Shown here: positions 1 to 64,000 of the stretch, piece after piece
Layout: each line of letters begins with the position of its first letter
How positions within the stretch are numbered: position 1 is the first letter of the stretch
From: an uncultured Chthonomonadaceae bacterium
GTDB taxonomy: Bacteria; Armatimonadota; Chthonomonadetes; Chthonomonadales; Chthonomonadaceae
Direction of reading: 5' to 3'
Length of the DNA stretch: 64,000 nucleotides
Assembly: GCA_963817895.1 (NCBI GenBank)
Contig: CAWFQB010000004.1
Span: 128,001-192,000 of the forward strand
Translations under genes and position numbers: made by a program
Notes under the pieces: model-generated
Told to the model about the DNA's origin: nothing
What the model saw: only the letters and a program-made list of their open reading frames with translations
Databases searched by the model: none

Positions 1-2
1 CG

Positions 3-722
3 CCTGACGCGAACAAGCTTGCTCGACAGTCTTTGATTGATGGCGCGCAGACATTCGGACTGGTTCTGGAACCCGCCGTCGTATCGCGCTTTCAACGCTT
101 TGCCCTGCTTCTCGATGAGGGGAACCGCCAATTGAATTTGACGCGCATCCGCCCCGAAGACGTGACCGCGCTGCATTTTCTGGACTCGCTTGTTCTGGCG
201 GCGGCGCATCGCCCCGCGTCCGGCGCTCGCCTGCTGGATGTCGGAACGGGCGCGGGATTTCCCGGCGTGCCGCTTGCCCTCGTGTTTCCCGGTATCAACG
301 TGACCCTGATGGACAGCACGCGCAAACGGCTGGCATGGCTGGACGGCGCGCTTGCCGACCTGAAGTTGACCAACGCCCACACGCTTCACGCCCGCGCCGA
401 AGAGTTGACGCGGGACAGTAAGCACCGCGAACGCTATGACGTGGTGACGGCCCGGGCGGTTGCCCCGCTGTCCAAACTTGCAGACTGGCTGCTGCCGTTT
501 GTCCGTCCGGGCGGGATTGCCGTCGCGTATAAAAGTCAGGAAATTGCCGCAGAAATTAAGGACGCGCAGGCGACATTGCAGGCGCAAGGCGCAATCGTGG
601 AGCAGGTTGCCGAAATCCCTTTGCCGGGTACGGACATCCTGCGCAAACTGATTATCCTGCGCAAGATTCATTCCGTACCCATGCCGCAAAAGCGGGAGAA
701 AACAAGGATTAGCCGCAAATAA
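3..722 (+). CDS. rsmG: 16S rRNA m7G527 methyltransferase (probably 5'-partial)
   Basis: LNLTRI, HFLDSL, DVGTGAGFPG SAM motif and VTARAVA. The frame is open from base 3, so the start may lie outside the window. Confidence 0.93.
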   Translation, partial: PDANKLARQSLIDGAQTFGLVLEPAVVSRFQRFALLLDEGNRQLNLTRIRPEDVTALHFLDSLVLAAAHRPASGARLLDVGTGAGFPGVPLALVFPGINVTLMDSTRKRLAWLDGALADLKLTNAHTLHARAEELTRDSKHRERYDVVTARAVAPLSKLADWLLPFVRPGGIAVAYKSQEIAAEIKDAQATLQAQGAIVEQVAEIPLPGTDILRKLIILRKIHSVPMPQKREKTRISRK

Positions 723-785
723 ACGCGAATATACGCAATTAAGAACGGCGCGAATGATATTTTGTATTGGGAAAGAGGAGCGGAA

Positions 786-1307
786 ATGAGGACAGGAATG
801 TTTCGCAGGAGTGTGGCATTTACCGTGTGCGGAATTGTTACCGGTTTGGCCTTGTGGCCGCGTCCCGCCGGGGCGGAGCATTTTGACATTACCCTGCGCG
901 TGTCCGCGCCGAATAGTCACGGCGAAGCCTTTATGGACACCTCGCCGCCAATCGGCGGCGTCAACAAGCGCCCGCTTGTCAAGGCGAAACCCGGCGAAAT
1001 GGTACGCATTACGTGGAAGATGAAGAACGCTTCGCCGCACGGCGTTTTGAAGAACGTTACCATCCACTTTTTTGTTGTCAAGGAAGCGGAGATCGGCCAG
1101 AAGCCCACGCCCGACCCGTCAGGTGAGGCGGGAATTGTGGATAACAGCGTCACGCAGGACCTCGCGCCCAAATCCGGCGTCAATGGCAGTCTGCGTCTGA
1201 AAGCCCCGGAAGCCGGCAACTATCTCATTCGCGTCCAGAGTGAAGACACCAATGAAGAATTCGGCCACGAACACTTTTCCGCGATTGATTTGCAAGTCCA
1301 GCCGTAA
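786..1307 (+). CDS. Secreted beta-rich hypothetical protein
   Basis: GAGGAG RBS before ATG 786; N-terminal signal peptide ending in AGA-E. Confidence 0.7.
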   Translation: MRTGMFRRSVAFTVCGIVTGLALWPRPAGAEHFDITLRVSAPNSHGEAFMDTSPPIGGVNKRPLVKAKPGEMVRITWKMKNASPHGVLKNVTIHFFVVKEAEIGQKPTPDPSGEAGIVDNSVTQDLAPKSGVNGSLRLKAPEAGNYLIRVQSEDTNEEFGHEHFSAIDLQVQP

Positions 1308-1354
1308 GCGGAACAAGCCTATTTGAACCCTGTTCTGCTTGAAGTCAGTCGAAC

Positions 1355-1398
1355 GAAAATCAGCCACAGGCCGCAGCGATGCGGTTCCTGTGGCTGAT
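1355..1398 (-). terminator. Intrinsic terminator-like hairpin
   Basis: ATCAGCCACAGG...CCTGTGGCTGAT stem followed by TTTTC on the minus strand. Confidence 0.6.
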
Positions 1399-1625
1399 GT
1401 GTTGTACCTTTCGGAAAGCGGCAATTAACATCTGTGCTTGTTGGGCTTGCCCTGCAAACTGTTAAACAACACACCCAATGAACCCTGCGCTATATGAAAC
1501 TCCTCCGTGTAGATAGGGCGCAGGCGTTTGGCTCCTCATGCGCCGATTGTCACGAGGATTATAGCGAGAATGTGGGGAAAGTTCAGGGGGGCGCGGCACA
1601 TTGCGAAATATTTCCTCCTGTCTTT

Positions 1626-4541
1626 TCACCTGCTGATAGCCACTGGCGATAGCCCTTTCGACTGGCGCAATTGCTCAAATCGCCGAACTTCGTCGTTGCT
1701 CACTTGTGTGTTGTCAAGTGAGAGATATTGCAGTTGGGTTAGGGCATTCAGGGGTGTCAGGTCGCTTACTGGGGTGTTAGCGAGGTAGAGCAATTGCAGT
1801 TCGGTGAGTTCACTCAATGGTGTTAAGTCATGCGTCTGCGTGCTGACAAGGGAAAGTTCCAATAGTTTAGTGAGTTTGCTGATAGGAGTCAAATCACTAA
1901 CCTGTGTGTTGTCGGCGGAGAGTATCTGCAGTCGTGTGAATTTGGCGAGAGGAGTCAAGTCGCTTACTTGCGTGTTATCGAGGTCGAGCCATTGCAGTTC
2001 GGTAAGGCTGCTCAGAGGCGTCAAGTCTCGCGTCTGTGTATTCGTAAGAAAGAGCCTTTGTAACTGGGTGAGACTACTGAGAGGAGTCAAATCGCGAATA
2101 TAGGGGCGATACGCTTCCACTGTACCCTCAAATATTTGCAGTCCTGCTAGAATAGAGGGTATCTGGGCGTAGGTGACAACAGCCAGCAGGTCTTCGGGGG
2201 GCAGAAGGGCGGCAAGTTCATTCAGCACGGCGGCGCGATGATCCTGATGTAGGTAGTCGCGCAAACATTCGCGCGCCCGTTCGCTCTGCATCTTGCCCAG
2301 TCCTCGCACACACGCCGCCGCATCCTTTTCCGGCATGTCTTTGCGCCATGCCAGGAACTCTACGGCGGTTTCCCCGGCTCCCGCCAGTGCTTCCGCTTTC
2401 TTGAACGTGTTGATGGGCAGCATCCGCTTGCGCAGACCGCTTACCTGCTGTTCCAGCGTTGTGTCGAGCCGATACGCCAGACGCCCGTGCGCTTTGAGGA
2501 CTATCACTTCACGCCGCTGACGGCATTTCTTGTCCAGCCCCTGCATGTTCATCAGGGCTTCCATTAGGCTTTGCACGTATGTCCGGCTGCTATCCGACCC
2601 GGCGGCAAACAGCAGGATAGGCTCCCACCGCTCCACGTCCCCGGCATCTACCTTCTTCATCAGGAACTCGATCTCACCCTGCTCCACAAACTCCAGCGCG
2701 GCCAGATAGTCGCGCAGGGAGTTGTGAACGAACTCCACATCGTTCTGCCCGCACGGGCGTATCAGGCCGCTACGTTGTTCCAGGCCGCACAACACCTGTT
2801 CCGCTTCCACATAGTCGTGGTTTTGTGCGCCCCCTATCGCGGTCGCCACTTCCCGCGCTGCATTGGCGCGTCCGATACGCGACCCCTCCTCCCGCGCAAT
2901 GAGCCACGCCAGATGCTGCGCCACAGCCAGCCGCATTGTTCTGTTCAGCGCATAGTAGGCGGGCGGGAACACTTCGCGCGGCACTTTATTGAGCCAGTCC
3001 CGGTCAAAAGCCAGCATGTTACACGCGCTCTGGCACAAATCATGCTCGTTTTGCGGCAGCGATTCTCGGTACAATCGGTTCAGAGCGCACAGCAGGGCGC
3101 ACAGCAGCGGATTGGCCGCCAGCAGCCCCACTGCATAGTTTGTCTTCATCTCCGCAAGCAGGCGCTGCTCGCGCTCTGCCAGTTCCTTCACGTCCTCCTT
3201 CGCATCGCCCAACTGCTGCCGCACGGCCTCATGCCAGCGCCGAACACACTCTGCCCGACCAAACGGCGACAGGTCGCGTATCTCGTACTCAACGAAATCC
3301 GCGTCTTTCAGCGCGTTCTCCTCCAACGCCGCCGGTCGGCTCGTTACGACAATCACATTCTCCGCAGAATAATCGCGTGTCAGTCCGCGTATCCATTTCA
3401 GCGCATCCTGCCGCCGCGCCTGCGACAGCTCATCCAATCCATCCAGCAGCAGCAGGCCACGCCCCTCGTTCAAAATACGTTTGGCCCACCCCGGCGGCGG
3501 TTCCTCATCGGGAGCGCCGCCCTTATGAAACTCTTCGGGCGTCGGCAATGTTCCCGTTTCCCAATCCCGCAGCCGCAGGTAAAACGGCGTTTTCTCACGC
3601 CATGCGGACATTCGCCTACCCTCGTCAAACTGCTTTCCATAGTCTTTGTCCACGGGCCGCATTTCGAGTTCCGGCCATTGCCTCTGCGCCGCTTCCAGCG
3701 CCAGCCAGCGCATCATCGTGGTTTTACCACACCCCGCCTTGCCGACAACCAGGGCGCGCTTCGTGGGGGATTTCAGCGCGTCCAGCAGCGCATCCGCCTG
3801 CACATCGCCGGGCAGTTCCGACAGCGACCGCCCTTGAGTCAGCGTCAGCGTCACATACGCTACCGAAAGCGTCTGCTTGCGCGACTCTTTGTGCAGCGGC
3901 TTCCCCTCGATAAACAACTCCACGTAATTGAGCGTGTCCGCCACAACCGCGCGATACTTGCGCTCGAAATCTGCGTATTCCTCCCAATGCGTTGCGGCCT
4001 GCGCGTTTTGCTCATTTAGCGTATCCGTGATATACGCCAGCAATTTCTCCTGATAGTCTGGCATATTCGGAAGCAATGGAAGAAACGCCCGAAGGTTTTT
4101 CACTATCAGTAGGTCGTGATACCTATCGTACTCTACATTGCCGCGCCCCAGAGGAACCGCGCGTTTCGCGTTCCAAAGGGCGGGCAGCCTTTCCAGCATT
4201 ACACGATTTTTCAGCAGTTCCGCAAAGTCGAAACCCGCTTCCATCGTGATCCAAGCCTCTCTGTCTAAGTCATCGATGTCCAGAGTGCAGCCTTCGCGTT
4301 GTGCCTGTTGTTTCACTTCTTTCAGAATTTGTCGCCGATTCTCTTCCAAGCGCAGATTGTGAAGAATGGCTTCCTGTTGCTTTTCCAGCACATCGCTGCC
4401 AAGTGCGAGCGTGCCCGTCACCGCGCCTGCATAATTGCCGGAGCCGACGGCAATCAGCACGTTCGCCACTTTCAGGCCAAAAGCACTTGCAGATTTCAAA
4501 GAAGTCGCTATTGGTTGTTTTCGTTTGTCTCTGTCTACCAC
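1626..4541 (-). CDS. NACHT NTPase with C-terminal leucine-rich repeats (NLR-like STAND protein), paralog 1
   Basis: Walker A GKAGCGKTT, Walker B LLLLDGLDE, VTSRP, NPLL; six 22-aa internalin-like LRRs (DLTPL..L..L..L.L.NTQVS). Confidence 0.88.
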   Translation of the reverse strand: MVDRDKRKQPIATSLKSASAFGLKVANVLIAVGSGNYAGAVTGTLALGSDVLEKQQEAILHNLRLEENRRQILKEVKQQAQREGCTLDIDDLDREAWITMEAGFDFAELLKNRVMLERLPALWNAKRAVPLGRGNVEYDRYHDLLIVKNLRAFLPLLPNMPDYQEKLLAYITDTLNEQNAQAATHWEEYADFERKYRAVVADTLNYVELFIEGKPLHKESRKQTLSVAYVTLTLTQGRSLSELPGDVQADALLDALKSPTKRALVVGKAGCGKTTMMRWLALEAAQRQWPELEMRPVDKDYGKQFDEGRRMSAWREKTPFYLRLRDWETGTLPTPEEFHKGGAPDEEPPPGWAKRILNEGRGLLLLDGLDELSQARRQDALKWIRGLTRDYSAENVIVVTSRPAALEENALKDADFVEYEIRDLSPFGRAECVRRWHEAVRQQLGDAKEDVKELAEREQRLLAEMKTNYAVGLLAANPLLCALLCALNRLYRESLPQNEHDLCQSACNMLAFDRDWLNKVPREVFPPAYYALNRTMRLAVAQHLAWLIAREEGSRIGRANAAREVATAIGGAQNHDYVEAEQVLCGLEQRSGLIRPCGQNDVEFVHNSLRDYLAALEFVEQGEIEFLMKKVDAGDVERWEPILLFAAGSDSSRTYVQSLMEALMNMQGLDKKCRQRREVIVLKAHGRLAYRLDTTLEQQVSGLRKRMLPINTFKKAEALAGAGETAVEFLAWRKDMPEKDAAACVRGLGKMQSERARECLRDYLHQDHRAAVLNELAALLPPEDLLAVVTYAQIPSILAGLQIFEGTVEAYRPYIRDLTPLSSLTQLQRLFLTNTQTRDLTPLSSLTELQWLDLDNTQVSDLTPLAKFTRLQILSADNTQVSDLTPISKLTKLLELSLVSTQTHDLTPLSELTELQLLYLANTPVSDLTPLNALTQLQYLSLDNTQVSNDEVRRFEQLRQSKGLSPVAISR

Positions 4542-4705
4542 TACCTTGCTACCTCGTGCCTCTCCTTATGCCAACAATAATTTCGTTAGAATAGCAACAA
4601 TGAGTTGGACACAATGTGTTCGATCTACTACTCATGGACAACAAGCCGGTAACAGATGAATGGCAAGGGCGCATAGAGATACTCACAGTGCTATAATGTG
4701 GTTAA

Positions 4706-7531
4706 TCATATAATAATTGGTATTGCTGAAAGTCCTTTCGATTGACGAAGCCTCTGAAGGTTCTGAATTTCCTCGTCGCTCACCTGGGTGTTGGTGAGAT
4801 AGAGCATTTGCAGTTGGTCTAGTCCGCTCAGGGGCGTCAGGTCGCTCACCTGGGTGTTGGTAAGATCGAGCCATTGCAGTTGGTCTAGTCCGCTCAGAGG
4901 CGTCAGGTCGCTCACCTGGGTATCATTGAGGACAAGCCGTTGTAGTTGGTTTAGTCCGCTCAGAGGCGTCAGGTCGCTCACCTGGGTGTTGGTGAGATAG
5001 AGCATTTGCAGTTGGTCTAGTCCGCTCAGGGGCGTCAGGTCGCTCACCTGGGTGTTGGTAAGATCGAGCCATTGCAGTTGGTCTAGTCCGCTCAGAGGCG
5101 TCAGGTCGCTCACCTGGGTATCATTGAGGACAAGCCGTTGTAGTTGGTTTAGTCCGCTCAGGGGCGTCAGGTCGCTCACCTGGGTGTTGGTGAGATAGAG
5201 CATTTGCAGTTGGTCTAGTCCGCTCAGAGGCGTCAGGTCGCTCACCTGGGTATCATTGAGGACAAGCCGTTGTAGTTGGTTTAGTCCGCTCAGAGGCGTC
5301 AGGTCGCGAATGTAGGGACGGTACGCTTCCGGTAAGCCGTTATATGTTTGTAGTCCTGACAGAACGAAAGGAATATCAAATATGTTTACCACGGCAAGCA
5401 CATCTTCCGGTAGCAGAATGTTAGCGAGTTCGTCTAGCACAGCAGGACATGGCTTATTATGAAGATAAACCAAAAGAGCATCGCACGCTTGTTCGTTCTC
5501 TATACGCCCCAGGCCGCGTACGCAAGTAATTGCAATATCTTCCGTCTGGCACTCATGCCATTCCAAGTACTCGACGGCTGCCGCTCCCGCTTTCGCAAGT
5601 GCCTCCGCCTTCTCTATCGTATCTACTGGCAGTAATTGCTTGCGAATGGTGGTAATTTGTGTTGTCAACTCCGCGCCTAACGGTATCGGAATGTGCGCGG
5701 CCACTTTCAGTGCAATCAGTTCACGATAGTGGTAGTCGTCAGAATTTTGCCTGCGTTTATCTAATATCTTAGTTAATAACGCTCGTCCGAACTCATAGTT
5801 ACGGTCAGTTGCAGCGGCAAACAGCAATACTGGCTCCCATCGTTCCAAATCTCCCGAAGCTATCTGCCTTACCAGAAAAGCGGTCTCGTTACGTTGCACC
5901 AGAAGGAGCGATGCCAGATAGTCACGCAGAGCGTTGTGGACGAACTCAATTTCATCTTCATCCACTTCCCGCAGCAGACTACTCCGGTCAATCAAGCCTT
6001 TCAGCACATTTTCGGCTTCTGTCTGGTCGGGATTCGCCGCGCCGTGCAGCGTGGTCGCCACAATGTCTATCGCCCCCGCCCTTGACAGCGCCGGGACGCT
6101 TTCTTTCACCAGCGCGTAGGCGAGATGCTGCGCCACGAGCAGGCGCGTCGGATAGTTCAAATTGTCGTAATCGGGAAGGAAATTTTGTGTCGCTATGCCC
6201 TGAAGCTGGTCGCGGTCGTACAGCAGCATTTTGCACGCGCTTTCGCACAGGTCGCGCAGGTTTTGCGGCAGCGAGGCGACATACACGCGGTTGAGGGCGC
6301 ACAGTAGCGCGCACAGCAGGGGATTGGCCGCAAGCAGGGCAATGGAGCGGTTGGTTTGCAGTTCATGCAGCAATCGCGTCTGCTTCTCATCCAGGTTTGC
6401 AATTCTGTCCGGCAGGACGCTAAGGCGTTTGCGCACCGCCGCATGCCACTTCTGCACGAACTCCACTTTGCCCGACGGCGACAGGTCACGCACCCCGTAC
6501 TCGCGGAAGCCTTCTGCGGCCAGCGCGTCCGTCTTCACTGCCTGCGGACGGCTGCTCGCCACAAACACGTTTTCGGACGGCAGGTTTGTGGTCAGTTCCC
6601 GTATCCACTCCAACGCGAGTAGACGGCGCGCGGGCGCAAGTTCATCCAGGCCATCCAGCAGGACAAGGCCGCGCCCCGCATCCAGAATACGCTGCGCCCA
6701 CCCCGGCGGCGGTTTATGCCCCGTAATTCCCCAGGCGTGAAACCCGTCCGTGTCCGGGAACGTCCCGTCCTTGCAGTCGCGCAACCGAATGAGAAACGGG
6801 ATTTTGCTGCGCCACGATTCGGCTGTCCCCCGTTCGCGCTCCAATCCGCGCCGCATCGCTTCTTCCGGCTCCGCGTCCATATCCACCTCGCGCATACGGG
6901 CCGCTTCCAATCCGATCCAGCGCAGCAGCGTGGTTTTGCCGCACCCTGCCGGCCCGACCACCAGAACACGGCGCGGACCTTCCGGCAGATTGTCCAGCAG
7001 GCTGTCTGCCGGTACACTGCCCACCAGACTTTCGCCCTCCCGTCCCCGCGTCAATTCCAGGGTGACGTACGCGACCGTGAGTTCCTGCCGGCGCGCCTCA
7101 TCGGGAACATCCTGCCGCTCGATAAACAACTCCACGCGATCCAGTTTCTTCATCAGGGCATCGCGGTACGTGTATTCGAACTGCAAGTCATGCGCTTGCT
7201 CTTGACTGAGTGGTACTACTGTATGTGAAAGTGATACATCAAAGGATGTTGTTAGAGGTGGCTCTACATCATCTGGCTCTAAGTCCAAGCCAACGGCCTT
7301 GAATAAGGCACGAATAGAACTTAATCGTACAGTTTGAGCATTTTGTCGCCCATATCTAATAGTTCGCACTGTGCTTCGTCCAAGATTAGAACTTTGTGTT
7401 AAAAGTTCCTCTGTCCATCTTTTTTGTTGAGTACCATCGCTAGTCGTAGGCAGACCTGACCCTTGAGTAATGGCTACCTCAAGTCGCGCTACGCCCTTTT
7501 GCGATAAAATGTAAGCATTTTCTTTTGTCAT
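4706..7531 (-). CDS. HTH-like N-terminus + NACHT + LRR protein (NLR-like), paralog 2
   Basis: Walker A GPAGCGKTT, Walker B LVLLDGLDE, SSRP, NPLL; eight 22-aa LRRs; N-terminal WTEELL...LGRSTVRTI resembles an HTH. Confidence 0.88.
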   Translation of the reverse strand: MTKENAYILSQKGVARLEVAITQGSGLPTTSDGTQQKRWTEELLTQSSNLGRSTVRTIRYGRQNAQTVRLSSIRALFKAVGLDLEPDDVEPPLTTSFDVSLSHTVVPLSQEQAHDLQFEYTYRDALMKKLDRVELFIERQDVPDEARRQELTVAYVTLELTRGREGESLVGSVPADSLLDNLPEGPRRVLVVGPAGCGKTTLLRWIGLEAARMREVDMDAEPEEAMRRGLERERGTAESWRSKIPFLIRLRDCKDGTFPDTDGFHAWGITGHKPPPGWAQRILDAGRGLVLLDGLDELAPARRLLALEWIRELTTNLPSENVFVASSRPQAVKTDALAAEGFREYGVRDLSPSGKVEFVQKWHAAVRKRLSVLPDRIANLDEKQTRLLHELQTNRSIALLAANPLLCALLCALNRVYVASLPQNLRDLCESACKMLLYDRDQLQGIATQNFLPDYDNLNYPTRLLVAQHLAYALVKESVPALSRAGAIDIVATTLHGAANPDQTEAENVLKGLIDRSSLLREVDEDEIEFVHNALRDYLASLLLVQRNETAFLVRQIASGDLERWEPVLLFAAATDRNYEFGRALLTKILDKRRQNSDDYHYRELIALKVAAHIPIPLGAELTTQITTIRKQLLPVDTIEKAEALAKAGAAAVEYLEWHECQTEDIAITCVRGLGRIENEQACDALLVYLHNKPCPAVLDELANILLPEDVLAVVNIFDIPFVLSGLQTYNGLPEAYRPYIRDLTPLSGLNQLQRLVLNDTQVSDLTPLSGLDQLQMLYLTNTQVSDLTPLSGLNQLQRLVLNDTQVSDLTPLSGLDQLQWLDLTNTQVSDLTPLSGLDQLQMLYLTNTQVSDLTPLSGLNQLQRLVLNDTQVSDLTPLSGLDQLQWLDLTNTQVSDLTPLSGLDQLQMLYLTNTQVSDEEIQNLQRLRQSKGLSAIPIII
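4776..5306 (-). repeat. Eight 66-bp tandem LRR-coding units of three near-identical variants
   Basis: AGGTCGC recurs at 4839, 4905, 4971, 5037, 5103, 5169, 5235 and 5301. Confidence 0.97.
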
Positions 7532-7722
7532 ACAACGTTCTCCTTCGTGTTCATATAGATATTCTACCCCAAATGACGAAATTTCTCAAACAAATTCAAA
7601 CAAACTGAAACAAACAGCATTATGGTGTCGTCTGCAAGTACATACGCTAGGTACTGAAGATGAAAATCAGTACGTTTCTCGGACCGTGATCTATCTATTG
7701 TGATAAGAGAGGACATGCAACA

Positions 7723-8022
7723 ATGACACGCCAGGCACTCCATATCTTCTTTGCCGCGTTTAGTGGCGCTCTAAGCGTTTACGTTTTCGCGCTGGCAGCC
7801 AATTACCAGAAGGCACCTTCCCAGTTCCATATGCCTTCATTCAATGATGTGATCGCCAAGATCATTATAGTAACATTCTACACCATCATTCATCTCTTGG
7901 TTGCTGTCCTCAGCGCAAACAAGAAACAAGCCAGCAATGAAGACGTCACCAAACAGGTGGCAATCGCGTTTCTCGCTAATATGGTCTTGGAACTTGTGCA
8001 GGCTGTGGTCTCTGGTCATTGA
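7723..8022 (+). CDS. Small membrane protein (about 3 TM helices)
   Basis: GAGGA RBS; three hydrophobic segments; divergent from the NACHT gene; lower GC. Confidence 0.65.
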   Translation: MTRQALHIFFAAFSGALSVYVFALAANYQKAPSQFHMPSFNDVIAKIIIVTFYTIIHLLVAVLSANKKQASNEDVTKQVAIAFLANMVLELVQAVVSGH

Positions 8023-8411
8023 TTTTGCATCATGTGACTGCTTGATTCTAACCTTATCATTGGTCAGCCTGCCTACAAGTAAGAAGGTAGCCTATGGCCG
8101 GATGAGGGTAGAATCTCATGCCTGCACAATCGCCTCCAAGGTTCAAATTTATCTGAAATATTTTCGCGAAAACAGTCTGGGGGTACTTCTAAAATCGCCG
8201 CCCAGTGTTAATATACGGCGTGTACAAAAACCGAATACCGTCCCCACTAACAAGGGAGGGAGGTGCAAAAGATGCCTGTTCACATCCGACCGCCCTGACG
8301 CTTACGAGGTCACGACGCCTCTACTGACAATTAAATAACACAACGAGACCGAGTGCTGAAAGCGCTGCATTGCCATTATTTCGACAACGTCTCCCTATAT
8401 TGTTAGGACAC

Positions 8412-8462
8412 AAACGCGAACAGGAGCCACCCCATAGACCGGGAAGACTCCTGTTCGCATTT
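8412..8462. terminator. Terminator-like hairpin downstream of hppA
   Basis: GCGAACAGGAG...CTCCTGTTCGC with AAA/TTT flanks. Confidence 0.55.
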
Positions 8463-8524
8463 ACCCATCAATTCAGAAGAAAAAGGAACTTCCTCCTTCA
8501 CCCTTCCACACTTCATCCTTTGCC

Positions 8525-11035
8525 TCAGTGCGCCATTGTGGCCGCTTCCTGTGGCGGGGCGGCGTTGTCTATGTCGTCCGCGATGGAGCCGCGCTTGCTG
8601 AACAGGATCGCGCCCGTCAAAGCCGCGCCCACGACGCCGCAGATCAGGATGCGAACCTTCACGCCAATGTCCTGAATCACGATCCCCGCGATGAGGATGC
8701 CTGTCAGGTTCATAACCTTGATGAGCGGGTTCAGGGCGGGGCCGGCGGTGTCCTTGAACGGGTCGCCAACCGTGTCGCAGATAATCGCCGCTTTGTGGAA
8801 CTCGGTTCCCTTGCCGCCGAACAGGCCGTCCTCAATCTTCTTCTTGGCGTTGTCCCACGCGCCGCCCGAATTGGACAGCAGGACGGCCAGCAGTTGCCCG
8901 CTGACAATCGCCCCGGCAAGATACCCGCCCAATGCCGCCGCGCCCGTTTGCGGATTGCGGAAGCCCAGCCCGAAGCCGACGAGAATCGGCAGGCCGATGG
9001 CGAGAATGCCCGGTCCGAGCAGTTCCTTTTGCGCCGCTGCGGTGGAAATAGCGACGCAGCGCGCATAATCCGGCTTGCTGGTTCCCAACATGATGCCCGG
9101 ATCGTTGCGGAATTGGCGGCGAACTTCTTCAATCAGTTGAAAGGCCGCGCGTCCGACCGCGTTGATGGCGAAACTGGAGAACAGATACGGGAGCCGCGCC
9201 GCCAATCAGCAGGCCGATGAACACTTCCGGCACTTCCAGCCGGATACCCACGTTCCAACAGCCCCGCGTCCGTCATAAACGAGCGGAACAGGGCGACGGC
9301 CGCGATAACCGCTGTGGCAATCGCAAAGCCTTTGGTCAGGGCTTTGGTGGTGTTGCCGACCGCGTCCAGTTTGGTCACGATGCGGTGTCCCGACATGCCG
9401 CTCTTGGTTTCCGTTCGCCCTGCCGCCGCGTCCTCTTCCAACACGCCCGACATCTCGAAAATGCCGTTCGCGTTGTCGGTAATCGGGCCGAAAGTGTCCA
9501 TTGCCAGAATGTAGCCCGTTGTCGTCAGCAGTCCCAACCCGGAAAGCGCGATGCCATACGCGGCGAGCAGCGGGTTGTTGGGGAAGATGGACAGGGCGAA
9601 TACCAGGGTCAGGGCAATGGCGAGCGCGCTCCAGACGGAACTCTCCAGCCCATAGGAAAAGCCGGAAATAATCATCGTGGCCGGCCCGGTTTTGGAGTTG
9701 TACGCGATTTCGCGGACAGGCTTCTTTTCAACGGACGTAAAGTATTCCGTCATCCAGCCGATGACAAGCGCGAGAATGATACCGAGGAACGTACACGCGA
9801 AGAAGCGCCACCACTCCACAACCGCATGCCCATTGGCATCCGGCAACTCTACGCCATGCGCTCGGACGCCATTCACCACATTGAAGACATCGAAGTACAG
9901 ATAGGAGCCGATGCCGAAGAACACAGTTGCGAGAGCGGCAGAAACATAAAAGCCCGTGTTGATGGGCTTCATGGGATCGAGGTCTTCGCGGTCTTCGCCT
10001 TTCACGGCCAGAACGCCGATAATACTGGCAAACACGCCCGCCGCGCGCACAATCAGCGGGTACATAATCAACTGCAACGCGCTGTGCGCAAGCGCGGTGC
10101 TGCTTCCCCAACTGCTTGCGGGAACAATGGCCGCGCCCAGAATGATGGCGGCAACCAGCGTCACTTCGTAGCTCTCGAACACGTCGGCGGCCATGCCCGC
10201 GCAGTCGCCCACGTTATCGCCCACGTTGTCGGCAATGGTTGCGGGGTTGCGGGGGTCGTCTTCGGGAATACCCGCTTCCACTTTGCCCACAAGGTCCGCG
10301 CCCACATCAGCGGCTTTGGTGAAGATACCGCCGCCCACGCGCATAAACAGCGCGGCGAGCGACCCGCCGAAGCCGAAGCCGACCAGAATCAGCATCGCCT
10401 TTTCTTTGTAAATCAGAAAGACCAGACACGCGCCGACAAGCCCAAGCCCGACGGTCATCATGCCCGACACGGCCCCGGCCCGGAACGCGGTTTCCAATGC
10501 GCCTTTAAACGTGGTGCGCGCCTGATTTGCCGTGCGCTGGTTGGCAAGGGTCGCCATGCCCATGCCGACATAACCGGCGACATACGAGGCCGCGACGCCC
10601 AGAATGAAGAACAGCGATACGCCCAACGCTTCATTTATGCCATAGCCAAGTTTGTCCTGACCCTTGTACAGCACAAACAGCAGGACGGCAATCACGACGA
10701 CAAGCGGCGACATCGTCTTCACCTGCTGCAGCAGATACGGCCAGCGCGCCATCTCGAATGGCTTTGCCGACCTCTTCCATTTTCGCCGTGCCTGCGCTCT
10801 GGCTTTTCACCTGCCCGAACCAGACAGCGCCCACGATCAGCGAAATAATACCGGAAATCATCGCAAACCAGATCAGACTGGTTTCCGAAGAAGTGAACGT
10901 GGGAAGCTGGACGGCTTCCGAAGCATGCGCCGCGTTTGCCAACGTCAGCAGCCCCAATCCCATCAAAGGCGGAAGCCAGCTTGCCTTCCGCCGCGCGCAC
11001 CCGGGCCGCCAAAGCCCCATACGGCGTTCTCTCAT
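8525..11035 (-). CDS. hppA: Membrane-bound H+-translocating pyrophosphatase, likely K+-independent (frameshifts near 10745 and 9245)
   Basis: [49 protein letters not shown] (Lys) is the K+-independent signature. The pieces lie in three frames. Confidence 0.93.
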
Positions 11036-11116
11036 TGTGTTGCCATTCCTCCATATCTGCAAGTATTTGCAGAATTATATGCGATTTGCGGCACATTAGT
11101 CAAGTAGAATTTTGGT

Positions 11117-12382
11117 TTATTCGTGCCGTAGGGCGTCTATGGGATTCAGGCGGGACGCGCGCACAGCCGGAGCCACGCCGAAGAGGACGCCCACAAGGGT
11201 ACATACGGCCAGGGCAAGCCCTACTAAAGCCCAGGTGATGATGGGCGTCAGGGGCGAATAGTGGGCAATCAGGCGGCATAATCCCCACGATACCATCAGG
11301 CCGAGGATGCCGCCGAGCAGGGACAGGACAACCGCTTCCACGAGAAATTGCAGGAAAATGTCGCTGCGCCGCGCCCCGACGGTTTTGCGGACGCCGATTT
11401 CGCGCGTCCGTTCCGTCACAGTGACAAGCATGATATTCATAATGCCCACGCCCGCCACAAACAGAGAAATGCCCGCGATAAGCACGAGCAGGGATTGCGC
11501 CATGTTCAGGATGCGAATGACAAGGGCCAGTCCCTTTTCCTGCGTAATCACGCCGAAGTCTTCATGCCCCTCATGCGTTTTGAGCAGGGCGGCGTTGATT
11601 TGGGACGACATTTTTTCCGCCGGGTGTTTGTAATCGGTTTCCAGCGCGATACGGTTCACCTGACTTCCGGGCAACAACTTCTTGATGGTATCGGAGGGGA
11701 CGTATACAAGCGTATTCAGGGCAAGCAACGCGCTGCCGAGCGAACCGCCTGCATCGGGTTTGCCCAGCACACCGACAATTTTCCAGTCGTGTCCCTGAAC
11801 ATGGACGGTTTTGCCCAGTACAGGCGCGTCCCCGAACAGATCGTGGCGCGGGCGGTAGCCTAAGATACAAACCTGTCCGTCGCTATCCTCGAAATAGCGG
11901 CCTTCCGAAAGCAGGGTGGGGTTCATCTGGACGCCCACTTTATTGGTGGCGACCACAAACGCGCTGGCGGTTTTTTTCGCGTCCCCTTCAATGCTGCCCG
12001 ACACGATGTAAACCGGAGAAATCTTCTCCACGCCGGGAACGCGGCGCAACGCGGCTACGTCCTCTTCCGACAGGGTAGACAATCCGGCAAGCGCGCCGGG
12101 ATTGGGCTGCCCGTTTTCATCCAGTTTGCCGGGAACGACCATGACGAGATTGGTTCCCAAACCCTCAACCTGCTTGCGAATTTCCACTTTCACGCCCTGC
12201 AAAATAGCAATCAGGGTGACAATGGCGATCATGCCGATGACAATCCCCGTCAGGGTCAGGGCGGAGCGCAGGCCATTTTGCACAAGGGCAAACAGGGCGG
12301 CGCGAATGTTGTCACTCAGGGAAGCGACCACTCGGCGCGCGCCGGCGCGGGCGGCAGGAACATATTCTTCAGTTTGCAGCAT
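11117..12382 (-). CDS. ABC transporter permease, MacB/FtsX family
   Basis: RSALTLTGIVIG, GVGIMNIMLVTVTERTREIGVRK, C-terminal PIDALRHE. Confidence 0.92.
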   Translation of the reverse strand: MLQTEEYVPAARAGARRVVASLSDNIRAALFALVQNGLRSALTLTGIVIGMIAIVTLIAILQGVKVEIRKQVEGLGTNLVMVVPGKLDENGQPNPGALAGLSTLSEEDVAALRRVPGVEKISPVYIVSGSIEGDAKKTASAFVVATNKVGVQMNPTLLSEGRYFEDSDGQVCILGYRPRHDLFGDAPVLGKTVHVQGHDWKIVGVLGKPDAGGSLGSALLALNTLVYVPSDTIKKLLPGSQVNRIALETDYKHPAEKMSSQINAALLKTHEGHEDFGVITQEKGLALVIRILNMAQSLLVLIAGISLFVAGVGIMNIMLVTVTERTREIGVRKTVGARRSDIFLQFLVEAVVLSLLGGILGLMVSWGLCRLIAHYSPLTPIITWALVGLALAVCTLVGVLFGVAPAVRASRLNPIDALRHE

Positions 12383-12541
12383 AATTGACGTAAATAGACT
12401 TTCGTTGTTCAAAATAGGGCGCGGCAGAACGGCGGCGATACAGGCCGAATCGCGCAAAGCGCCGCTTCTTATTACGCATAATCGAAGGATATTGACGTAC
12501 TCACAGGTAAAATACTTTGTAGATGGTTCTTGTAGATTTGG

Positions 12542-15260
12542 TTAGTAGATGTCGCCGACGCCGACGCCGAGGGCTTGACCGGCGGGGCCGCGATTGAAGC
12601 GGTTGGTGGAGGGGAGGCCTTTCACCCGGAGCGCGAAGTAGATTTGGCGGTCGCTGTAAAAGCTGTTGGGGTTTTCGGAGTAGGACACGCTGGCTTCCAG
12701 ACAGTCCCATTCATGCACCAGTTCCGCCGCCCGCGACTCGAACAGGCCCGTGCCGCCGTTGAAGCGCAGTAGTCCCGCGAACCGCCAGCCGCGCGCAAAG
12801 GGAACGTCGAACTGCGTGTTGATCTGGCTGAACTTGCGCCGAATACCCGGTTGCTGCGGGTCCACGCGGGAAACCAGATCAAACGCCAAATCGTTCGCGC
12901 CGCGCAGTCGCATTTGATTGGTGAGCGCGAGGAATTTGCCCGTGTTCGGGTCGTAACTGGTCAGCGAGTCGAAGCGGAGGGTACTGCGGGGCTGCCACAT
13001 CAGGCGGGCGGACAGGGTTTGAAACGGCCTGCCGCTCGTTTGCCCCGAGTAAATCATAGCCGGTTCTTAGCGTGGCCTGAAAATGCTTGTCGTCCAGATA
13101 CCCGCCCTCGCCGGTCATATTAGTGGGAGCGGGTGTACTGGTCGAAAGTAAACGGTGTGCCGCCTTCCGGCTGGTCGTATAGATAGTTGATGTCGAAGCC
13201 GCTGCGCCCCAGAATGTGCTGCCGCAATCGCGTGTTGTTGCGGGTTTCATACTGCGCCGCGCCATCCCCGTACAACCGCTGCTCGAATCCGCCGCCCGTG
13301 ACAATTTCCGTTCGTCCCCGTATAACGGTTATCTGAGGAATGTTGAAGCCGACGAGCAGGCGTTCGGTAAATGTTTTGCTGGCGGGTTCGTTGAATTTGC
13401 CCAGATCGGCGGTAAAGGTTGTCGGCAGTTGCCGCAGCAGTCCGCCCTTGAAGTTGATGGTATCCGCTGTGAACTGGAATTCGGGCAATTTTTCCAGTGT
13501 GCCAATCGAAGTTCCCGCCGACTGAAAGCCGATGGGCGTACTCTTGTTGGCAGACAGCATGTACTGGTACTCGCGGGCCGTATGCTGAAACTGGAACTGC
13601 GTATCGGCCCGGGCGGTACGGTTGATGGTATCCGATAGCGGGCGTAGTGTCGGTGGCAATGGTGGACTGCGTGTTGAGCAGGCGCGACACGTCAATCTGG
13701 TACGACAGGGAGTTGCGGTTGCTGCCCTGCGACGCGAACTGAAACGAGTTGCGCAGGCTGCCGGAAATCTGATTGGTGGAGTAGGTCGTCGAGTCGTTGG
13801 TCTGGATGTTGATGGAGCCGAGCAGATTGACGCCATGTACGCTGTCATCGTGGGCAAGATCGAAGCGCGTGTTTTGCGTGGTCTGCCCGGAAGAAACCAG
13901 ATAGCTTTGCTTGGTCAGTTCCGTGCTGAAGCCGAAGCGGTTGTTGCCGCCGAACCCCTGCTGATGCCGCAAACTGGTGGTGAAGTTGCGGTTGAATCCG
14001 CTGCTGGTATAGCCCTGAATGGTGAAAATGCCGCCGCTTGCCGGACCAAGCCCCGTTCCCAATTGCGGCAGGCGCGGCCCAATGTTGCCGTATCCGTAGG
14101 CCGAAGTGACGGCTCCGCCCGGATCGCTGCTCAGACTGCCCGCCCCGCTGAATCCGCCGCCATACCCGTACCCGGACGTATCGAACTGGCTGGCCTGTTT
14201 GCCCGCAAGATACTCCTGCTCGAAGCGCAGGCGTTCGCCGAGTTTCTGCGTGAGCGCTGACCTGCACGTAACTGGCCGCGTCCTGTCCGATGGGGAACTC
14301 GTAGGGGAAACGTCCGTAATAGCCCTCCTGCACGTTCTGGCCGAATTCGGGAAAGTAGCTGGGGCGGTCGCGACGTTTGGGCGGTTTTTTGTCAAGTGGT
14401 ATGACGATGTAGGGAATGGTTATCAGTTTCACGCCGAACAGAATAACGCTTGTCTGGTGCAGCACAAGCCGCTGACCCGGCAGCAGATAGGCATCGCGTG
14501 ACCGCAGTTCGTAATGGTGAAACGGCTCGATACACGTTGTCTCGGTCGTGTTGTCGGCAAACGTGGTTCCCTGCCGGTTGCCGAACACATCGCGGCCCGT
14601 AACGAACACGTTGTCGTACACCCGGTTTTGCAGCACGTCGGGCGTCAGGATGCTGCGCGGATTGTCCAATCTGTAGCGGCGAGTTTGCGGGTAAAAGTGA
14701 ATGGTATCGGCGTAGGCGGTGGTGGTGGCCGTGACGATGCGCGCGTTTCCGGTGAGAATAACTTCCGTATTGAGATTGCCGGACGCGCGATCTGCGGTAA
14801 TGGTAGCGCCATTTCCGGCGATACTCACGTCTTCAGCCTCGAAACTACCTGTTATTGGGTTCGCGCTGTAAACTTTAGCCGTAATTTCCGGCAATTTCGC
14901 TTCGGGCGGGACATTATTGGGAGTGACGGCATCGGCAGGCGAGGGCGTTCCCTGCCGGGCTGCGGGCTGCGGGGCATTGCCTACAGGCGGACTTCCGGCA
15001 GGGGAGGCTTGACCTTTCGTTACAACCGGCGTCGTACCCGGCGCGGCAGGCGGCGGTTGTGTTCCGGCTTGTGTTTGCTGCGCTTGCGCCGGACTGCTGT
15101 TCCCTGTCCCCTGTTCCCTGTTCCCTGAAGCAGGCGTGACGGGAGGAGCCTTGTCCTGACAGGCAGAAAGGCGGGGGAGCAGGGCTAAAATAAGGGCAGC
15201 CAACAGCGCAGCGCGGGGGGGTACGATGCGGGGGCGATGGATGGTTGGGAACAGCGTCAT
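12542..15260 (-). CDS. LptD/OstA-like outer-membrane protein (several frameshifts)
   Basis: Signal peptide; ITADR..., TTC...HYELR motif typical of LptD; beta-barrel-like C-terminal pieces in successive frames. Confidence 0.72.
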
Positions 15261-15463
15261 GTTCCTTCCGCAAAGGTTAAAAGCCTGCGAAAGCAGAAGC
15301 GAAGACGAACATCAGGCAATCGTATGTCATTATAGCATGTCAGGCAAACGTTTTCATCGTTTTGCCGCCGGACACGAATCTTTAACACGCCCGCTTACGG
15401 CAATCGTGACAGCAACACGCGCCCAAATTATGTGTAACCATTTGGTTTTAGATTGGATAGGTT

Positions 15464-15943
15464 ATGTTTACGTCGAATACGGTTGTGATGCGGGGGGAAG
15501 CGGCAAAGATCATGCCGCGCATTTATCAGTTGGTGGCGGACATTCAGGATTGGCCGACCCTGTTGCCGCACTACCGCTATATGCATATTTTAGAGCAATC
15601 CGAAAGCCATAAAACGGCGGATTTCGGGGCGACGCGGACGTTCCGGTTTGGCCCGCTTGCAATTAGATTTCCGTGCAAGTGGCAGGCGCGGCAAGAATTA
15701 TTCCCGGATGATATGCGTATCACGTATAAACATGTTCGGGGAATCACGCGGGGCATGTGGGTGGAGTGGCGGCTGGAAGATTGCGGCGATCACGTCAACG
15801 TGACCATTGACCACGAACTTACCTACAATATTCCCATTCTCGGCCCCCTGTTCGCGCAGTACATTGTCGGCAATTTGTTCGTTCATCCCATCGCGGGGAC
15901 AACACTTAATTGCATCAAAACGAAGGTCGAGACAGAGGCATAG
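15464..15943 (+). CDS. SRPBCC / polyketide cyclase-like protein
   Basis: IYQLVADIQDWPTLLPH, GMWVEWRL. Confidence 0.8.
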   Translation: MFTSNTVVMRGEAAKIMPRIYQLVADIQDWPTLLPHYRYMHILEQSESHKTADFGATRTFRFGPLAIRFPCKWQARQELFPDDMRITYKHVRGITRGMWVEWRLEDCGDHVNVTIDHELTYNIPILGPLFAQYIVGNLFVHPIAGTTLNCIKTKVETEA

Positions 15944-15987
15944 GTTGTTAGTTGTTAGTTGTTAGGTTTTTGGGTGGCTAACGGGTT

Positions 15988-16038
15988 AGTCCGCGCAGGC
16001 GGACTTCGTTATCACAGCCGCGCATTTCAATGCACGGC
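15988..16038. repeat. REP-like double palindrome
   Basis: AGTCCGC-GCAG-GCGGACT followed by GCCGCGCATT-TC-AATGCACGGC. Confidence 0.5.
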
Positions 16039-16075
16039 CTGCTGCGCGCGGATTTGTATCAGAAAGTGAACGCGA

Positions 16076-17320
16076 ATGACAATAGTACGCCGTGTTGTTG
16101 TAACGGGAATTGGGGCCGTCACCAGCATTGGGATTGGCGGGGAGGGGCTTTGGAGCGGGGTGAAGTGTGGACGCTCTGGTGTTGGGCCAATCACACACTT
16201 TGACGCGAGCAATCTCCCGTGTCGGATAGCCGCCGAAGTGCATGATTTCGACCCGACTCCCTATTTTGAAGCCAAAGCCTTGAAACGGCTGGATCGCCCG
16301 GTTCAGTTCGCCATTGTCAGCAGCAAACAGGCCGTTGCGGATGCGAAATTGGACATTGGGCAGGAGGACGCGGAGCGGATTGGCGTGTGCGTGGGCAGCG
16401 CGTTGGGCGGCTCTGCGTTTGCGGAACAGCAGCATACGGCGTACTTGCAGGAGGGATTGCGGGGCGTCAGCCCGCATGTTGCCCTGCAAACGTTTGTCGG
16501 CGCGAGCAGTTGCAGCGTGGCGATTGCGCTTGGCGTGACGGGGTATAGTTCGTCCAATGCGGATAGCTGCGCGTCCGGGCCGATTGCGATAGGCAATGCG
16601 TGGAACGCGATTCGGCGCGGCGAAGTGGATGTGATGCTTGCCGGGGCGACGGAGGCGTCGCTCGCGCCCCTGTGTTTCGGCGCGTTCGCTCTGATTCGCG
16701 CCATGTCCACGCGCAATGATGACCCGGAAAGCGCGTGTCGTCCGTTTGACCGCAACCGTGACGGCTTTGTGATGGGTGAGGGCGCGGCGGTTCTGGTTCT
16801 GGAAGAGCGCGAACACGCGCTGAATCGTGGGGCGCGGATTTACGCGGAACTGACCGGGTTTGCCTGTACCAATGACGCTTTTCACATGACCGCCCCCCGT
16901 CCCGATGGCACAAGCGCGGCTCGGTGTTTGAAAAACGCCATGCGTATCGGCGGCGTAACGCCCGAACAGGTGGACTACATCAACGCGCACGGCTCTTCCA
17001 CGCCGCTCAACGACTCGACGGAAACATCGGCCCTGAAGCAGGCGTTGGGCGAAGATGTCGTCCGTCATATCCCTATCAGCGCGACCAAATCCATGCACGG
17101 TCACGCGCTCGGCGCGTCCGGCGCGATTGAGGCCGCGATCTGCTGCCTCGCGATGGAAAACAATTGGATACCGCCGACCATCAACTACGAAACTCCCGAC
17201 CCGGAATGTGACCTCGACTATGTGCCGAATGTGGGACGCCCGAAAACGCTCAACACGGTGCTTTCCAACTCGTTCGGTTTCGGCGGCATCAACGCGGCGC
17301 TGGTATTCAAACGAGATTAA
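16076..17320 (+). CDS. Beta-ketoacyl-ACP synthase (FabF/KAS II-like)
   Basis: RRVVVTGIG, active-site SCASG, YINAHGSST, KSMHGH, SNSFGFGG. Confidence 0.9.
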   Translation: MTIVRRVVVTGIGAVTSIGIGGEGLWSGVKCGRSGVGPITHFDASNLPCRIAAEVHDFDPTPYFEAKALKRLDRPVQFAIVSSKQAVADAKLDIGQEDAERIGVCVGSALGGSAFAEQQHTAYLQEGLRGVSPHVALQTFVGASSCSVAIALGVTGYSSSNADSCASGPIAIGNAWNAIRRGEVDVMLAGATEASLAPLCFGAFALIRAMSTRNDDPESACRPFDRNRDGFVMGEGAAVLVLEEREHALNRGARIYAELTGFACTNDAFHMTAPRPDGTSAARCLKNAMRIGGVTPEQVDYINAHGSSTPLNDSTETSALKQALGEDVVRHIPISATKSMHGHALGASGAIEAAICCLAMENNWIPPTINYETPDPECDLDYVPNVGRPKTLNTVLSNSFGFGGINAALVFKRD

Positions 17321-18246
17321 GCCAGTTGCTTTTCGCGGCTAAGTCCTTCGACCTCGTTGTCTTGCAGGAAGTTGCGAACAAATGTGTGCAGGTCGTACTT
17401 CTGGTCTTCCATCAGTAGATGCCCCGCGCCCGCCAATCGCACCATGCGTTGCCGGTTGAACAGGTTGTGCCAGCGATCCAGCGAATCCAGATGAATGAAC
17501 GGGTCCTGCATTCCCCACAGCAGCAGGGTAGGAATATCCTGTATCGCTTCGCGGGACCGCCACAGGCTTTCAAACCAGTCGCTCGAACCGATCAGTTCCC
17601 GCGCAGCGGTCAGGTTGCCTTTGCGCGAGTCGGGCGTGGGAAGGGCGTTGATATACTGCGCCTGTATGTTTTTGGGCAGATTGTTTGTGTCTTCCACCGC
17701 CTGCTTGAGCATAAACCGCGTCTGGAAGTTCATCTTCTCGTAAAGCCACGCGCCCACTTTCTTGTTCAAAAACGTATTCGCTTTTTCCAGCGTCGGGTCG
17801 CCTTTGAGTGACCACATCCATGTGTTCATCACGACAAGGCGGCTGATGTTGTGCGGGTTATTGATAGCATAATTGAGGCCAATCGGCCCGCCATAATCAT
17901 GCACCATGAGAATGATGTTTTTCAGGTTCAATTCGCGGATCAGCGATTCGAGATTGTCCGCGTGGTCGGCGGGTTTGTAGGAGAACTTTTTCAGTTTGTC
18001 CGACAGGCCGAAACCCAGATGGTCGGGCGCGATGCAGCGGTACTCGCCCGACAACTGCTTGATGAGATGGCGGTACGCGAATGACCACGTAGGATTGCCG
18101 TGTACCATCACGATAGGCTGGCCGCGCCCTACGTCCACGTAGTGCATCCGCCCGCCCCGCGCCTTCTGATAGTAGTGGGACTCGAACGGGTATTCCTCGC
18201 GGTCAATCCACACGGAACTTTTCACGGTCTTGACGGACTTCTTCAT
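17317..18246 (-). CDS. Alpha/beta hydrolase, haloalkane dehalogenase/OleB-like
   Basis: HGNPTWS, DHLGFGLSDK, HDYGGPIG nucleophile motif. Confidence 0.85.
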   Translation of the reverse strand: MKKSVKTVKSSVWIDREEYPFESHYYQKARGGRMHYVDVGRGQPIVMVHGNPTWSFAYRHLIKQLSGEYRCIAPDHLGFGLSDKLKKFSYKPADHADNLESLIRELNLKNIILMVHDYGGPIGLNYAINNPHNISRLVVMNTWMWSLKGDPTLEKANTFLNKKVGAWLYEKMNFQTRFMLKQAVEDTNNLPKNIQAQYINALPTPDSRKGNLTAARELIGSSDWFESLWRSREAIQDIPTLLLWGMQDPFIHLDSLDRWHNLFNRQRMVRLAGAGHLLMEDQKYDLHTFVRNFLQDNEVEGLSREKQLA

Positions 18247-18427
18247 AGCGCGGCTCTCCTGCAAAAATCAACAAATGCCGAAATCATCCAACTTCCCCGT
18301 TGGTTTACGGAGGCTCTTTCCATCATTATGGCACAGACGGCGCGGTTCAGAGAATCAATGTGCCGGAAGCGAACAAGAACAATATGGGAGGGGCGTCATT
18401 TCCCTGTGGCGCAAAATTTGTGTACAG

Positions 18428-18715
18428 TTACGCGCTTCGCAGCACAGGCTCTGGCGTGGCATAATCGCGCAGAATTTCTGCGGGAGATTTCTCCTCCCAC
18501 TCCGCGAGTAAATCCTCCAGTGGATGCCCCGCTTTCACCAAATTGCTTAACAGTTCTACCATCCGCGCATCCTGCTCTAACTCTTCTCTGGTCACTCCCG
18601 TAGCCAGCCATTCATTATCTATGTGTTCTCTTGCTTGTTGAAGGGCGCGTTCATACTTATTATCGCTGTTCATACATCTACTCCTTAGGTGATTTATTCT
18701 ATCAATTACATCCAT
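18428..18715 (-). CDS. Hypothetical helical protein
   Basis: 95-aa ORF in a lower-GC patch, downstream of the GNAT-like gene. Confidence 0.5.
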   Translation of the reverse strand: MDVIDRINHLRSRCMNSDNKYERALQQAREHIDNEWLATGVTREELEQDARMVELLSNLVKAGHPLEDLLAEWEEKSPAEILRDYATPEPVLRSA

Positions 18716-18817
18716 AGTTGTTTGTATATATGAGCGTCATCCCTACCTCAGACAAACCGCTTCAAGTAACACATTTGCTTCAGCGACATTGAGAATGTAA
18801 CGGTGCCGCTTCACTGA

Positions 18818-19321
18818 CTATACCGACTTGAAGCCAAGCGCTTTGTAGAAATCTTCTGTGCCGGGTCGCGCCTGAACCAACACTCTTCCCTGCCCGCCAA
18901 GCAAAATACTCTTTGCAACCAGTCTTGCTACCAGTACACGTCCTACACCATGATACGCTCGTCGCGTATACCAGTGTTGATTGAAGGGCGCGGCTTCCAA
19001 AAGACTGTTCATAAGAAAAATATCGTTTGGCTCAACTTCGCCCAAATGGAGAATTCCTTGAATACGCTGATCCTCTGTATCATCAGCAATCAATTTGAGA
19101 ACCCGTTTGCTGCCGACAAGCTGAAGCCAGTTTAGCGCGAAAATGGCCTGTGACCAGTCCTCATTTTTCAATTCTGCCGCATCTTCCGCCAACAAAGGCG
19201 CAAAGTGTACGGGAACAATACTTCCTGTTTCGGCATCCGTGATGAAGTAAGGCCGCGTGTTTGCGTCTAGGTCCGACAAGTCTCTCTCCAACAGGTTCAT
19301 CTTGTAGATATTTGCTTTCAA
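18818..19321 (-). CDS. GNAT-like acetyltransferase (frame continues past TAG to 18743)
   Basis: YHGVGRVLV and FYKALGF acetyl-CoA binding motifs. Confidence 0.65.
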   Translation of the reverse strand: MKANIYKMNLLERDLSDLDANTRPYFITDAETGSIVPVHFAPLLAEDAAELKNEDWSQAIFALNWLQLVGSKRVLKLIADDTEDQRIQGILHLGEVEPNDIFLMNSLLEAAPFNQHWYTRRAYHGVGRVLVARLVAKSILLGGQGRVLVQARPGTEDFYKALGFKSV

Positions 19322-19675
19322 TCCGTCAGCATTTAGACGGAACAGGACGGTAGAAGTTTCATGCCCGGCAGCTTAGGGAGGCACTTAGAACTCAGTTGGA
19401 CTCACTTGGACTCAATCTTTACCACTTAAACGTAAAAAATTTATGAAGCGGCGGAAGGAAAAGGAGTCAGGCGTGGAGAAATACGCGCCGGAATCATGTT
19501 TTTGCCGTATGATAGCGGTAAGTCGCGGTTCTTGGTTTCAGAATCTCATTCCCGAACATTGTTCCAGCACCTTCGGAACGATGCGCAGATTTTCATCACT
19601 CCCTAAAAGTTTCAACGTCCCTTTCCCGCTGCGGCTTCGCGATTCCTGCGCTGCTGACGCGGGTACGAGTCTCGC

Positions 19676-20867
19676 ATGTCCAAACCCAAATCCCGGAAAT
19701 CGTCCCGAACCCGCGTGTCCTCGAAAGCGCAGGCCGAACCTGAGCCGCCCGCTTTGCCCGTCAACAGAGTCTCTGAAAGGCGATTGCCGCGAATTGCTGG
19801 CGACCCTGCCACCCAAATCCGTTGACCTGATCTTTGCCGACCCGCCGTACAACCTGCAATTGAAGCATGAACTCTGGCGGCCTAACCTGACCCACGTAGA
19901 TGGGGTGGACGACGCATGGGACAAGTTCAACAGCTTCGCGGAGTACGACTGCTTTACCCGCGAATGGCTGGCCGGCTGCCGCCACGTTCTGAAAGATACG
20001 GGCGCAATCTGGGTATGCGGTTCTTACCACAATATCTATCGCGTGGGAAGCATCTTGCAGGATTTGGGCTACTGGATACTTAATGACGTGAGCTGGGTTA
20101 AAAAAAATCCGCTGCCCAACTTCAGGGGAACGCGGTTTTGCAACGCGCATGAAACGCTGCTGTGGGCGAAAAAGTCGGAAAAGCAGCCGAAATACACGTT
20201 CAACTACAAGGCGCTGAAAGCCGGTAACGACGATTTGCAGATGCGAAGCGACTGGCACATTTCCACCTGCGGCGGCGAGGAGCGGCTGAAAGTAAACGGG
20301 CATAAAGCCCACGCGACCCAAAAGCCCGAAGCCCTGCTGCACCGTATCATTCGCGCCTGCACCCATCCCGGCGATGTTGTGCTGGACCCGTTTTTTGGGA
20401 CAGGAACGACGGGCGCGGTTGCGGCCCGCCTGCGTCGGCAGTGGATCGGTATCGAGCGCGAAGCCGCGTATGTGGAACTGGCCGAAGACCGAATCGCGCA
20501 GATTGTCCCGCCCCTTCTGCCGGATGAGATGACGCCGCCGCCACTGGATACGCCCAAACGCAAAATCCCGTTCGCCACGCTGCTGGAACATGGCCTGCTG
20601 GCTCCCGGCGATACGCTGCGATTGGGACGCTCGGAATTTGAAGCGACGATTCTCGACGACGCCACTATTGCCTGCGGGGGCGAACGCGGCAGTATTCACA
20701 GCGTGGCCGCCCGCTGCCTGAACAAACCCTCCTGCAACGGCTGGGAACACTGGCACTATCGCCACCCTCTGACGAGCGAATACCTCCCCCTCGATACCCT
20801 GCGCGAACGCATGAGAGCCTTGATTGAAAATAATGGGCAGGTAAAACCGACTATTGCGGCGAAATGA
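19676..20867 (+). CDS. Orphan beta-class adenine DNA methyltransferase, CcrM/M.HinfI-like, with C-terminal RAMA-like domain (frameshift near 19770)
   Basis: FADPPYNLQL, HATQKPEALL, DPFFGTGTT, GSIH...SCNGW..W. ATG 19676 gives MSKPKSR...LPVNRV, which joins LKGDC after one frameshift. Confidence 0.85.
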
Positions 20868-20876
20868 ACAGGCAAG

Positions 20877-20983
20877 GGTATTCGGTATTCGGCGTTCGGT
20901 ATTCGGAAAATCCAATAGCAGACGAATTTTCTTTTACGGAATAAACTATCAGCCGAACACCGAACACCGGATACCGAATACCG
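20877..20983. repeat. Heptamer-arm inverted repeat (GGTATTC)n / (GAATACC)n
   Basis: About four 7-mers per arm (20877-20906 and 20953-20983); intergenic. Confidence 0.9.
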
Positions 20984-21007
20984 ACATTGGGAAGGGAGCG
21001 TGTTGAA

Positions 21008-22342
21008 ATGAGCGAAGAAATCAAAGGCGTATCGCGACGGCAACTGCTCGGTACGGCGGGGCTTGTGGGAACCAGTCTGGCGGCGGGAATTCTGCCGGTT
21101 CACGCGGAACCGATAACGCGAACGCGCAGAGTGGGCGCGAATGACAAAATTGTTCTCGGCTTGATCGGGTGCGGCGGCATGGGGCCAAGCGATATGCGGG
21201 AGCTGATGGGCAAGCCGGAAGTGGAAATGGCCGCGCTGTGCGATGTGGACAGCGCGCAAATGGGCAAGCAAGTCGGTAATGTGGAAAAGAAGTACGGTAA
21301 ATCGCCCGAACTGTTTTCCGATTACCGCAAGACTGCTGGAGCGCAAGGATATTGACGGCGTTATTGTCGGCACACCCGATCACTGGCACGCCCTGAACCT
21401 GATTCACGCGGTCGAGGCGGGCAAGGATGCGTACTGCGAAAAACCGATTTCGCACGACATCATCGAAGCGAAAACGATGGACGCAGCCGTGAAGCATTAC
21501 AATAAAATCGTGCAGGTGGGAACGTGGCAGCGCAGCACAGCGGAGTTCCATAGCGCGGTGGAGTACGTGCGGTCAGGCAAGTTGGGCAAAGTGGTTCTGG
21601 CGCGGGCATGGAAGGTGGAGGAGCGGGGCGCAGGCAAAGCGATGCCGACAACGCCACCCGCCTCGCTGGATTTCAATACATGGGTCGGGCCCGCCGCCAT
21701 GTTCCCCTATCAGGCGAACAAAGTTCACAACAACTGGCGCTGGTTCTTCAACACGGGCACGGGCAAAACCGGGGACTGGGGCGTACACATGATTGATATC
21801 GCCCTGCTCGGCATGAGCAAGGATACCGATCTGGTGATGCCGACCGAAGTGACCGCTTATGGCGGCAAAACTCACTTTCTGAACGATGACCGCGAAGCCC
21901 CCGACACGGTTCAGGCGATCATGCGCTTCAAAGACCCGGACTTTATGCTGCACTGGCAGACCGGGCAGGACTATCCGGGCGTCCCGATCACGGCACGGAA
22001 TGGGTGGGCGCGGACGGCAGAACCGTGCGCGTCTGGCGTGGCGGGTGGGAAATCCTCGACCCGAAGGGCGAACAGATGCCCAAAGAGCGCGTTCCCGCCA
22101 CCAACGACCACTGGCAAAACTGGCTGGACTGCGTGAAATCCCGCGAACAGCCCCGTTCCAATCTGGCTTCCATGGCGCAAACGACCATCACCTGCCACTT
22201 AATCAACGTGTCGCTGCTGGCGGGCGAAACCGTCCATTGGAGCAAGGAGAAGATGGATTTGGTCGGCAAAGCGGGCCGCAACTCTATCTACTACTCCCGC
22301 GAGTACCGCAAACCCTGGCATCTGCCGGTCTACAAGGCGTAA
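21008..22342 (+). CDS. Tat-exported Gfo/Idh/MocA oxidoreductase (2 frameshifts)
   Basis: SRRQLL Tat motif, GLIGCGGMG, GTPDHWH, YCEKPIS, DWGVHMID. Confidence 0.87.
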
Positions 22343-22354
22343 AGAAGAGGAGAG

Positions 22355-22564
22355 TGGGAACCGCGAAACACACGAAATAAACGAAAAATGACAAAATGAA
22401 GGCAAAAGGAAATAGACAGGATTAACAGGATTTTCAGGATTAAACAGGATTGCTCACAAGGAAGGTTTGACCTGATGTTCTTATCCGTGGGTATCCGTTT
22501 CATCCGTTCTATCCGTGGTTCGTATCTCCGCTTTTGACTTTTTTCGATTGTTTCGCGTTTCCCA
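22355..22564. repeat. Nested nonamer-arm inverted repeats
   Basis: Outer CGCGAAACACACGAAATAAACGAAAA / TTTTCGATTGTTTCGCG; inner (CAGGATT..)x4 and (ATCCGT...)x4. Confidence 0.8.
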
Positions 22565-22595
22565 TTCTTCTTTTCTGCGTATGTTGGAAACAACT

Positions 22596-23261
22596 ATGAA
22601 ACTGATAGTAGGGCTGGGCAATCCGGGGGCGGAGTATGTGGGGACGCGGCACAACGTCGGCTTTGAGGTTGTGGACGTGTTGGCGAAGCGGCATGGCATT
22701 GCGGTCACGAAGCGCAATTTCAAGGCGGTTTATGGCGAGGGCGTGATTGGGCCGGAGAAAATTCTGCTGGCGCGTCCTATGACGTATATGAATCTGTCGG
22801 GAGAAGCGGTAGGCGCGATTGCGCATTTCTACAAAATTGAGACGGCGGACATAATTATTGCGCTGGATGACCTTGCCCTGCCCATTGGGAAACTGCGGCT
22901 GCGCTTCAAGGGTTCGGCGGGCGGGCAGAATGGATTGGACAATGTGATCCGGCATTTGAATACGCAGGAGGTGCCGCGTATCCGGCTTGGGGTGGGGGGC
23001 GCGCCGCCGGGAGATATGCGCGGACATGTTCTTTCTCGCTTCCGCAAAGAAGAACTGCCGGTGATTCAGGAGGCGTATGAACTGGCTGCCGATGCCGTTG
23101 AGTGCGCCGTCAAAGAGGGCTTTGATATTGCGATGAACCGCTTCAATGTTGGAGAAAAGCCCGCCGCAAATATCAAGAAGGCGGAAAAGACACAACAAAA
23201 GGATGCAGGCGATGCGGGGCGCGAGGTCGCGCCGGAAAAGGCGGACGGCCATGCACATTGA
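22596..23261 (+). CDS. pth: Peptidyl-tRNA hydrolase
   Basis: MKLIVGLGNPG..Y..TRHNVGF, TYMNLSG. Confidence 0.96.
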   Translation: MKLIVGLGNPGAEYVGTRHNVGFEVVDVLAKRHGIAVTKRNFKAVYGEGVIGPEKILLARPMTYMNLSGEAVGAIAHFYKIETADIIIALDDLALPIGKLRLRFKGSAGGQNGLDNVIRHLNTQEVPRIRLGVGGAPPGDMRGHVLSRFRKEELPVIQEAYELAADAVECAVKEGFDIAMNRFNVGEKPAANIKKAEKTQQKDAGDAGREVAPEKADGHAH

Positions 23262-24063
23262 TTTACAGGGTAAAGTGGCGCTGGTGACGGGCGCGGGGCG
23301 CGGCATCGGCAAAACCATTGCGCTGACGCTGGCCGCAGAGGGCGTGACAACGGTTGGCACGGATATAGAGGCGGGCGGACTGGCGGAATTGGCGCAGGTA
23401 TTTGCCGAACAGGGCTGGAAAGGCGGGGCGCAGGTCTGCGATGTTCGGAACCCCGACGCTATTGCCGCGCTGGTCGCCAACATGGTTCAGAACTACGGGC
23501 GCATAGATATTCTGGTCAATAACGCCGGCGTCGCCATTACGAACCCGATTGACAAACAGGAGCCTGCCGATTGGAATTTGAATATTGACACCAATCTGAC
23601 GGGCGTATTTCTGATGTGCCGCGCCGTCGTTCCCGTGATGAAGCAGCAGAAGCAGGGGCGAATACTGAATGCCGCATCGTTTGCCGCAATTGTACCTTCG
23701 ATTGGCAGCGCGGCGTATGCGGCATCGAAGGCGGGCGTTGTGGCGTTTACCCGTGTGCTTGCGGGCGAAGTGGGTCCTTGGAACATCACAGCGAACTGCT
23801 ACGCGCCCGGCATGATACCCACGCAAATGAACCATTTTGCCGAAGCGTCGCCGGAGCGTCAGGAGAGGTTGCTGGATACGCTCACGCTGCGGCGTTGGGG
23901 CGAAAAAGAGGACATTGCGCGATTGATCTGCTTCCTTGCGTCGGATTTAGCAGGGTACATCACAGGCGCGATGATTGACATCAGCGGCGGCAAACTGGCG
24001 ACGCAGATACCGCGTCTGGCCTATGAGCAGGCCGCGCAGGAGGGCGCGTTTACGTTTGAATAA
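23251..24063 (+). CDS. SDR family oxidoreductase
   Basis: TGAGRGIG, NNAG, YAASK. Confidence 0.92.
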   Translation: MHIDLQGKVALVTGAGRGIGKTIALTLAAEGVTTVGTDIEAGGLAELAQVFAEQGWKGGAQVCDVRNPDAIAALVANMVQNYGRIDILVNNAGVAITNPIDKQEPADWNLNIDTNLTGVFLMCRAVVPVMKQQKQGRILNAASFAAIVPSIGSAAYAASKAGVVAFTRVLAGEVGPWNITANCYAPGMIPTQMNHFAEASPERQERLLDTLTLRRWGEKEDIARLICFLASDLAGYITGAMIDISGGKLATQIPRLAYEQAAQEGAFTFE

Positions 24064-24086
24064 ACGGCGGAAAGTTCCGTAACCAC

Positions 24087-24116
24087 TTGACAGAGATGTA
24101 AACGTTTCGATATAAT
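24087..24116 (+). promoter_or_regulatory. Sigma70 promoter with a LacI-like operator in the spacer
   Basis: TTGACA-18 nt-TATAAT; the spacer holds TGTAAACGTTT. Confidence 0.65.
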
Positions 24117-24241
24117 ACGCCGTTCGCTGTAGTAAATTGTTCATCAGGAAACGTTCGTCAGGAAACTATGGAAGCCTGCCCGCGCGCTCGACAGACCCTC
24201 CTGTACGAGTTGTTGTTTGGAAGCAGGCGAAGGAGAAATTC

Positions 24242-24793
24242 ATGCGCTGCAATCGTTTAGGTTCGTCACGCCGTTCACTGTTTGGCGCTATGGGCGCGCT
24301 GCTTGCTGTTGGAGTGCTGGCGGGCTGTGGTGGTGGCGGTTCCTCAACCACGCTCAACAGCAACCCGGTGACATCCACCCCGCGCACCGTTGACAATCTG
24401 CAATTCACCCTTTCGGCGGACAAAACCGTTTATGCCAGCGCCGCGCCTGTCAACATCACTTTCACGGTGAAGAACGTCAGCGCGGCCCCCATCAGCGTCA
24501 CGTATGCCACTCTCGGACCGGACTTTGTTCAGGTCGCGCAGGGCGGCACGGCAACATGGAGCGCGCAAAACGGAACCGGCGCGCCGCCACAGGTTTTAAC
24601 GTTTGCGGCGGGCGAAACGAAGACCTTTACGGAAACCTGGAACCATCAGAATCTGGAAACCGGGGCGCAGGCCAGTGGCGGCACATACAACGTGGATGCG
24701 CAACTGCGCGCCATCGCGATTAATGGCGTGACAGTGGCGGCGCAGACCAGCCGCGATTTAGCGGCAAGCACCATCCAGGTGACCATCCAGTAG
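24242..24793 (+). CDS. Lipoprotein with Ig-like (BsuPI-like) domain
   Basis: Lipobox LAGC; DKTVY...VNITFTVKN...GETKTFTETW. Confidence 0.7.
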   Translation: MRCNRLGSSRRSLFGAMGALLAVGVLAGCGGGGSSTTLNSNPVTSTPRTVDNLQFTLSADKTVYASAAPVNITFTVKNVSAAPISVTYATLGPDFVQVAQGGTATWSAQNGTGAPPQVLTFAAGETKTFTETWNHQNLETGAQASGGTYNVDAQLRAIAINGVTVAAQTSRDLAASTIQVTIQ

Positions 24794-24833
24794 CTTGATT
24801 CTAATCTGTTTCTAAAAAGTTTAAAATACACCC

Positions 24834-24862
24834 TTGACAAATCCGAGCCGAGGGTGTATATT
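24834..24862 (+). promoter_or_regulatory. rRNA promoter P1
   Basis: TTGACA-17 nt-TATATT with an AT-rich UP region. Confidence 0.75.
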
Positions 24863-24976
24863 AACCTTGCTTCCATACACGGAGGTAGAAAATGGTCAAC
24901 CGACAATTTTCTACATACCGAAAATGGGAGTGATTTCAAAAGTAAAGACGGCGATGAAGAATGACAAAAATCGTCC

Positions 24977-25005
24977 TTGACAAATGAAATCAAGTATGGC
25001 ATACT
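24977..25005 (+). promoter_or_regulatory. rRNA promoter P2
   Basis: TTGACA-17 nt-CATACT with TGn extension. Confidence 0.75.
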
Positions 25006-25466
25006 AGAGTGTTGCCGCGAAGAACTCCAGAGTGAGCGCGGAAACAAATGAACCTTTACAATCACGTTTTTGACGTTTTGTGTGGACTTTGAGTTCTTGC
25101 GTCATACGTACCATAGTGACTTCGGAAATTGCAGTTGGCTGAAAGGCCGACTGCGGAATGAAACGAGCAAGGATTCGTTCTTTCCGCTTTCGAGTGGATG
25201 AACAAAAACAGTTTGTAATCTCGTCTTCTGGATTTATTCAGAAGTTCGAGTTCGCATCAAGTTAAATTGATGGAGAGTTTGATCCTGGCTCAGGACGAAC
25301 GCTTGCGGCGTGCCTAAGAAATGCAAGTCGAGCGGAAGCAGCAATGCTTTAGCGGCGAACGGTCGCGTAACACGTAAGCAACCTGCCCGAAAGACCGGGA
25401 CAACACTCCGAAAGGGGTGCTAATACCGGATGTGCCCACTCTCTTGCATGTGAGGGTGAGTAAAAC

Positions 25467-25570
25467 GCGCAAAAAACAGATATTAGGTAGTAGATATTAG
25501 ATATTAGGGAAAGCCCGGTTGGGTTCGCTCTAATATCTAATATCTAGTATCTCCTATCTGTTCCTGTGGC
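25467..25570 (+). repeat. IVS-like insertion in 16S V2 (helix 10 region), (AGATATT)n arms
   Basis: Arms 25475-25507 and 25530-25562 form a stem of about 32 bp. Confidence 0.88.
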
Positions 25571-25826
25571 GGCTTTTGGAGGGGCTTGCGGCCTATCAGA
25601 TAGTTGGTGGGGTAACGGCCTACCAAGTCATCGACGGGTAGCTGGTCTGAGAGGATGGTCAGCCGGACTGGGACTGAGATACGGCCCAAACTCCTACGGG
25701 GGGCAGCAATTAGGAATCTTGTACAATGGGGGCAACCCTGATACAGCGACGCCGCGTGAGGGAGGAAGGCCTTCGGGTTGTAAACCTCTTTTAACCGGGA
25801 AGAAACAAATGACGGTACCGGTGGAA

Positions 25827-25872
<46 letters not shown>

Positions 25873-26102
25873 GGCGAGCGTTGTCCGAAGTTACTGGGCG
25901 TAAAGCGCGCGTAGGCGGGTTGGCAAGTCCGCTGTGAAAGCCCGGCGCTTAACGCCGGAGGGTCGGTGGATACTGCCAGTCTTGAAGGTGCCAGGGGAAG
26001 ATGGAATTACCAGTGTAGCGGTGAAATGCGTAGATATTGGTAGGAACACCAGTGGCGAAGGCGGTCTTCTGGAGCACTCTTGACGCTGAGGCGCGAAAGC
26101 TG

Positions 26103-26136
<34 letters not shown>

Positions 26137-26219
26137 CAGCCCTAAACGATGGATACTAGGTGTCGGGGGTATCGACCCCCCCGGTGCCGCCGCTAACGCA
26201 GTAAGTATCCCGCCTGGGG

Positions 26220-26283
<64 letters not shown>

Positions 26284-26383
26284 TGTTTAATACGTCACTA
26301 ACCGTAGAACCTTACCAGGGTTTGACATGTGAGGCACCGGCATGAAAGTGTCGTTCCTAGCAATAGGACCTCAACACAGGTGT

Positions 26384-26449
<66 letters not shown>

Positions 26450-26700
26450 TCCTATGTTGCCAGCGAGTGAAGTCGGGAACTCTTAGGAAACTGCCGGGGT
26501 AACTCGGAGGAAGGTGAGGATGACGTCAAGTCAGCATGGCCCTTACATCCTGGGCTACAAACATGCTACAATGGACGGCACACAAAGGGATCCGAGACCG
26601 CGAGGTGGAGGCAATCTCAAAAATCCGTTCTCAGTTCGGATCGCAGGCTGCAACTCGCCTGCGTGAAGCCGGAATCGCTAGTAACCGCAGATCAGATAAG

Positions 26701-26748
<48 letters not shown>

Positions 26749-26782
26749 CTTGAGTTGTCTGCACCCGAAGTCGGTGGGGTAA

Positions 26783-26883
26783 CCCCCAACTGTAGGTTGT
26801 TAAGGTTTGCGGGTTGTAGGTGGTTAGGGAAGCGTTCCCTAAAAGCTTAGAACCTTAGAACCCTAATCCCCTAGAGTTGGGGG
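26783..26883 (+). repeat. IVS-like insertion at the 16S helix 44 tip (V9), octamer arms
   Basis: Replaces the usual short loop after GGGGTAACC; right arm is (CTTAGAAC)-like x4. Confidence 0.85.
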
Positions 26884-26918
26884 AGCCAGCCGCCGAAGGT
26901 GTGGGGAGCGAGAGGGAC

Positions 26919-26973
<55 letters not shown>

Positions 26974-27149
26974 TGGACGCGGAAATTATGTGGGATGTTT
27001 GAGGCTTACGTTCTGCTCTTCGGAGTGGCAACGCTTGAACATGATCACCTTCCCTCCTAGGTCGGTTCTTTGCTCAGAAGTCACATTAGGTTCGTAAGAA
27101 GCAAGCCTCAGAGTCCACACAAGACTAATTAACGTGATTGTAAATAGTT

Positions 27150-27194
27150 CAAACAAGGCCGGAAAAGCACACGCTTTTCCGGCCTTGTTTGTTT
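27150..27194 (+). terminator. Terminator of the 16S transcript
   Basis: CAAACAAGGCCGGAAAAGC-ACAC-GCTTTTCCGGCCTTGTTTG. Confidence 0.8.
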
Positions 27195-27212
27195 GGCAGG
27201 GTATAATGCATC

Positions 27213-27270
27213 TGGTGGAGGTTCGAGTCCTTCCGTTCCCAATGGGAATGTAGCTCCAACTGGCAGAGCA
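27213..27270 (+). ncRNA. Circularly permuted tRNA-like RNA (T-arm, closed acceptor stem, D-arm; no anticodon arm)
   Basis: GGAGG-TTCGAGT-CCTTC, CGTTCCC-AAT-GGGAATG, TA-GCTC-CAACTGGCA-GAGC-A; TATAAT at 27202; terminator directly after. Confidence 0.65.
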
Positions 27271-27316
27271 AAAAGCCCCGGCAACAACATGAAGATTGTT
27301 GTTGCCGGGGCTTTTT
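27270..27316. terminator. Bidirectional terminator
   Basis: AAAAAGCCCCGGCAACAA...TTGTTGCCGGGGCTTTTT. Confidence 0.85.
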
Positions 27317-27331
27317 ACATCAAGGATTTCA

Positions 27332-28525
27332 TTAGTTTTTCAACGGTTGATTAGTCTCGAACGAAAATCCCGCGAGAAACTGAACCGCTTGCGTAAGCGG
27401 CACACGGAATTGCCCCTTTGCGGTTGTGTAACCATGTTCTAATCCAGCTTCGCCGTGTGGCGTGTACGTGTTGCCGTGCGGGTTCCAGAGTGTCACCCAA
27501 TCAATCGTCGGGTCGTAATCCAGAATGGCATACGCATGGTTGCTGGTGACGCCGGGAACCTTGACGCCCGCGCCCGTTCCCGCGCACACGAGACGCTTGT
27601 TCTGCATGGCTTCCGTCAACATTCCGCGCAACCTCTCCAATCCCTCCTGCTTCTGCGGTTCTGTTATATCTGACTTGCGCAACGGAGTACAGGAAAACCG
27701 CTTAATCTGATGGCCCGTGACAAACGCCACCATCGTTCCCGCCGAACCGCCTTTGCCTAACACGTCCAGCGGGGATGCGCTGCTGTCGGGTGACAAGGTT
27801 TCCTTGCGGCATATACCTACCGCTTTCTCGTACAGGTTGACCCACACGCCGTCCAGACTGCTTGAAGAGGTCAGCGCGATTTCGGCATCTGTCGGGGCGG
27901 AAAGACTGACACGCTTTTTGTTGCCGAACTGCACCAGAATTGTGCCGTCGGCATTGGCCTGAAACATCTTCACCACGTCCTGCGGATCCCGGTGCAGCAT
28001 CGCCCCAAGCGGAGCCAGACAAAAGCAATCTCCTAACCGTCCCTGATGTAGCGTGTCCAGATTGGGCGAACCGGACACAAACAGATCGCGCTTGATGCTT
28101 TGTATCCGCTTCCACGCCCCCATGTACAACGCCTCATAATCCGGCTGTTTGCCCCGCATTTCTTGCGTCATGGGAATACAGCGCGTGATGTTGTCCAGAG
28201 TGAGCGCAGGCGGCGTAAACGTCTTGCTGCGCAGGGAGCGTTTCAGCGCGACAATCGCGGCAGCCGATTTGCCCGTTGTTTGCGGGTCGGAAACGGCCTT
28301 ATCCACCTCCTGCTCGGAAAGCGTACCGTCGTGGTCACTGTCCCATTGGACAAAATGCGCCGTCACTTGTTCCAGAAACGGCGAGGAAACCGAAGCAGGC
28401 GCGGAAGCGGCAGGCTGTTGCGGAGCCGTCTGCGAAGAAGATTGCGCCCACGAAGCAGTGTTTACGCTAAGGGCTAAAAAACAGATGTTTGCGGCAAGCA
28501 GGGAAAAACGACGCGCAGTTCGCAT
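27332..28525 (-). CDS. Secreted calpain-like (C2) cysteine protease with EF-hand
   Basis: QGRLGDCFCLA, NHAYAIL and WNPHG catalytic triad motifs; DSDHDGTLSEQE EF-hand; signal peptide. Confidence 0.85.
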   Translation of the reverse strand: MRTARRFSLLAANICFLALSVNTASWAQSSSQTAPQQPAASAPASVSSPFLEQVTAHFVQWDSDHDGTLSEQEVDKAVSDPQTTGKSAAAIVALKRSLRSKTFTPPALTLDNITRCIPMTQEMRGKQPDYEALYMGAWKRIQSIKRDLFVSGSPNLDTLHQGRLGDCFCLAPLGAMLHRDPQDVVKMFQANADGTILVQFGNKKRVSLSAPTDAEIALTSSSSLDGVWVNLYEKAVGICRKETLSPDSSASPLDVLGKGGSAGTMVAFVTGHQIKRFSCTPLRKSDITEPQKQEGLERLRGMLTEAMQNKRLVCAGTGAGVKVPGVTSNHAYAILDYDPTIDWVTLWNPHGNTYTPHGEAGLEHGYTTAKGQFRVPLTQAVQFLAGFSFETNQPLKN

Positions 28526-28679
28526 AATGGGAAAACCTCGGAAAATGGAGAGTTAGGGAGAACCAAGATAACACCGGTATTTGGACGCAGACTGACCCCT
28601 AATGTTCATGTATAAGGCACAAACCCACATTGAAAACAGTATACAAGAGAAATGCTGTTTTCTGTATGCGGAGACAACC

Positions 28680-29165
28680 ATGAATTCCGAATTACAACCT
28701 TCTCATCTTCCTCCAAAACTGAAGCAGGAACTTCAATCCTCGAAAGAAGCGAAACAGGCAGCCGAGCTACAGGCAATGCGGCTACAGACTGCCATGATGA
28801 AAACTCTGCTGTTGCTTCGCGGGTTAGGAGTTACACTGGGAGAACCGAAACAATTCTTAATGGAAGTCTATGAAGACGCGGAACGAAAACAGCACGTTAT
28901 CCTCGCCAGATGGAACTTGAAACCGACCAAAAAGGAACGTTGCAAGTTGTTGTTCGAGTTTAGTTTCGACAAGGACGAACTCACCATGCGATGGTTTGAC
29001 AAATCCGTTGCTGCAAACTTGCCGGATACACAGGAGCGTAAAGCTGTAGATGCCAAACGCTGGCAGGCGCTCTATAAATGCTTTATAGACCTCGATAAGA
29101 GAGATAACCTGTCTGATATTATTAGCTTCTCGATCTCTGATTCTGAAAACGAGGAAGACAGACAG
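28680..29165 (+). pseudogene. Hypothetical gene interrupted by the IS (5' part; 3' part at 30793-30909)
   Basis: The frame resumes after the IS for 38 codons, to TAA at 30907. Confidence 0.6.
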
Positions 29166-29246
29166 CCCTGTGTGCCACAATAGGTTGAGACAAAATCCCG
29201 TACACGAAATAGTGTAGATCGCCAGGGCGGAGAATGGATTTCTCAG

Positions 29247-29693
29247 ATGAATACGCCGTTGACAGACAGCCCAACCACTCGCCTCACCAACAATGGACAC
29301 CACAGCGCGCCCTCCCCCGCGCTGCGCCCGGAGGCGCAGGTGCAAACGCGCCCCACGCGCCGCCGCTTTACCGCTGCGTACAAGCTGCGCATCCTTAAAG
29401 AAGCCGACGCCTGCGTCAAGCCGGGAGAGTTGGGGGCGCTGCTTCGCCGCGAAGGGCTGTACTCCTCCACGCTTGCCAACTTCCGCAAACTGCGCGAGGC
29501 GGGTCAGTTGGGCGAGAAGAACTCTGCCCAGGCGCAGAAGCAGCGCAAAGACAAAGAAGCCGCCCGCCAACGCGATGCCCGCAGGATGGCCGCTCTGGAA
29601 ACCGAGAACCAGAAACTGCGCGTTCTGCTGGAACTCCAAAAAAAAGTAGCGGCCTTGCTCGACCTGACACTGGAAGAAACGCCGCCCGAATAA
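29247..29693 (+). CDS. IS transposase OrfA (HTH)
   Basis: RRRFTAAYKLRIL...LLRREGLYSS; A-tract CAAAAAAAAG near 29638 could support a -1 frameshift. Confidence 0.88.
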   Translation: MNTPLTDSPTTRLTNNGHHSAPSPALRPEAQVQTRPTRRRFTAAYKLRILKEADACVKPGELGALLRREGLYSSTLANFRKLREAGQLGEKNSAQAQKQRKDKEAARQRDARRMAALETENQKLRVLLELQKKVAALLDLTLEETPPE

Positions 29694-30721
29694 GCCTGGT
29701 TGCCGAAGCGGGCGCAACGACCGGGATTGGCCGCGCCTGTGATGCGGTGCAACTGAGCCGCGCCCGCTTCTACCGGGAGCAACACGCTGGTACGGGCACA
29801 ATCCAAGAAGGCGTCCTTGTTCCCAAAGCACAACGGGGTTCTCCTCGCCGCTTGTCGGAAGAGGAACGCGCCCTGTTGCTCAATCTACTCTTGTCGGAAC
29901 GCTTTGTAGACGCTTCGCCCCGGCAGGTGTATGCGCAATTGCTGCAAGAAGGCGTGTATCACGCTTCCTATCGCACGATGTATCGCCTGCTGCACGAACA
30001 CCAAGCCATCTGTGAGCGTCGGCGGGTTCGCAGGCATCCGGCGTATAGCAAACCTGAACTTAAGGCAACCGGCCCTAATCAGGTGTGGACATGGGACATC
30101 ACCTACTTGAAGACGCCCATTCGGGGTCGCTTCTATTACTTATATGTGGTTATGGACATCTACAGTCGTTATGTGGTCGGCTGGATGCTCGCAGACCGGG
30201 AGTGTCAATACCTGGCGCACAAGCTGCTGCAAGAAACCTGTCGTAAATACAACATCGCGCCTAACCAACTCACCCTCCATGCGGATCGCGGCGGGCCGAT
30301 GAAAAGCCAGTCGGTAGCGCAGCTCTTACTTTCGTTGCAGGTGACCCGTTCGCACAGCCGCCCGCGTGTCAGCAACGACAACCCGTACTCGGAAGCCGGG
30401 TTCAAAACGATGAAGTACAGCGCCTACTTCCCGGAGCGCTTTAGCAGCCAGGAAGACGCGCAGACGTTCTGCCAGGACTACTTTGTCGGGTACAATACGT
30501 GCCACCACCATACCGGCTTGGTGTTGCTTACGCCCGAACAGGTGCATTTCGGCGAAGCAACGCAGGTATTGGCGCAGCGGCAAGTCACGTTAGATAACGC
30601 CTATGCCGCGCATCCGCAACGCTTTCGAGAGCGTCCGCAGGCGGGGCAGTTACCCGACGTCGTCTGGATCAATGCGCCTGCGTTGCCCGTTGGCGAAGGC
30701 ACAGCACCGGTTGCCGGTTGA
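29690..30721 (+). CDS. IS3 transposase OrfB (rve/DDE)
   Basis: PNQVWTWDITY, HADRG, DNPYSEA.F; lies in the -1 frame relative to OrfA. Confidence 0.92.
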   Translation: MSLVAEAGATTGIGRACDAVQLSRARFYREQHAGTGTIQEGVLVPKAQRGSPRRLSEEERALLLNLLLSERFVDASPRQVYAQLLQEGVYHASYRTMYRLLHEHQAICERRRVRRHPAYSKPELKATGPNQVWTWDITYLKTPIRGRFYYLYVVMDIYSRYVVGWMLADRECQYLAHKLLQETCRKYNIAPNQLTLHADRGGPMKSQSVAQLLLSLQVTRSHSRPRVSNDNPYSEAGFKTMKYSAYFPERFSSQEDAQTFCQDYFVGYNTCHHHTGLVLLTPEQVHFGEATQVLAQRQVTLDNAYAAHPQRFRERPQAGQLPDVVWINAPALPVGEGTAPVAG

Positions 30722-30937
30722 GTGGCGAGGAATGACTGCTCGCTACATAAAAATACTTTCGCTTTTTGTCTCAAAATCCTTGACACATTCCGCAGCAGTA
30801 TTTTATCTGTCTGAGAGTTAGCAGGCGGATGATCTGTAGGTATGGAATTGATAGCAATCTAATCATTCGAACTCAAGGTTCCAGTTTCATATATGAGCGA
30901 CAGCGGTAATTCCGGTAGAATCAGGACCGAGAGTGTC

Positions 30938-33900
30938 ATGGATACACAACATTGCTTGCAGGCGCTAGCGGCACATGGCATTACAGAAGCCGATAGCGCT
31001 ATGCTGTTGCCTCTATTGTTGGATGGATTGCGTCTCAGCCCCGACTCGGATCGCGCTTTTGCCGCGTTTGAACGCTGGCTTGCCGCGCTGGAAACGCCAC
31101 GCGACTATCTGCCCCTGTTGCAATCGCTGGATGTCCTCAACCGCTTCTGCCTCGTCACCGGAAGCAGTCAGTATTTTGCCGACCTGCTGATTCGTAATCC
31201 TGACGATATTCATATTCTTGTACACCCGGAAGGCTATGGCGAACGGGAGACGCCCGCGCATCGCTATCGCGAAGTCTCCCGACTGATGGAGGGCTGCGAC
31301 ACACCCGAACAGCAGCGCGACGTTCTGCGCCAGTGGAAAGCCCGCGAGATGCTGCAAATCGGTGTGCGCGACCTGCTCGGACTGGACGATATGCCCACAG
31401 CCGCCCGCGAATTTTCTAATCTGGCCGATGCTTGCGTACAAATGGCGCTGGAGATTGCATACGCGACGCTGGAGGAGAAAGGAGAAGGGAAAAAGGAAAA
31501 AGCAACGGATAGTGGGTCTTTCTCCTTTCTCCTTTCTCCTCTCTCCTCTCCTCTGACCGTTTTTGCTCTGGGCAAGCACGGCGGGCAGGAACTCAACTAC
31601 AGCAGCGACATTGATCTGATTTTCGTTCATGCCGATGGATTGCCCGCTTACATCACATTGGAAAGCGGCAGGCGAATGGAATCGCCTGCGTATCTTGCGA
31701 AATTGGCGGAAACGTTGATTAGCGTTTTGAGTGAAGACGGCGGGCAGGGGAATGTGTTCAGGGTAGACATGCGCTTGCGCCCGGAGGGACGGTTTCGGGG
31801 CGTTATCGCGGTCGCTGACGGGGTATCGCGCTTATTATGAAAAGTGGGCGGAAAACTGGGAGCGGCAGGTGTTGCTTAAAGCGCGGTTTGTAGCCGGAAA
31901 TCGCGCGCTTGGCGACGCTTTTATGGCGATGATTGCGCCGCTTGTGTACCGCCGCCAGATTTCGAGCGCGTTTCTCAATGATATTCGTGTCAACAAACGG
32001 CGTATCGAGCAGACCTGCGCCAAAAAGGGCGAAACCGAAACCAACATCAAAACGGGGTGGGGCGGCATCCGCGATATTGAATTTATCGTACAACTGCTGC
32101 AATTAGAGTTCGGGGCTACGCATCCGCGTTTGCGAACTCCCAATACGCTTACAGCCCTGCGTCGCCTGAACGAAGCCAACTTTTTGACGGATAAGCAGAC
32201 CGAAGACCTGGAGGATGATTACCGGTGGCTGCGAACGCTGGAACACCGGCTTCAACTGCTGCACAACTTTCAAACGCAAACTCTGCCGCCCGAATCCAAA
32301 CCACAGGAGCGCGAGTCTTTAGCCCGTCGTATGGGCTTTGCCGATCTTGAAAATTTTGAGGCGGAACTGAAAACTCGCCGGACGCGCGTTCGTAACTATC
32401 TGGACACGCTGTTTTACGATCAGGAACGCCGCTTTTTCCCCGCAATGCCCGCTGCTGTTGATCCCCTCTGGAAGGATGTTTCCATACTCCTTGCCGATCT
32501 GGAAGGGGAAGAAGGGCAAATACAACTGCGCGAGAAATTGACGCAGGCCAGTTTTCGGGATGCATCCAACGCCCTGCGCCTGCTGGAACTCATGCGCCAC
32601 AGTCAAGAGTTTCAGGACGCGCCGCCGGTTGTTTCCGAACGGTTCCTGAATCTCGCGCACTCTCTGCTGGACACGATTGCGCATAGTCCCGACCCTGACG
32701 CGGCTCTGGCGGGCATCGAAGCGCTTGCCGTGCCATATCGCGACCCGCTGTACATGCTGTTCGAGGGCCGTCCCGATATTATGTGGCGGCTTGTCCGGCT
32801 TGCCTGCGTCCCCGTCCTTATCAATAGCCTCGCGAAACATCAGGAGTGGCTGTACCCTCTGCTCAACGAGGATGAAGCGGTTCCCGAAGCCCTGCGCGAA
32901 CCGGGCGAAGATACGGAAAACAGCGAAACTCTTTCCGCCCGCTATGTGCAGGAGTTGTCCGGTCGTATCGGCAAACTGCGCAATCGGGACGCGCAATGGA
33001 AGATGATCGCCCTGTTTTATCAGCGGGAACGGCTGCGTATCGGGGCGCGGGACGTATGGGATGAGGCCGATGTTGCCGACGTGATGAAACGCCTGACCCG
33101 ATTGGCCGAGTCCACGCTGCATATTCTGCTGACGCTATGCGCCCAATCGCGGGCTGAAGCGCATCCTCGCCCCGAATGGGCGCAAACCGTCCTGAACCGG
33201 GTTGCCATAGTCGGGCTTGGACGATTGGGCGGGGCGGAACTCAATTACAGCAGCGATTGGGACATGCTGTTCGTGTATGACGTGGAACGCCCGCGCGATG
33301 ACGAATCGCGCGGCGAACGGAACGCCCTTGCCGCCGGGTTAGCGCAGGACGTACTCGCCGCCATTGACGCGCTGAACCTGCGGGGCGCGAATATCGAGGT
33401 AGATTTGCGCTTGCGCCCGTGGGGAAGCAAAGGCAATCTGATTTATACCACGCGCGGCTATCTGGATTATTTCAAAAATCACGCCGAAACATGGGAGCGG
33501 CAGGCGGTGTTGAAATCGCGTTATGTGGCAGGCAATCCAACCGTAGGCAGGCGATTGGAGCGCGTGTTGCGGGCCGTCAGCGCGGGCAGAGGCGTAACGC
33601 CCGAAGAGGAATCTGCCATCCACGCCATGAAAACCCGCATCGAAACGGAACGCTTAAAACCACAGGAACGCGAAACCGATTTGAAACTCGGCAACGGCGG
33701 CCTGAGCGACATAGAATGGCTGGCGCAACGGCTGCAATTACGGCACGGCCCGCAGCACCCGAATGTTCGCGCAACCTCCACGCTACGCGCCCTTGACGCG
33801 CTGGAAACCCTTCACGCCCTCGACCGCTCGGAAGTCAACGTTCTCACATCCGCGTACCGCCTCCTGACGCGCGTTCGCAACGCCATGACCCTGCTTGCCG

Positions 33901-34064
33901 GAACCCCGACCAACGTATTCCCCGCCGACCCGCAGCGCAGGCGCGTCCTTGCCCGTTTGCTCGGCTACGAAGACCGCCTCGTCGTCCGCGCCGAACAGAT
34001 GCTGCAAGAGGACGTGCAGGCCGACATGCAGGAAGTCCGCCGCATCTTCAGCCGGAGATTTTGA
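30938..34064 (+). CDS. glnE: Glutamine synthetase adenylyltransferase (frameshift near 31800)
   Basis: Two NTase domains: GKHGGQELNYSSDIDL...VDMRLRPEG and GRLGGAELNYSSDWD...VDLRLRPWG; GGIRDIEF. Confidence 0.92.
31472..31551. repeat. In-frame heptamer hairpin (GGAGAAA)n/(TTTCTCC)n in glnE
   Basis: Encodes EEKGEGKKEK...SFSFLLSPLSSP. Confidence 0.85.
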
Positions 34065-34069
34065 AATCC

Positions 34070-34334
34070 ACCACCCGCTGCGCTAGAGACACAGAGAGGG
34101 AACACAGAGAGAAGATACAAGATACGAGAGAAGAGAACGAACCGCAAAGGGGCAAAGGAACGCAAAGTGGAACCCACAAGCACAACAAGAGTTAATGACT
34201 GATTTCCAGAGGCTTCTGTATTCCTTTCTCTTTTCTGTTCTTTGCGTTCTTTGCCCCTTTGCGGTTCTCCTCTCTTTGTCTTTCTCGTATTGGCTTTTCC
34301 TCGGTGTCTCGGTGTCTCTAGCGCAGCGGGTGGT
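34070..34334. repeat. Nested nonamer-arm long inverted repeat
   Basis: Outer ACCACCCGCTGCGCTAGAGACAC.. / ..GTGTCTCTAGCGCAGCGGGTGGT; inner (CGCAAAG..)x3 / (CTTTGCG..)x3. Confidence 0.92.
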
Positions 34335-34403
34335 AAATTCTTGTATAGCGGTTTGGCAGCGGAATGGGTATACTTTGGACATATTGCGGGGGCAGGGGGA
34401 AGT

Positions 34404-35084
34404 ATGGCGCAGGCGGGCATCATCGGGTTATTGTTGGCGGGGAGTTACCTGCTCGGTTCCATACCGTTCGGGCTGTGGCTGGTCAAGAAGTGGAAGGGCG
34501 TGGACATCCGCGAGGTGGGCAGCGGCAACATCGGCTCTACCAATGTCGGGCGCGTAACCGGGCCGTTGGGGTACGCCATTGTCTTCGCGTTTGACGTGTG
34601 CAAAGGACTTGTGCCGCCCCTGGTCGCGCTGTACGCGTTGCATCTAAGCGCTGGTTGGCAGGTAGCAAGCGCGTTGTGCGCGATCATCGGGCATAACTAC
34701 TCCATATTTTTGGGCGGCAAGGGCGGCAAGGGGATCGCGACGAGTTTGGGCGCGTTGCTTGGCGTGATGCCCCTCGTAGGCATTGCCGCGCTGGGAATTT
34801 TCCTGCTGGAACTGCTGACGTTGCGCTGGGTATCGCTTGGTTCCATTCTCGCCGCGCTGTCGCTGCCGTTTCTCACCCTATGGCTGCATCCCGGCGACCC
34901 GTACCGACTGGCGTTCGCCTGCGCCGCCTGCGTCCTCGCCGTCTACAAGCACCGCGCCAACATCCAACGCCTGCGCGCGGGCATCGAACCTAAAGTCTGT
35001 ATGCCGTGGCAGAAACGCGCTGCTAACCCGCCTGTACTCACCCCTGAGATCGAAGCAGCCGCCATCAACACAAACGGGGACTAA
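34404..35084 (+). CDS. plsY: Glycerol-3-phosphate acyltransferase PlsY
   Basis: YLLGSIPFG, DIREVGSGNIGSTNV, GGKGIAT, HRANIQRL. Confidence 0.94.
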   Translation: MAQAGIIGLLLAGSYLLGSIPFGLWLVKKWKGVDIREVGSGNIGSTNVGRVTGPLGYAIVFAFDVCKGLVPPLVALYALHLSAGWQVASALCAIIGHNYSIFLGGKGGKGIATSLGALLGVMPLVGIAALGIFLLELLTLRWVSLGSILAALSLPFLTLWLHPGDPYRLAFACAACVLAVYKHRANIQRLRAGIEPKVCMPWQKRAANPPVLTPEIEAAAINTNGD

Positions 35085-35098
35085 AATTAAGAAGCACC

Positions 35099-37757
35099 AT
35101 GGAAAATACAGCCCCATTCGAAAATTCTAAATCGAAAATCGAAAATCCTTATGTTGACTCGCTGTGGGAAGAGTATGCCGAGATTGATATTGCGGATGTT
35201 GTGGTAGATATTGACGCGCCGGATTTGCAGGATTCGTACTCGTACCGCGTTCCTGAAATTTTGCAAAATACGCTTGTCGCAGGCGCGTGTGTGCATATCC
35301 CGTTTGCGGGGCGGGAGACTTTGGGCTACGTGCTGGCGCGGCGCAAACTGCCCTCCAACGATCCGCTGTGCGGCAAACTGAAAAGCATTATCGGGATTGT
35401 GGAAGACGCCATAACCATCAATTCCGAACAACTGCACATCATTCAGTGGATGAGTCAGCGGTATGTGTGCGATCTGCTGGACGCGCTGCGCTGTGTCGCG
35501 CCCGCGAATTTAGGCGCGCGGGTGGCGACGGTTGCGCGGCTGGCGGATACAAGTTACCGGGGCGTAGATGTAGGCGCGTCCATTCCGCAGGCGCATGTTC
35601 TGGAAACGTTGCGGGCATTGGATGGCGAGGCGGAGGTGGACGCCCTGCGCGAAGCCGCGCATCTGCCCAACTTTGCGGGCGCGTATGCCGCCCTGCTGAA
35701 AAAAGGATTGCTGATCGAATCCCGCACCATTGTTCGCGCCAAAACAGTGGGCAAAATGCGTCGGGCGTACACACTGGGCGCGGCGGCAGTCGCGCTGACA
35801 CAGGGCGGGAGCGTGGGCAACCGCAGCCCGCAGCAGCAGCGCATCCTCAACGAACTGGTACAACGCGCCCGCCACAATGAAGGCCCCATTCCCGGCGATG
35901 AACTGGTACGGGTCAGTCAGGCGTCTGCCCGCGTCCCTGCGCGGACTGGTGGACAAGGGACTGGTGCAGGCGCATGAGATCATGGTGCGCCGCGCGCCCG
36001 TATCCGCGTCCGGCGAACGCACGGTCGCGCCCGTTCTCACGCCCGGACAGCAGAACGCGACGGACAAATTACGCGCCTGTCTGGAAAGCGGCGAAACGCA
36101 AACCGTTCTGCTGTTCGGCGTCACGGCAAGCGGCAAAACTGAAGTGTATCTCAATGCCATTGCGCACACGCTGGAACAGGGCCGTAGCGCGATTGTGCTT
36201 GTGCCGGAAATCGCGCTGACCGCGCAGATCGTGGATACGTTTGTCGGAAGGTTCGGCGAACAGGTGGCCGTTCTCCATTCCAAATTATCCGAAGGCGAGC
36301 GGCACGACGAGTGGAGGCGGATGCAGGCGGGCAAGGCGCGTATCGTGGTCGGCGCGCGTTCCGCCATTTTCGCGCCTGTGCAAAATGTCGGTCTGATCGT
36401 GATGGATGAGGAACACGAGGCGTCCTACAAGCAGGAGAACACCCCCCGTTATAACGCCAAAGACCTCGCCATGGAACGCGCCCGCCTGAGCCGCGCCACG
36501 CTTGTTCTTGGCAGCGCGACGCCTTCGTTGGAGAGTTACTTTGCGGCTACGCCACAGGGAGTAGGGAGTAGGGAGTGGGGAGTAGGAAAAACCAGCGCGC
36601 GTATCGAAGAGCCGCGAGACTCGTATGCAGCGAAAAACCATCATAAAGCGAACTCCTACTCCCCACTCCCTACTCCCTACTCCCTTATCACCATGCCTGA
36701 CCGCATAGACAACCGCCCCCTGCCCCGCGTGGAGGTGGTGGATTTGCGCGAAGAGTTTAAGAAGCAGAAGACGTTGTTTTCCGAGCGGCTGGTTGCGGCG
36801 ATGATGGAGCGATTAAAAAAGAAGCAGCAGACCATTCTGTTTTTGAACCGACGCGGCTACGCGCAATTCGTGCTGTGCCGGGACTGCGGCTGGACGGCGA
36901 AGTGTCCGAATTGCGCCGTGTCGCTGGCGTACCACAACTATGAGCGTTCGTTGAAGTGTCACCATTGCGATTACAACGGGCGCGTACCCCTGAAATGCCC
37001 GGACTGCGGCGGCATGAAGGTGAAAGCGTTCGGCATCGGCACGGAAAAGGTCGAGGAAGAGGTTTTGCGCGTGTTTCCCACCGCCCGCGTCGCCCGCATG
37101 GATCGGGATACCACTTCGCAAAAGGGGGCGCATACCCGGATTATGCGGGCATTTCGGCAGGGCAACTCGGACATTCTTATCGGGACGCAGATGGTGGCGA
37201 AAGGGCTTGATTTCCCCAACGTTACGCTCGTCGGCGTTATCAGCGCGGACACGGCCATCAACATGCCGGACTTCCGGGCAGCCGAACGCACGTTTCAATT
37301 GCTGACGCAGGTGGCGGGGCGCGCGGGGCGGGGCAACACGCCCGGTGAAGTGATTATACAAACGTTCAGCCCCGACCACTACGCGGTGCAGGCGGCCATT
37401 CAGCACGACTACCCCCGCTTTTACAAGCAGGAGATTCTATTTCGGCAGGAATTGAAGTATCCGCCGTACAGCCGTTTCGTCAACCTGATTTGCGCCGATG
37501 AGATCGAAGCCAAAGCGCAGGCGCGTTCTAACGCCCTCGTTGTCGCGCTCGAACGCCTCAACCCGCCGGATGTGGAGATCATCGGGCCAAGCCCCGCGCC
37601 GCTCGCCCGCCTGAAAAACCAGTACCGCTTCCACGTCGCCCTGCGCGCTCCGGTAGACTATCCGCTTTCCGAACTGGTGCGCTCCGCCATTGCCTGCCTT
37701 ACTCCGTCTGACCGCCTGGGCTTGTACGTGGACATTGATCCTTTGAGCATGGCGTAG
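35099..37757 (+). CDS. priA: Primosomal protein N' (frameshift near 35935)
   Basis: GVTASGKTEVY, DEEHE, GSATPS, Zn-finger CxxC pairs, GTQMVAKGLDF, QVAGRAGR. Confidence 0.95.
36556..36685. repeat. In-frame heptamer hairpin (GGGAGTA)n in priA, perfect 32-bp arms
   Basis: 36556-36587 is the exact reverse complement of 36654-36685. Confidence 0.95.
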
Positions 37758-37831
37758 ACAAATAACCCTCAACCCGGGCGTCCACAAGTGGACATACCCC
37801 TTCTCCCAAAAAAGCCTGGGAGAAGGGGAAT

Positions 37832-38594
37832 TTATTTTACAGGGGGAACAGGGCTGAAGGTGAAGGCGCGTATCACAATCTCTACTTCTTTGTTATCAGT
37901 AGGAGGCTGACCGCGAAACAGCCACAGATTTAGGTGAATGGGTAGGGGCTGCTGCGGAATCAGGCGAGTCTCGTCAGGCGTGTATTCCCAATGGCTGATC
38001 TCCTTTGTTTTGTCGTCCGTTTCGCCGCGAAATGAGCGAAAGGAGATTTGCTTGCTTTGCCACAGGAATTGATGCGTAGTGAGGTCGCCGCTGCCTGCCA
38101 GTCCGAACACGGCATGGTTATCGGGCGGACGCGCACCCGATGCCTGCCAGACGGTGAAATTGCCGACAGGAGCCAGCGCGTCGCCCCAGCGCGCGAACTC
38201 AATATCAATCTCGTTTGTGCCATCCTTCCCGACATCCGAGGTCGGATAATTGAACAGTCCCAAAACCGTATTGCGGTCAAATTGATCCAGACGCCCGGAC
38301 ACTTGAAACTGGTAGCGTCCAAAGCCGAAGCGTTGCCGCGAACGTCAGTTCCGCGCACCGCCATTCGCCCGACACATGGGAGATTTTCAGGTGCAGCCAG
38401 CCGCGCGCATCCACCCACACATTACTCGCGTCCCAATGGTTCGGCCCCGGCCCGCCCAATCCCATTCCCCGAACGTCCCACGTATAGCCGGAGAATTGCA
38501 ATCCCGCAGCCTTGCTCTGTTGGGCATAGCTGACACTGACAAGATTTAACAGGGCAGTCAATGTCAACAGAACTGCCGCAAGATTTACTCTCAA
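37832..38594 (-). CDS. GH16-like glycoside hydrolase / lectin-fold protein (frameshifted)
   Basis: FSGYTW.V, GPGPN.W...NVWVD..G.LHL, EIDIE motif. Confidence 0.65.
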
Positions 38595-38723
38595 TTGAAT
38601 TCTCTCCTTCGGAACGGCGAAATTAATCGTCGAGTGTTCCAATGCAGTCACAAATACAAAGCGCCCGTTCAAAATTCCTGCTATTGAAGGTACATTTAAC
38701 ATAAAGGATAAAGAGGAGGACAC

Positions 38724-39611
38724 ATGAACGCTTACGTTGAGGCAATTTTAACGAAGTATCTGCCGCAAATCATCAACGGGGATGCCGTTGCGGTTCCTGA
38801 TGATCCCGAAGAGATGAACTGGCGGCTGTTCTTTGCGCATAGTCAGGATATGCAGGGGTTTCGCGCCGATGTCTTTACAGGTGGATTGAATGAGGGCAAG
38901 CATCCCAGAGACTCATCATTCGTTGGTTTGCGGCCCCGGTGGGGCAAAGACAGTGTTTCGCTTATGCGCGATTTAGCCAGTCTTTGGGAGGATAGCGTGA
39001 CACGCGCCGCGTTGATGAAGAACAGTTCTCTTATGCGTTCGGAAGGGCAAAAACCAGAAGATGTAAGACCGGGAATTTCACTGCTGAGAAACAGCGGGAT
39101 TAGTGGCGCTCTTGTTTTTGCAGACACTCTGGAGACATTTCATGGCGAATGGGTAGCGCGAAAAACAAATGCCATGATACGCGCCTACATCCAAAACGCG
39201 CATCTGCTTGCGCCACAAGGATATAGTTTCCGCGCCTACTTGCAGAGCCTGTTGCCTGCTGGAGAATTTCCTCCTGCCAATGTCGAGCAAGCCGAGAAAA
39301 TATGGATAGCGCGTATACAGCAGGACTTTTATAACGTCGGCCCTGCGCTTTCACGCTATCTTATCTGTGATTGGCTGTTCTGGCTCTGGCGCGAAGAGCG
39401 AATTGAGTGGTTTACGGCCTATAAGCCGGACAGCGTACACACGCGCATTGTTGCCGAAGGCCGCTTACCCAAACAAGCTGAAGCGGACTTTGTTGGCTAC
39501 TGCAAAACGTTATTGATTCCAGAAGGGTTTGGAATATTGAGCGGCAAGCCATGCCCACCGCGCATTTTGAACGAATGTATCTGGCTGCGCGAAAACCGTT
39601 CCAGTCATTAA
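38724..39611 (+). CDS. Hypothetical protein, weak HhH-glycosylase-like motif
   Basis: Strong RBS GAGGAGG; VGPALSRY...KPDSVH. Confidence 0.6.
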   Translation: MNAYVEAILTKYLPQIINGDAVAVPDDPEEMNWRLFFAHSQDMQGFRADVFTGGLNEGKHPRDSSFVGLRPRWGKDSVSLMRDLASLWEDSVTRAALMKNSSLMRSEGQKPEDVRPGISLLRNSGISGALVFADTLETFHGEWVARKTNAMIRAYIQNAHLLAPQGYSFRAYLQSLLPAGEFPPANVEQAEKIWIARIQQDFYNVGPALSRYLICDWLFWLWREERIEWFTAYKPDSVHTRIVAEGRLPKQAEADFVGYCKTLLIPEGFGILSGKPCPPRILNECIWLRENRSSH

Positions 39612-39692
39612 TTTCGCTAGACAGTAATACTCATAATGGGGTTGTGAGCGTTGAAGTACAAGCCGCCATAATTGTGTTGGAATGTCGCTCAT
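39612..39692 (-). pseudogene. 5' remnant of an HNH endonuclease-like gene
   Basis: MSDIPTQLWRLVLQRS..YEYYC resembles HNH N-termini; ATGA overlap with the upstream gene; similarity ends where the convergent gene ends. Confidence 0.45.
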
Positions 39693-39919
39693 GGCTGTTG
39701 CGTGTTCTCTGAAATATGACGCTGTGTTCGCAGTTTCAGCAGTGATAGCCATTCCGCCATGTCCACAAGCCCTTCCGCTTCTTCCTGTTCTGCAGACGTT
39801 ATAGATTGACCCTGATCTTGTTTATCCAGCAAGTCTTGAAGGCGGCGTTGTACGCCCTGTGGCAAATGAAAGTCATTAAAGTCATCGGGCATTTCGACAG
39901 TGACAGTGGATGATGACAT
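39689..39919 (-). CDS. Small antitoxin-like protein
   Basis: MSSSTVTVEMP...QRRLQDLLDKQ...LSLLKLR; translationally coupled to the HNH remnant. Confidence 0.6.
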   Translation of the reverse strand: MSSSTVTVEMPDDFNDFHLPQGVQRRLQDLLDKQDQGQSITSAEQEEAEGLVDMAEWLSLLKLRTQRHISENTQQP

Positions 39920-39920
39920 G

Positions 39921-40780
39921 TTATTCTGCTTCCTCATCAGGTTCAGCCGTGTAGGATCTGCGATTGTCGAACAGGGCCAATTGCTGTACGATGCCGTCGT
40001 CGCCTTTGAGGTAGGTTCGGGGCGGTTCCTGATTGTCGTCCAATCCGCCCATTTTGTTGACCGCTTCGGCAATGCGCGGGACGCAGTACGTTTCCATCTC
40101 CTCGCGGATTTGCGCGGTGATAAAGCGCATGACCTGCCATCCCTGCGCGGCAAGGGCATTGTTGCGACGATTATCTTCCGGCGCGCGTTCGGTATTGATG
40201 TGCCAGAAGTCGCCGTCCGTTTCGAGATCAATCTTGCCGTCCGCGCAAAACAGGGCAAAATCCAGTTTGTACTTGCCGTCCACGACCTGAATGTCGTGCT
40301 GCCGCTCGGCGCGCATGTTAAGGCGTTTGAGTTGTTCCCATAGTTCATTTTCCAACGGGCTGTCGTCCCACAAGTCGTTGATTTCGTCTGCGGACAGCAG
40401 TTTGGAGTAGGTAGTGGGAATGAACACGATACGGCGCAGGCGCAGGCTGACATCGGAGCGGGCAGAGCATCCAGACGGTGCAGAAAGATTTGATAGTACA
40501 GTTTCTCTGATTTGGCGTTGGGAAACTCTTCAGGGAACAACTCCCGTCGCGGCACGCGGCGAATCATGCGCACCCTGCCGTGCCAGCGAACGGAATATGC
40601 CTCGTCCTTAAAGATTTTTGTCTGGTAGAAGGCGAGCCATTGCGGAGGCCAGCGGCGGGGCGCTTTATCCACCGGGATACGATACCAGAGTTGTTCCTGC
40701 ACCCGCCGCCAGTCGGTTGGGGCCCTCATAATGGCGACAAGGGCTTCGCCCCGTTTGGTTGTAGATTTGCCCACAAGCAC
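39921..40780 (-). CDS. DUF559 (Vsr-like) endonuclease with N-terminal extra domain (frameshift near 40450)
   Basis: DSPLENELW, YKLDFA...IDLETDG..WH, D.RRNNAL...GW..MRF; N-terminal WYRIP...LAFYQ. Confidence 0.78.
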
Positions 40781-40906
40781 ATCCTTCCGCTTTTTCAGTA
40801 GCGCAGGCAGTAGAAATCTGCGAGAAACGTAGATTTCAATTCCTGCCGCCCCGCGTTTTTTCCTGCATGAAGCAGCGGCAATTTATCGGAAAGGCGGAAC
40901 CGGAGT

Positions 40907-41365
40907 ATGATTGGAGAGTTTGCGGGCGAACATCGCTTTTTGTCCAACTTCTACAAGTCACCCATTGAATTTGAGGGTGACACGTACCCGACCGTAGAAC
41001 ATGCGTTTCAGGCGGCGAAAACGTCCGATGCGGAAGAACGCGCCACCATTCGCGCCAACGCCAACCCTGTTATCGCCAAACGAAAAGGGCGTCGCGTCAC
41101 CCTCCGCGCCGATTGGGAAACGGTGAAGCAGGACATTATGCGCGACCTGCTGCGCATAAAATTCGCAAATGAGGAACTGCGCGAACGCCTGCTGCAAACG
41201 GAAGATGAAGAATTGATGGAAGGCAACCGCTGGCACGACAAATACTGGGGCCGCTGTCTGTGCGCGAAATGCGACAACACAGGCCAAAACGTCCTCGGCG
41301 AATTGCTGATGCAGATGCGGCGCGAACTGATGGAAGAGGGGCAGAATAGGGCGTGTCGCAAATAG
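40907..41365 (+). CDS. NADAR (YbiA-like) family protein
   Basis: FLSNFY, PTVEHAFQAAK, KF...L...LL.T, EGN.W.D.YWG, GQN.LG.LLM. Confidence 0.92.
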   Translation: MIGEFAGEHRFLSNFYKSPIEFEGDTYPTVEHAFQAAKTSDAEERATIRANANPVIAKRKGRRVTLRADWETVKQDIMRDLLRIKFANEELRERLLQTEDEELMEGNRWHDKYWGRCLCAKCDNTGQNVLGELLMQMRRELMEEGQNRACRK

Positions 41366-41445
41366 CAAGCCGACAAACAGGAAATTCGCGTTCCGACAGA
41401 GAATAGAACGGCAACTACCCTCTGTAATCTGTTGGAGCGCGATGT

Positions 41446-42549
41446 ATGAACCTGCAAACCGAACTGGAACGTGTGCGCGAGTACCTGACGAACGTTGATA
41501 AGCGTCCGACCAATGAAGCCAATACCTGCGGCAAAATTATCACACCACTACTGCTGCAATGCGGCTATCATCATGACGATATTCATGAGCAGGGACATGA
41601 TGCAGGAGGCAACATTCCCGATTACACCTTTCTGCCTAATACGCCACACACATGGTTTTTGGAAGCAAAGGCGTGGCAGTCAAATTTTACGGAAACGCAT
41701 GTGATACAGGCAACGGGCTACCCACACGCGCAAGGTAAACGTTGGGTCGTGCTTTCCAATGGGCGCGAATGGCGGTTGTACGACAACTATAACGTGCAGG
41801 TTCCGCCGCCAAACCGTCTGGTAGCAACTGCGCGATTGGGTCATGGTACGGAATTAGAAGACCTGCTTACCGCGTTGAGCAAAGAGGCCGTGCAAGGCGG
41901 CGGTTTAGAAAAGTTTGTGTTGCAAACGGTGCTGAGTACCACTCTGCAACAGGAACTTGCTTTATCAACAAGCGATGTCATCCTAGCCATCGTCAACGCT
42001 CTCAAAGTCAAAAGCAGCATATCCACTATTACGCCCGATGCTGTTGTATCCTATTTTCACGCTTTGCAAACTAATGCAACCGCGCTCCCACCACCTGTGC
42101 AGCCGTCAATCGTACCCGTTGCCACCCCTACTCAAGCAGTACCAGCTTCGCCTGCATCACCTGCTGATGTGCTGAATCTGCTGCAACTGGCGGCTGCAAG
42201 CGCAGCTATCAAAGGCAAGAAGCCACTGCTGGTCGCCTTTCCAGACGGGAGTAGTCGATCTGTATCAACTTGGCGTGACGTGACAACCGAAATAGTGTCT
42301 TGGCTGTTCCCAAGATGGAAAGCGCCTGTCATACCGTTTTATGGAAATAAGAGCAAGAAGTATTACTTCATAAATACGTCACCTGTGCATCCGACTAACA
42401 AGCCTATGCATAATCGAACAATCAATATTGACAGCAATGTGTACTATATTGATACAGGAAAATTCGTGCGAGATCAGCTACACTGTCTCTACGAGCTATG
42501 TAAAGAAGTAGGGGAAGCGCCGGAGGGGTTTCGGGTGACGTTGCAGTAG
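41446..42549 (+). CDS. Protein with HsdR N-terminal-like PD-(D/E)XK nuclease domain
   Basis: NEANT...II.PLL, PDY...LEAK, WVVLSNGREWRLY. Confidence 0.72.
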   Translation: MNLQTELERVREYLTNVDKRPTNEANTCGKIITPLLLQCGYHHDDIHEQGHDAGGNIPDYTFLPNTPHTWFLEAKAWQSNFTETHVIQATGYPHAQGKRWVVLSNGREWRLYDNYNVQVPPPNRLVATARLGHGTELEDLLTALSKEAVQGGGLEKFVLQTVLSTTLQQELALSTSDVILAIVNALKVKSSISTITPDAVVSYFHALQTNATALPPPVQPSIVPVATPTQAVPASPASPADVLNLLQLAAASAAIKGKKPLLVAFPDGSSRSVSTWRDVTTEIVSWLFPRWKAPVIPFYGNKSKKYYFINTSPVHPTNKPMHNRTINIDSNVYYIDTGKFVRDQLHCLYELCKEVGEAPEGFRVTLQ

Positions 42550-42567
42550 GGGCGCATTGACGGGGGG

Positions 42568-42777
42568 TTCTACCCTCATCCGGCCTCCGGCCACCTTCTC
42601 CCTGCAAGGGAGAAGGCTAAACTATTCAATGGACGCGTTGGTTACAGGTTTGTTTCAGACGTATGGCGTTCTTATGCCGTTCTAACGGCAAACCTGTTTT
42701 CTGTTCACCCGCCCATTGATCACACTGGCCTTCTCCCTTGCAGGGAGAAGGTGGCCGGAGGCCGGATGAGGGTAGAA
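42568..42777. repeat. Element with perfect 50-bp terminal inverted repeats, each containing a CCTTCTCCC..GGGAGAAGG hairpin
   Basis: 42568-42617 is the exact reverse complement of 42728-42777; related half-copies at 37766-37829 and 62386-62430. Confidence 0.93.
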
Positions 42778-42847
42778 ACTCTCATGTATGCGCGCGTGAG
42801 GTCAGCAAATCGCCGATACGCAACTTCACGCCCCCAATCAAGAAACC

Positions 42848-43783
42848 TTAAACGCGAACGTAATTGCAGCTGGCAACGAGGCGGCCCGGAGAGCGCTCCA
42901 CGACCGCAATGCCGTTCGCGCTGCCGTCATTGTTGGAGTTGCCCTCGATAGTCATGTAGCGATCATTGCTTTTGACCGGACCGGCCACGAAACCGGTATG
43001 GAAATGACCGGACTCGCCGCCGATGCACAGGAAAATATCTCCCGGCCTCGGGCTGGAAACCAGTTTGTTATTCGCCTTTGCCCACCGGTAGACCGCGCTG
43101 CAACTGGCTTTGCCGTTGATATTCGCCATTGGATTGGCAACACCCATCTGGCTGGCCGCCAACTTCACGCAATGGTACACAAACGCCATGCACCACGGAT
43201 CACCCGGCGACGCGCCCGCATCTATCAAATACTGGCTCACTTCCGGCCCTTTATTGCTGCCGAGCGGCTGTTCATGGACGCCGATCAGCGTGGTCGCGAT
43301 TTGCAGGGCTGCGCCGCTCAGGTCGTTGCTATCCGCCGCTTTGGTGAACAGCGCCTGCCACGTATTCGGCCCCACCTGCCATCCGCTTCCAGCCCCACCG
43401 ACCTTTGAAACGCGGATACGGTTTCCTCGGTGGTCGGGCCGAATAATCCTGTTTGCTGCACCCCCAGGCGCTTCTGAATAAGTTTCACATTATCGCCTGT
43501 GCTGCCCGATTGCAGTATTGTGCCGGGTAAGGGATATTGTCCAGCGCGGGGGCGGCAAACAGCGCGCTCCAGGTATTCTGGCCGACAATGCCATCAGCCG
43601 TCAGCCCCTGCGCGGCCTGAAACGCTTTGACGAAATTCTCCGTCGTGGGTCCGAACAGCCCGGTTTGCTGTACTCCCAGCCGTTGCTGAATTTCTTTACA
43701 TCGTCGCCGGTAGCGCCGGCCTGAATGTTGTTGCCCGGAAATTCGTCTGCCACAGTAATCCTGCCTCCCATTTTTACAAGCAT
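42848..43783 (-). CDS. Peptidoglycan-binding + CHAP amidase (fragmented)
   Basis: FQAAQGLTADGIVGQNTW, PWCMAFV, HTGFV, TIEGNS. Confidence 0.7.
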
Positions 43784-43884
43784 GGTTTCGATGATAATTG
43801 CTACATAGAAGAGTATAACCGAAAACTCGGCTGTTCGATGTGATAATATTCACAGGCTGCAAGAGAGATAATGCGCTTATCCGG

Positions 43885-45334
43885 TCAGGACTGTAGCGGG
43901 AAAGTGACGATCACTTGCGCTCCGCCCTGTTGATGGTTGCTATAAGCGACTTCGCCGCGCAAATCCCACCGCGCTACGCTTTCCACCAATTCCAGCCCCG
44001 TGTTTGCGGCCTGCTCGTGCATTGAAAGCAAGCGGAAACCCCGGCCCGTCGTCGCGCACTTCCAGGCGCACCTGGTCGCCTGCCTGCCGCAAATCCAGCG
44101 TAATATCCTGCCTGCCGTGCTTGACCGCGTTACTGATAAGTTCGTTAATGAGCAGGCTGAGCGCCGCGCCGTCCTTGATGGAAAGCGGCACATCTGTCAA
44201 TGTGGGTGTGCAAATGCCGGCCTTCGAGCGTGCTGGCGATCAGGCCGAGCAGTTTGTGCAGCAGGGGGCGCGTGGAAAGATGCGTCAGGTCGGCATCGGT
44301 TTTGGCCTGTATGGTCAGCAGGTCGTGAATGGCGGCCAGGGTGCGGACATGCTGCGAAACGCGGTTCAGGGCAACGATGGAGGCCGCTTCCGTCACCTGG
44401 TCCCGCTGCACTTCGATAAGCGCGTTGATGACTTGCAGGTTGTTTTTCACCCGATGGTGGGTTTCCTGCATGGCCCGACGCAGGCGGATGTTGAGCGCTT
44501 CCATTTCTTCCTGATGCGTCCGCAGGGTTTCTTCCGTCTGCTTTTGCCGGTCTATATCCGTCAGCGTTCCGAAGTACCGGCGTGTTGCGCCCTCGCTATC
44601 CCGAACCGGCACAATGCGTCCCAGATACCAGCGATACGCGCCGTCCATGCCCCGAAACCGATACTCAATATCGAAACTGCCTTGATCGGCCTGTTCGCGC
44701 CACTCGCGCAGCGTCTTGTCCAGATCGTCGGGATGAATAGCGCGCGTCCAGCCCCGCCCCAGCGACTCCTCTTCCGTCAGTCCCGTATACTCGTACCAGC
44801 GCTGATTGAGATACTGGCAGCCGCCCTCCGGTGTTGCCATGAGCGCAATAGTGGGAACGGATTCGGTCAGGGTACGGTAGTGCGCCTCGCTCCATTTCAG
44901 CGCGTCTTCCAGACGTTTGTGCTCGCTGATGTCGCGCGTGGTTCCCACCACGCGCAGGGGCGTTACCCTCCTCATTGCGTATGGCCCGCCCGCGTATCTC
45001 TATCCAGCGTATCGTTCCGTCCACGCGCTGAATACGGGTTTGCGTAACTATCTCTGTTCCTGCCTGTATGTTCCGCCGCATCTCCGTCAGCAGCCGTTCG
45101 CGCTCTTCAGGGACGACATGCGCGATAAACTGCGTCGTTCGTCCAGGCGGGTTGTGGCGCATCATAGCCGAATATCCGTTCATGATGTGGCGAAGTCGAG
45201 ACAAACCCGTTGGCTAAATCCAGTTCCCACAGCCCCAACTCCGCCGTATCCAGGCAGAAGTTGATACGCGGGTCGCCGTCCGCCAGAGCGGTGTTTAAAG
45301 GCTCGGCTATAGCGTCAAGAGAGAGTTCGGACAT
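43885..45334 (-). CDS. PAS-PAS sensor histidine kinase, HisKA_2 type (several frameshifts)
   Basis: IHPDD...EYRF..GAYRW, ETHHRVKNNLQVI, LINELISNAVKHG, DDGPGF. Confidence 0.82.
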
Positions 45335-45858
45335 AGTTTGTTCGGAAAGATTCTCTGCGTGTACACATCCCGTATGCGGCGGACGCCGTTCGCGGGAAAG
45401 CGCACCATTTTGGTGTGCCAGTAGTGGCCCTCTTCGCTGCCGCGTACCAGTTTTGTCGCCGCGGGGTTTCCATCTATATACGAGCGGAAAGACGTAAATG
45501 TCGTGCGCGGCGGCGTATGCTGTATATCTTCCGCGCCGTTTTCCTCATCGGGATCGTTTGCCCCGCTGCCCTCATCCGGGAAGCCCATGCGGACGGCGCA
45601 GGCCGGCCCGGTGTTTGTAAACACGAAGCGGCAGTCTACCGTATACCCGTCTTTGTCCACGACGATGTTGATAACTTCGCTGGTCATGGATACGGAGGGA
45701 TGCCCTGAGAGCAGGCGCGGCGTACCCCCCATAGAAATGCCGCCGTCGTTGGCGGAAGCGTGGGGAGACAGGGCGCACAAACCGCCGAGCGCGAGAATGC
45801 CGATAAACAGCGCGCGAAACGAAACAGAACCAGTCGTGAACATGCGGGCGGGGAACAT
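45307..45858 (-). CDS. DUF4424-like secreted protein, possibly C-terminally truncated
   Basis: Signal peptide ASA-ND, VSMTSEVI.I, VDCRFVF.N, MGFP. Confidence 0.5.
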   Translation of the reverse strand: MFPARMFTTGSVSFRALFIGILALGGLCALSPHASANDGGISMGGTPRLLSGHPSVSMTSEVINIVVDKDGYTVDCRFVFTNTGPACAVRMGFPDEGSGANDPDEENGAEDIQHTPPRTTFTSFRSYIDGNPAATKLVRGSEEGHYWHTKMVRFPANGVRRIRDVYTQRIFPNKLCPNSLLTL

Positions 45859-46261
45859 CGGTTTCTAACCTCCGGCGAATGAAAACAGGAAATGAAGCGT
45901 ATACAAATTAATTATGTATTTGTCTTAAATTCAGAATACCTGAACAACGGCAGTTGGTCTATAACGTTATGTATATCCTGACTGTGAATTTTAGCACAGG
46001 GTTAACGCAGAGAAGGGTTCTCATGGTATAATGGGCAAGCAGGACTCTCGTGACGCTGCCAAATCGGGTTCCCCGCCACACCCTCTTTTTCAACACACCA
46101 GAGTCAGTTCTTTATTCCCAACTGCATTACTAAACTGCCGATAACGCGAATGTGTCAGAAGCGCGCAAACACGCCTGCGCGAACTGCGCAGCAGTCAGAT
46201 TAGAACATCAGGAAATGTGATGTGCCTCGGAGCACTGGAAAGCGGGTGGAATTGTTATCTC

Positions 46262-47518
46262 ATGGTACGGAAAAATTTTAAGCAATTATTCAGCATTGCG
46301 CTTGCCGTTTTGTTTGGCTGCATCGGCCTGCTGATTGGCGTGGCCGTGATGCAGCAGATTCAGCAGCCGGAGCCAACCGGCGTTCTCAACCTGTTCAAAG
46401 ACGCGACCAAAGACCGCCCCTATTATCTGAGCGCGATTGTGCTGGCAATGGGCATGATCGGCCTGCTTGTTGGCGGCGTGATTGCGCCCAAACTCGCGCA
46501 ACGCCTGATTGACGCGGGGAACATGGTCGAGCAGATGTCGGCCAAAGACAAAGTCGCCGTCGGCATTGGAACCACAATTGGCATCCTGATTTCCCTGCCG
46601 TTTTTCGTTATTACGCTGCTAATCTCCCCCACGCCGCTTTACAAAGTGATGAGCGTCTTGATTTCTATCGTGCTGGCAGTCGCCTTTGTCTATCTGAGCA
46701 TACGGGGCATTATGAGCATGAAGGACGAGCTGCGTTTTGTCGGGCCTGCCGCCGTCGCGCCGGAGCCGGAAGAGGTCAATCCCACCGTCAACTGCAAAAT
46801 TCTGGATACCAACGTCATTATTGACGGGCGTATCGCCGACGTGTGCCGCACGGGATTTCTGGAAGGGCCGCTGTATGTGCCGGGGTTCGTGCTGGAAGAG
46901 TTGCAGCATATCGCGGATTCGGGCGACGGCCTGAAGCGGGCGCGCGGGCGGCGCGGGCTGGACATTCTGAACACGATGCAGAAGGAACTGCCGCTTATCG
47001 TGCGCACCTGGGACAAGGCGCTGGACAAAGCGTACCAGAACGAAGAAGTGGATACCAGACTGGTTCGGCTGGCGAAGGCGCTCGAAGGCATGATCGTCAC
47101 CAACGATTTCAACCTGAACAAAGTGGCGATGCTGCAGGGCGTACAGGTACTCAACGTCAACGAACTGGCGAACGCGCTGAAACCCGTCGTGCTGCCCGGT
47201 GAGATTATGATGGTCGGGATCGTCAAAGAGGGCAAGGAGCCGAATCAGGGCGTGGCGTATCTGGACGACGGCACGATGATCGTTGTCGAGGACGGGCGGC
47301 GCTATATCGGCGATACGCATGGCGTGATCGTAACCAGCGTGCTGCAAACCTCGGCAGGTAAAATGATTTTTGCCCGCGTCCGCACCGAAGAGGATGGAGA
47401 CCAGTTTGACTACAACGGGGGCAGGGACGGACGAAATGACAGCAACGGCAGCGGCAACTACCAGACCAACAGTGGCAGTGGTTTTACCCGCCGCGGGCCA
47501 GGCAAGAAGGTTCGGTAG
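46262..47518 (+). CDS. PIN/TRAM domain membrane protein (YacL-like)
   Basis: KILDTNVIIDGRI, RGRRGLDIL, TNDFNLNKVA, GVAYLDDGTMIVVE; lies upstream of ispD. Confidence 0.92.
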   Translation: MVRKNFKQLFSIALAVLFGCIGLLIGVAVMQQIQQPEPTGVLNLFKDATKDRPYYLSAIVLAMGMIGLLVGGVIAPKLAQRLIDAGNMVEQMSAKDKVAVGIGTTIGILISLPFFVITLLISPTPLYKVMSVLISIVLAVAFVYLSIRGIMSMKDELRFVGPAAVAPEPEEVNPTVNCKILDTNVIIDGRIADVCRTGFLEGPLYVPGFVLEELQHIADSGDGLKRARGRRGLDILNTMQKELPLIVRTWDKALDKAYQNEEVDTRLVRLAKALEGMIVTNDFNLNKVAMLQGVQVLNVNELANALKPVVLPGEIMMVGIVKEGKEPNQGVAYLDDGTMIVVEDGRRYIGDTHGVIVTSVLQTSAGKMIFARVRTEEDGDQFDYNGGRDGRNDSNGSGNYQTNSGSGFTRRGPGKKVR

Positions 47519-48731
47519 CCCGGAAAACAAAATATGGGCGATGCTCGGCGGGCGTCCCGTCATCGAATGGACACTGGCCGCGTTCCAGAACCATCCAGGC
47601 GTGGACAGCATCACGATTGCCGCCGGGGAAAGCGAAATCGAGCGATTGCGGGAAACTGTCGTTCAATTTTCCAAAGTAACGGGCGTGGTTGTTGGCGGCG
47701 CGACGCGGGCCGAGTCGGTGCGCAACGGCCTGAACGCGCTGCCTCCGGACTCCGAACTCGTCCTTGCGCATGACGCCGCCCGTCCGCTCGTCAGCGCGGA
47801 ACTGATTGGCCGCGTGATTGAAGCGACGGCGCGGGTGGGCGCGGCGGTTCCCGGCCTGCCCCTGTCCGACACCATAAAACGCGCGGACGCGAACGGAATT
47901 GTACGCGCCACGCTTCCCCGCTCTATCACCAAAAACGGCGAAACACTTTCCGGCCTGACAGCGGTGCAAACGCCACAGGGCGCGCGCGTGTCTCTGCTTC
48001 GCGTCAGGCGTATGCCCGTTTTGATTTCGCCCAATCCGAGCCGACCGACGAAGCCTCCCTTATCGAAGCGCTTGGCGAACCCGTCCAAATCGTTCCCGGC
48101 GACCTGCGCAACCTGAAAATCACACGGCAGGAAGACCTCATAATTGCCGAAGCGTTGGGTATTCAGGTGTTCGGTTATTCAGGTATTCAGAACAATGCCG
48201 CGTCTTCCCCTGAACAACCCAATCCCGAATACCTGAACACCGAAACCCGAACCGGCCTGGGCTACGACGTTCACGCATTTGCGGAGCGTGGAAGCGGGGC
48301 GCAGGCTGTTTTTAGGCGGAATTGAGATACCGCACGACCGAGGGTTGGAGGGGCATAGCGACGCGGACGTGCTGCTTCACGCGGTTTGCGACGCGTTGCT
48401 CGGCGCAGCCTCGCTCGGCGACATCGGGATTCTGTTTCCCAACACGGACGAGGCGTACAAAGGAATCGCCAGCCTGAAATTGCTGGAAGTGGTTGCCGAA
48501 CGACTGCGCGAAGCGGGGTGGCAAATCGTCAACATAGACGCGACGGTTGTTGCCGAAGCGCCCAAACTGATGCCGCACCGCATTCAGATGCAGGAGGCGA
48601 TGGCAGCGTGTTTACGGATTGAACCAAATCGCGTCAGCGTCAAGGCAACTACTTCTGAAAAATTGGGTTTTGTCGGAAGGCGCGAAGGCATGGAAGCGAC
48701 GGCCATAGCCACTGTTGTACGCGGCATCTAA
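47436..48731 (+). CDS. ispDF: Bifunctional IspD-IspF (frameshifts near 48005 and 48280)
   Basis: AAGQARRFG, HDAARPL, VQTPQ; NLKIT..ED reads in one frame into RTGLGYDVH; GHSDADV, GDIG, KATT.E. Confidence 0.88.
48157..48253. repeat. In-frame octamer hairpin (GGTATTCA)n forming the IspD-IspF linker
   Basis: Encodes GIQVFGYSGIQ...PEQPNPEYLNTET. Confidence 0.8.
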
Positions 48732-48753
48732 TCCCACTGGAGGAGTTAAACTC

Positions 48754-49023
48754 ATGCCGGACGATCCCAACGCTGCCCCCAATCCTAATGTGCTTTCGCG
48801 GGAACTCTACAACCTGATTGTGGGCGGTTCCGCGATACCTGTCCTGCTGTTACTAATCGGACTCAGTTGGTACCTCATCAATCGCTATATGAATCCTGAA
48901 CATCGGCAGGAGCGGCGAAACCGTGAAATCCGGCAGGCAATCGCAATGCGTGAAGAGCGGGCGGAAAGAATGGCGCTGGAGAAAGCAAAAGAGGACGCGA
49001 AGGGCGGCAATACAACTCCCTGA
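48754..49023 (+). CDS. Small single-TM hypothetical protein
   Basis: GGAGGAG RBS; one TM helix plus a charged tail. Confidence 0.7.
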   Translation: MPDDPNAAPNPNVLSRELYNLIVGGSAIPVLLLLIGLSWYLINRYMNPEHRQERRNREIRQAIAMREERAERMALEKAKEDAKGGNTTP

Positions 49024-49249
49024 ATGACTCAACCAAAATTATGGGCCGCAAACTGAAAAAAGCGCTTGTCAAATGCCGTCAGGTGTGGTAAGTTTAACTA
49101 AAGAATTTTAACTGATACTGTTTTAGCTCTGTTTGCCGTGTGCGTCTCTCCCGATGGAGGCGTGTCGGACGTTCAAGCGCGTTTCGCGCTCACTTCCCGC
49201 GCTGGTTTTGTCTATTGTTGCTTGTCCATCGTTTTCTGGAGGTCGCATC

Positions 49250-49648
49250 GTGAATGATATTCGAGAGACTGCCTGCCCGCTTCCTGAATCGCCTGTCCAA
49301 TCCCGCCCCGCGTACGCGCAATCTCTGGTATCCGTTTTGTCGTTCGTGCCTCGCATTTTCGCGCTGCTGGTGCTGATTATTTACGCGCCTGTTGTCGTAG
49401 CCGCCGGCCTGCTGGTTATGCTTACTTCCCCCGGCCCCGCGTTTGTCAAAAAAGCGTACCGCCGCAGCAAAGGCTCTCAGGACGTAGTGTATCTGTATGA
49501 ACTGCGTACAGAATGTTGGCGCACCTGGCAGCCCACATCGCTAGGACGCTGGCTCCTCCATCTGGATATTCCCCGCATCCCGCGCCTCGTCAACGTGCTG
49601 CAAGGCGAAATCAACGCCGGTGAGCGCGTCCACCGCATAAACGCTTGA
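49250..49648 (+). CDS. Short bacterial sugar-transferase-like protein
   Basis: GGAGG RBS + GTG; TSPGPAF, LRT, T.LGRWL..LDI..IPRLVNVLQGE; lacks the usual C-terminal half. Confidence 0.6.
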   Translation: MNDIRETACPLPESPVQSRPAYAQSLVSVLSFVPRIFALLVLIIYAPVVVAAGLLVMLTSPGPAFVKKAYRRSKGSQDVVYLYELRTECWRTWQPTSLGRWLLHLDIPRIPRLVNVLQGEINAGERVHRINA

Positions 49649-49652
49649 GGAA

Positions 49653-49786
49653 TTCACCACAGAGGCACAGAGACACAGAGGTTTCACAGAGGGATTGGAG
49701 AGAAGGGAAGAGAACAATTGATTTTCTCCAGTTTCCTCTTCTTAAATCTCTGTGAAACCTCTGTGTCTCTGTGCCTCTGTGGTGAA
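49653..49786. repeat. Nonamer-arm inverted repeat (CACAGAG..)n, perfect 39-bp arms
   Basis: 49653-49691 is the reverse complement of 49748-49786; lies between convergent genes. Confidence 0.95.
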
Positions 49787-49795
49787 GTATTGCTC

Positions 49796-50716
49796 CTACC
49801 AGCCGCGATTTGCCATCAGTTCGGTTTCGGGCAGGGCGCGAATATCTAATCCCGGCATGGCTTCGCCGATTCCCATCGAGACTTCCGCAAGATACGCGGG
49901 GTCCTGATAGTGGGCAACCGCGTCCACAATGGCGCGGGCGCGTCCGGCGGGATCGGACGATTTGAAGATGCCGGAGCCGACAAAAACGGCTTCCGCGCCC
50001 AAGTACATCATCAGGGCGGCGTCGGCGGGCGTGGCGATACCGCCGGCGGAAAAGTTCGGCACGGGCAGGCGTCCCGTTTTGTGGACTTCCTCAATCAGAT
50101 GATAGGGAGCGCGGAACTCTTTGGCCGCCACCATCAGTTCATCCTCCTGCATGACGTGAACGCGGCGAATGTCGCGCATCAGCGTTCGCATGTGCCGAAC
50201 CGCCTCGACAACATTGCCGGTTCCCGCTTCGCCTTTGGTGCGGATCATGGCCGCGCCCTCGCCGATACGCCGCAACGCTTCGCCCAAATCTCTGCAGCCG
50301 CACACGAACGGCGCTTTGAACGGGTGCTTGTTGACGTGGTTCTCTTCGTCAGCGGGCGTCAGCACTTCGCTTTCGTCAATGAAGTCCACGCCAATAGATT
50401 CCAGAATCTGCGCTTCGACAAAATGCCCGATGCGGCACTTCGCCATAACGGGAATCTCATGCCCCTTGATGGCGTCCATAATCTCGCGTATCATCTTCGG
50501 GTCGGACATACGGGCTACGCCGCCATCCCTGCGTATATCAGACGGCACACGCTCCAATGCCATTACCGCCGTCGCGCCCGCTTCCGCCGCAATCACGGCC
50601 TGCTCCGGGTTCGCCACATCCATGATGACGCCGCCCTTGAGCATCTCCGCCAATCCTACTTTTGTGCGCCATGTTGACTTCTGCGCATTGATATCGTTCA
50701 TACTTCTACTCTCCAT
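49796..50716 (-). CDS. pdxS: PLP synthase subunit PdxS
   Basis: [40 protein letters not shown]-terminal RGW. Confidence 0.97.
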
Positions 50717-50749
50717 TGCTGTACCCTGCTTTGGGTTGTCGCCCGCCTG

Positions 50750-51271
50750 CTACTTACCTATGGGTACGCCGTTAGTCGTCATTGTCATACTGAGTGTTTT
50801 AGAACGCTTTCTGAGCCAGCCACTCCCCGTTTTAATCCATAAATCTTCGGCAGTTTCATCGCCTGACATTTTCTGAGAAGTTTTCGCATCCCCGATGGTT
50901 ACGCCGGAAATGTGGTTTTTGACCACAACTGTAGCCTGGTTACTCTTCTTCAGCGTAAGCGTCTGAACTTTCTGCGTGATCGTAAGGGTTTTCATGCTTA
51001 TCATCACGGATTTTGCCGCGTCTTTGGTCTGTTCCAAATTCTTCTTCTCGCCCTTTTCGTTGATGGACACGTAATCCGGCGCATAACTGCGAAAAGTGGC
51101 GTTTACATCGTGTTTGCTGATTGCAACGCTTTCGGCATCATAGAACGCTTGAATATTTTTCCGCGCATCTGAAGCCGCGTCTGCGAACGCAAGGCCAGCT
51201 GACGCGCAAACCAGTGAGCAGGTTAAAGCAAACGCGGTTCGCTTCCATGTCTGCGTACATTGAAATGACAT
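50750..51271 (-). CDS. Secreted NTF2-like (DUF4440) protein
   Basis: Signal peptide; YAPDY, EDLWIKT..GWL. Confidence 0.7.
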   Translation of the reverse strand: MSFQCTQTWKRTAFALTCSLVCASAGLAFADAASDARKNIQAFYDAESVAISKHDVNATFRSYAPDYVSINEKGEKKNLEQTKDAAKSVMISMKTLTITQKVQTLTLKKSNQATVVVKNHISGVTIGDAKTSQKMSGDETAEDLWIKTGSGWLRKRSKTLSMTMTTNGVPIGK

Positions 51272-51330
51272 TGTTTGTCTCCAACTTTCAGTGAGGCTAT
51301 TACGCCGTGCCTGCCTTCAAAGTACAGTTT

Positions 51331-51928
51331 TTACATTTCTCGTCGCCATTGCAGGGCGGAAATCAGGGTTGCCTGATCCGCGTAATCCAGGTCGCCGCCG
51401 GCGGGCAGGCCGTGCGCGATTTGCGACACTTTCACGCCCAGCGGTTTCAGGCGGTTCGCCAGATACAGCGCGGTTGTCTGCCCTTCCGTTGTCGGGTTCA
51501 GGGCGAGAATCACTTCCTGAATGCCGTCGGCGACGCGGGGAAACAGTTCGCGGATTTTCAGCAGTTCGGGCGTGATGTTGTCCATCGGCGAGATCACGCC
51601 CTGCAGGACATGGTACAGCCCCTTGAACTCGTTGGTCTTTTCCATCGCGATCAGGTCGCGGGTTTCGGCCACGACGCACATCAGCGTTCGGTCGCGCTTC
51701 GTGTCGCGGCACACTTCGCATAATTCCTGATCGGTGAAATTGGCGCAAACTTTGCACAATTTAATGTGCTGCTTGACGGACAAGGATGGCTTCGGCAAGC
51801 TGCGCCGCCTCTTCCTGCGGCTGCCGCAGAATATAAAACGCCATGCGCTGCGCCGATTTCGGCCCAATGCCGGGCAGTTTTTCCAGTTCCGCCACCAATC
51901 GGGCCAGCGGTTTCGCATAGTGTAGCAT
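51331..51928 (-). CDS. recR: Recombination mediator RecR (frameshift near 51785)
   Basis: LPGIGPKSAQR, C..C.N.T..ELC..C, YHVLQG, EVILALNP.TEG, G.DLDYAD. Confidence 0.95.
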
Positions 51929-51938
51929 GGTAATATCC

Positions 51939-52047
51939 GGGGAGTGGGTAGTAGGGGGTAGGGAGTAGTTAGTGTGCTTTGTTACGAACGAAGCCCAATT
52001 ATAGAATTCGTACTTTCCTACTCCCTATTCCCCACTCACTACTCCCT
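51939..52047. repeat. Heptamer hairpin (GGGAGTA)-type between ybaB and recR
   Basis: G-rich arm 51939-51968; C-rich arm 52011-52047. Confidence 0.85.
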
Positions 52048-52417
52048 ATCCCAACAGTCCCGGCGGCAGGTTGAGGTCGCCAAGCCCGCCGGTGATCTCT
52101 TTCATGCGGGCTTCCTGACCGGCCTGCGCCTGGGCCGTCGCTTCTTTCGCGGCGGTGATAATCAGGTCTTCCAGAATCTCCACGTCGTCGGGGTCCACGA
52201 CGGCGGGATTGATTTTCACTTCCACGAGATGGCCGTGTCCGTTGACGGTGACAGTCACCATGCCGCCGCCGGCCTGCGCGGGAACGCGCAATGTTTCCAG
52301 ATCGTTTTGCAGTTTCTCGGCGTCTTCCTGCATCTTTTGCGCCTGCTTCATCAACTTCTGCATGTCGCCGAAACCCGGCATTCCGCCGCCACCGCCACCG
52401 CCGCCAAATCGTGCCAT
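52046..52417 (-). CDS. ybaB: YbaB/EbfC nucleoid-associated protein
   Basis: MKQAQKMQ, AGGGMVTVTVNG, DPDDVEILEDLI. Confidence 0.93.
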   Translation of the reverse strand: MARFGGGGGGGGMPGFGDMQKLMKQAQKMQEDAEKLQNDLETLRVPAQAGGGMVTVTVNGHGHLVEVKINPAVVDPDDVEILEDLIITAAKEATAQAQAGQEARMKEITGGLGDLNLPPGLLG

Positions 52418-52543
52418 GTTTAGTATCTCCTTGTGTGGGTCCAAAACCGGAAAAATACGCCGAAATTCAGAGTGTCTGTTCTATTATACGTTTATTGTAT
52501 CCGATGCAGCCGCAAATTGCGCGTGGATTGCTGCCGCAAACGG

Positions 52544-54883
52544 TTAGCCCTTTTCGGTATGGACGACCTGACCGCCAAAAATGTCCAGCACTTCCTTCAA
52601 CATGCCGATGCTGCGGTCTTCTTCGGGTTGCGGCGTGTAGGCGGGTGGGGCGGGAGTGGGTTTCGCTGCCCCGTTGCCGTTGCCATTTCCATTAGTGGAA
52701 GCCGCGACGCCGGAAACGCCGGAAGCATTGTTGGGGGAGGGAACAGGGGAAATGTTCGCGCCATTAGAGCTACCGGCAGGCGCGGCGGGCTGTAAAATAG
52801 CAGTGTCAGCCGTCCGAAAGTTATTTGCGCCATCGTTGGGAACACTGTTGGAAGTGGTGGGCGGCGCATAGGAAGTGGGTGGCGGCGCGGCGGTCGGAAC
52901 TTCGTAATCCATCACCCGCGTCGGGCCGGTCGGCGCGGCAATAATCGCGCGGAGAATCCAGCAGCGTTCCCGTTCCCATGCTTGCGGCCATGCCTGTTCC
53001 ATTGGAAGGCGGGTCAGTCGGCAATTTCGCGCCCACACCCGCGCCCCCGGAACCGTTCTGCCCGTCCAGAAGGCATTGGATGCGATAGCCTTCTGTTTTC
53101 AAGCCCTCATTAATCTTCTTTTCAACTAACTCTTTGGCCTTGTTCTGGATACGGTCACGGGCAAACGCTTCTTTGAACGAAAGAATAATCGTATTGCCCT
53201 GCAACGCGCTTACCTGCGCTTTTTCCAGAAACCCGCCCCCGGCAGGACTAATTTTGTGTACCGATTTTACAATGCGATCCCATGATCGGCGAATCACGTC
53301 CAGCGTAACGCCTTCGGCAAACTGATGCCCGCTGAAATCGGGAGCGGGAGAGGCAGGATTGCCGTTGCCCGCGCCATTGGAAGCGTTGAACGTCGCTGTC
53401 GTGGAAACGGCGGGCGTGGATTCCTGTATAAGTGGAACAGCGGTTATCGTCAGCGGCGGGGGCGCAAGGATCTCTTCCGGTTCCGTTTCCAGCGCGTCAG
53501 CCTCGTCCTCGTCTTCGTCATCCTCGTCTTGCGTTGCGCCGTTTGCGCCGAATGAGGCAGTGGACGCGAGGGTTTGCGCGGTTTCCTGCGTGGGCGGGCG
53601 CGGCACGTTGGTCGGGGAAGCGGCGACATTGGCGCGGGAGGGCAGTTCAATGTCGTCCGTGTGCTGCAATGGGGAGGATTTGCCGTTCGCGGCAGCAGTC
53701 TGCGTTTGCGGACGCGCGGAAGGCGACGCTGTTTTCTCCTGCGGGCGGATGGCGGGGCGGGCTTGCGGTTCCGCCGTAACAACGCCCTGCCCGATCTGCA
53801 TCAGGCGCACAAGGGTTCGTTCCAGAATCCAGCGGTGCTGATTGCTATTGCGGCACTCGCGCTCCGCTGCCGACAATTCGCCCATCATTTCCAGCAGGGA
53901 AGCGGGAGCGAAAACACCTGCCTGCGATTTGAGTAGGGCGAGTTTGTCCGCGCCCAACTCCTGCGCGGCTGCCTGTTTCGCGCCCGTCGCCAGCAGCATC
54001 AGGTCGCGCAAATGTCCGGCAAGCGCGGTCAGCAGTTGGCGAACGTCCGTACCGCTGTCCACAAGGTCGGACGCGATTCCCAGTGTCGCCGCCCAATCCC
54101 CCCGGCCAGCGTTTCCGTCACCTGCGCCAGCATCTCGGTTCCCACCGTGCCAAGCGCGCGGTGTACAATCGCAGCCGTGATATGCCCGTCCGAATACGCG
54201 AGTACCTGCTCCAGAATGGAAAGGGCGTCGCGCCACGAGCCTTCCGCGCTGCGGGCAACCGCCTGTACCGCTTCCGGTTCGGCAGTAAACCCTTCGGCCA
54301 GAATCACCCGCTCGATGGACGCGCTCAAATCATGCAGGCTGCCCCGCTTGAACTGATAGCCCTGACAGCGCGAACGAATCGTAATGGGAACTTTGTGGTA
54401 CTCCGTAGTGGCGAGAATAAAGACGACGTGGGGCGGCGGCTCTTCCAGCGTTTTCAACAGGGCGTCGAACGCTTTGGCTGAAAGGTCATGCACTTCGTCA
54501 ATGATGTACACTTTGTACCGCGCTTCACTCGCGGCGTATTGCACATTTTCAATGATTTTTTCGCGCACATTGTCCACGCCGGTTTCGCTGGCCGCGTCAA
54601 TCTCGACCACATCCATGCACGTATTCTCGCGTATGGACACGCACAATCGGCACACCCCGCACGGTTCGGCGGAAGGGCCATCCTGCGCCACGCAGTTCAG
54701 GGCGCGGGACAGCAGGCGGGCGGTAGACGTTTTGCCGCAACCCCTCGCGCCGTGAAACAGGTAGGCGTGGGCAATGCGTCCGGTCCGAATCGCGTTTTGC
54801 AGCGTGGTCGTCACGGATTCCTGTCCCATCAACTCGTCGAAGTTCTGGGAGCGGTATTTGCGGTAAAGGGCGATGTAGGACAT
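52544..54883 (-). CDS. dnaX: DNA polymerase III gamma/tau (frameshifted into 3 or more pieces)
   Basis: ALYRKYRSQ.F, GARGCGKTS, EIDAAS, DEVH, SRC; C-terminal VLDIFGG. Confidence 0.95.
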
Positions 54884-54886
54884 AAA

Positions 54887-54997
54887 AGTAGGGAGTAGGG
54901 AGTAGGAAGTAGGGAGTAGAGAAAACGCGGCTGGTTGTGCCGCTCACCCCGCATGACGCGGAGCCTTCTACTCCCTACTCCCTACTCCCTACTCCCT
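54887..54997. repeat. Heptamer hairpin (GGGAGTA)n between ffs and dnaX
   Basis: Arms 54887-54920 and 54967-54997. Confidence 0.92.
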
Positions 54998-55016
54998 GTT
55001 TTTGCCTTCGATGCTC

Positions 55017-55118
55017 AGAGCCGGGGTGAGGAACGTACTCGGGAGTTCAGACTTAAGGCTGCTGGGTTCCCCCCCTGACACTGGTTCATCCAACCGCCGA
55101 TACGCCCGCCCCGGCTCT
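55017..55118 (-). ncRNA. ffs: Signal recognition particle RNA (4.5S)
   Basis: Domain IV TCAGG-GGG-GGAA-CCC-AGCAGC; terminal stem AGAGCCGGGG/CCCCGGCTCT; TATAAT upstream; ffs-dnaX-ybaB-recR synteny. Confidence 0.92.
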
Positions 55119-55257
55119 CAACACCGAACGCTTCTATACACCATTATACCAAATCGGCAACAAGAACGCAACGGCTATTTTCATGGCGACATAATCGGGT
55201 CGAAAGTTGAACAGAGCGCAGATTGTTGTATGCTTGATGCGCTTTTGTAGTGTCCCG

Positions 55258-55882
55258 TCAGGAGGGAGGGGAAGAGTTCAGGCGTCCAGTCGCCATGTAC
55301 AGCAGAATGCCCATAATTTTATCCACATCTTTAATGTAGTAGTCGGCGGCGTCAATGCGGGCAATCGCGCCTTCGAGTTCCAGAAACTTCCACTGATTGC
55401 CGATGCTGACCGCGCCGTATATCTTCGGAACATCGCTGCCTTCGCGCGCATTGAACAACTGCGCGGCAATCATTTCGGCAAGGCACTGCGCATACCCCTG
55501 TTTAATCTCCTCGTTTTTGGCCTCTGCCAGCATGAGTACGGGAGCCTCGACAAACATCTGCTGCCGGGAACGGGTCACGATGTAATCACAAAAGCCGCTC
55601 AGGTCTTGCAGCGCGTCTACGGTAAATTCCACGCCGCTAAACAGCGCGATCTCGTTATGCGCCATATAACGCGCTTCCGCCAGAATGGGCGCGATGATAA
55701 ATTCGGAGCGCGACCGTTCGGTAGACACTTGCAAAGCCATTTCCATATCGCGCTGCAAGCGCCGTAAAAACGCCGGTTCAGGCGTGACGGCAGGAATTGC
55801 GCGCGAACAGATCAGCGTTGGTTTCCAGCGTCAAATTGAACTTTTTGGTTAGCCTGCTCAGTGTGAAATCAGAATAAGCCAC
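55258..55882 (-). CDS. PD-(D/E)XK-like conserved hypothetical protein (frameshift near 55790)
   Basis: AYSDFTL..., RSEFIIAPIL, GFCDY, EAKNE, QCLAEMIAAQLFN, YGAVS.G..WKFL. Confidence 0.7.
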
Positions 55883-56083
55883 ACTGTCTCCCTGCTGCAA
55901 ACATTGCTGGCCTTTCACACAACAAACCCCAACCTGTCGCCATACGAACACTATACCAAAATTGCCGCAACAAAGCAACGGCAATTTACATGCAGGCAGT
56001 GGCGCTGTCGCGCGTGTAGACATGTGGATGGAACGCTATACGGTATACTTATAATCACATATACATTTTTAAGGATGGACGGG

Positions 56084-57970
56084 ATGAGTTATTATGAGGA
56101 ACAAGCCGGGTACGCCACGCTGAAAGACGCGCTGGAGAATTATACCGTAGAGAATCTGAAGAAATTGAACGCGCTGTTCAAAACGGAAAAGCCTGCGCGT
56201 AAAGCGGCGCTTGTGGATATTCTGATGGCGCAAATGAACGGCGGCAAATTGCGCGAAACGTGGGGGCGTCTGGATGCCACGCAGCAGGCGGCGGTTGCCG
56301 AAGCGCTGTACGCGCCGGATGGTCGCTACAATGCCGAGCGCTTTCAGGCCAAGTACGGCAAGTCCCCCAATTTAGGCACACGCCCGGACTGGCAAAACAG
56401 CTATCGGGAAGAAGCCTCGCTGTTGAGCATGTTTCTGCACCGCAACGTATTGCCCGAAGACTTGAAACCCCGCTTGAAGGCGTTCGTGCCGGTTCCGCCG
56501 CGCATTGTGCTGGAATCGCAGGATGAGATTGAGGATGTATTCGACCTGTTTGAAAAATCCTATGATTATGAGACGAAAAAATATACGGACGTGGTCACGC
56601 CCCTCCCGGTTGTTCGCCGCGAAACAGAGCGCGACGCGCTACAGGATGCGCCCGTGCTGCTGCGGCTTATCAGCGCGGGCAAAGTGAGCGTGAGCGAGAA
56701 AACAAGCCTGCCGACAGCGGGTTCCGTGAAAGCCATCGGCGCATTGCTGCACGGCGGCGACTTTTACGATAATATGCCCGGTGTAGAAGGGGAAGACGAT
56801 GCGCGTGATGAGAATGAAGAAGCGGTTGGGCCGGTGAAAGCGTTCGCGTGGCCGTTGCTGGTACAGGCGGGAAAGTTCGCCGTTCTGCACGGCAAGAAAT
56901 TGGATTTGACACCGGCGGGGCAAAAGGCGCTGCTGACTCCACCCTCGGAAATCCTGCGCAGTATGTGGCAAAACTGGCTAAAATCGTCCCTGTACGACGA
57001 ACTCCGGCGCATCAACAACATACGCGGGCAGACCGGCAATGGCCTGAAGAGCCTGACTTCGCCCAAAACTCGGCGCGATTCCATTGTTAAAACGATGCAG
57101 CATTGCCCTGTCGGAAAATGGGTGAATGTGGATCATTTTCTGCGCTACCTTCATGCCGAACACGATTTCGAGGTGTCGCGCGACGAGTGGACACTGTATA
57201 TCTCGTCCGCGGATTACGGCAGCCTGGGTTATGACTTTGGCGCGGGAGCCAGTCAGTGGAACATTTTGCAGGCGCGTTATACCCTGTGTTTTCTGTTCGA
57301 GTACGCGGCCACGCTCGGCCTGATTGATGTTGCCTATACCCGCCCCGCCGGGGTTCGTTCCGATTATAGCGGCTTCTGGGGCGCGGATGATCTGTACTTT
57401 TTCAGCCGCTACGATGGCTTGCAGTATCTGCGCCTGAACAGTTTGGGCGCGTACTGCCTCGGCTTGGCCGACACCTACACGCTTGCGCCGCAGGAACACC
57501 GCCCGACCCTGCGCGTTCTGCCCAACCGCGATGTCGTGATTACCGATTTGGAGGCAGCAGCGGGAGACATGCTGATTTTGAGTCTGTACGCGGAAAAGAG
57601 TTCCGAGCGCGTGTGGCGATTGGAGCAGGCAAAAATGCTGGCCGCTGTGGAGAGTGGGCGTGACCTGAAAGAATTGCGCAACCTGCTGCAAACCCGCAGC
57701 GAAAACGAATTGCCGGAAGTAATCGCGCGGTTTCTGGATGATGTGGAGGAGCGCAGCCGCCGCGTACTGGATCGGGGCATGGCGCGGCTTATCGAGTGCG
57801 CCGACAAAGATACCGCCCAACTGCTGTCACACGACCCGCGCACCAAACGCTACTGCATGGCGGCGGGCGAACGTCATATCGTGGTATCAGCAGAAAATGA
57901 GGCCGCGTTCCGCAAGGGATTGCGCCAGTTGGGGTATATCCTGCCTGCCGCGCTGCCGGAGCGGAAGTAA
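56084..57970 (+). CDS. Helicase-associated (XPB-binding, Helicase_C_3-like) domain protein
   Basis: C-terminal LRVLPN...L.LYAE...VWRL....ML.A...G.....L..LL....ELP pattern. Confidence 0.7.
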   Translation: MSYYEEQAGYATLKDALENYTVENLKKLNALFKTEKPARKAALVDILMAQMNGGKLRETWGRLDATQQAAVAEALYAPDGRYNAERFQAKYGKSPNLGTRPDWQNSYREEASLLSMFLHRNVLPEDLKPRLKAFVPVPPRIVLESQDEIEDVFDLFEKSYDYETKKYTDVVTPLPVVRRETERDALQDAPVLLRLISAGKVSVSEKTSLPTAGSVKAIGALLHGGDFYDNMPGVEGEDDARDENEEAVGPVKAFAWPLLVQAGKFAVLHGKKLDLTPAGQKALLTPPSEILRSMWQNWLKSSLYDELRRINNIRGQTGNGLKSLTSPKTRRDSIVKTMQHCPVGKWVNVDHFLRYLHAEHDFEVSRDEWTLYISSADYGSLGYDFGAGASQWNILQARYTLCFLFEYAATLGLIDVAYTRPAGVRSDYSGFWGADDLYFFSRYDGLQYLRLNSLGAYCLGLADTYTLAPQEHRPTLRVLPNRDVVITDLEAAAGDMLILSLYAEKSSERVWRLEQAKMLAAVESGRDLKELRNLLQTRSENELPEVIARFLDDVEERSRRVLDRGMARLIECADKDTAQLLSHDPRTKRYCMAAGERHIVVSAENEAAFRKGLRQLGYILPAALPERK

Positions 57971-58024
57971 GAGAACAAAAGAAGGAATACGCACATCGAA
58001 ACGATAGAAAAGGCGGCTCGCCTG

Positions 58025-58741
58025 TTGTTGGAAAGTGACGCGGTTTTGTTCGATCTGGATAACACGCTGATTGAAACCCATATAGACTTTGCGGAGATGA
58101 AGCGGAAGACGCTGGCGTTGGGCGTGGAGTGGGGCGTGAATACAGAGACTATGGGCGATATGGACATTCTTGCCATTGTCGAAAAAGTGACAGCGATTTT
58201 GCAGAGCATTACCATGAGCGGAGCGCATAAAGATTTCCACGAAGCCGCGTATGCGATGCTGGCCGCGCAGGAGGCCGAACAGTGCGCCGACCCCGTTTTG
58301 CTGCCCGGAGCGTCCGAACTGCTGTCGTGCCTAAATCGGCGCGGCGTTCCCATCGGCGTAGTCACGCGCAATTGCCGCATGGTGGCGGACCGTCTGCTCG
58401 TGGAGGGCGATTTGCAGTGCGACGTTCTGCTGGCTCGAGAAGATGCGACTCAGGTCAAGCCGCATCCCGATCATCTGCGCGACGCCCTGCGCGTCCTGCG
58501 AACCAAATTCCCCGAACGACGCTTGCAATCGCAAAATTGCCTGATGGTGGGCGATCACGTCATGGACATTCAGGCAGGCCGCGCCGCGCAAATGCGTACG
58601 CTGGGTTTACACCGACAACACCCGCCCGAAGCGTTCGCCGATTGCCCGCCCGATGTGCTGCTCAAGGATGTTGCCGAACTCTGGGAAGGGGTGTCAGGTG
58701 TCAGGTGTCGGGTGTTGGGAAAGGGGCGTAACTTGCGTTAA
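58025..58741 (+). CDS. HAD family hydrolase
   Basis: FDLDNTL, VVTRN, KPHPD, MVGDH.MD. Confidence 0.9.
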   Translation: MLESDAVLFDLDNTLIETHIDFAEMKRKTLALGVEWGVNTETMGDMDILAIVEKVTAILQSITMSGAHKDFHEAAYAMLAAQEAEQCADPVLLPGASELLSCLNRRGVPIGVVTRNCRMVADRLLVEGDLQCDVLLAREDATQVKPHPDHLRDALRVLRTKFPERRLQSQNCLMVGDHVMDIQAGRAAQMRTLGLHRQHPPEAFADCPPDVLLKDVAELWEGVSGVRCRVLGKGRNLR

Positions 58742-58831
58742 ATGTTTCCATTTGACAGCAAGCGCGAAATGCGCGTATGGACAATTCAAACACCCAAACA
58801 CCCGACACCCGACACCCGACACCCGACACCC
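58688..58831. repeat. Heptamer hairpin (GGTGTCR)n/(CACCCGA)n spanning the HAD 3' end and GT2 5' end
   Basis: Arms 58688-58719 and 58787-58831. Confidence 0.9.
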
Positions 58832-59700
58832 TCCTCTCTATTTGCATCGTCAACTGGAACACGCGCGATCTGCTGCTCGACGCGCTTGCCAGCATCTATA
58901 ACGCGCCGCCAAACTTTGGGTTTGAAGTGGTTGTTGTGGATAACGCTTCGCATGATGGCAGCGCCCTCGCGGTACGGGAACGGTTTCCGCAGGCAACGCT
59001 TATCGCCAACGAAGAAAATATCGGGTACGCGGAGGGCAACAATCAGGCGATGCAGCGGGCTTGCGCCGCGTATAATCTGTTATTGAACCCCGATGTGATT
59101 TTGCCTCCGGGGGGATTGGCAAAAGCCGTCGCGTTTATGGAACAACATCCTGACGCGGGCGCATTGGGCGTCCGGCAGGTACACCCGGACGGCAGTTTGC
59201 AGAAGTCAGTACGCGGATTTCCCACGCCGCTCACCGTGCTGTGGGAACTGATCGGCCTGAGTCGCCTGTTGTCCCACAGCCCCTTCTTCGGCGCGTACCG
59301 CATGACATGGTTCGATTACAGGCATGTTGCGGAAGTGGATCAGCCGATGGGCACATTTCTACTATTGCGCCGTCAAACCATAGAAGAGATTGGAATGATG
59401 GATCTGGCCTTCCCGATTTTCTTCAACGAAGTGGATTGGTGTTTGCGCTGCAAGCGGGCGGGCTGGAAAATCTGGTTCACGCCCGATGTCGAAATTATCC
59501 ATTATGGTGGCGCAAGCACGATACAGGTGGGCGGCGCGATGGCATGGGAGTCCCGGCGCGGGCTGCTGCGCTTTTATGCCAAACACTACCGCACCATCTG
59601 GCTCTGGCCCCTGCGCCTGCTTATCGCCGCCGCTTCCTGGCCCCATGCCTGGCTGCAAGCGCGAAAAAGGCAGAAGCAAGTGATGAGTGATGAACAATGA
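58777..59700 (+). CDS. Glycosyltransferase family 2 (rhamnosyltransferase-like)
   Basis: SICIVNWN, VVDNAS.DGS, LLNPD, FFNEVDWC. Confidence 0.92.
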   Translation: MDNSNTQTPDTRHPTPDTLLSICIVNWNTRDLLLDALASIYNAPPNFGFEVVVVDNASHDGSALAVRERFPQATLIANEENIGYAEGNNQAMQRACAAYNLLLNPDVILPPGGLAKAVAFMEQHPDAGALGVRQVHPDGSLQKSVRGFPTPLTVLWELIGLSRLLSHSPFFGAYRMTWFDYRHVAEVDQPMGTFLLLRRQTIEEIGMMDLAFPIFFNEVDWCLRCKRAGWKIWFTPDVEIIHYGGASTIQVGGAMAWESRRGLLRFYAKHYRTIWLWPLRLLIAAASWPHAWLQARKRQKQVMSDEQ

Positions 59701-59748
59701 GTGATGAGTAACATCCCATTCATCATTCAGCACTCCTCGTTCAGCATT
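59679..59748. repeat. Heptamer hairpin (AGTGATG)n/(TTCATCA)-like at the GT2 3' end
   Basis: Arms 59679-59709 and 59718-59748. Confidence 0.78.
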
Positions 59749-59765
59749 GTTGATGGAGGTGTTTC

Positions 59766-60935
59766 GTGATTACGCGCGTTCGGGTGAAAAATTTTCGCAG
59801 TCTGGCGGATATAGATGTGACGCTCGGCCCACTGACAGTGCTGGTCGGGCGCAACGGCGCGGGTAAAAGCGCGTTTTTGGACGTGTTGCGTTTTGTAGGT
59901 GAAGCCCTACAGCCAGGAATGGGATTGGAAGCCGCATTTGGTCAGCGAGGAGCAATTTCGTCTGTGCGCCGTCGAGAACCGGAGCGTCTTTGCCATGATC
60001 TTGCCATCACGGTGAATGTCGAAGCGGAAGATCTATGGGCGGAGTATGGCTTCGTTATTGATACATGCGATGACAGTCTGATGCGCGTAAAGAGGGAGAG
60101 TTTGCGGCAGGGAACAAGCGAAGCATCTGCTCAGACCATTTTTGAAATTGAAAATGGAACGTGGAAAACGTCGGCATCTACACCGTTTGGCTCACTTGAC
60201 TCAGAAGAGCAAATTCCACGCGGTCATTTATTGATGGGAACATTGTCTTCATTCAGAATAGATACCGCGAACATGTTGCGGCATCTAGTGAATACAACAG
60301 TATACAACTTCAACCCGGCGACACTTCCTACTCTCCAACAGAAACGTGATGACCGTTTGTTGTCGCAGACCGGCGATAATCTCGCCTCGATGCTGCAAAG
60401 AGCGGATGAAGACGGTTGGTTATCTCCCATTAAAGCCACTCTGCGCTTGATTGTCAGCGATATTAAAGACGTTCGTGTAGATGCTATCAACGATCATCTA
60501 CTGATAGGTTTGCTTCATAGTGACTACAAAGAGAGTGCGCTTTGGTTCGACCTGAAAATGGAGTCCTCCGGCACGATAAGGCTTCTTGCGCTACTAACGG
60601 CTTTGTACCAGAGAGCGACGTACCCCTTGATTGCTATTGAGGAACCAGAATTGTTCTTATACCCAAACTCCATGCCGATTTTGGCAGGTGTCATCAAAGA
60701 AACCGCGCTCAATCATCAAGTGATTGTAACCACGCAAAGCCCGGACTTTATTTCTGAGTTTGATGTGGAGCAGTTGCTTATTGCAGAGCGTAAAGGGGGC
60801 ATGACACTCATCGGTCCATTGTTGCCTGAACAAATGGATGCTGTTCACAAGCAATTGTTTACAACCGGCGACCTGCTGCGCATTGAAGGGCTACGCGCTA
60901 CGCCTTTTGAAGCGGTGAGCGCCGCCGATGTCTAA
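59766..60935 (+). CDS. AAA_21/SMC-like ABC ATPase
   Basis: KNFRS, GRNGAGKS, ESSGT, IEEPE, VTTQS. Confidence 0.88.
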   Translation: MITRVRVKNFRSLADIDVTLGPLTVLVGRNGAGKSAFLDVLRFVGEALQPGMGLEAAFGQRGAISSVRRREPERLCHDLAITVNVEAEDLWAEYGFVIDTCDDSLMRVKRESLRQGTSEASAQTIFEIENGTWKTSASTPFGSLDSEEQIPRGHLLMGTLSSFRIDTANMLRHLVNTTVYNFNPATLPTLQQKRDDRLLSQTGDNLASMLQRADEDGWLSPIKATLRLIVSDIKDVRVDAINDHLLIGLLHSDYKESALWFDLKMESSGTIRLLALLTALYQRATYPLIAIEEPELFLYPNSMPILAGVIKETALNHQVIVTTQSPDFISEFDVEQLLIAERKGGMTLIGPLLPEQMDAVHKQLFTTGDLLRIEGLRATPFEAVSAADV

Positions 60936-61584
60936 AGTTGTACCGATTGTGGAAGGCCATGGTGATGTCGGCGCAGTGCCTGTTCTCTGCTACAAACTGT
61001 TGAGGGATAGTCAGCGGTACGATGTTCAGGTAGATGTCGCCATTGATGCGAAGGGGCGCAGTAATCTGACCAAAAAGGGCGGGTTAGAGCAGTTGATTGA
61101 ACGCGCCTGGAACCGACCGGGGTGTAATGCTGTTCTGATACTCGTGGATGCGGATGATAATTGCGCGGTTCATCTGGCAAGGGATTTTACAAGGCGTATT
61201 CTGGCGATGGGCAATCCGCGCTGCGCCGTTGTTGTAGCAGTCGCTGCAATGGAATACGAAGCCTGGTTTCTGGCAATCATGGAAACACTGGCAGGTCAAA
61301 TTGTTAGAGACGGTCTGATGTTACCGATAGAAACCAGCTTCACAGGAGATGTTGAAGCAATCAGGGATGTAAAGGCATGGATAACCAGCCAACTGCCCCG
61401 TGTAGGTGGATACAGGCGGGTAGCCTACGATGAAGCACAAGACCAACTTACTATGACGCGCTTGATTGACCCAACACTGGCCCGCGCCAACTCGCGCTCG
61501 TTTCGGCGGCTGTGCCATGCTATCGAACAAATTCTGGACGCGGTTGATAACAACAAGATTGTGGTGACGCCGGAAGCGGTATGA
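60928..61584 (+). CDS. DUF4276-like TOPRIM-fold partner protein
   Basis: IVEGHGD, LVDADD, EYEAWFLA, SRSFRRL; overlaps the ATPase stop. Confidence 0.78.
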   Translation: MSKVVPIVEGHGDVGAVPVLCYKLLRDSQRYDVQVDVAIDAKGRSNLTKKGGLEQLIERAWNRPGCNAVLILVDADDNCAVHLARDFTRRILAMGNPRCAVVVAVAAMEYEAWFLAIMETLAGQIVRDGLMLPIETSFTGDVEAIRDVKAWITSQLPRVGGYRRVAYDEAQDQLTMTRLIDPTLARANSRSFRRLCHAIEQILDAVDNNKIVVTPEAV

Positions 61585-61608
61585 ACAACCGTAAAAGAAC
61601 AGGATGGG

Positions 61609-62361
61609 ATGATAGCTGTGGAAGAGACAGGGATGATACGGGTGCAGGAAGCAGACTTTGAGGAGGTAGCGGCGCAGCATGTAGACTTTTTCCTGCAAGT
61701 CAAAGGCATGTCCCTGATTGTGGGCGATGCCGCCCTGAACAAAGCCCGCGAAGTGCAGCAGCTTGTCAACGAACTGAAAGCCATCGGCGCGACGGACGCG
61801 GATATTAAATTGCTCGGCGTACAGGCGGACGCTTCCACCGGCATTTTAGGCCGCCACTCTTCCGCAACCTACTCGCTGAAAGCGCATTGCGCGAAATTGG
61901 AAACCATGCCGGATTATCTCGGCGTCATCACATCGCAAAAGAACACAACCGTCAACTATCTGCAATGGGATTACGGCGACCTGCGCGACATACAATTGCG
62001 CCTGCTGGATCGCTGCATCGAATGGGCAAATGAAAAAGCGCAGCGTATTGCAAAAGGCTTGAATGTAACCATTGCTGGCGTGTACCGGTTTACAGATGCA
62101 ATAAGTACATCAGAGGGAGATTTCACGTCTGCTGAACAGAGCATGGCGATGATGAGACGAAGACTTCAAGAGCAGGAGTTTGACGAGCGAGACAGACCTA
62201 GCGGAATGAACGCAAATAGGAAATACGCACTTGAGGAGAGACCACGTCGCATTACTGTGCAGGAACTCGGAATGGAGATTTCTCACAACAATCATGTTGT
62301 TATTGGGGTCAGCATCGAGTACCGAATTGCGCCGCAGAGTAACCAATCCGGCCAATCATAA
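61609..62361 (+). CDS. SIMPL (DUF541)-like protein
   Basis: L..IG..DADIK, A.EKAQRIAKGL.V.I, C-terminal VSIEYRI. Confidence 0.62.
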   Translation: MIAVEETGMIRVQEADFEEVAAQHVDFFLQVKGMSLIVGDAALNKAREVQQLVNELKAIGATDADIKLLGVQADASTGILGRHSSATYSLKAHCAKLETMPDYLGVITSQKNTTVNYLQWDYGDLRDIQLRLLDRCIEWANEKAQRIAKGLNVTIAGVYRFTDAISTSEGDFTSAEQSMAMMRRRLQEQEFDERDRPSGMNANRKYALEERPRRITVQELGMEISHNNHVVIGVSIEYRIAPQSNQSGQS

Positions 62362-62466
62362 TCAATGCGCGACGCTGACAGTTTAGCCTTCTCCCATTCT
62401 GGGAGAAGGTGGGCGAAGCCCGGATGAGGGCGCAGTCTCGTAGCCAACGCAGAAAGCCGTAACCAA

Positions 62467-63537
62467 GTGGATGTATCCGTTATAATTCTCAATTGGAATA
62501 CCCGCAAACTGCTACAGGAGTGCCTGCAAACCCTGACACATCCGCAAATTGGCGTTGATGTGGAAGTAATTGTTGTGGACAATGCCAGCAGCGACGACAG
62601 CCGCGACATGGTACGGCGCGATTTTCCGCAAGTGACGCTGATTGCCAATCCCATGAATATAGGCTTCGGCGCAGGTAACAATGTAGGCATTCCCGCGTCA
62701 ACCGGTCGGTACGTGCTGTTCCTGAACTCGGATACACAGGTGACGGAGGGCGCGTTGAAGGCAATGGTGGATTACGCCGACGCCAATCCCGATGTCGGTA
62801 TTCTCGGCCCCAAACTGCTCAACGCGGATGGCAGCCTGCAATACTCGTGCCGCCAGTATCCCAATCTCGCAACCGGCTTTCTGCACAACACGCCGCTCGG
62901 ACGCCTGCTGCCCAAAAATCGCTTCGCCGCCGACTACCTGATGAAGAATTGGGATCACGCTACGCCGCGCAACGTGGATTGGGTATCCGGGGCCGCCCTG
63001 ATGATCCGCCGAACCCTGCTCGACCAAATCGGCGGCTTCGATGAAGATTATTACATGTATTGCGAAGACGTAGATTTGTGCTGGCGGGCCAATCACGCAG
63101 AATATAGACAGGGAGAAGAGGAGACAAGGAGACAAGGAGACAACAACGTCTCCCTATCTCCCTATCTCCCTATCTCCCTATCTGCTACATGGTGCGTTAC
63201 TTATTTACCGGATGCCGTTATCTATCACTACATCGGCAAAAGCAGCGATCTGGCTCCGACGCGCATGACGTATGAGTTTCATCGCAGTCAGTATCTGTTT
63301 TATAAGAAACACTATCGGGCGCAAACGCCTGTTTTGCTGCGCCCGCTGATTTTGCCCGGCATTGCTCTGCGCGCGGTCGGGCAGATGGCGCGCTGGCGCG
63401 TCCGCTACTGGCAGCGCAAAATTATGAAGTTGCGCAAAAAGCCCGCGCCGATTGAAAAGAACATTGTACCCTTGACGAACGCGGCGGCGGCCCCCTCGGA
63501 TTCTTCCGGTTTGCGCCGCCCCGGAGATGCTTCGTGA
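62467..63537 (+). CDS. Glycosyltransferase family 2
   Basis: SVIILNWN, VVDNAS.D, FLNSD, DWVSGAA, GGFDE.Y.MY.EDVDLC. Confidence 0.93.
   Translation: MDVSVIILNWNTRKLLQECLQTLTHPQIGVDVEVIVVDNASSDDSRDMVRRDFPQVTLIANPMNIGFGAGNNVGIPASTGRYVLFLNSDTQVTEGALKAMVDYADANPDVGILGPKLLNADGSLQYSCRQYPNLATGFLHNTPLGRLLPKNRFAADYLMKNWDHATPRNVDWVSGAALMIRRTLLDQIGGFDEDYYMYCEDVDLCWRANHAEYRQGEEETRRQGDNNVSLSPYLPISLSATWCVTYLPDAVIYHYIGKSSDLAPTRMTYEFHRSQYLFYKKHYRAQTPVLLRPLILPGIALRAVGQMARWRVRYWQRKIMKLRKKPAPIEKNIVPLTNAAAAPSDSSGLRRPGDAS
63106..63183. repeat. In-frame octamer hairpin (GGAGACAA)n/(TCTCCCTA)n in GT2
   Basis: 78 nt (26 codons) encoding RQGEEETRRQGDNNVSLSPYLPISLS. Confidence 0.9.
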
Positions 63538-64000
63538 CCGAACCACCGCCCTTGCGACTTGTTGATACCGCTGCGGATACCGCTGCCAACACAAAATCCG
63601 CGCCCGATTCGGGCAATGTCGGGCCTGCGCGTAATGCCCGCGCCCTGTCATCGCTGGATCGCATTTCCCTGTATTTGATTGGCTTTGTTCTGCTGCTGTC
63701 CCCCATCATGGCGGGACTGTTCGCGTCCCTGTCGTTGAGCGCGATTCCACCTCAGGATGTGGTCAGTTGGCTGCAAATTTTGAGCGTTCCCATTGTGAGT
63801 ATTGTGGTTGCCCTTGCGCTTGGCGTGACAGTTGCGCGGGAGTGGCAAAAGCCGGTTGCGATTGGCCCGGTTGGAGGGTTGGCGGGCGGCGCGTGTGTGT
63901 TGGCAATATGGGCGGCGATTTCGCTGTTCGCGCATCCTCCCCTCAACGCTATGAAGCTGGATACGTGGTTCCTGCTGCTGGCTTCGCTGACGACGGGCGG
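63534..64000 (+). CDS. Polytopic membrane protein (3'-partial; possibly O-antigen ligase-like)
   Basis: GTGA overlap with the GT2 stop; open to the window end with several TM segments. Confidence 0.6.
   Translation, partial: MTEPPPLRLVDTAADTAANTKSAPDSGNVGPARNARALSSLDRISLYLIGFVLLLSPIMAGLFASLSLSAIPPQDVVSWLQILSVPIVSIVVALALGVTVAREWQKPVAIGPVGGLAGGACVLAIWAAISLFAHPPLNAMKLDTWFLLLASLTTG

What the first reader, a model, noticed from the sequence alone, without database searches (positions are those of the whole stretch)
1626..7531. Tandem pair of NLR-like NACHT-LRR paralogs with unrelated N-terminal modules
Seen: two same-strand genes share the NACHT core, linker, LRR consensus and C-terminal cap (LRQSKGLS). 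Their N-termini are unrelated: HTH-like in one, and in the other a helical domain with a Gly/Ala-rich hydrophobic stretch (VANVLIAVGSGNYAGAVTGTLALG). The NACHT cores look more GC-rich than the termini. Known: bacterial NACHT proteins can be anti-phage sensors, and effector-NACHT-LRR is the animal NLR architecture. Inference: a paired sensor system, one arm transcriptional and one possibly membrane-acting, assembled by domain shuffling.
Basis: partly seen in the sequence, partly recalled or inferred. Interest (0 to 1): 0.72.

Follow-up and report, generated by a model that had tools for sequence, protein, structure and literature searches.

The report
Immune sensor with swapped-in DNA-binding head
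Two neighbouring bacterial genes of a known immune-receptor-like family share a sensing core, but one has traded the family's usual helical head for a DNA-binding head that likely controls the pair through a triple repeat in its own promoter; the pairing was not found in related genomes and its defence role is untested.

Summary
Observation confirmed: two intact minus-strand NACHT-LRR genes (941 and 971 aa, 49% identical) with unrelated N-termini and a GC-richer core. Both belong to the known NNH1-NACHT-LRR family of bacterial NLR-related proteins (108 of 120 listed homologues carry Pfam NNH1). Gene 2's head is not a new membrane effector: it is a diverged NNH1 domain (profile match 94-96%), below transmembrane hydrophobicity and predicted to self-associate through its C-terminal helix. 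Gene 1's head has an XRE/Cro HTH fold. Its only relative found is fused to a different NACHT lineage, so it was swapped in. A triple 10-bp direct repeat, unique in the genome, overlaps gene 1's predicted -35 box and is a candidate operator. The pair is not conserved: the sister species has gene 2's orthologue alone at another site, a second relative has an empty site, and the two cores are not sisters. Best reading: separately acquired phage sensors in a variable slot, with the HTH-bearing one likely controlling expression of both. This is a new variant of a known kind, untested.

The parts
4706..7531 (-). Gene 1, 941 aa: XRE-type HTH - NACHT module - helical cap - 8 internalin-type LRRs
7256..7531 (-). 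Gene 1 N-terminal XRE/Cro-C1 HTH (about aa 1-92), low GC3 (0.27)
   Evidence: AlphaFold pLDDT 83; Foldseek top rows HigA2, C.Esp1396I, C.AhdI, HipB, prob 0.6-1.0 but E >= 0.02; VIA-align best Z 7.2 with most of the top 50 rows XRE/Cro-type HTH; GC
5897..7180 (-). Gene 1 NACHT core (aa 118-545): Walker A 193-201, Walker B 291-297, winged-helix His532
4778..5305 (-). Gene 1 LRR array: eight 22-aa units of three types in the order A B A C B A C B; same-type units differ by 0-1 nt; only positions 9, 13, 15, 17, 18 vary
1626..4541 (-). Gene 2, 971 aa: diverged NNH1 helical head - NACHT module - helical cap - 6 LRRs
3972..4541 (-). Gene 2 NNH1-like all-helical head (aa 1-190), including the Gly/Ala stretch (aa 25-48, nt 4398-4469); predicted self-association through aa 162-182
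2682..3968 (-). Gene 2 NACHT core (aa 192-620): Walker A 267-275, Walker B 365-371, winged-helix His606
1698..2093 (-). Gene 2 LRR array, six diverged 22-aa units
7585..7614 (-). Three direct repeats at 10-bp period (core TTTGTTT), candidate operator of the gene 1 HTH
   Evidence: unique in the genome and in 1 of 68 class genomes; 8 of 10 columns identical, versus at most 5 upstream of 11 other family genes and 0 of 400 shuffles reaching 8
7561..7589 (-). Sigma70-like promoter TTGAGA-17-TAGAAT, 30 bp upstream of gene 1; its -35 box overlaps the third repeat
   Evidence: 10 of 12 matches; the scan as a whole found 3 sites versus 4.6 by chance
1352..1403 (.). Hairpin, terminator-like on the minus strand, downstream of gene 2
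7723..8022 (+). 99-aa hydrophobic ORF, divergent from gene 1; orphan, status as a gene unproven
   Evidence: found in 1 of 68 genomes
8240..8405 (+). Copy of a genus-specific dispersed element (47 copies in this genome) at the edge of the variable slot

Best explanation
These are two likely separately acquired bacterial NLR-type sensors of the NNH1-NACHT-LRR family, likely anti-phage and likely transcribed together, in which gene 1's swapped-in HTH likely binds the triple repeat over its own promoter and so would set expression of both. Mechanism (inferred from the family): each protein rests ADP-bound, a foreign protein binds the LRRs, the NACHT module exchanges nucleotide and forms a ring, and the ring clusters the N-terminal heads. 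For gene 2 the clustered NNH1-like heads, predicted to bundle through helix 162-182, would be the toxic or signalling output. For gene 1 the ring would array several HTHs on the 10-bp-period repeat and change transcription of the unit (repression relieved, or activation). Shown: architecture, intact motifs, folds, origins and the repeat. Inferred: ligand, defence role, co-transcription, DNA binding and the output of NNH1.
For: Family: 108 of 120 listed homologues carry PF22733. Gene 2 head versus 100 NNH1 heads: probability 96.3%, E 1.6e-9, and 94.1%, E 1.3e-7 with the shared tail removed; 10 controls at most 0.3%. HTH fold. The single HTH relative P0122 (43% identical) continues into a pre-NACHT segment matching two other-lineage NACHT proteins (E 6e-8, 2e-6) and no family member. 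The repeat is present only upstream of the HTH-bearing gene and overlaps the -35 box. No minus-strand terminator-like site lies between the genes; one lies after gene 2. Separate origin: gene 1 core is 56-58% identical to P0006/P0007 versus 48% to gene 2, and holding the two cores together is rejected (p-AU 0.031). Slot empty in G008, other cargo in G007. Defence genes within 6 kb at 5 of 11 relative loci; one relative is fused to an ABC-type ATPase ahead of a PtuB-like nuclease. Head tetramer model: score 0.46, best control 0.00, contacts agree at least 76%, pLDDT at least 72; the mark was reached by 20 of 30 true homo-pairs and 1 of 23 monomers. bNACHT proteins, including LRR-bearing bNACHT16, behave as NLRs in E. 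coli (10.1101/2022.07.19.500537).
Against: No experiment. The operator idea rests on one locus; P0122's upstream DNA could not be fetched. XRE domains usually bind palindromes as dimers (recalled), not direct repeats. The promoter scan is not above chance overall. Pfam NNH1 does not hit gene 2's head; the trimmed NNH1 profile scores it only 1.9 bits, and the five closest heads alone give 38%, so the NNH1 link runs through intermediates. No PADLOC system matches either gene and no known defence gene sits in this slot. The 5-of-11 neighbour count has no matched random control. The tetramer score is just over the mark (0.42), and the calibration covered two copies only.
Confidence: 0.45

Rival explanations
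1. The two genes are fully independent sensors that landed in the same insertion hotspot; the HTH at most regulates gene 1 alone, and gene 2 keeps its own promoter.
For: Gene 2's orthologue is solitary in G007. The 164-bp gap has room for a promoter (a TG-extended TATTCT lies in it, read by eye). Tandem copies occur in only 3 of 53 actinobacterial genomes with a match. The slot holds other cargo in G007.
Against: Same strand, no terminator-like site between the genes, and only one consensus promoter, upstream of gene 1. Gene 1's cap and LRR region is closer to gene 2's lineage (66-70% versus 38-58% in windows from aa 718-797), hinting at past exchange.
Confidence: 0.27
2. A non-defence STAND regulator pair: gene 1 is a MalT/AfsR-like ligand-gated transcription factor, and gene 2 a signalling partner for an endogenous cue.
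For: HTH head; the genome holds many SARP-type STAND regulators; defence and non-defence STAND clades are interspersed (PMC13581612, passages).
Against: Patchy distribution (13 of 401 phylum genomes); broken copies in this genome and in G007; reshuffled LRR surface positions; defence neighbours.
Confidence: 0.13
3. An obligate sensor-helper pair (NAIP/NLRC4-like or plant paired-NLR-like) that forms a mixed ring.
For: Adjacent, co-oriented, same family, 49% identical; similar C-terminal regions.
Against: No second instance of the pair among 6 of 41 family genomes or 12 of 400 phylum genomes with a match (only 3 candidates were scored per genome). Both genes keep intact Walker motifs and full LRR arrays. 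The gene 1 head was not found in 41 family genomes.
Confidence: 0.1
4. Gene 2's head is a new transmembrane pore-forming effector unrelated to known NACHT heads.
For: Gly/Ala-rich helices 11-47 are low-confidence in the model (pLDDT 50-59), as flexible membrane-inserting helices can be. Two of 10 close heads reach hydropathy 1.7. Clustered short N-termini cause plasmolysis in bNACHT11 (10.1101/2024.12.17.629029, passages).
Against: Homology to NNH1; hydropathy 1.2-1.3 versus a median of 1.4 for 100 NNH1 heads; several relatives carry charged residues in the same stretch.
Confidence: 0.05

Closest known systems
Bacterial NACHT proteins (bNACHT; Kibby et al., 10.1101/2022.07.19.500537), NNH1-NACHT-LRR type (Pfam PF22733 + PF05729 + LRR_4)
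   Same: Tripartite head-NACHT-repeat layout, D[GAS]hDE Walker B, winged-helix histidine, LRR sensor. The paper states that close NACHT modules keep similar sensors while N-terminal domains vary within a genus, and lists HTH and NNH among the domains.
   Different: Gene 2's NNH1 is too diverged for Pfam; gene 1 has an XRE HTH in its place (not seen among 120 listed homologues or 27 loci); candidate operator; tandem arrangement.
bNACHT16 (Vibrio campbellii, NACHT-LRR)
   Same: LRR-bearing bacterial NACHT whose winged-helix His mutants are autoactive; the histidine is present in both genes here.
   Different: Its N-terminal domain and clade were not visible in the text I could read; no sequence comparison was made.
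XRE/Cro controllers of defence and toxin-antitoxin operons (C.AhdI, C.Esp1396I, HipB, CapH)
   Same: Same HTH fold; such proteins autoregulate their operons (recalled).
   Different: Here the HTH is fused to a NACHT-LRR sensor, and the candidate site is a direct repeat, not a palindrome.
Fungal NLRs with highly conserved internal repeats (het-e/nwd; PMC4986451, passages)
   Same: Near-identical repeat units, variation at a few surface positions, N-terminal domain swaps on similar cores.
   Different: Those use WD40, ANK or TPR repeats; here they are internalin-type LRRs in a bacterium, and positive selection was not tested.

Membership tests
bNACHT (NACHT clade of STAND NTPases) | NACHT module over Pfam cut-off with intact Walker A | tested here: met
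   59.8 and 74 bits versus cut-off 26.7; GxAGCGKTT
bNACHT (NACHT clade of STAND NTPases) | D[GAS]hDE Walker B signature | tested here: met
   LLDGLDE in both; signature as stated
bNACHT (NACHT clade of STAND NTPases) | Winged-helix domain with conserved histidine | tested here: met
   FVHN motif, His532 and His606; equivalence to NLRC4 H443 is inferred from motif position
bNACHT (NACHT clade of STAND NTPases) | C-terminal repeat sensor | tested here: met
   LRR_4 over cut-off; 8 and 6 units
bNACHT (NACHT clade of STAND NTPases) | Anti-phage activity and ligand-induced oligomerisation | not testable with these tools
   needs phage challenge and biochemistry
NNH1 domain (PF22733), gene 2 head | Score over the Pfam gathering cut-off | tested here: not met
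   no Pfam family hit for the head; so it is called NNH1-like, not a Pfam member
NNH1 domain (PF22733), gene 2 head | Colinear profile homology and same position before the NACHT module | tested here: met
   probability 94-96% over about 150 columns, controls at most 0.3%; the first 12 non-self hits of the head profile among 66,005 ORFs plus 100 NNH1 heads are NNH1
XRE/Cro-C1 HTH, gene 1 head | Lambda-repressor-like helical fold | tested here: met
   individual scores are modest (E >= 0.02, Z <= 7.2) but most listed rows are of this one fold
XRE/Cro-C1 HTH, gene 1 head | Sequence match to an HTH family model | tested here: not met
   no HTH model in Pfam or PHROGs
XRE/Cro-C1 HTH, gene 1 head | Sequence-specific DNA binding | not testable with these tools
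   needs gel shift or footprinting
Paired (sensor-helper) NLR system | Conserved linkage of the two genes across genomes | tested here: not met
Paired (sensor-helper) NLR system | Physical or functional dependence of one protein on the other | not tested
Catalogued defence system (PADLOC, NCBIfam) | Match to a system-specific model | tested here: not met
   only P-loop-level weak hits (mad8 17 bits; DS8 16 bits versus cut-off 790)

The most novel reading that the evidence does not exclude
A bacterial priming NLR: an LRR-gated NACHT ring that acts as a transcription factor, reading a 10-bp-period repeat with its clustered HTH heads to switch on a downstream killer NLR. It would have been built recently by swapping a promoter-plus-HTH cassette onto an NNH1-NACHT-LRR gene, with its LRR specificity re-dealt by internal recombination.
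Probability: 0.18. Interest if true: 0.72.

Novelty: new variant of a known kind. Interest (0 to 1): 0.38.

Why it matters
The architecture is known, and N-terminal swapping is described as usual for bacterial NACHT proteins. What this locus adds is a testable case of the little-studied transcriptional class (an HTH head with a candidate operator right beside it), next to a relative that keeps the ancestral NNH1 head. I found no paper giving NNH1 a function. The locus could show whether a bacterial NLR ring regulates genes directly and what NNH1 does when clustered.

Tried and rejected
Fold search of the gene 2 head: no clear match (Foldseek none at E <= 0.001; VIA-align best Z 5.8, mostly generic coiled coils), so HeLo/MLKL/RPW8 likeness is neither shown nor excluded. 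The protein atlas could not be used. Further HTH relatives: none beyond P0122 (four other hits are repeat proteins or a GAF protein and were set aside). Rfam: nothing near threshold. Collection scans with gene 1 alone found nothing; with an alignment they returned only distant members. Three-way mosaic of gene 1: identity switches toward gene 2's lineage after about aa 630, but the C-terminal tree does not reject grouping with P0006/P0007 (p-AU 0.22), so this stays a hint. Codon-level identity between the two genes gives no sign of recent gene conversion. No RNA holder was listed. One soil DNA run holds short identical contigs in gene 1 and the left flank, none spanning the pair, and may be the source sample. 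An assembly artefact for the LRR array cannot be excluded, but the units differ in a patterned way and P0008 shows identical units too.

Full report
Observation. Both genes are as described: 7531-4706 (941 aa) and 4541-1626 (971 aa), minus strand, 164 bp apart. They are 49% identical from gene 1 residue 118 onward and unalignable before it. Both pass Pfam NACHT and LRR_4 and keep Walker A, the DGLDE Walker B, the winged-helix histidine and the LRQSKGLS cap. The LRRs are 22-aa internalin-type units, 8 in gene 1 and 6 in gene 2. The cores are GC-richer than the heads: GC3 0.73 versus 0.27 (gene 1 head) and 0.55 (gene 2 head).

Family. A search with gene 2 gave 240 relatives; 108 of the 120 listed carry Pfam NNH1 (PF22733) before the NACHT module, many from actinobacteria. 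The 12 without it include the two window proteins, five close relatives, and five others (one unrelated LRR protein). This is the NNH1-NACHT-LRR type of bacterial NLR-related protein. Kibby et al. (10.1101/2022.07.19.500537; abstract, sections 6, 8, 12 and passages read) report anti-phage activity for diverse members. They list HTH and NNH among fused domains, class DNA-binding heads as adaptors, and say N-terminal domains vary within a genus while sensors follow the NACHT module. Their figures and Table S1 were not visible and may already show these architectures.

Gene 2 head. Pfam gives no hit. An alignment of 10 close heads matches 100 NNH1 heads colinearly at 96.3% (E 1.6e-9), and at 94.1% with the shared tail cut away and an 11th head added. 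Reversed, 8 shuffled and one unrelated helical control score at most 0.3%. The link is indirect: the five closest heads alone give 38%, and the trimmed NNH1 profile scores gene 2 itself at 1.9 bits but intermediates at up to 34. The model is all-helical, confident from residue 60, uncertain over 1-50, with no clear structural match. The Gly/Ala stretch reaches hydropathy 1.23, below the NNH1 median of 1.4. A four-copy model scored 0.46 against a best control of 0.00 (contacts agree at least 76%, pLDDT at least 72; mark reached by 20 of 30 true homo-pairs and 1 of 23 monomers; calibration held two copies only), with the interface at 162-182 and 110-114. So this is most likely the family's ancestral head, predicted to cluster; membrane action stays open.

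Gene 1 head. It folds as an XRE/Cro HTH. One true relative was found among 1.84 billion representatives: P0122, 43% identical. Its next segment matches the pre-NACHT region of two other-lineage NACHT proteins and no family member. Gene 1's core is closest to P0006 and P0007 (58%, 56%; support 93/97), which carry NNH1-like heads. The HTH therefore most likely replaced NNH1. Other swaps exist: two loci from the same bacterial family carry a cyclase-type head (Pfam-confirmed for one).

Candidate operator. Three direct repeats at 10-bp period (7585-7614) overlap the -35 box of the one consensus promoter upstream of gene 1. The pattern occurs once in the genome and in 1 of 68 class genomes. It has 8 of 10 columns identical, against at most 5 upstream of 11 other family genes and 0 of 400 shuffles reaching 8; of 600 low-GC genome stretches, 3 reached 8, two being this site. 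A clustered HTH array reading helically phased repeats is an inference from one locus. The promoter scan alone is not above chance.

Is it a pair? The sister genome G007 has a 75%-identical orthologue of gene 2 standing alone in another neighbourhood, plus two broken family copies elsewhere. In G008 the two flanking genes are adjacent, so the 7-kb slot is empty; in G007 the site beside hppA holds a different ATPase/TPR cargo. No tandem copy was seen in 6 of 41 family genomes or 12 of 400 phylum genomes with a match (many are fragmented, and only 3 candidates per genome were scored). Among actinobacterial samples, 3 of 53 distinct genomes with a match had two copies close together. Holding the two cores together is rejected (p-AU 0.031, LG+G4, 12 sequences, grouping named after earlier trees were seen). 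Gene 1's cap and LRRs look closer to gene 2's lineage, but this is not significant (p-AU 0.22).

Defence context. Neither gene matches a catalogued system. At 5 of 11 relative loci a defence gene lies within 6 kb: Septu, AriAB-like, PtuB-like, PDC-S01, type III restriction-modification (82 of 94 called ORFs were scanned; ankyrin, GlgB and PsyrT hits not counted; no random control). Gene 1's LRR array is built from three near-identical unit types varying at five positions, like fungal NLR repeats (PMC4986451, passages); identical units were seen in 2 of 22 family proteins with four or more detected units.

Mechanism. Most likely each protein is an NLR-type switch: ligand on the LRRs, nucleotide exchange, ring formation, head clustering (established for bNACHT11, 10.1101/2024.12.17.629029, passages). 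Gene 2's output would be its NNH1-like bundle; gene 1's would be transcriptional control of the unit through the repeat (confidence 0.45). Rivals: fully independent neighbours (0.27), non-defence regulators (0.13), obligate pair (0.10), new pore domain (0.05).

Novelty. Searches for NNH1, XRE-NACHT autoregulation, repeat shuffling in bacterial NACHT-LRR and paired bacterial NLRs returned no description of an NNH1 function or of an HTH-NACHT-LRR operator in the listings. Passages of PMC13581612, PMC7159879 and PMC8195603 gave none either; their supplements were not read. Verdict: a new variant of a known kind, interest 0.38; the priming-NLR reading has probability about 0.18 and would merit 0.72.

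Noticed in passing
window 8240-8405; G000 C7 85009; L028 11345; L029 12550; L030 10589: A genus-specific dispersed element (47 copies here, at least 40 in G007, 11 in G008) lies within about 0.3-0.75 kb of 5 of 5 NACHT-LRR loci in the genus, always with the gene on its 5' side. Chance for a random 3-kb stretch in this genome is 1.2%; 15 of 16 other STAND genes are more than 8 kb away. It may mark insertion hotspots.
   Followed up: partly
G000:C7:85427-89897 (L021): A third family member with a canonical NNH1 head (135 bits) is split by a two-ORF IS3-like transposase insertion (the IS3 label is recalled).
   Followed up: partly
L051 5568-11017: NNH1-NACHT-LRR fused to a C-terminal ABC/AAA_21 ATPase, directly followed by a PtuB-like HNH gene: an NLR-Septu-type hybrid.
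   Followed up: partly
L014 24-3041; L032 7325-9547: The same NACHT-LRR core with an adenylate/guanylate cyclase head in two genomes of the window's family.
   Followed up: partly
window 8525-11062: The H+-pyrophosphatase gene is split over three frames here but whole (827 aa) in G007, suggesting assembly indel errors or a pseudogene.
   Followed up: partly
L040 13862-15941: In G007 the slot beside hppA holds a short P-loop ATPase ORF and a TPR-like gene instead of the NACHT pair.
   Followed up: no
G000:C2:727138-731181: Another NACHT-family gene preceded by frameshifted phosphoesterase-like ORFs, 1.9 kb from a copy of the dispersed element (the phosphoesterase label is from a recalled motif).
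   Followed up: no
genome-wide, e.g. window 721-753: About 84 copies of a 10-bp-period CGCGAAT triple repeat, often in facing pairs about 110 bp apart.
   Followed up: no
window 7723-8022: Orphan 99-aa ORF with three hydrophobic segments, divergent from gene 1 and sharing its upstream region.
   Followed up: partly

Follow-up and report, generated by a model that had tools for sequence, protein, structure and literature searches.

How a run of nearly identical LRR units at the end of a bacterial NACHT gene is maintained, and whether selection acts on the few residues in which its units differ, are the questions raised by ORF1 (4706..7531, minus strand), a gene in the 64,000-nucleotide stretch of DNA that we analysed (henceforth the window). 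A preliminary description of this DNA had presented the gene as a recombination-driven variable receptor assembled from three interchangeable cassettes. We therefore set out the array and its host protein, the origin of the units, the recurrence of such arrays among homologues and the evidence for selection, and weigh in turn the explanations that each of these bears upon.

The array and its host protein

Translation of 4706-7531 (minus strand) revealed eight in-frame 66-bp units at the LRR end of ORF1 (4784-5311, minus strand), each encoding 22 aa and arranged in the order A-B-A-C-B-A-C-B, with the unit heads RLVLND (A), MLYLTN (B) and WLDLTN (C). On the minus strand, the A units occupy 5311-5246, 5179-5114 and 4981-4916, the B units 5245-5180, 5047-4982 and 4849-4784, and the C units 5113-5048 and 4915-4850 (66 bp each), and they are followed by a C-terminal capping helix and tail (4709..4783, minus strand) resembling the tail of the adjacent paralog (..EQLRQSKGL..). 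Tandem Repeats Finder called a period of 66 with 8.1 copies (score 765) at 4775-5307 and, over the same interval, a period of 198 with 2.7 copies (96% match). Translation and repeat calls thus agree with the number, order and heads of the units as first described. The A-C-B block is indeed duplicated, but repeat comparison delimits two exact copies of 189 bp (4775..5161, starts 4775 and 4973), not the 198 bp previously given, since the last unit merges with the cap.

Units of the same type are 0-1 base apart, except for unit 1, whose first codons are still part of the preceding region and which is therefore off by 3-4 bases. Between types, 12 bases distinguish A from B, 11 distinguish A from C and 4 distinguish B from C, and all of these differences fall in unit positions 31-60, corresponding to codons 11-20 in the register VSDLTPLSGL-xQLQxLxLxx-TQ; the rough chance of finding 12 differences inside one 30-bp stretch is about 0.002. 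The remaining 36 bp are identical across units, save for the first codons of unit 1 and one silent T/C site (CCT/CCC) that is independent of the A/B/C type. The differences had been assigned mainly to the exposed LxxLxLxx positions, which holds broadly, but the variable stretch reaches beyond the x positions of the motif, with an N/D change just before it and conserved Leu codons that carry 2-3 silent changes. Across the array, mean unit identity is 0.86 at the protein level and 0-16 of 66 bases differ, placing ORF1 within the 70-100% range of within-protein repeat identity of high-internal-conservation (HIC) NLRs.

The array is borne by a 941-aa protein composed of an N-terminal HTH-like domain, a NACHT NTPase, a helical/HEAT-like region, the LRR array and the cap. 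The Pfam NACHT and LRR_4 models score above cut-off in both ORF1 and its paralog ORF2, reaching 59.8 bits (cut-off 26.7) and 103 bits, respectively, in ORF1. The NACHT core (about residues 186-365; 6437..6976, minus strand) contains a Walker A motif, GPAGCGKT (193-200), and a Walker B motif, DGLDE (293-297). Residues G196-G198-K199, D293-E297 and H532 are invariant in the alignment, the last being a family-invariant His downstream of the NACHT core, in the winged-helix region. In an AlphaFold model built from a 58-sequence alignment (mean pLDDT 83), the NACHT, the helical domains and the LRR solenoid are predicted, the solenoid at pLDDT 95-98, and short beta-strands (755-757, 777-779 and onward) coincide with the variable residues. 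In LRR proteins, the short beta-strand forms the concave binding face. NOD2, NLRP3 and NLRC4 rank first among the Foldseek matches, at an E value of about 1e-18 and a TM score of about 0.33, and internalin A is matched by the LRR part. With a NACHT module bearing Walker A, Walker B and a winged-helix His, and with a C-terminal repeat sensor, ORF1 has two of the features by which bacterial NACHT, NLR-related proteins are recognised, and the predicted fold supports its reading as a NACHT-LRR, NLR-like protein. At the system level, PADLOC yielded nothing beyond P-loop matches and NCBIfam no match, its internalin models scoring 128 bits against a cut-off of 1600.

The N-terminal ~100 aa (7232..7531, minus strand) are encoded at lower GC and are weakly XRE/Cro-HTH-like: many XRE HTH folds were matched, with Z scores of 2.6-4.6 on a low-confidence model (the best, 4.6, on a model of pLDDT 55). 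The closest homologues begin with helical N-termini, which these first 100 residues do not resemble. The domain has no Pfam match, and a word-index search with it returned only the ORF1 protein itself; its relatives comprise one close sequence, which precedes another NACHT-like start, and two HTH-repeat proteins. Tentatively, the modelled fold suggests a helix-turn-helix of XRE type.

The source assembly (7.48 Mb in 14 contigs, N50 778 kb) is 81% complete, and the named records with the closest homologues carry the labels Chthonomonadaceae and Fimbriimonadales. ORF1 and ORF2 lie in about 7.2 kb of DNA (1308..8524) between two convergent genes, neither of which is a defence gene; because the same two genes adjoin in G001, about 200 bp apart, we consider this DNA an insert. 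Besides both NACHT-LRR genes, it contains a small hydrophobic ORF of 99 aa, divergent from ORF1 (7723..8022, plus strand) and without a family match at cut-off, and, at its right edge, a copy of a dispersed genus-specific element (8251..8400, plus strand) with a strong SD, an 8-codon ORF ending R-x-P-stop, and stem-loops. Rfam gave no match in 1200-9000, and a promoter/terminator scan remained at chance level.

ORF2 (1626..4541, minus strand) encodes a 971-aa paralog, 49% identical to ORF1, with six diverged LRR units (1704-2099) whose heads are RLFLTN, WLDLDN, ILSADN, ELSLVS, LLYLAN and YLSLDN. These heads and the divergence of the units in DNA (16-31 differences per 66 bp) are as initially reported, but the variation is not confined to the positions that vary in ORF1, since the framework varies too. 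An orthologue of ORF2 (about 81% DNA identity) is found in G002 at a different locus, and the same genome contains three relatives that are broken or frameshifted. ORF1 is the one member of its sequence cluster, no allele having been found. The sequencing runs listed comprise one DNA run (0.08 of the words), none of whose contigs lies over 4636-5979, and no RNA run. A second NACHT gene of the source genome has a HEAT array of 99-bp units that are 93% alike and in which two-state segments form a mosaic.

Donors, unit order and unit number

The units look modular, with variable 30-bp segments set between identical 36-bp arms, as one would predict if the array were put together in a programmed manner, either with a dedicated recombinase or from a cassette library like those of lamprey VLRs and antigenic-variation donors. 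However, comparison of the array with the genome assembly (81% complete) by blastn at word size 7 detected no unit copy outside the locus, and an exact pattern detected none in viral contigs. Unit matches within the genus reach 67-74% only, and no recombinase was seen among the ORFs of the insert. Programmed assembly is highly improbable, although a donor may lie in the missing part of the genome, and the notion of interchangeable cassettes, taken as a donor library, is not supported by these searches.

The unit order can be reached in about four events: two duplications that triple an A-C-B triplet, the loss of one C and a single silent change. The alternative, duplication alone from A-B, would call for one unit to acquire four substitutions while the units beside it acquired none. 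Since the order needs such events, the array would record several gains and losses, and cassette assembly is unnecessary to account for it. The sequence of the units supports the conclusion that several recombination or slippage events were required. In this respect, as in the NLR-like nature of the host protein and the location of the variable residues on the predicted beta-strand, the idea of a recombination-driven receptor is supported in part.

Arrays of this kind are prone to misassembly, and it is in principle conceivable that the true gene has fewer units, the second A-C-B block, or the order itself, being spurious. The exact repeat of 189 bp exceeds typical short reads, and in G020 and G006 contigs end within homologous arrays. 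Against such an artefact, the 14 contigs and N50 of 778 kb suggest that long reads were used, the reading frame is intact and the silent T/C site tells same-type copies apart; moreover, three unit types on an identical framework would remain even without one block. We regard an assembly artefact as improbable for ORF1.

The same concern bears on unit variation among homologues. Unit number or order differs in 7 of the 10 multi-member homologue clusters, unit number being constant in clusters 3, 9 and 10. Outside the units, members of 6 of these 7 variable clusters are 0-1 residue apart, and unit differences there may therefore be assembler errors, short-read assemblies being described as omitting or inventing such repeats (PMC12222747). 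In cluster 1, for example, the 6-9 units come in six arrangements and the 827 residues before them differ at 0-1 positions; its forms are all deletions of the commonest one, a pattern that an assembler could also produce. A firmer case is cluster 8: its proteins are 93-94% identical before the LRR, their unit heads differ, and their unit counts are 4, 5 or 8. In the ORF2 orthologue pair the LRR has diverged faster than the NACHT, with identities of 65% and 87%, respectively, and the two proteins agree at 12/30 exposed and 61/85 framework residues.

Homogenisation and probable selection among homologues

Of the best 120 homologues, 93 contain the P-loop motif, and 82 of those have at least three 22-aa units. 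With ORF1 counted, mean unit identity is at least 0.70 in 16 of these 82 NACHT-LRR homologues, and identical units occur in 12; the other 66, as well as the adjacent paralog ORF2, are not homogenised. At the DNA level, 159 loci gave 37 with at least three 22-aa units on the plus strand, a count from which cut arrays and other repeat lengths are left out, and mean DNA identity is at least 0.80 in 9 of these 37 homologous arrays, in records labelled with several phyla. In G020, whose contig ends inside the array, units differ only at positions 2, 3, 5 and 7.

A tree of single units had low support, and distances were used instead. Within genes, units differ by 7.8 per 66 bp in ORF1, by 16.8 in the ORF2 orthologue of G002 and by 3.7 in G020, compared to 19.7-23.9 of 66 between genes. 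Units are closer within than between genes, the pattern by which concerted evolution is recognised. Within ORF2, by contrast, unit divergence amounts to 27.0 differences per 66 bp, and positional counterpart units of the ORF2 orthologue pair are 19-30 differences apart. Homogenisation therefore comes and goes among close relatives.

In the 16 homogenised homologues, variability at LxxLxLxx positions 3, 5, 7 and 8 is 0.51-0.68, against 0.01-0.35 at all others. Such a profile might arise by passive expansion, that is by recent slippage duplication without selection for diversity, if the exposed sites are merely the least constrained ones in any LRR, and the finding that the same positions are again the most variable in non-homogenised homologues (0.79-0.84) speaks for this possibility. 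To probe for selection, we chose the exposed positions (2, 3, 5, 7 and 8) in advance, pooled the nine arrays of at least 0.80 DNA identity with that of ORF1 and dropped last units because they run into the cap. Across the ten pooled arrays, pN at exposed positions is 0.366, and pS is 0.122 in codons 9-22, roughly doubling in codons 1-8. The ratio of exposed pN to pS at all sites is 2.2 (array bootstrap 1.8-3.2) and that to pS in codons 1-8 is 1.5 (1.04-2.4), compared to a framework pN/pS of 0.45, in pairwise tests that ignore multi-base mutations, shared ancestry and assembly chimeras. A pairwise codon model on a coarse grid gave an omega of about 3 at exposed positions and 0.25 elsewhere, and all 500 bootstraps stayed above 1.3. 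In 60 runs of neutral simulation under an identity filter of 0.80-0.92, the ratio ranged from 0.68 to 1.22 and never reached the 2.22 observed, which argues against passive expansion, and simulation at an omega of 3 returned a median of 2.04. Many of the homologous arrays may stem from short-read assemblies, a source described as unreliable for such repeats (PMC12222747). These tests show, at the level of sequence, that amino-acid change exceeds silent change at exposed sites in the pooled family.

The signal is not uniform. Seven arrays at 0.69-0.77 identity have a ratio of 1.2 (0.84-1.7), a value near 1 that passive expansion would predict and that is compatible with neutrality or saturation. 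The ORF1 array taken by itself has no excess either: pN at exposed positions is 0.28, compared to a pS of 0.56 in the variable stretch and 0.06 outside it, and amino-acid change that does not rise above local silent change is again what passive expansion would give. With pN below local pS and only three unit types, positive selection in ORF1 therefore rests on the family. Passive expansion nonetheless leaves unexplained why 12 differences in 30 bp, silent ones included, stand beside 0-1 in 36 bp, and along with the simulations this makes it an unlikely account. Instead, we infer that in ORF1 a variable segment of older date sits in a frame that was homogenised recently, in keeping with crossovers within the constant 36 bp.

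Proposed mechanism and known systems

Taken together, we favour the explanation that the NACHT-LRR array is likely kept near-identical and rearranged by recombination, and that selection likely favours change of the exposed residues. Unequal crossing-over, slippage or conversion would act through the 36-bp constant part to rearrange the units. Because crossovers would fall mostly in these constant 36 bp, the variable 30-bp segments would keep their older silent differences, while selection would vary the exposed residues of the predicted binding face. By analogy with characterised proteins, the LRR may bind an invader protein, probably from a phage, or hold the ATPase closed; ligand binding would then lead to nucleotide exchange and oligomerisation, with the N-terminal HTH-like domain as the putative output. 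The bacterial NLR-like proteins examined to date respond for the most part to conserved phage proteins.

In the fungal HIC NLRs (HNWD proteins encoded by Podospora het-e/het-d), unit gain, loss and shuffling are attributed to unequal crossing-over (PMC13449251, PMC12222747). Like ORF1, these proteins combine a NACHT ATPase with C-terminal near-identical repeats that vary at few hypervariable positions (PMC13449251). However, their repeat is a 42-aa WD40 and that of ORF1 a 22-aa LRR, ORF1 is bacterial, any receptor function or allelic polymorphism of it is putative, and the units of ORF1 and ORF2 are 18-30 of 66 apart, with no exchange between the paralogs seen. In its near-identical repeats and concerted evolution the ORF1 array resembles those of the fungal proteins, and it would probably work as theirs do.

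For bacteria, repeats that are 80-90% alike were reported in WD40 and TPR NLR-like proteins and proposed as a route to rapid diversification, in a study that describes prokaryotic NLRs as typically without LRRs and suggests the evolutionary regime only (Dyrka et al., 10.1101/2020.01.06.895854). A 2026 cross-domain survey that includes LRR proteins describes near-identical repeats across domains of life, and classes 22% of ATPase-bearing repeat proteins as HIC-like, close to the 16/82 found here (PMC13449251). That survey pools four repeat types, in a section without a site-level test, whereas the test made here is at site level and on LRRs. The anti-phage bNACHT proteins have LRR among their sensors (bNACHT16) and HTH among their effectors, and share with ORF1 the effector-NACHT-sensor layout and the conserved winged-helix His (Kibby et al., 10.1101/2022.07.19.500537). 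They differ in that homogenised LRR arrays are not described in the accessible part of that report, and in that any anti-phage activity of ORF1 is putative. Internalin-type 22-residue LRRs (InlA, Chlorobium Roco LRR) have repeat length and fold in common with ORF1, with an rmsd of 1.7-2.5 A over about 190 residues to InlA, but ORF1 is a cytoplasmic NACHT fusion (128 versus 1600 bits on the internalin models) and shares with them the repeat class alone. Rapidly evolving LRRs on bacterial AP-GTPases are mentioned in PMC8195603, and the term 'LRR' is absent from the main text of a STAND survey (10.64898/2026.01.04.697583). A literature search, from which subscription journals mostly fell outside and to which figures or supplements may add cases, found no paper on bacterial NACHT proteins whose LRR arrays are homogenised and positively selected. 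The principle is known in fungi and has been outlined for bacteria, and what we describe is the extension of a known mechanism to LRRs rather than a new one.

The family-wide excess of amino-acid change on the binding face is the kind of evidence that the literature had only suggested for bacteria, and the three unit types on an identical scaffold provide a simple system for testing whether shuffling alters recognition. A bolder reading, which we hold to be doubtful though conceivable, is that a widespread clade of bacterial NACHT-LRR proteins cycles between homogenised and diverged states, its binding face being rewritten within populations by the swapping of 30-bp segments through identical 36-bp arms, so as to form a combinatorial receptor that is VLR-like but has neither donors nor a dedicated enzyme. 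If this were true, three swappable segments together with an HTH output would make recognition by ORF1 directly programmable.

The dispersed element at the right edge of the insert

At the right edge of the insert (window 8251-8400, +) lies one copy of a dispersed element that blastn detected 47 times in the source genome. The related genomes G001 and G002 each carry many copies as well, while the element was absent from the 58 other relatives searched. It combines a strong SD with an ORF of 8-9 codons ending in R-x-P-stop, the stop being in register in 43 of 46, along with a short hairpin, a longer stem and a sharp 3' end. Covariation is weak (1 of 18 pairs), and a scan of window 1200-9000 against Rfam gave no match for the element.

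The upstream flanks of the copies have a lower GC content on average (0.53 versus 0.59) and carry accessory genes (SUKH-4, ankyrin, DNA methylase, NACHT-HEAT and AAA_21), with no transposase among the 29 ORFs scanned there. Each of the four NACHT-LRR loci of G002 has a copy nearby, and a copy in that genome also adjoins the same end of the pyrophosphatase gene as in the window, the DNA upstream of it being different.

A small ORF and short motifs in the insert

A hydrophobic 99-aa ORF (window 7723-8022, +) is oriented divergently from the HTH-bearing NACHT-LRR gene ORF1 and is possibly its regulated partner; a family search with this ORF returned no match at the cut-off. Short motifs at 8072-8116 and 1354-1403 have further copies close to the ends of NACHT-LRR loci, elsewhere in the source genome or in G002.

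Split genes and short tandem arrays

Several core genes seem to be divided between two frames (window 8525-10752, -; also, for example, 12542-15260 and 30893-34064). The pyrophosphatase is a single frame of 825-836 aa in both G001 and G002. The splits suggest that the source assembly contains indel errors. Tandem Repeats Finder located short arrays of 7-8-bp units at 15097, 31518, 36556-36685, 54887-54997, 58798 and 63106-63183, some of them occurring as inverted pairs.

Other NACHT genes and homologues

A second NACHT gene of the source genome ends in a C-terminal HEAT array (G000:C6:376307-377236) of about 10 units of 99 bp that are 93% alike. Each of these units is a mosaic whose several segments come in two states (RRY/RAS/RWS, E/Q, QT/RL, LN/CK and N/K), a clear case of segmental shuffling. 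A third NACHT-LRR gene, L025 (G000:C7:85427-89900), has diverged LRRs of 23 aa. An insertion sequence interrupts it, and the transposase end of this insertion sequence matches the one at window 29747-30721. Frameshifts or stops affect three of the four NACHT-LRR homologues in G002 (L022, L023 and L024), reflecting either sequencing errors or a rapid birth and decay of the NACHT-LRR family.

Follow-up and report, generated by a model that had tools for sequence, protein, structure and literature searches.

About 1,100 short inserts (1,139 loci) made of repeated 7–10-letter words are distributed through the genome of an uncultured Chthonomonadaceae bacterium, in intergenic DNA, in proteins and in rRNA. 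Comparison with relatives shows sites that persist while their contents appear to be replaced, element for element. The pattern suggests a little-understood selfish system that is tied to two tiny gene families and overwrites its own sites. The elements were first noticed in a contiguous stretch of 64,000 nucleotides (the window), for which a first-pass annotation had listed 14 hairpins.

Architecture and polarity of the repeat family

All 14 elements were confirmed at their coordinates (Table 1), each with inverted arms, 14–39 paired bases and a folding z-score between −2.8 and −17.2 relative to base shuffles. Genome-wide, 375 matched hairpins were found, with a period of 7 in 250, 8 in 100, 9 in 17 and 10 in 8 cases, whereas a 1-Mb order-5 Markov control gave five arrays and no pairs, compared with 262 arrays and 44 pairs in a real 1-Mb contig. 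The matched pairs comprise 62 distinct words with a common period and copy number (median of 4.4 units per 7-mer arm) and a fixed arm length (mode 30–31 bases), bearing out the description of a dispersed family defined by architecture. Most copies consist of arms around a 45–65-base spacer or around a nest of more arms, and word order within nests is consistent (four reciprocal cases of 99). Two classes can be distinguished, with 7/8-mer arms (class I) and irregular 8–10-mer arms (class II). The annotated elements are less uniform than had been listed: those at 22355, 34070 and 49653 belong to the irregular class, the first two being multi-word nests, those at 48157 and 59679 are weak and that at 63106 combines two similar but non-identical words.

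Table 1. Repeat elements of the window, with their context and counterparts in relatives
Position	Strand	Element	Context	Relatives and remarks
15097..15127	.	Single C-rich arm (other-strand word GGGAACA)		Absent from earlier list
15944..15973	.	Single G-rich arm (AGTTGTT/AGGTTGTT)		Absent from earlier list
20877..20982	.	Class I hairpin, GGTATTC-type 7-mer	Between DNA methylase and oxidoreductase genes	GGTTTCA arms in congener G002
22345..22580	.	Nested element; purine-rich outer arms, class II middle arms, inner ACAGGATTA arm	Between oxidoreductase and pth	Middle layer common to G002; inner arm resembles arm of GxxExxY cassette L006
25475..25562	+	Class I hairpin, AGATATT	Variable 5' region of 16S rRNA, presumably about helix 10	AGGCATT-type arms in same outer stem in G002; different long hairpin in G001; short helix in all other relatives read
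26783..26883	+	8-mer hairpin	In place of terminal loop of penultimate 16S helix, which we take to be helix 44	GAATGAT-type arms in G002; 3–4-base loop in G001 and all other relatives read
31472..31556	+	Class I hairpin, GGAGAAA-type	In frame within glnE	Longer non-complementary nest, in frame, in G002; short linker in G001
34070..34345	.	Three-layer nest; class II outer, AGATACG middle, CGCAAAG inner	Between glnE and plsY
36556..36685	+	Class I hairpin, GGGAGTA	In frame within priA	Two other words in two G002 priA copies; empty in G001
48155..48252	+	Weak 7/8-mer hairpin, GGTATTCA-type	In frame as linker of IspD and IspF domains
49653..49786	.	Class II hairpin, CACAGAG-based, 39/39 paired	Between convergent genes	Same element in G002
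51939..52054	.	Class I hairpin, GGGAGTA	Between ybaB and recR	GGCATCA in G002; decayed GGGGTCA-type arms in G001
54887..54997	.	Class I hairpin, GGGAGTA	Between SRP RNA (55016–55116, −) and dnaX	GGTAGAC arms, related spacer in G002; class II element in G001
58688..58832	+	Class I hairpin, GGTGTCA	Spacer contains HAD gene stop and likely glycosyltransferase start	Spacer kept in G002, arms there 8-mer
59679..59750	+	Weak class I hairpin, AGTGATG	Over glycosyltransferase stop codon	Same word in G002
63106..63186	+	8-mer element, arms GGAGACAA / GGGAGATA	In frame within glycosyltransferase	Different nest in G002; empty in G001

The strand-independent, G-rich-first polarity claimed for the window proved to be anything but random genome-wide. 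The left word has G>C in 366 of the 375 matched pairs, G=C in eight and G<C in one, and the G-rich arm precedes the C-rich arm in 460 of 463 two-arm loci; class II supplies exceptions in the window (G=C in the 49653 arm, G<C in the 34070 outer arm). Since 581 of the 1,139 loci are single arms and 129 of the 460 correctly ordered loci have non-complementary arms, the term 'hairpin', apt for the matched pairs, does not cover the entire family. The basic unit is the polar arm rather than the hairpin, because the order persists in those 129 pairs. Element direction is random with respect to transcription (16:13), and word sharing by neighbours within 2 kb (6 of 52, with 4.3 expected by chance) gives no sign of local hopping. 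Two adjacent spacers in G002 are 82% alike, despite this lack of general local word sharing.

The repeats are evidently no assembly artefact, because separately assembled congeners have elements at matching positions (with the same word in G002 at 49653 and 59679) and because both 16S copies of the genome contain both inserts. Splits in glnE, priA, dnaX and ispD/ispF lie outside the elements and would seem to resemble assembly indels.

Persistence of sites and turnover of contents

At 128 sites with an orthologous position in the congener, an array was present at 116 and carried another word at 80; one 23S site holds three words in three species. The exchanges also cross the classes: at the L002, L129, L189 and L190 sites gene-carrying forms alternate with gene-less or empty ones, at L003 one arm alone is swapped, and a variant unit of the L189 cassette arm reappears in a gene-less copy. 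Spacers at the same site are mostly unrelated: 6 of 25 long pairs score at least 22, whereas 74% would do so given the measured neutral distance. Spacer kinship is seen instead across loci, words and genomes. The insertion system that had been proposed thus stands in part: empty alleles do exist in relatives, as predicted (16S helix tip, 23S site, priA, 63106 and L189 site), but by this comparison most sites are old and overwritten and do not mainly reflect fresh insertion into empty sites. The target duplication anticipated at empty sites was not seen by eye at the 16S helix tip, 23S site B, the glycosyltransferase site at 63106 or the L189 site, a small sample from divergent congeners.

An unlikely alternative is that the elements are old fixed insertions evolving in place, in which slippage spreads a unit along an arm, quasi-palindrome template switching copies it to the other arm and spacers drift, with no system protein needed after the first insertion. 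Variant units are indeed common to the partner arm of the same element above other copies of the word (325 versus 239 ± 11), also at the mirror position (163 versus 102 ± 8), and a few spacers are kept under differing arms (54887, 58688). Part of the word change is probably such drift, because words at the same site are somewhat closer than chance (2.61 versus 3.14 ± 0.14) and because at L004 the word has drifted in both arms while the enclosed gene was retained. However, drift leaves unexplained the convergence of many sites on the genome's own words (AGTAGTC, 21.7 versus 0.4 per Mb), spacer kinship across loci, the exchange of gene-carrying for gene-less forms and of one class for another, and the fixed arm length and polarity, the latter even in non-complementary pairs. 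Remnants of predecessor words (12 matches over the 128 sites) showed no clear outer or inner bias and are too few to prove direction.

Near-identical spacers are almost absent (3 of 235 pairs above 80% identity, nearest neighbours mostly 50–70%), and a view based on recent copying therefore needs hypermutable spacers or outside donors. The spacers were also compared with the enclosed four-helix genes, of which they might have been remnants, but the best local score (24.4) was close to that of shuffled sequences (23.6; 250 spacers, 26 cassettes), and this origin is rejected.

Copies are tolerated within reading frames as well as in helices of rRNA, as had been noted, here in glnE, priA, 16S and 23S. 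The rRNA inserts occupy two 16S sites and one 23S site where relatives have short helices, form perfect stems and enclose no gene. Arms within proteins are frame-keeping, stop-free and hydrophilic: 58 of the 129 non-complementary pairs are in frame in proteins, compared with 14 of 331 others (Fisher p = 2e-24), the hydrophilic-peptide orientation is preferred by 178:20 and, at 19 of 21 sites, the G002 counterpart also preserves the reading frame. There was no sign that stops or frameshifts are bypassed at the RNA level, in-gene copies preserving the frame. These patterns would be expected from filtering by host selection, although a weaker hydrophilic bias is also seen between co-directional genes (148:88).

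Enclosed genes and the proposed mechanism

Some copies are gene-carrying cassettes, and the suggested link of such repeats to four-helix-bundle and GxxExxY genes held for all six such genes found in the genome, each of which lies between arms. Both four-helix-bundle proteins (PF05635/TIGR02436) and all four GxxExxY proteins (PF13366/TIGR04256) score above the curated profile cut-offs. Arm period follows the gene family, with 7/8-mers around four-helix-bundle genes and 8–10-mers around genes of the GxxExxY nuclease fold; the two PF05635 genes are flanked by protein genes and not located in rRNA. The word motif YAG[AGT]A, picked after the words were seen and in a setting where gene and arms are co-inherited, occurs in 40 of 57 rows of a single protein clade that spans many phyla and in none of 67 elsewhere. 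The gene-abundance comparison took in G001, G002 and 100-kb portions of four further genomes. No PF05635 match was found in G001 (97% complete), which has 19 strong 7/8-mer arrays per Mb versus 167 and 288; the densities of 9/10-mer arrays are similar (10, 13 and 14 per Mb).

These observations lead us to favour, by a modest balance of probability, a selfish gene-plus-repeat system in which horizontally acquired cassettes give rise to waves of replacement that overwrite existing sites under host filtering. The unit is a polar arm of about 4.3 word copies, its G-rich strand directed at the site centre, and a full cassette consists of a four-helix-bundle gene in 7/8-mer arms or a GxxExxY gene in 8–10-mer arms. 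To judge from the few empty sites, first insertions enter the tips of hairpins, the junctions of genes and the loops of proteins, and do so without duplicating the target. Thereafter, as the comparison of genomes shows, the site stays and its content is replaced from another element, as a whole, in its inner part alone or by one arm. Such replacement may proceed by gene-conversion-like copying, for which the G-rich arms, being similar to one another, would act as primers. The host would then filter arms in rRNA and proteins. The enclosed proteins may act in trans, and the system may be active today. If each protein favours its own word, then each arriving cassette would leave a wave of that word, a reading suggested by the clade–word coupling and by the enrichment of three of five resident words in their own genome. 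The other two are not enriched, and two further findings count against such waves: the four commonest words of the genome are without a resident gene, and in G005, which has a single four-helix gene, 100 kb contained no 7/8-mer array.

A bolder version, which we advance tentatively as possible but rather doubtful, is a transposase-free class of selfish element whose travelling pentameric four-helix protein reads five core copies of its own DNA or RNA word and drives mutagenic overwriting of older elements, so that hundreds of sites, core-protein loops and rRNA helices included, are rewritten in waves. The solved PF05635 relative XCC0516 (2GSC) is described as a homopentamer (PMC4990558), and the arm length is compatible with a five-subunit ring.

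It is improbable that the arms are newly synthesised, the 3' ends at a cut being extended by about four G-rich words in telomerase-like fashion, on a cassette-RNA template held by the pentameric protein, and then joined. Polarity and independent arms would thereby arise directly, in keeping with invariant order in non-complementary pairs, with fixed arm length and with arms that are pure (96–97%) around spacers about 50% apart; the protein also weakly resembles the retroelement protein Avd (E = 2e-4, 21.8 bits, below the cut-off of 80). However, the cassettes carry no polymerase, irregular variant units are inherited between loci, and the single reverse transcriptase match of the genome, best to retron type XIII, is unlinked to the four-helix genes and also found in the element-poor G001. 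Change from consensus in 13 spacers lacks an adenine bias as well (A 0.29, C 0.37, G 0.36, T 0.33).

Comparable doubt attaches to a host-kept RNA regulatory layer, in which the words would be binding sites of the four-helix protein, or RNase III stems at gene junctions, under selection for processing or translational control. Many elements lie at operon junctions, adjoining start and stop codons, and two reports describe excision of a related Coxiella element by RNase III (PMC4990558) and a regulatory role proposed for TAACTGA repeats (PMC4679880). Against this, neither word nor spacer is conserved at a site, direction is random to transcription, many elements are missing in G001 and in-frame copies put junk peptides into PriA, GlnE and IspDF.

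Relation to known systems and implications

Miniature transposons moved by a host transposase and landing repeatedly in tolerated hot spots are very improbable: inverted ends, high copy number and consistent nest order recall MITEs, but no terminal sequence is common across the 62 words, near-identical copies are missing, single arms are exchanged, the enclosed genes are not autonomous transposases, and the lack of target duplication at empty sites largely refutes such a reading.

REPINs, which occur as hundreds of non-autonomous two-armed elements of ~130 bases in families tied to a rare RAYT gene, may work in a similar way; here, however, the arms are tandem words, many without GTAG, rather than GTAG/CGTC-tagged palindromes, the partner genes, which do not encode HUH transposases, are enclosed by the arms, and many copies are in frame in genes. 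Rickettsia palindromic elements add in-frame peptides of repeat origin to housekeeping proteins, at surface loops, but the present copies are often non-palindromic, lack a conserved sequence or peptide and differ between congeners at the same loop. Diversity-generating retroelements (DGRs) combine highly variable short tracts with Avd, a related pentameric four-helix fold. Neither a DGR reverse transcriptase nor a template repeat was found in the genome, and the lack of adenine bias rules out DGR-type mutagenesis for the 13 spacers. CRISPR-like spacer capture does not fit either, since spacers from different loci, and from elements with different words, show mutual kinship. Heptamer repeats known in cyanobacterial structural RNA (STRRs) were reportedly treated by Vioque in 1997, and a preprint, not found in our literature search, is said to tie 'tandem inverted repeats' to such genes.

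The closest published parts are two. The Coxiella burnetii 23S intervening sequence (IVS) contains an S23p four-helix ORF, terminal inverted repeats (28-bp stem) and tandem heptamers upstream of the start codon (PMC4990558), thus sharing the PF05635 family, inverted heptamer-bearing arms and an rRNA helix location with the present system. It differs in that nearly all copies here lie outside rRNA and most are gene-less, with a second, GxxExxY class and turnover of content. Only the rRNA copies resemble an IVS, as stem-loop insertions in a variable helix missing in relatives, and they do not carry the PF05635 ORF of ORF-bearing IVSs. Xanthomonas heptamer repeats are described as 7-base units, mostly four per array, with 70–75 convergent inverted pairs at conserved sites and no link to mobile elements found (PMC4692102). 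Dispersed tandem 7-mers of about four units, some in inverted pairs, both intergenic and in genes, are common to both; in the accessible accounts of Xanthomonas/Nostoc (PMC4692102) and of Beggiatoaceae TAACTGA repeats (PMC4679880), however, there is one word per genome and a partner gene is unmentioned, whereas the present system has dozens of words and two partner families, together with non-complementary pairs and the exchange of words at a given site. The combined system was not found in the literature searched; to set it apart as a class rests on the absence of those hallmarks of MITEs, REPINs and DGRs that were examined.

For heptamer repeats, as for the S23p/four-helix and GxxExxY families, a mechanism has long been lacking. 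This genus offers a measurable handle on them in its fixed sites, changing words, polarity that outlasts pairing, clade-to-word code and arm length. Recurring peptides read from arms should be annotated as repeat products. If the proposal is correct, a bacterial repeat system would be rewriting, over the time scale of species, the loops of proteins and the expansion helices of rRNA as well as non-coding DNA, and a small-protein family would possess a learnable word specificity; were the pentameric word-reader also real, a single system would account for bacterial heptamer repeats, for STRRs and for the ORF-bearing intervening sequences of rRNA.

Architecture and partner genes

All 14 elements listed in the window by the first-pass annotation were confirmed. 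A whole-genome array scan recovered 375 matched inverted pairs with periods of 7–10 and none in a Markov control sequence; the G-rich word leads in 366 of these pairs, with eight ties and one opposite order. The claimed polarity (G-rich arm 5′, C-rich arm 3′) extends genome-wide. Grouping, restricted to arrays whose word occurs at least four times, gave 1139 loci: 460 with a G-rich then a C-rich arm, three in opposite order, 581 single arms and the remainder nests, in which layer order is consistent (reciprocal in only four among 99 neighbours). Polarity is fixed and the arms are independent, being non-complementary at 129 of the 460 loci. The length of 7-mer arms peaks at 30–31 bases (237 of 684 arms, pooled from this genome, G000, and its congener G002), corresponding to four units and the beginning of a fifth.

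The partner genes fall into two classes. Word arms enclose all six partner genes of G000 (two four-helix, PF05635/TIGR02436; four GxxExxY, PF13366/TIGR04256), bearing out the link to four-helix-bundle and GxxExxY genes suggested in the first-pass annotation; in L001, one of the two four-helix genes, a stop codon directly follows the likely start. Each resident cassette arm matches 7–80 places across the genome. Among relatives, the arm period is 7 at 19, 8 at five and absent at two of 26 four-helix loci, and 9–10 at 12 and 8 at one of 33 GxxExxY loci, the others having irregular inverted repeats (14) or none (six). In a wider four-helix set of 173 loci (80 from GTDB, 58 from the same phylum and 35 from 80 viral contigs), a word was found at 124, an inverted repeat alone at nine, nothing at 33 and a contig end at seven; the upstream word has G > C in 97 of the 124, a tie in 21 and G < C in six. 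Protein clade and word are coupled: YAG[AGT]A, a motif chosen post hoc after inspection, occurs in 40 of 57 rows of one clade versus none of the remaining 67, rows including non-independent kin. This clade covers many phyla (support 94, quick tree from a short alignment); the resident cassette L002 does not match the motif. Of the 35 IMG/VR cassettes examined (L332–L366), 30 have word arms, a possible route of transfer or possibly host DNA inside those contigs.

Turnover at conserved sites

The window comes from the G000 assembly, and its 16S gene appears to be of Armatimonadota type. G000 (7.48 Mb, 14 contigs) is 81% complete and the congeners G001 and G002 97 and 91%; G002 and G000 diverge by 37.5% at four-fold sites (n = 65 507). 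At 128 loci anchored by both flanks within 1.38 Mb of the 8.0 Mb of G002 (the 16S site counted twice), the word differs at 80, is the same within one base at 22, partial at 14 and the array absent at 12; few remnants of the word present in the other genome were seen. Anchoring in 0.38 Mb of G001 gave 26 sites, seven of them with an array. Contents turn over at fixed sites. Clean hairpins occupy 36 sites in both genomes, and at 25 of these the spacer reaches 39 bases or more in each genome; by manual count, six spacer pairs score at least 22 and 18 score at most 18, against 74 and 16% expected under neutral inheritance at the four-fold rate, the true neutral rate possibly being higher. At the 16S 5′ site the outer stem is common to both genomes and the inner words differ, one 23S site has three words in three species, and at L003 exchange is limited to one arm. 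Insertion into an rRNA helix, as proposed, is seen at the 16S 3′ helix tip: G000 and G002 carry an element there, and the tip is empty in every other relative read, G001 included.

In-place drift contributes to word change, but can neither produce genome-wide word sweeps nor exchange one class for the other. Resident four-helix words are enriched in their own genome (21.7 versus 0.4 per Mb for L189, 30.4 versus 1.7 for L129, 7.4 versus 0.7 for L002), with no enrichment for L190 or the broken L001. Sites of the gene-carrying cassettes L002, L129, L189 and L190 hold a gene-less element of either class or are empty in congeners. G001 has no PF05635 match; its strong 7/8-mer arrays fall to about one-tenth and its 9/10-mer arrays are unchanged. 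Samples of 100 kb contained 11 strong 7/8-mer arrays in G023 (two four-helix genes) and none in G013 and G014 (no gene above the cut-off) or G005 (one gene).

Further features are tabulated. The window 16S locus resembles that of G001, and the second G000 16S copy lies in a full operon. Elements occupy the same places in the G002 tRNA array. Retron type XIII-like reverse transcriptase loci (L186–L188) are kept in all three congeners, each near an array of a different word. The counterpart of L209 is a four-helix cassette after a ychF-like gene in G000 and only a terminator-like hairpin with AATGC in G001. The doubled G002 priA region may reflect duplication or strain mixture. G001 has long hairpins free of repeats at its 16S 5′ site and at two 23S sites (L040–L042); these differ slightly between operons and are possibly decayed elements. 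The frame splits, away from elements, are probably assembly indels.

Further features of the window and the two genomes
Location	Feature	Observation
Window 20987–22380	oxidoreductase	split over two frames
Window 25267–26970	16S gene	no 23S gene after; calpain-like and IS integrase-core genes next
Window 30893–34064	glnE	split over two frames
Window 35099–37757	priA	split over two frames
Window 47370–48731	ispD/ispF	split over two frames
Window 52821–54883	dnaX	split over two frames
Window 62383–62431	small palindrome of another type	not word-built; many G001 and G002 matches
G000:C1:245013–245110	tRNA-Sec	ARAGORN
G000:C4:227900–230050	about 16 tRNA genes, one strand	two word hairpins between genes
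G000:C6:132948–133580	retron type XIII-like reverse transcriptase (L186)	
G000:C11:90528–90599	CUA-anticodon tRNA	ARAGORN
G002:C24:82671–83578	toxin–antitoxin-like gene pair (L209)	one C-rich arm
G002:C36, C61	two priA regions (L053, L054)	different words, related spacer, same in-frame site

Reading frame and spacers

In-frame tolerance was upheld: a dicodon model gave in-frame reading within coding DNA, a definition that includes absence of stops, at 58 of the 129 non-complementary loci versus 14 of 331 hairpins, and G002, with other words, preserves the frame at 19 of 21 in-frame sites. Where words are stop-free in both directions the more hydrophilic orientation is chosen (178:20), a preference also present between co-directional genes (148:88).

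Spacers are related across loci, words and genomes; copies differ by a mean of 50%, while arms are 97% perfect. Near-identical pairs are almost absent and no base bias in spacer change was seen. A near-palindromic consensus, derived from the G002 AGTAGTC spacer family itself, is matched (z > 3) by 13 of 14 spacers of that family, 20 of 161 G000 spacers and two of 100 genomic controls. Of 250 spacers, 75 carry AATGC at one end and four at both. Derivation from four-helix cassette interiors was ruled out by comparison.

Proposed mechanism

We infer that element content is replaced by copying from another element via similar G-rich arms, with a mutagenic step that would alter spacers. The GxxExxY protein, in which a D-x-E-x-K-type motif appears unbroken in each of the four G000 copies, may cut. 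Five core motifs per arm and a pentameric protein (PMC4990558; structure 2GSC has five chains) suggest that the four-helix pentamer recognises the word. Earlier reports describe heptamers with S23p in the Coxiella IVS (PMC4990558), Xanthomonas and Nostoc heptamers including inverted pairs (PMC4692102) and Beggiatoaceae repeats as a published component (PMC4679880); passages of PMC10907252 and bioRxiv 10.64898/2026.09.22.753630 hold nothing relevant to the word-arm system. Full-text literature outside subscription journals and supplements yielded no paper that connects the arms with the two gene families and with turnover at the same site. The components are already known and the system as a whole is undescribed in the literature searched; the phenomenon itself is real and genome-wide.
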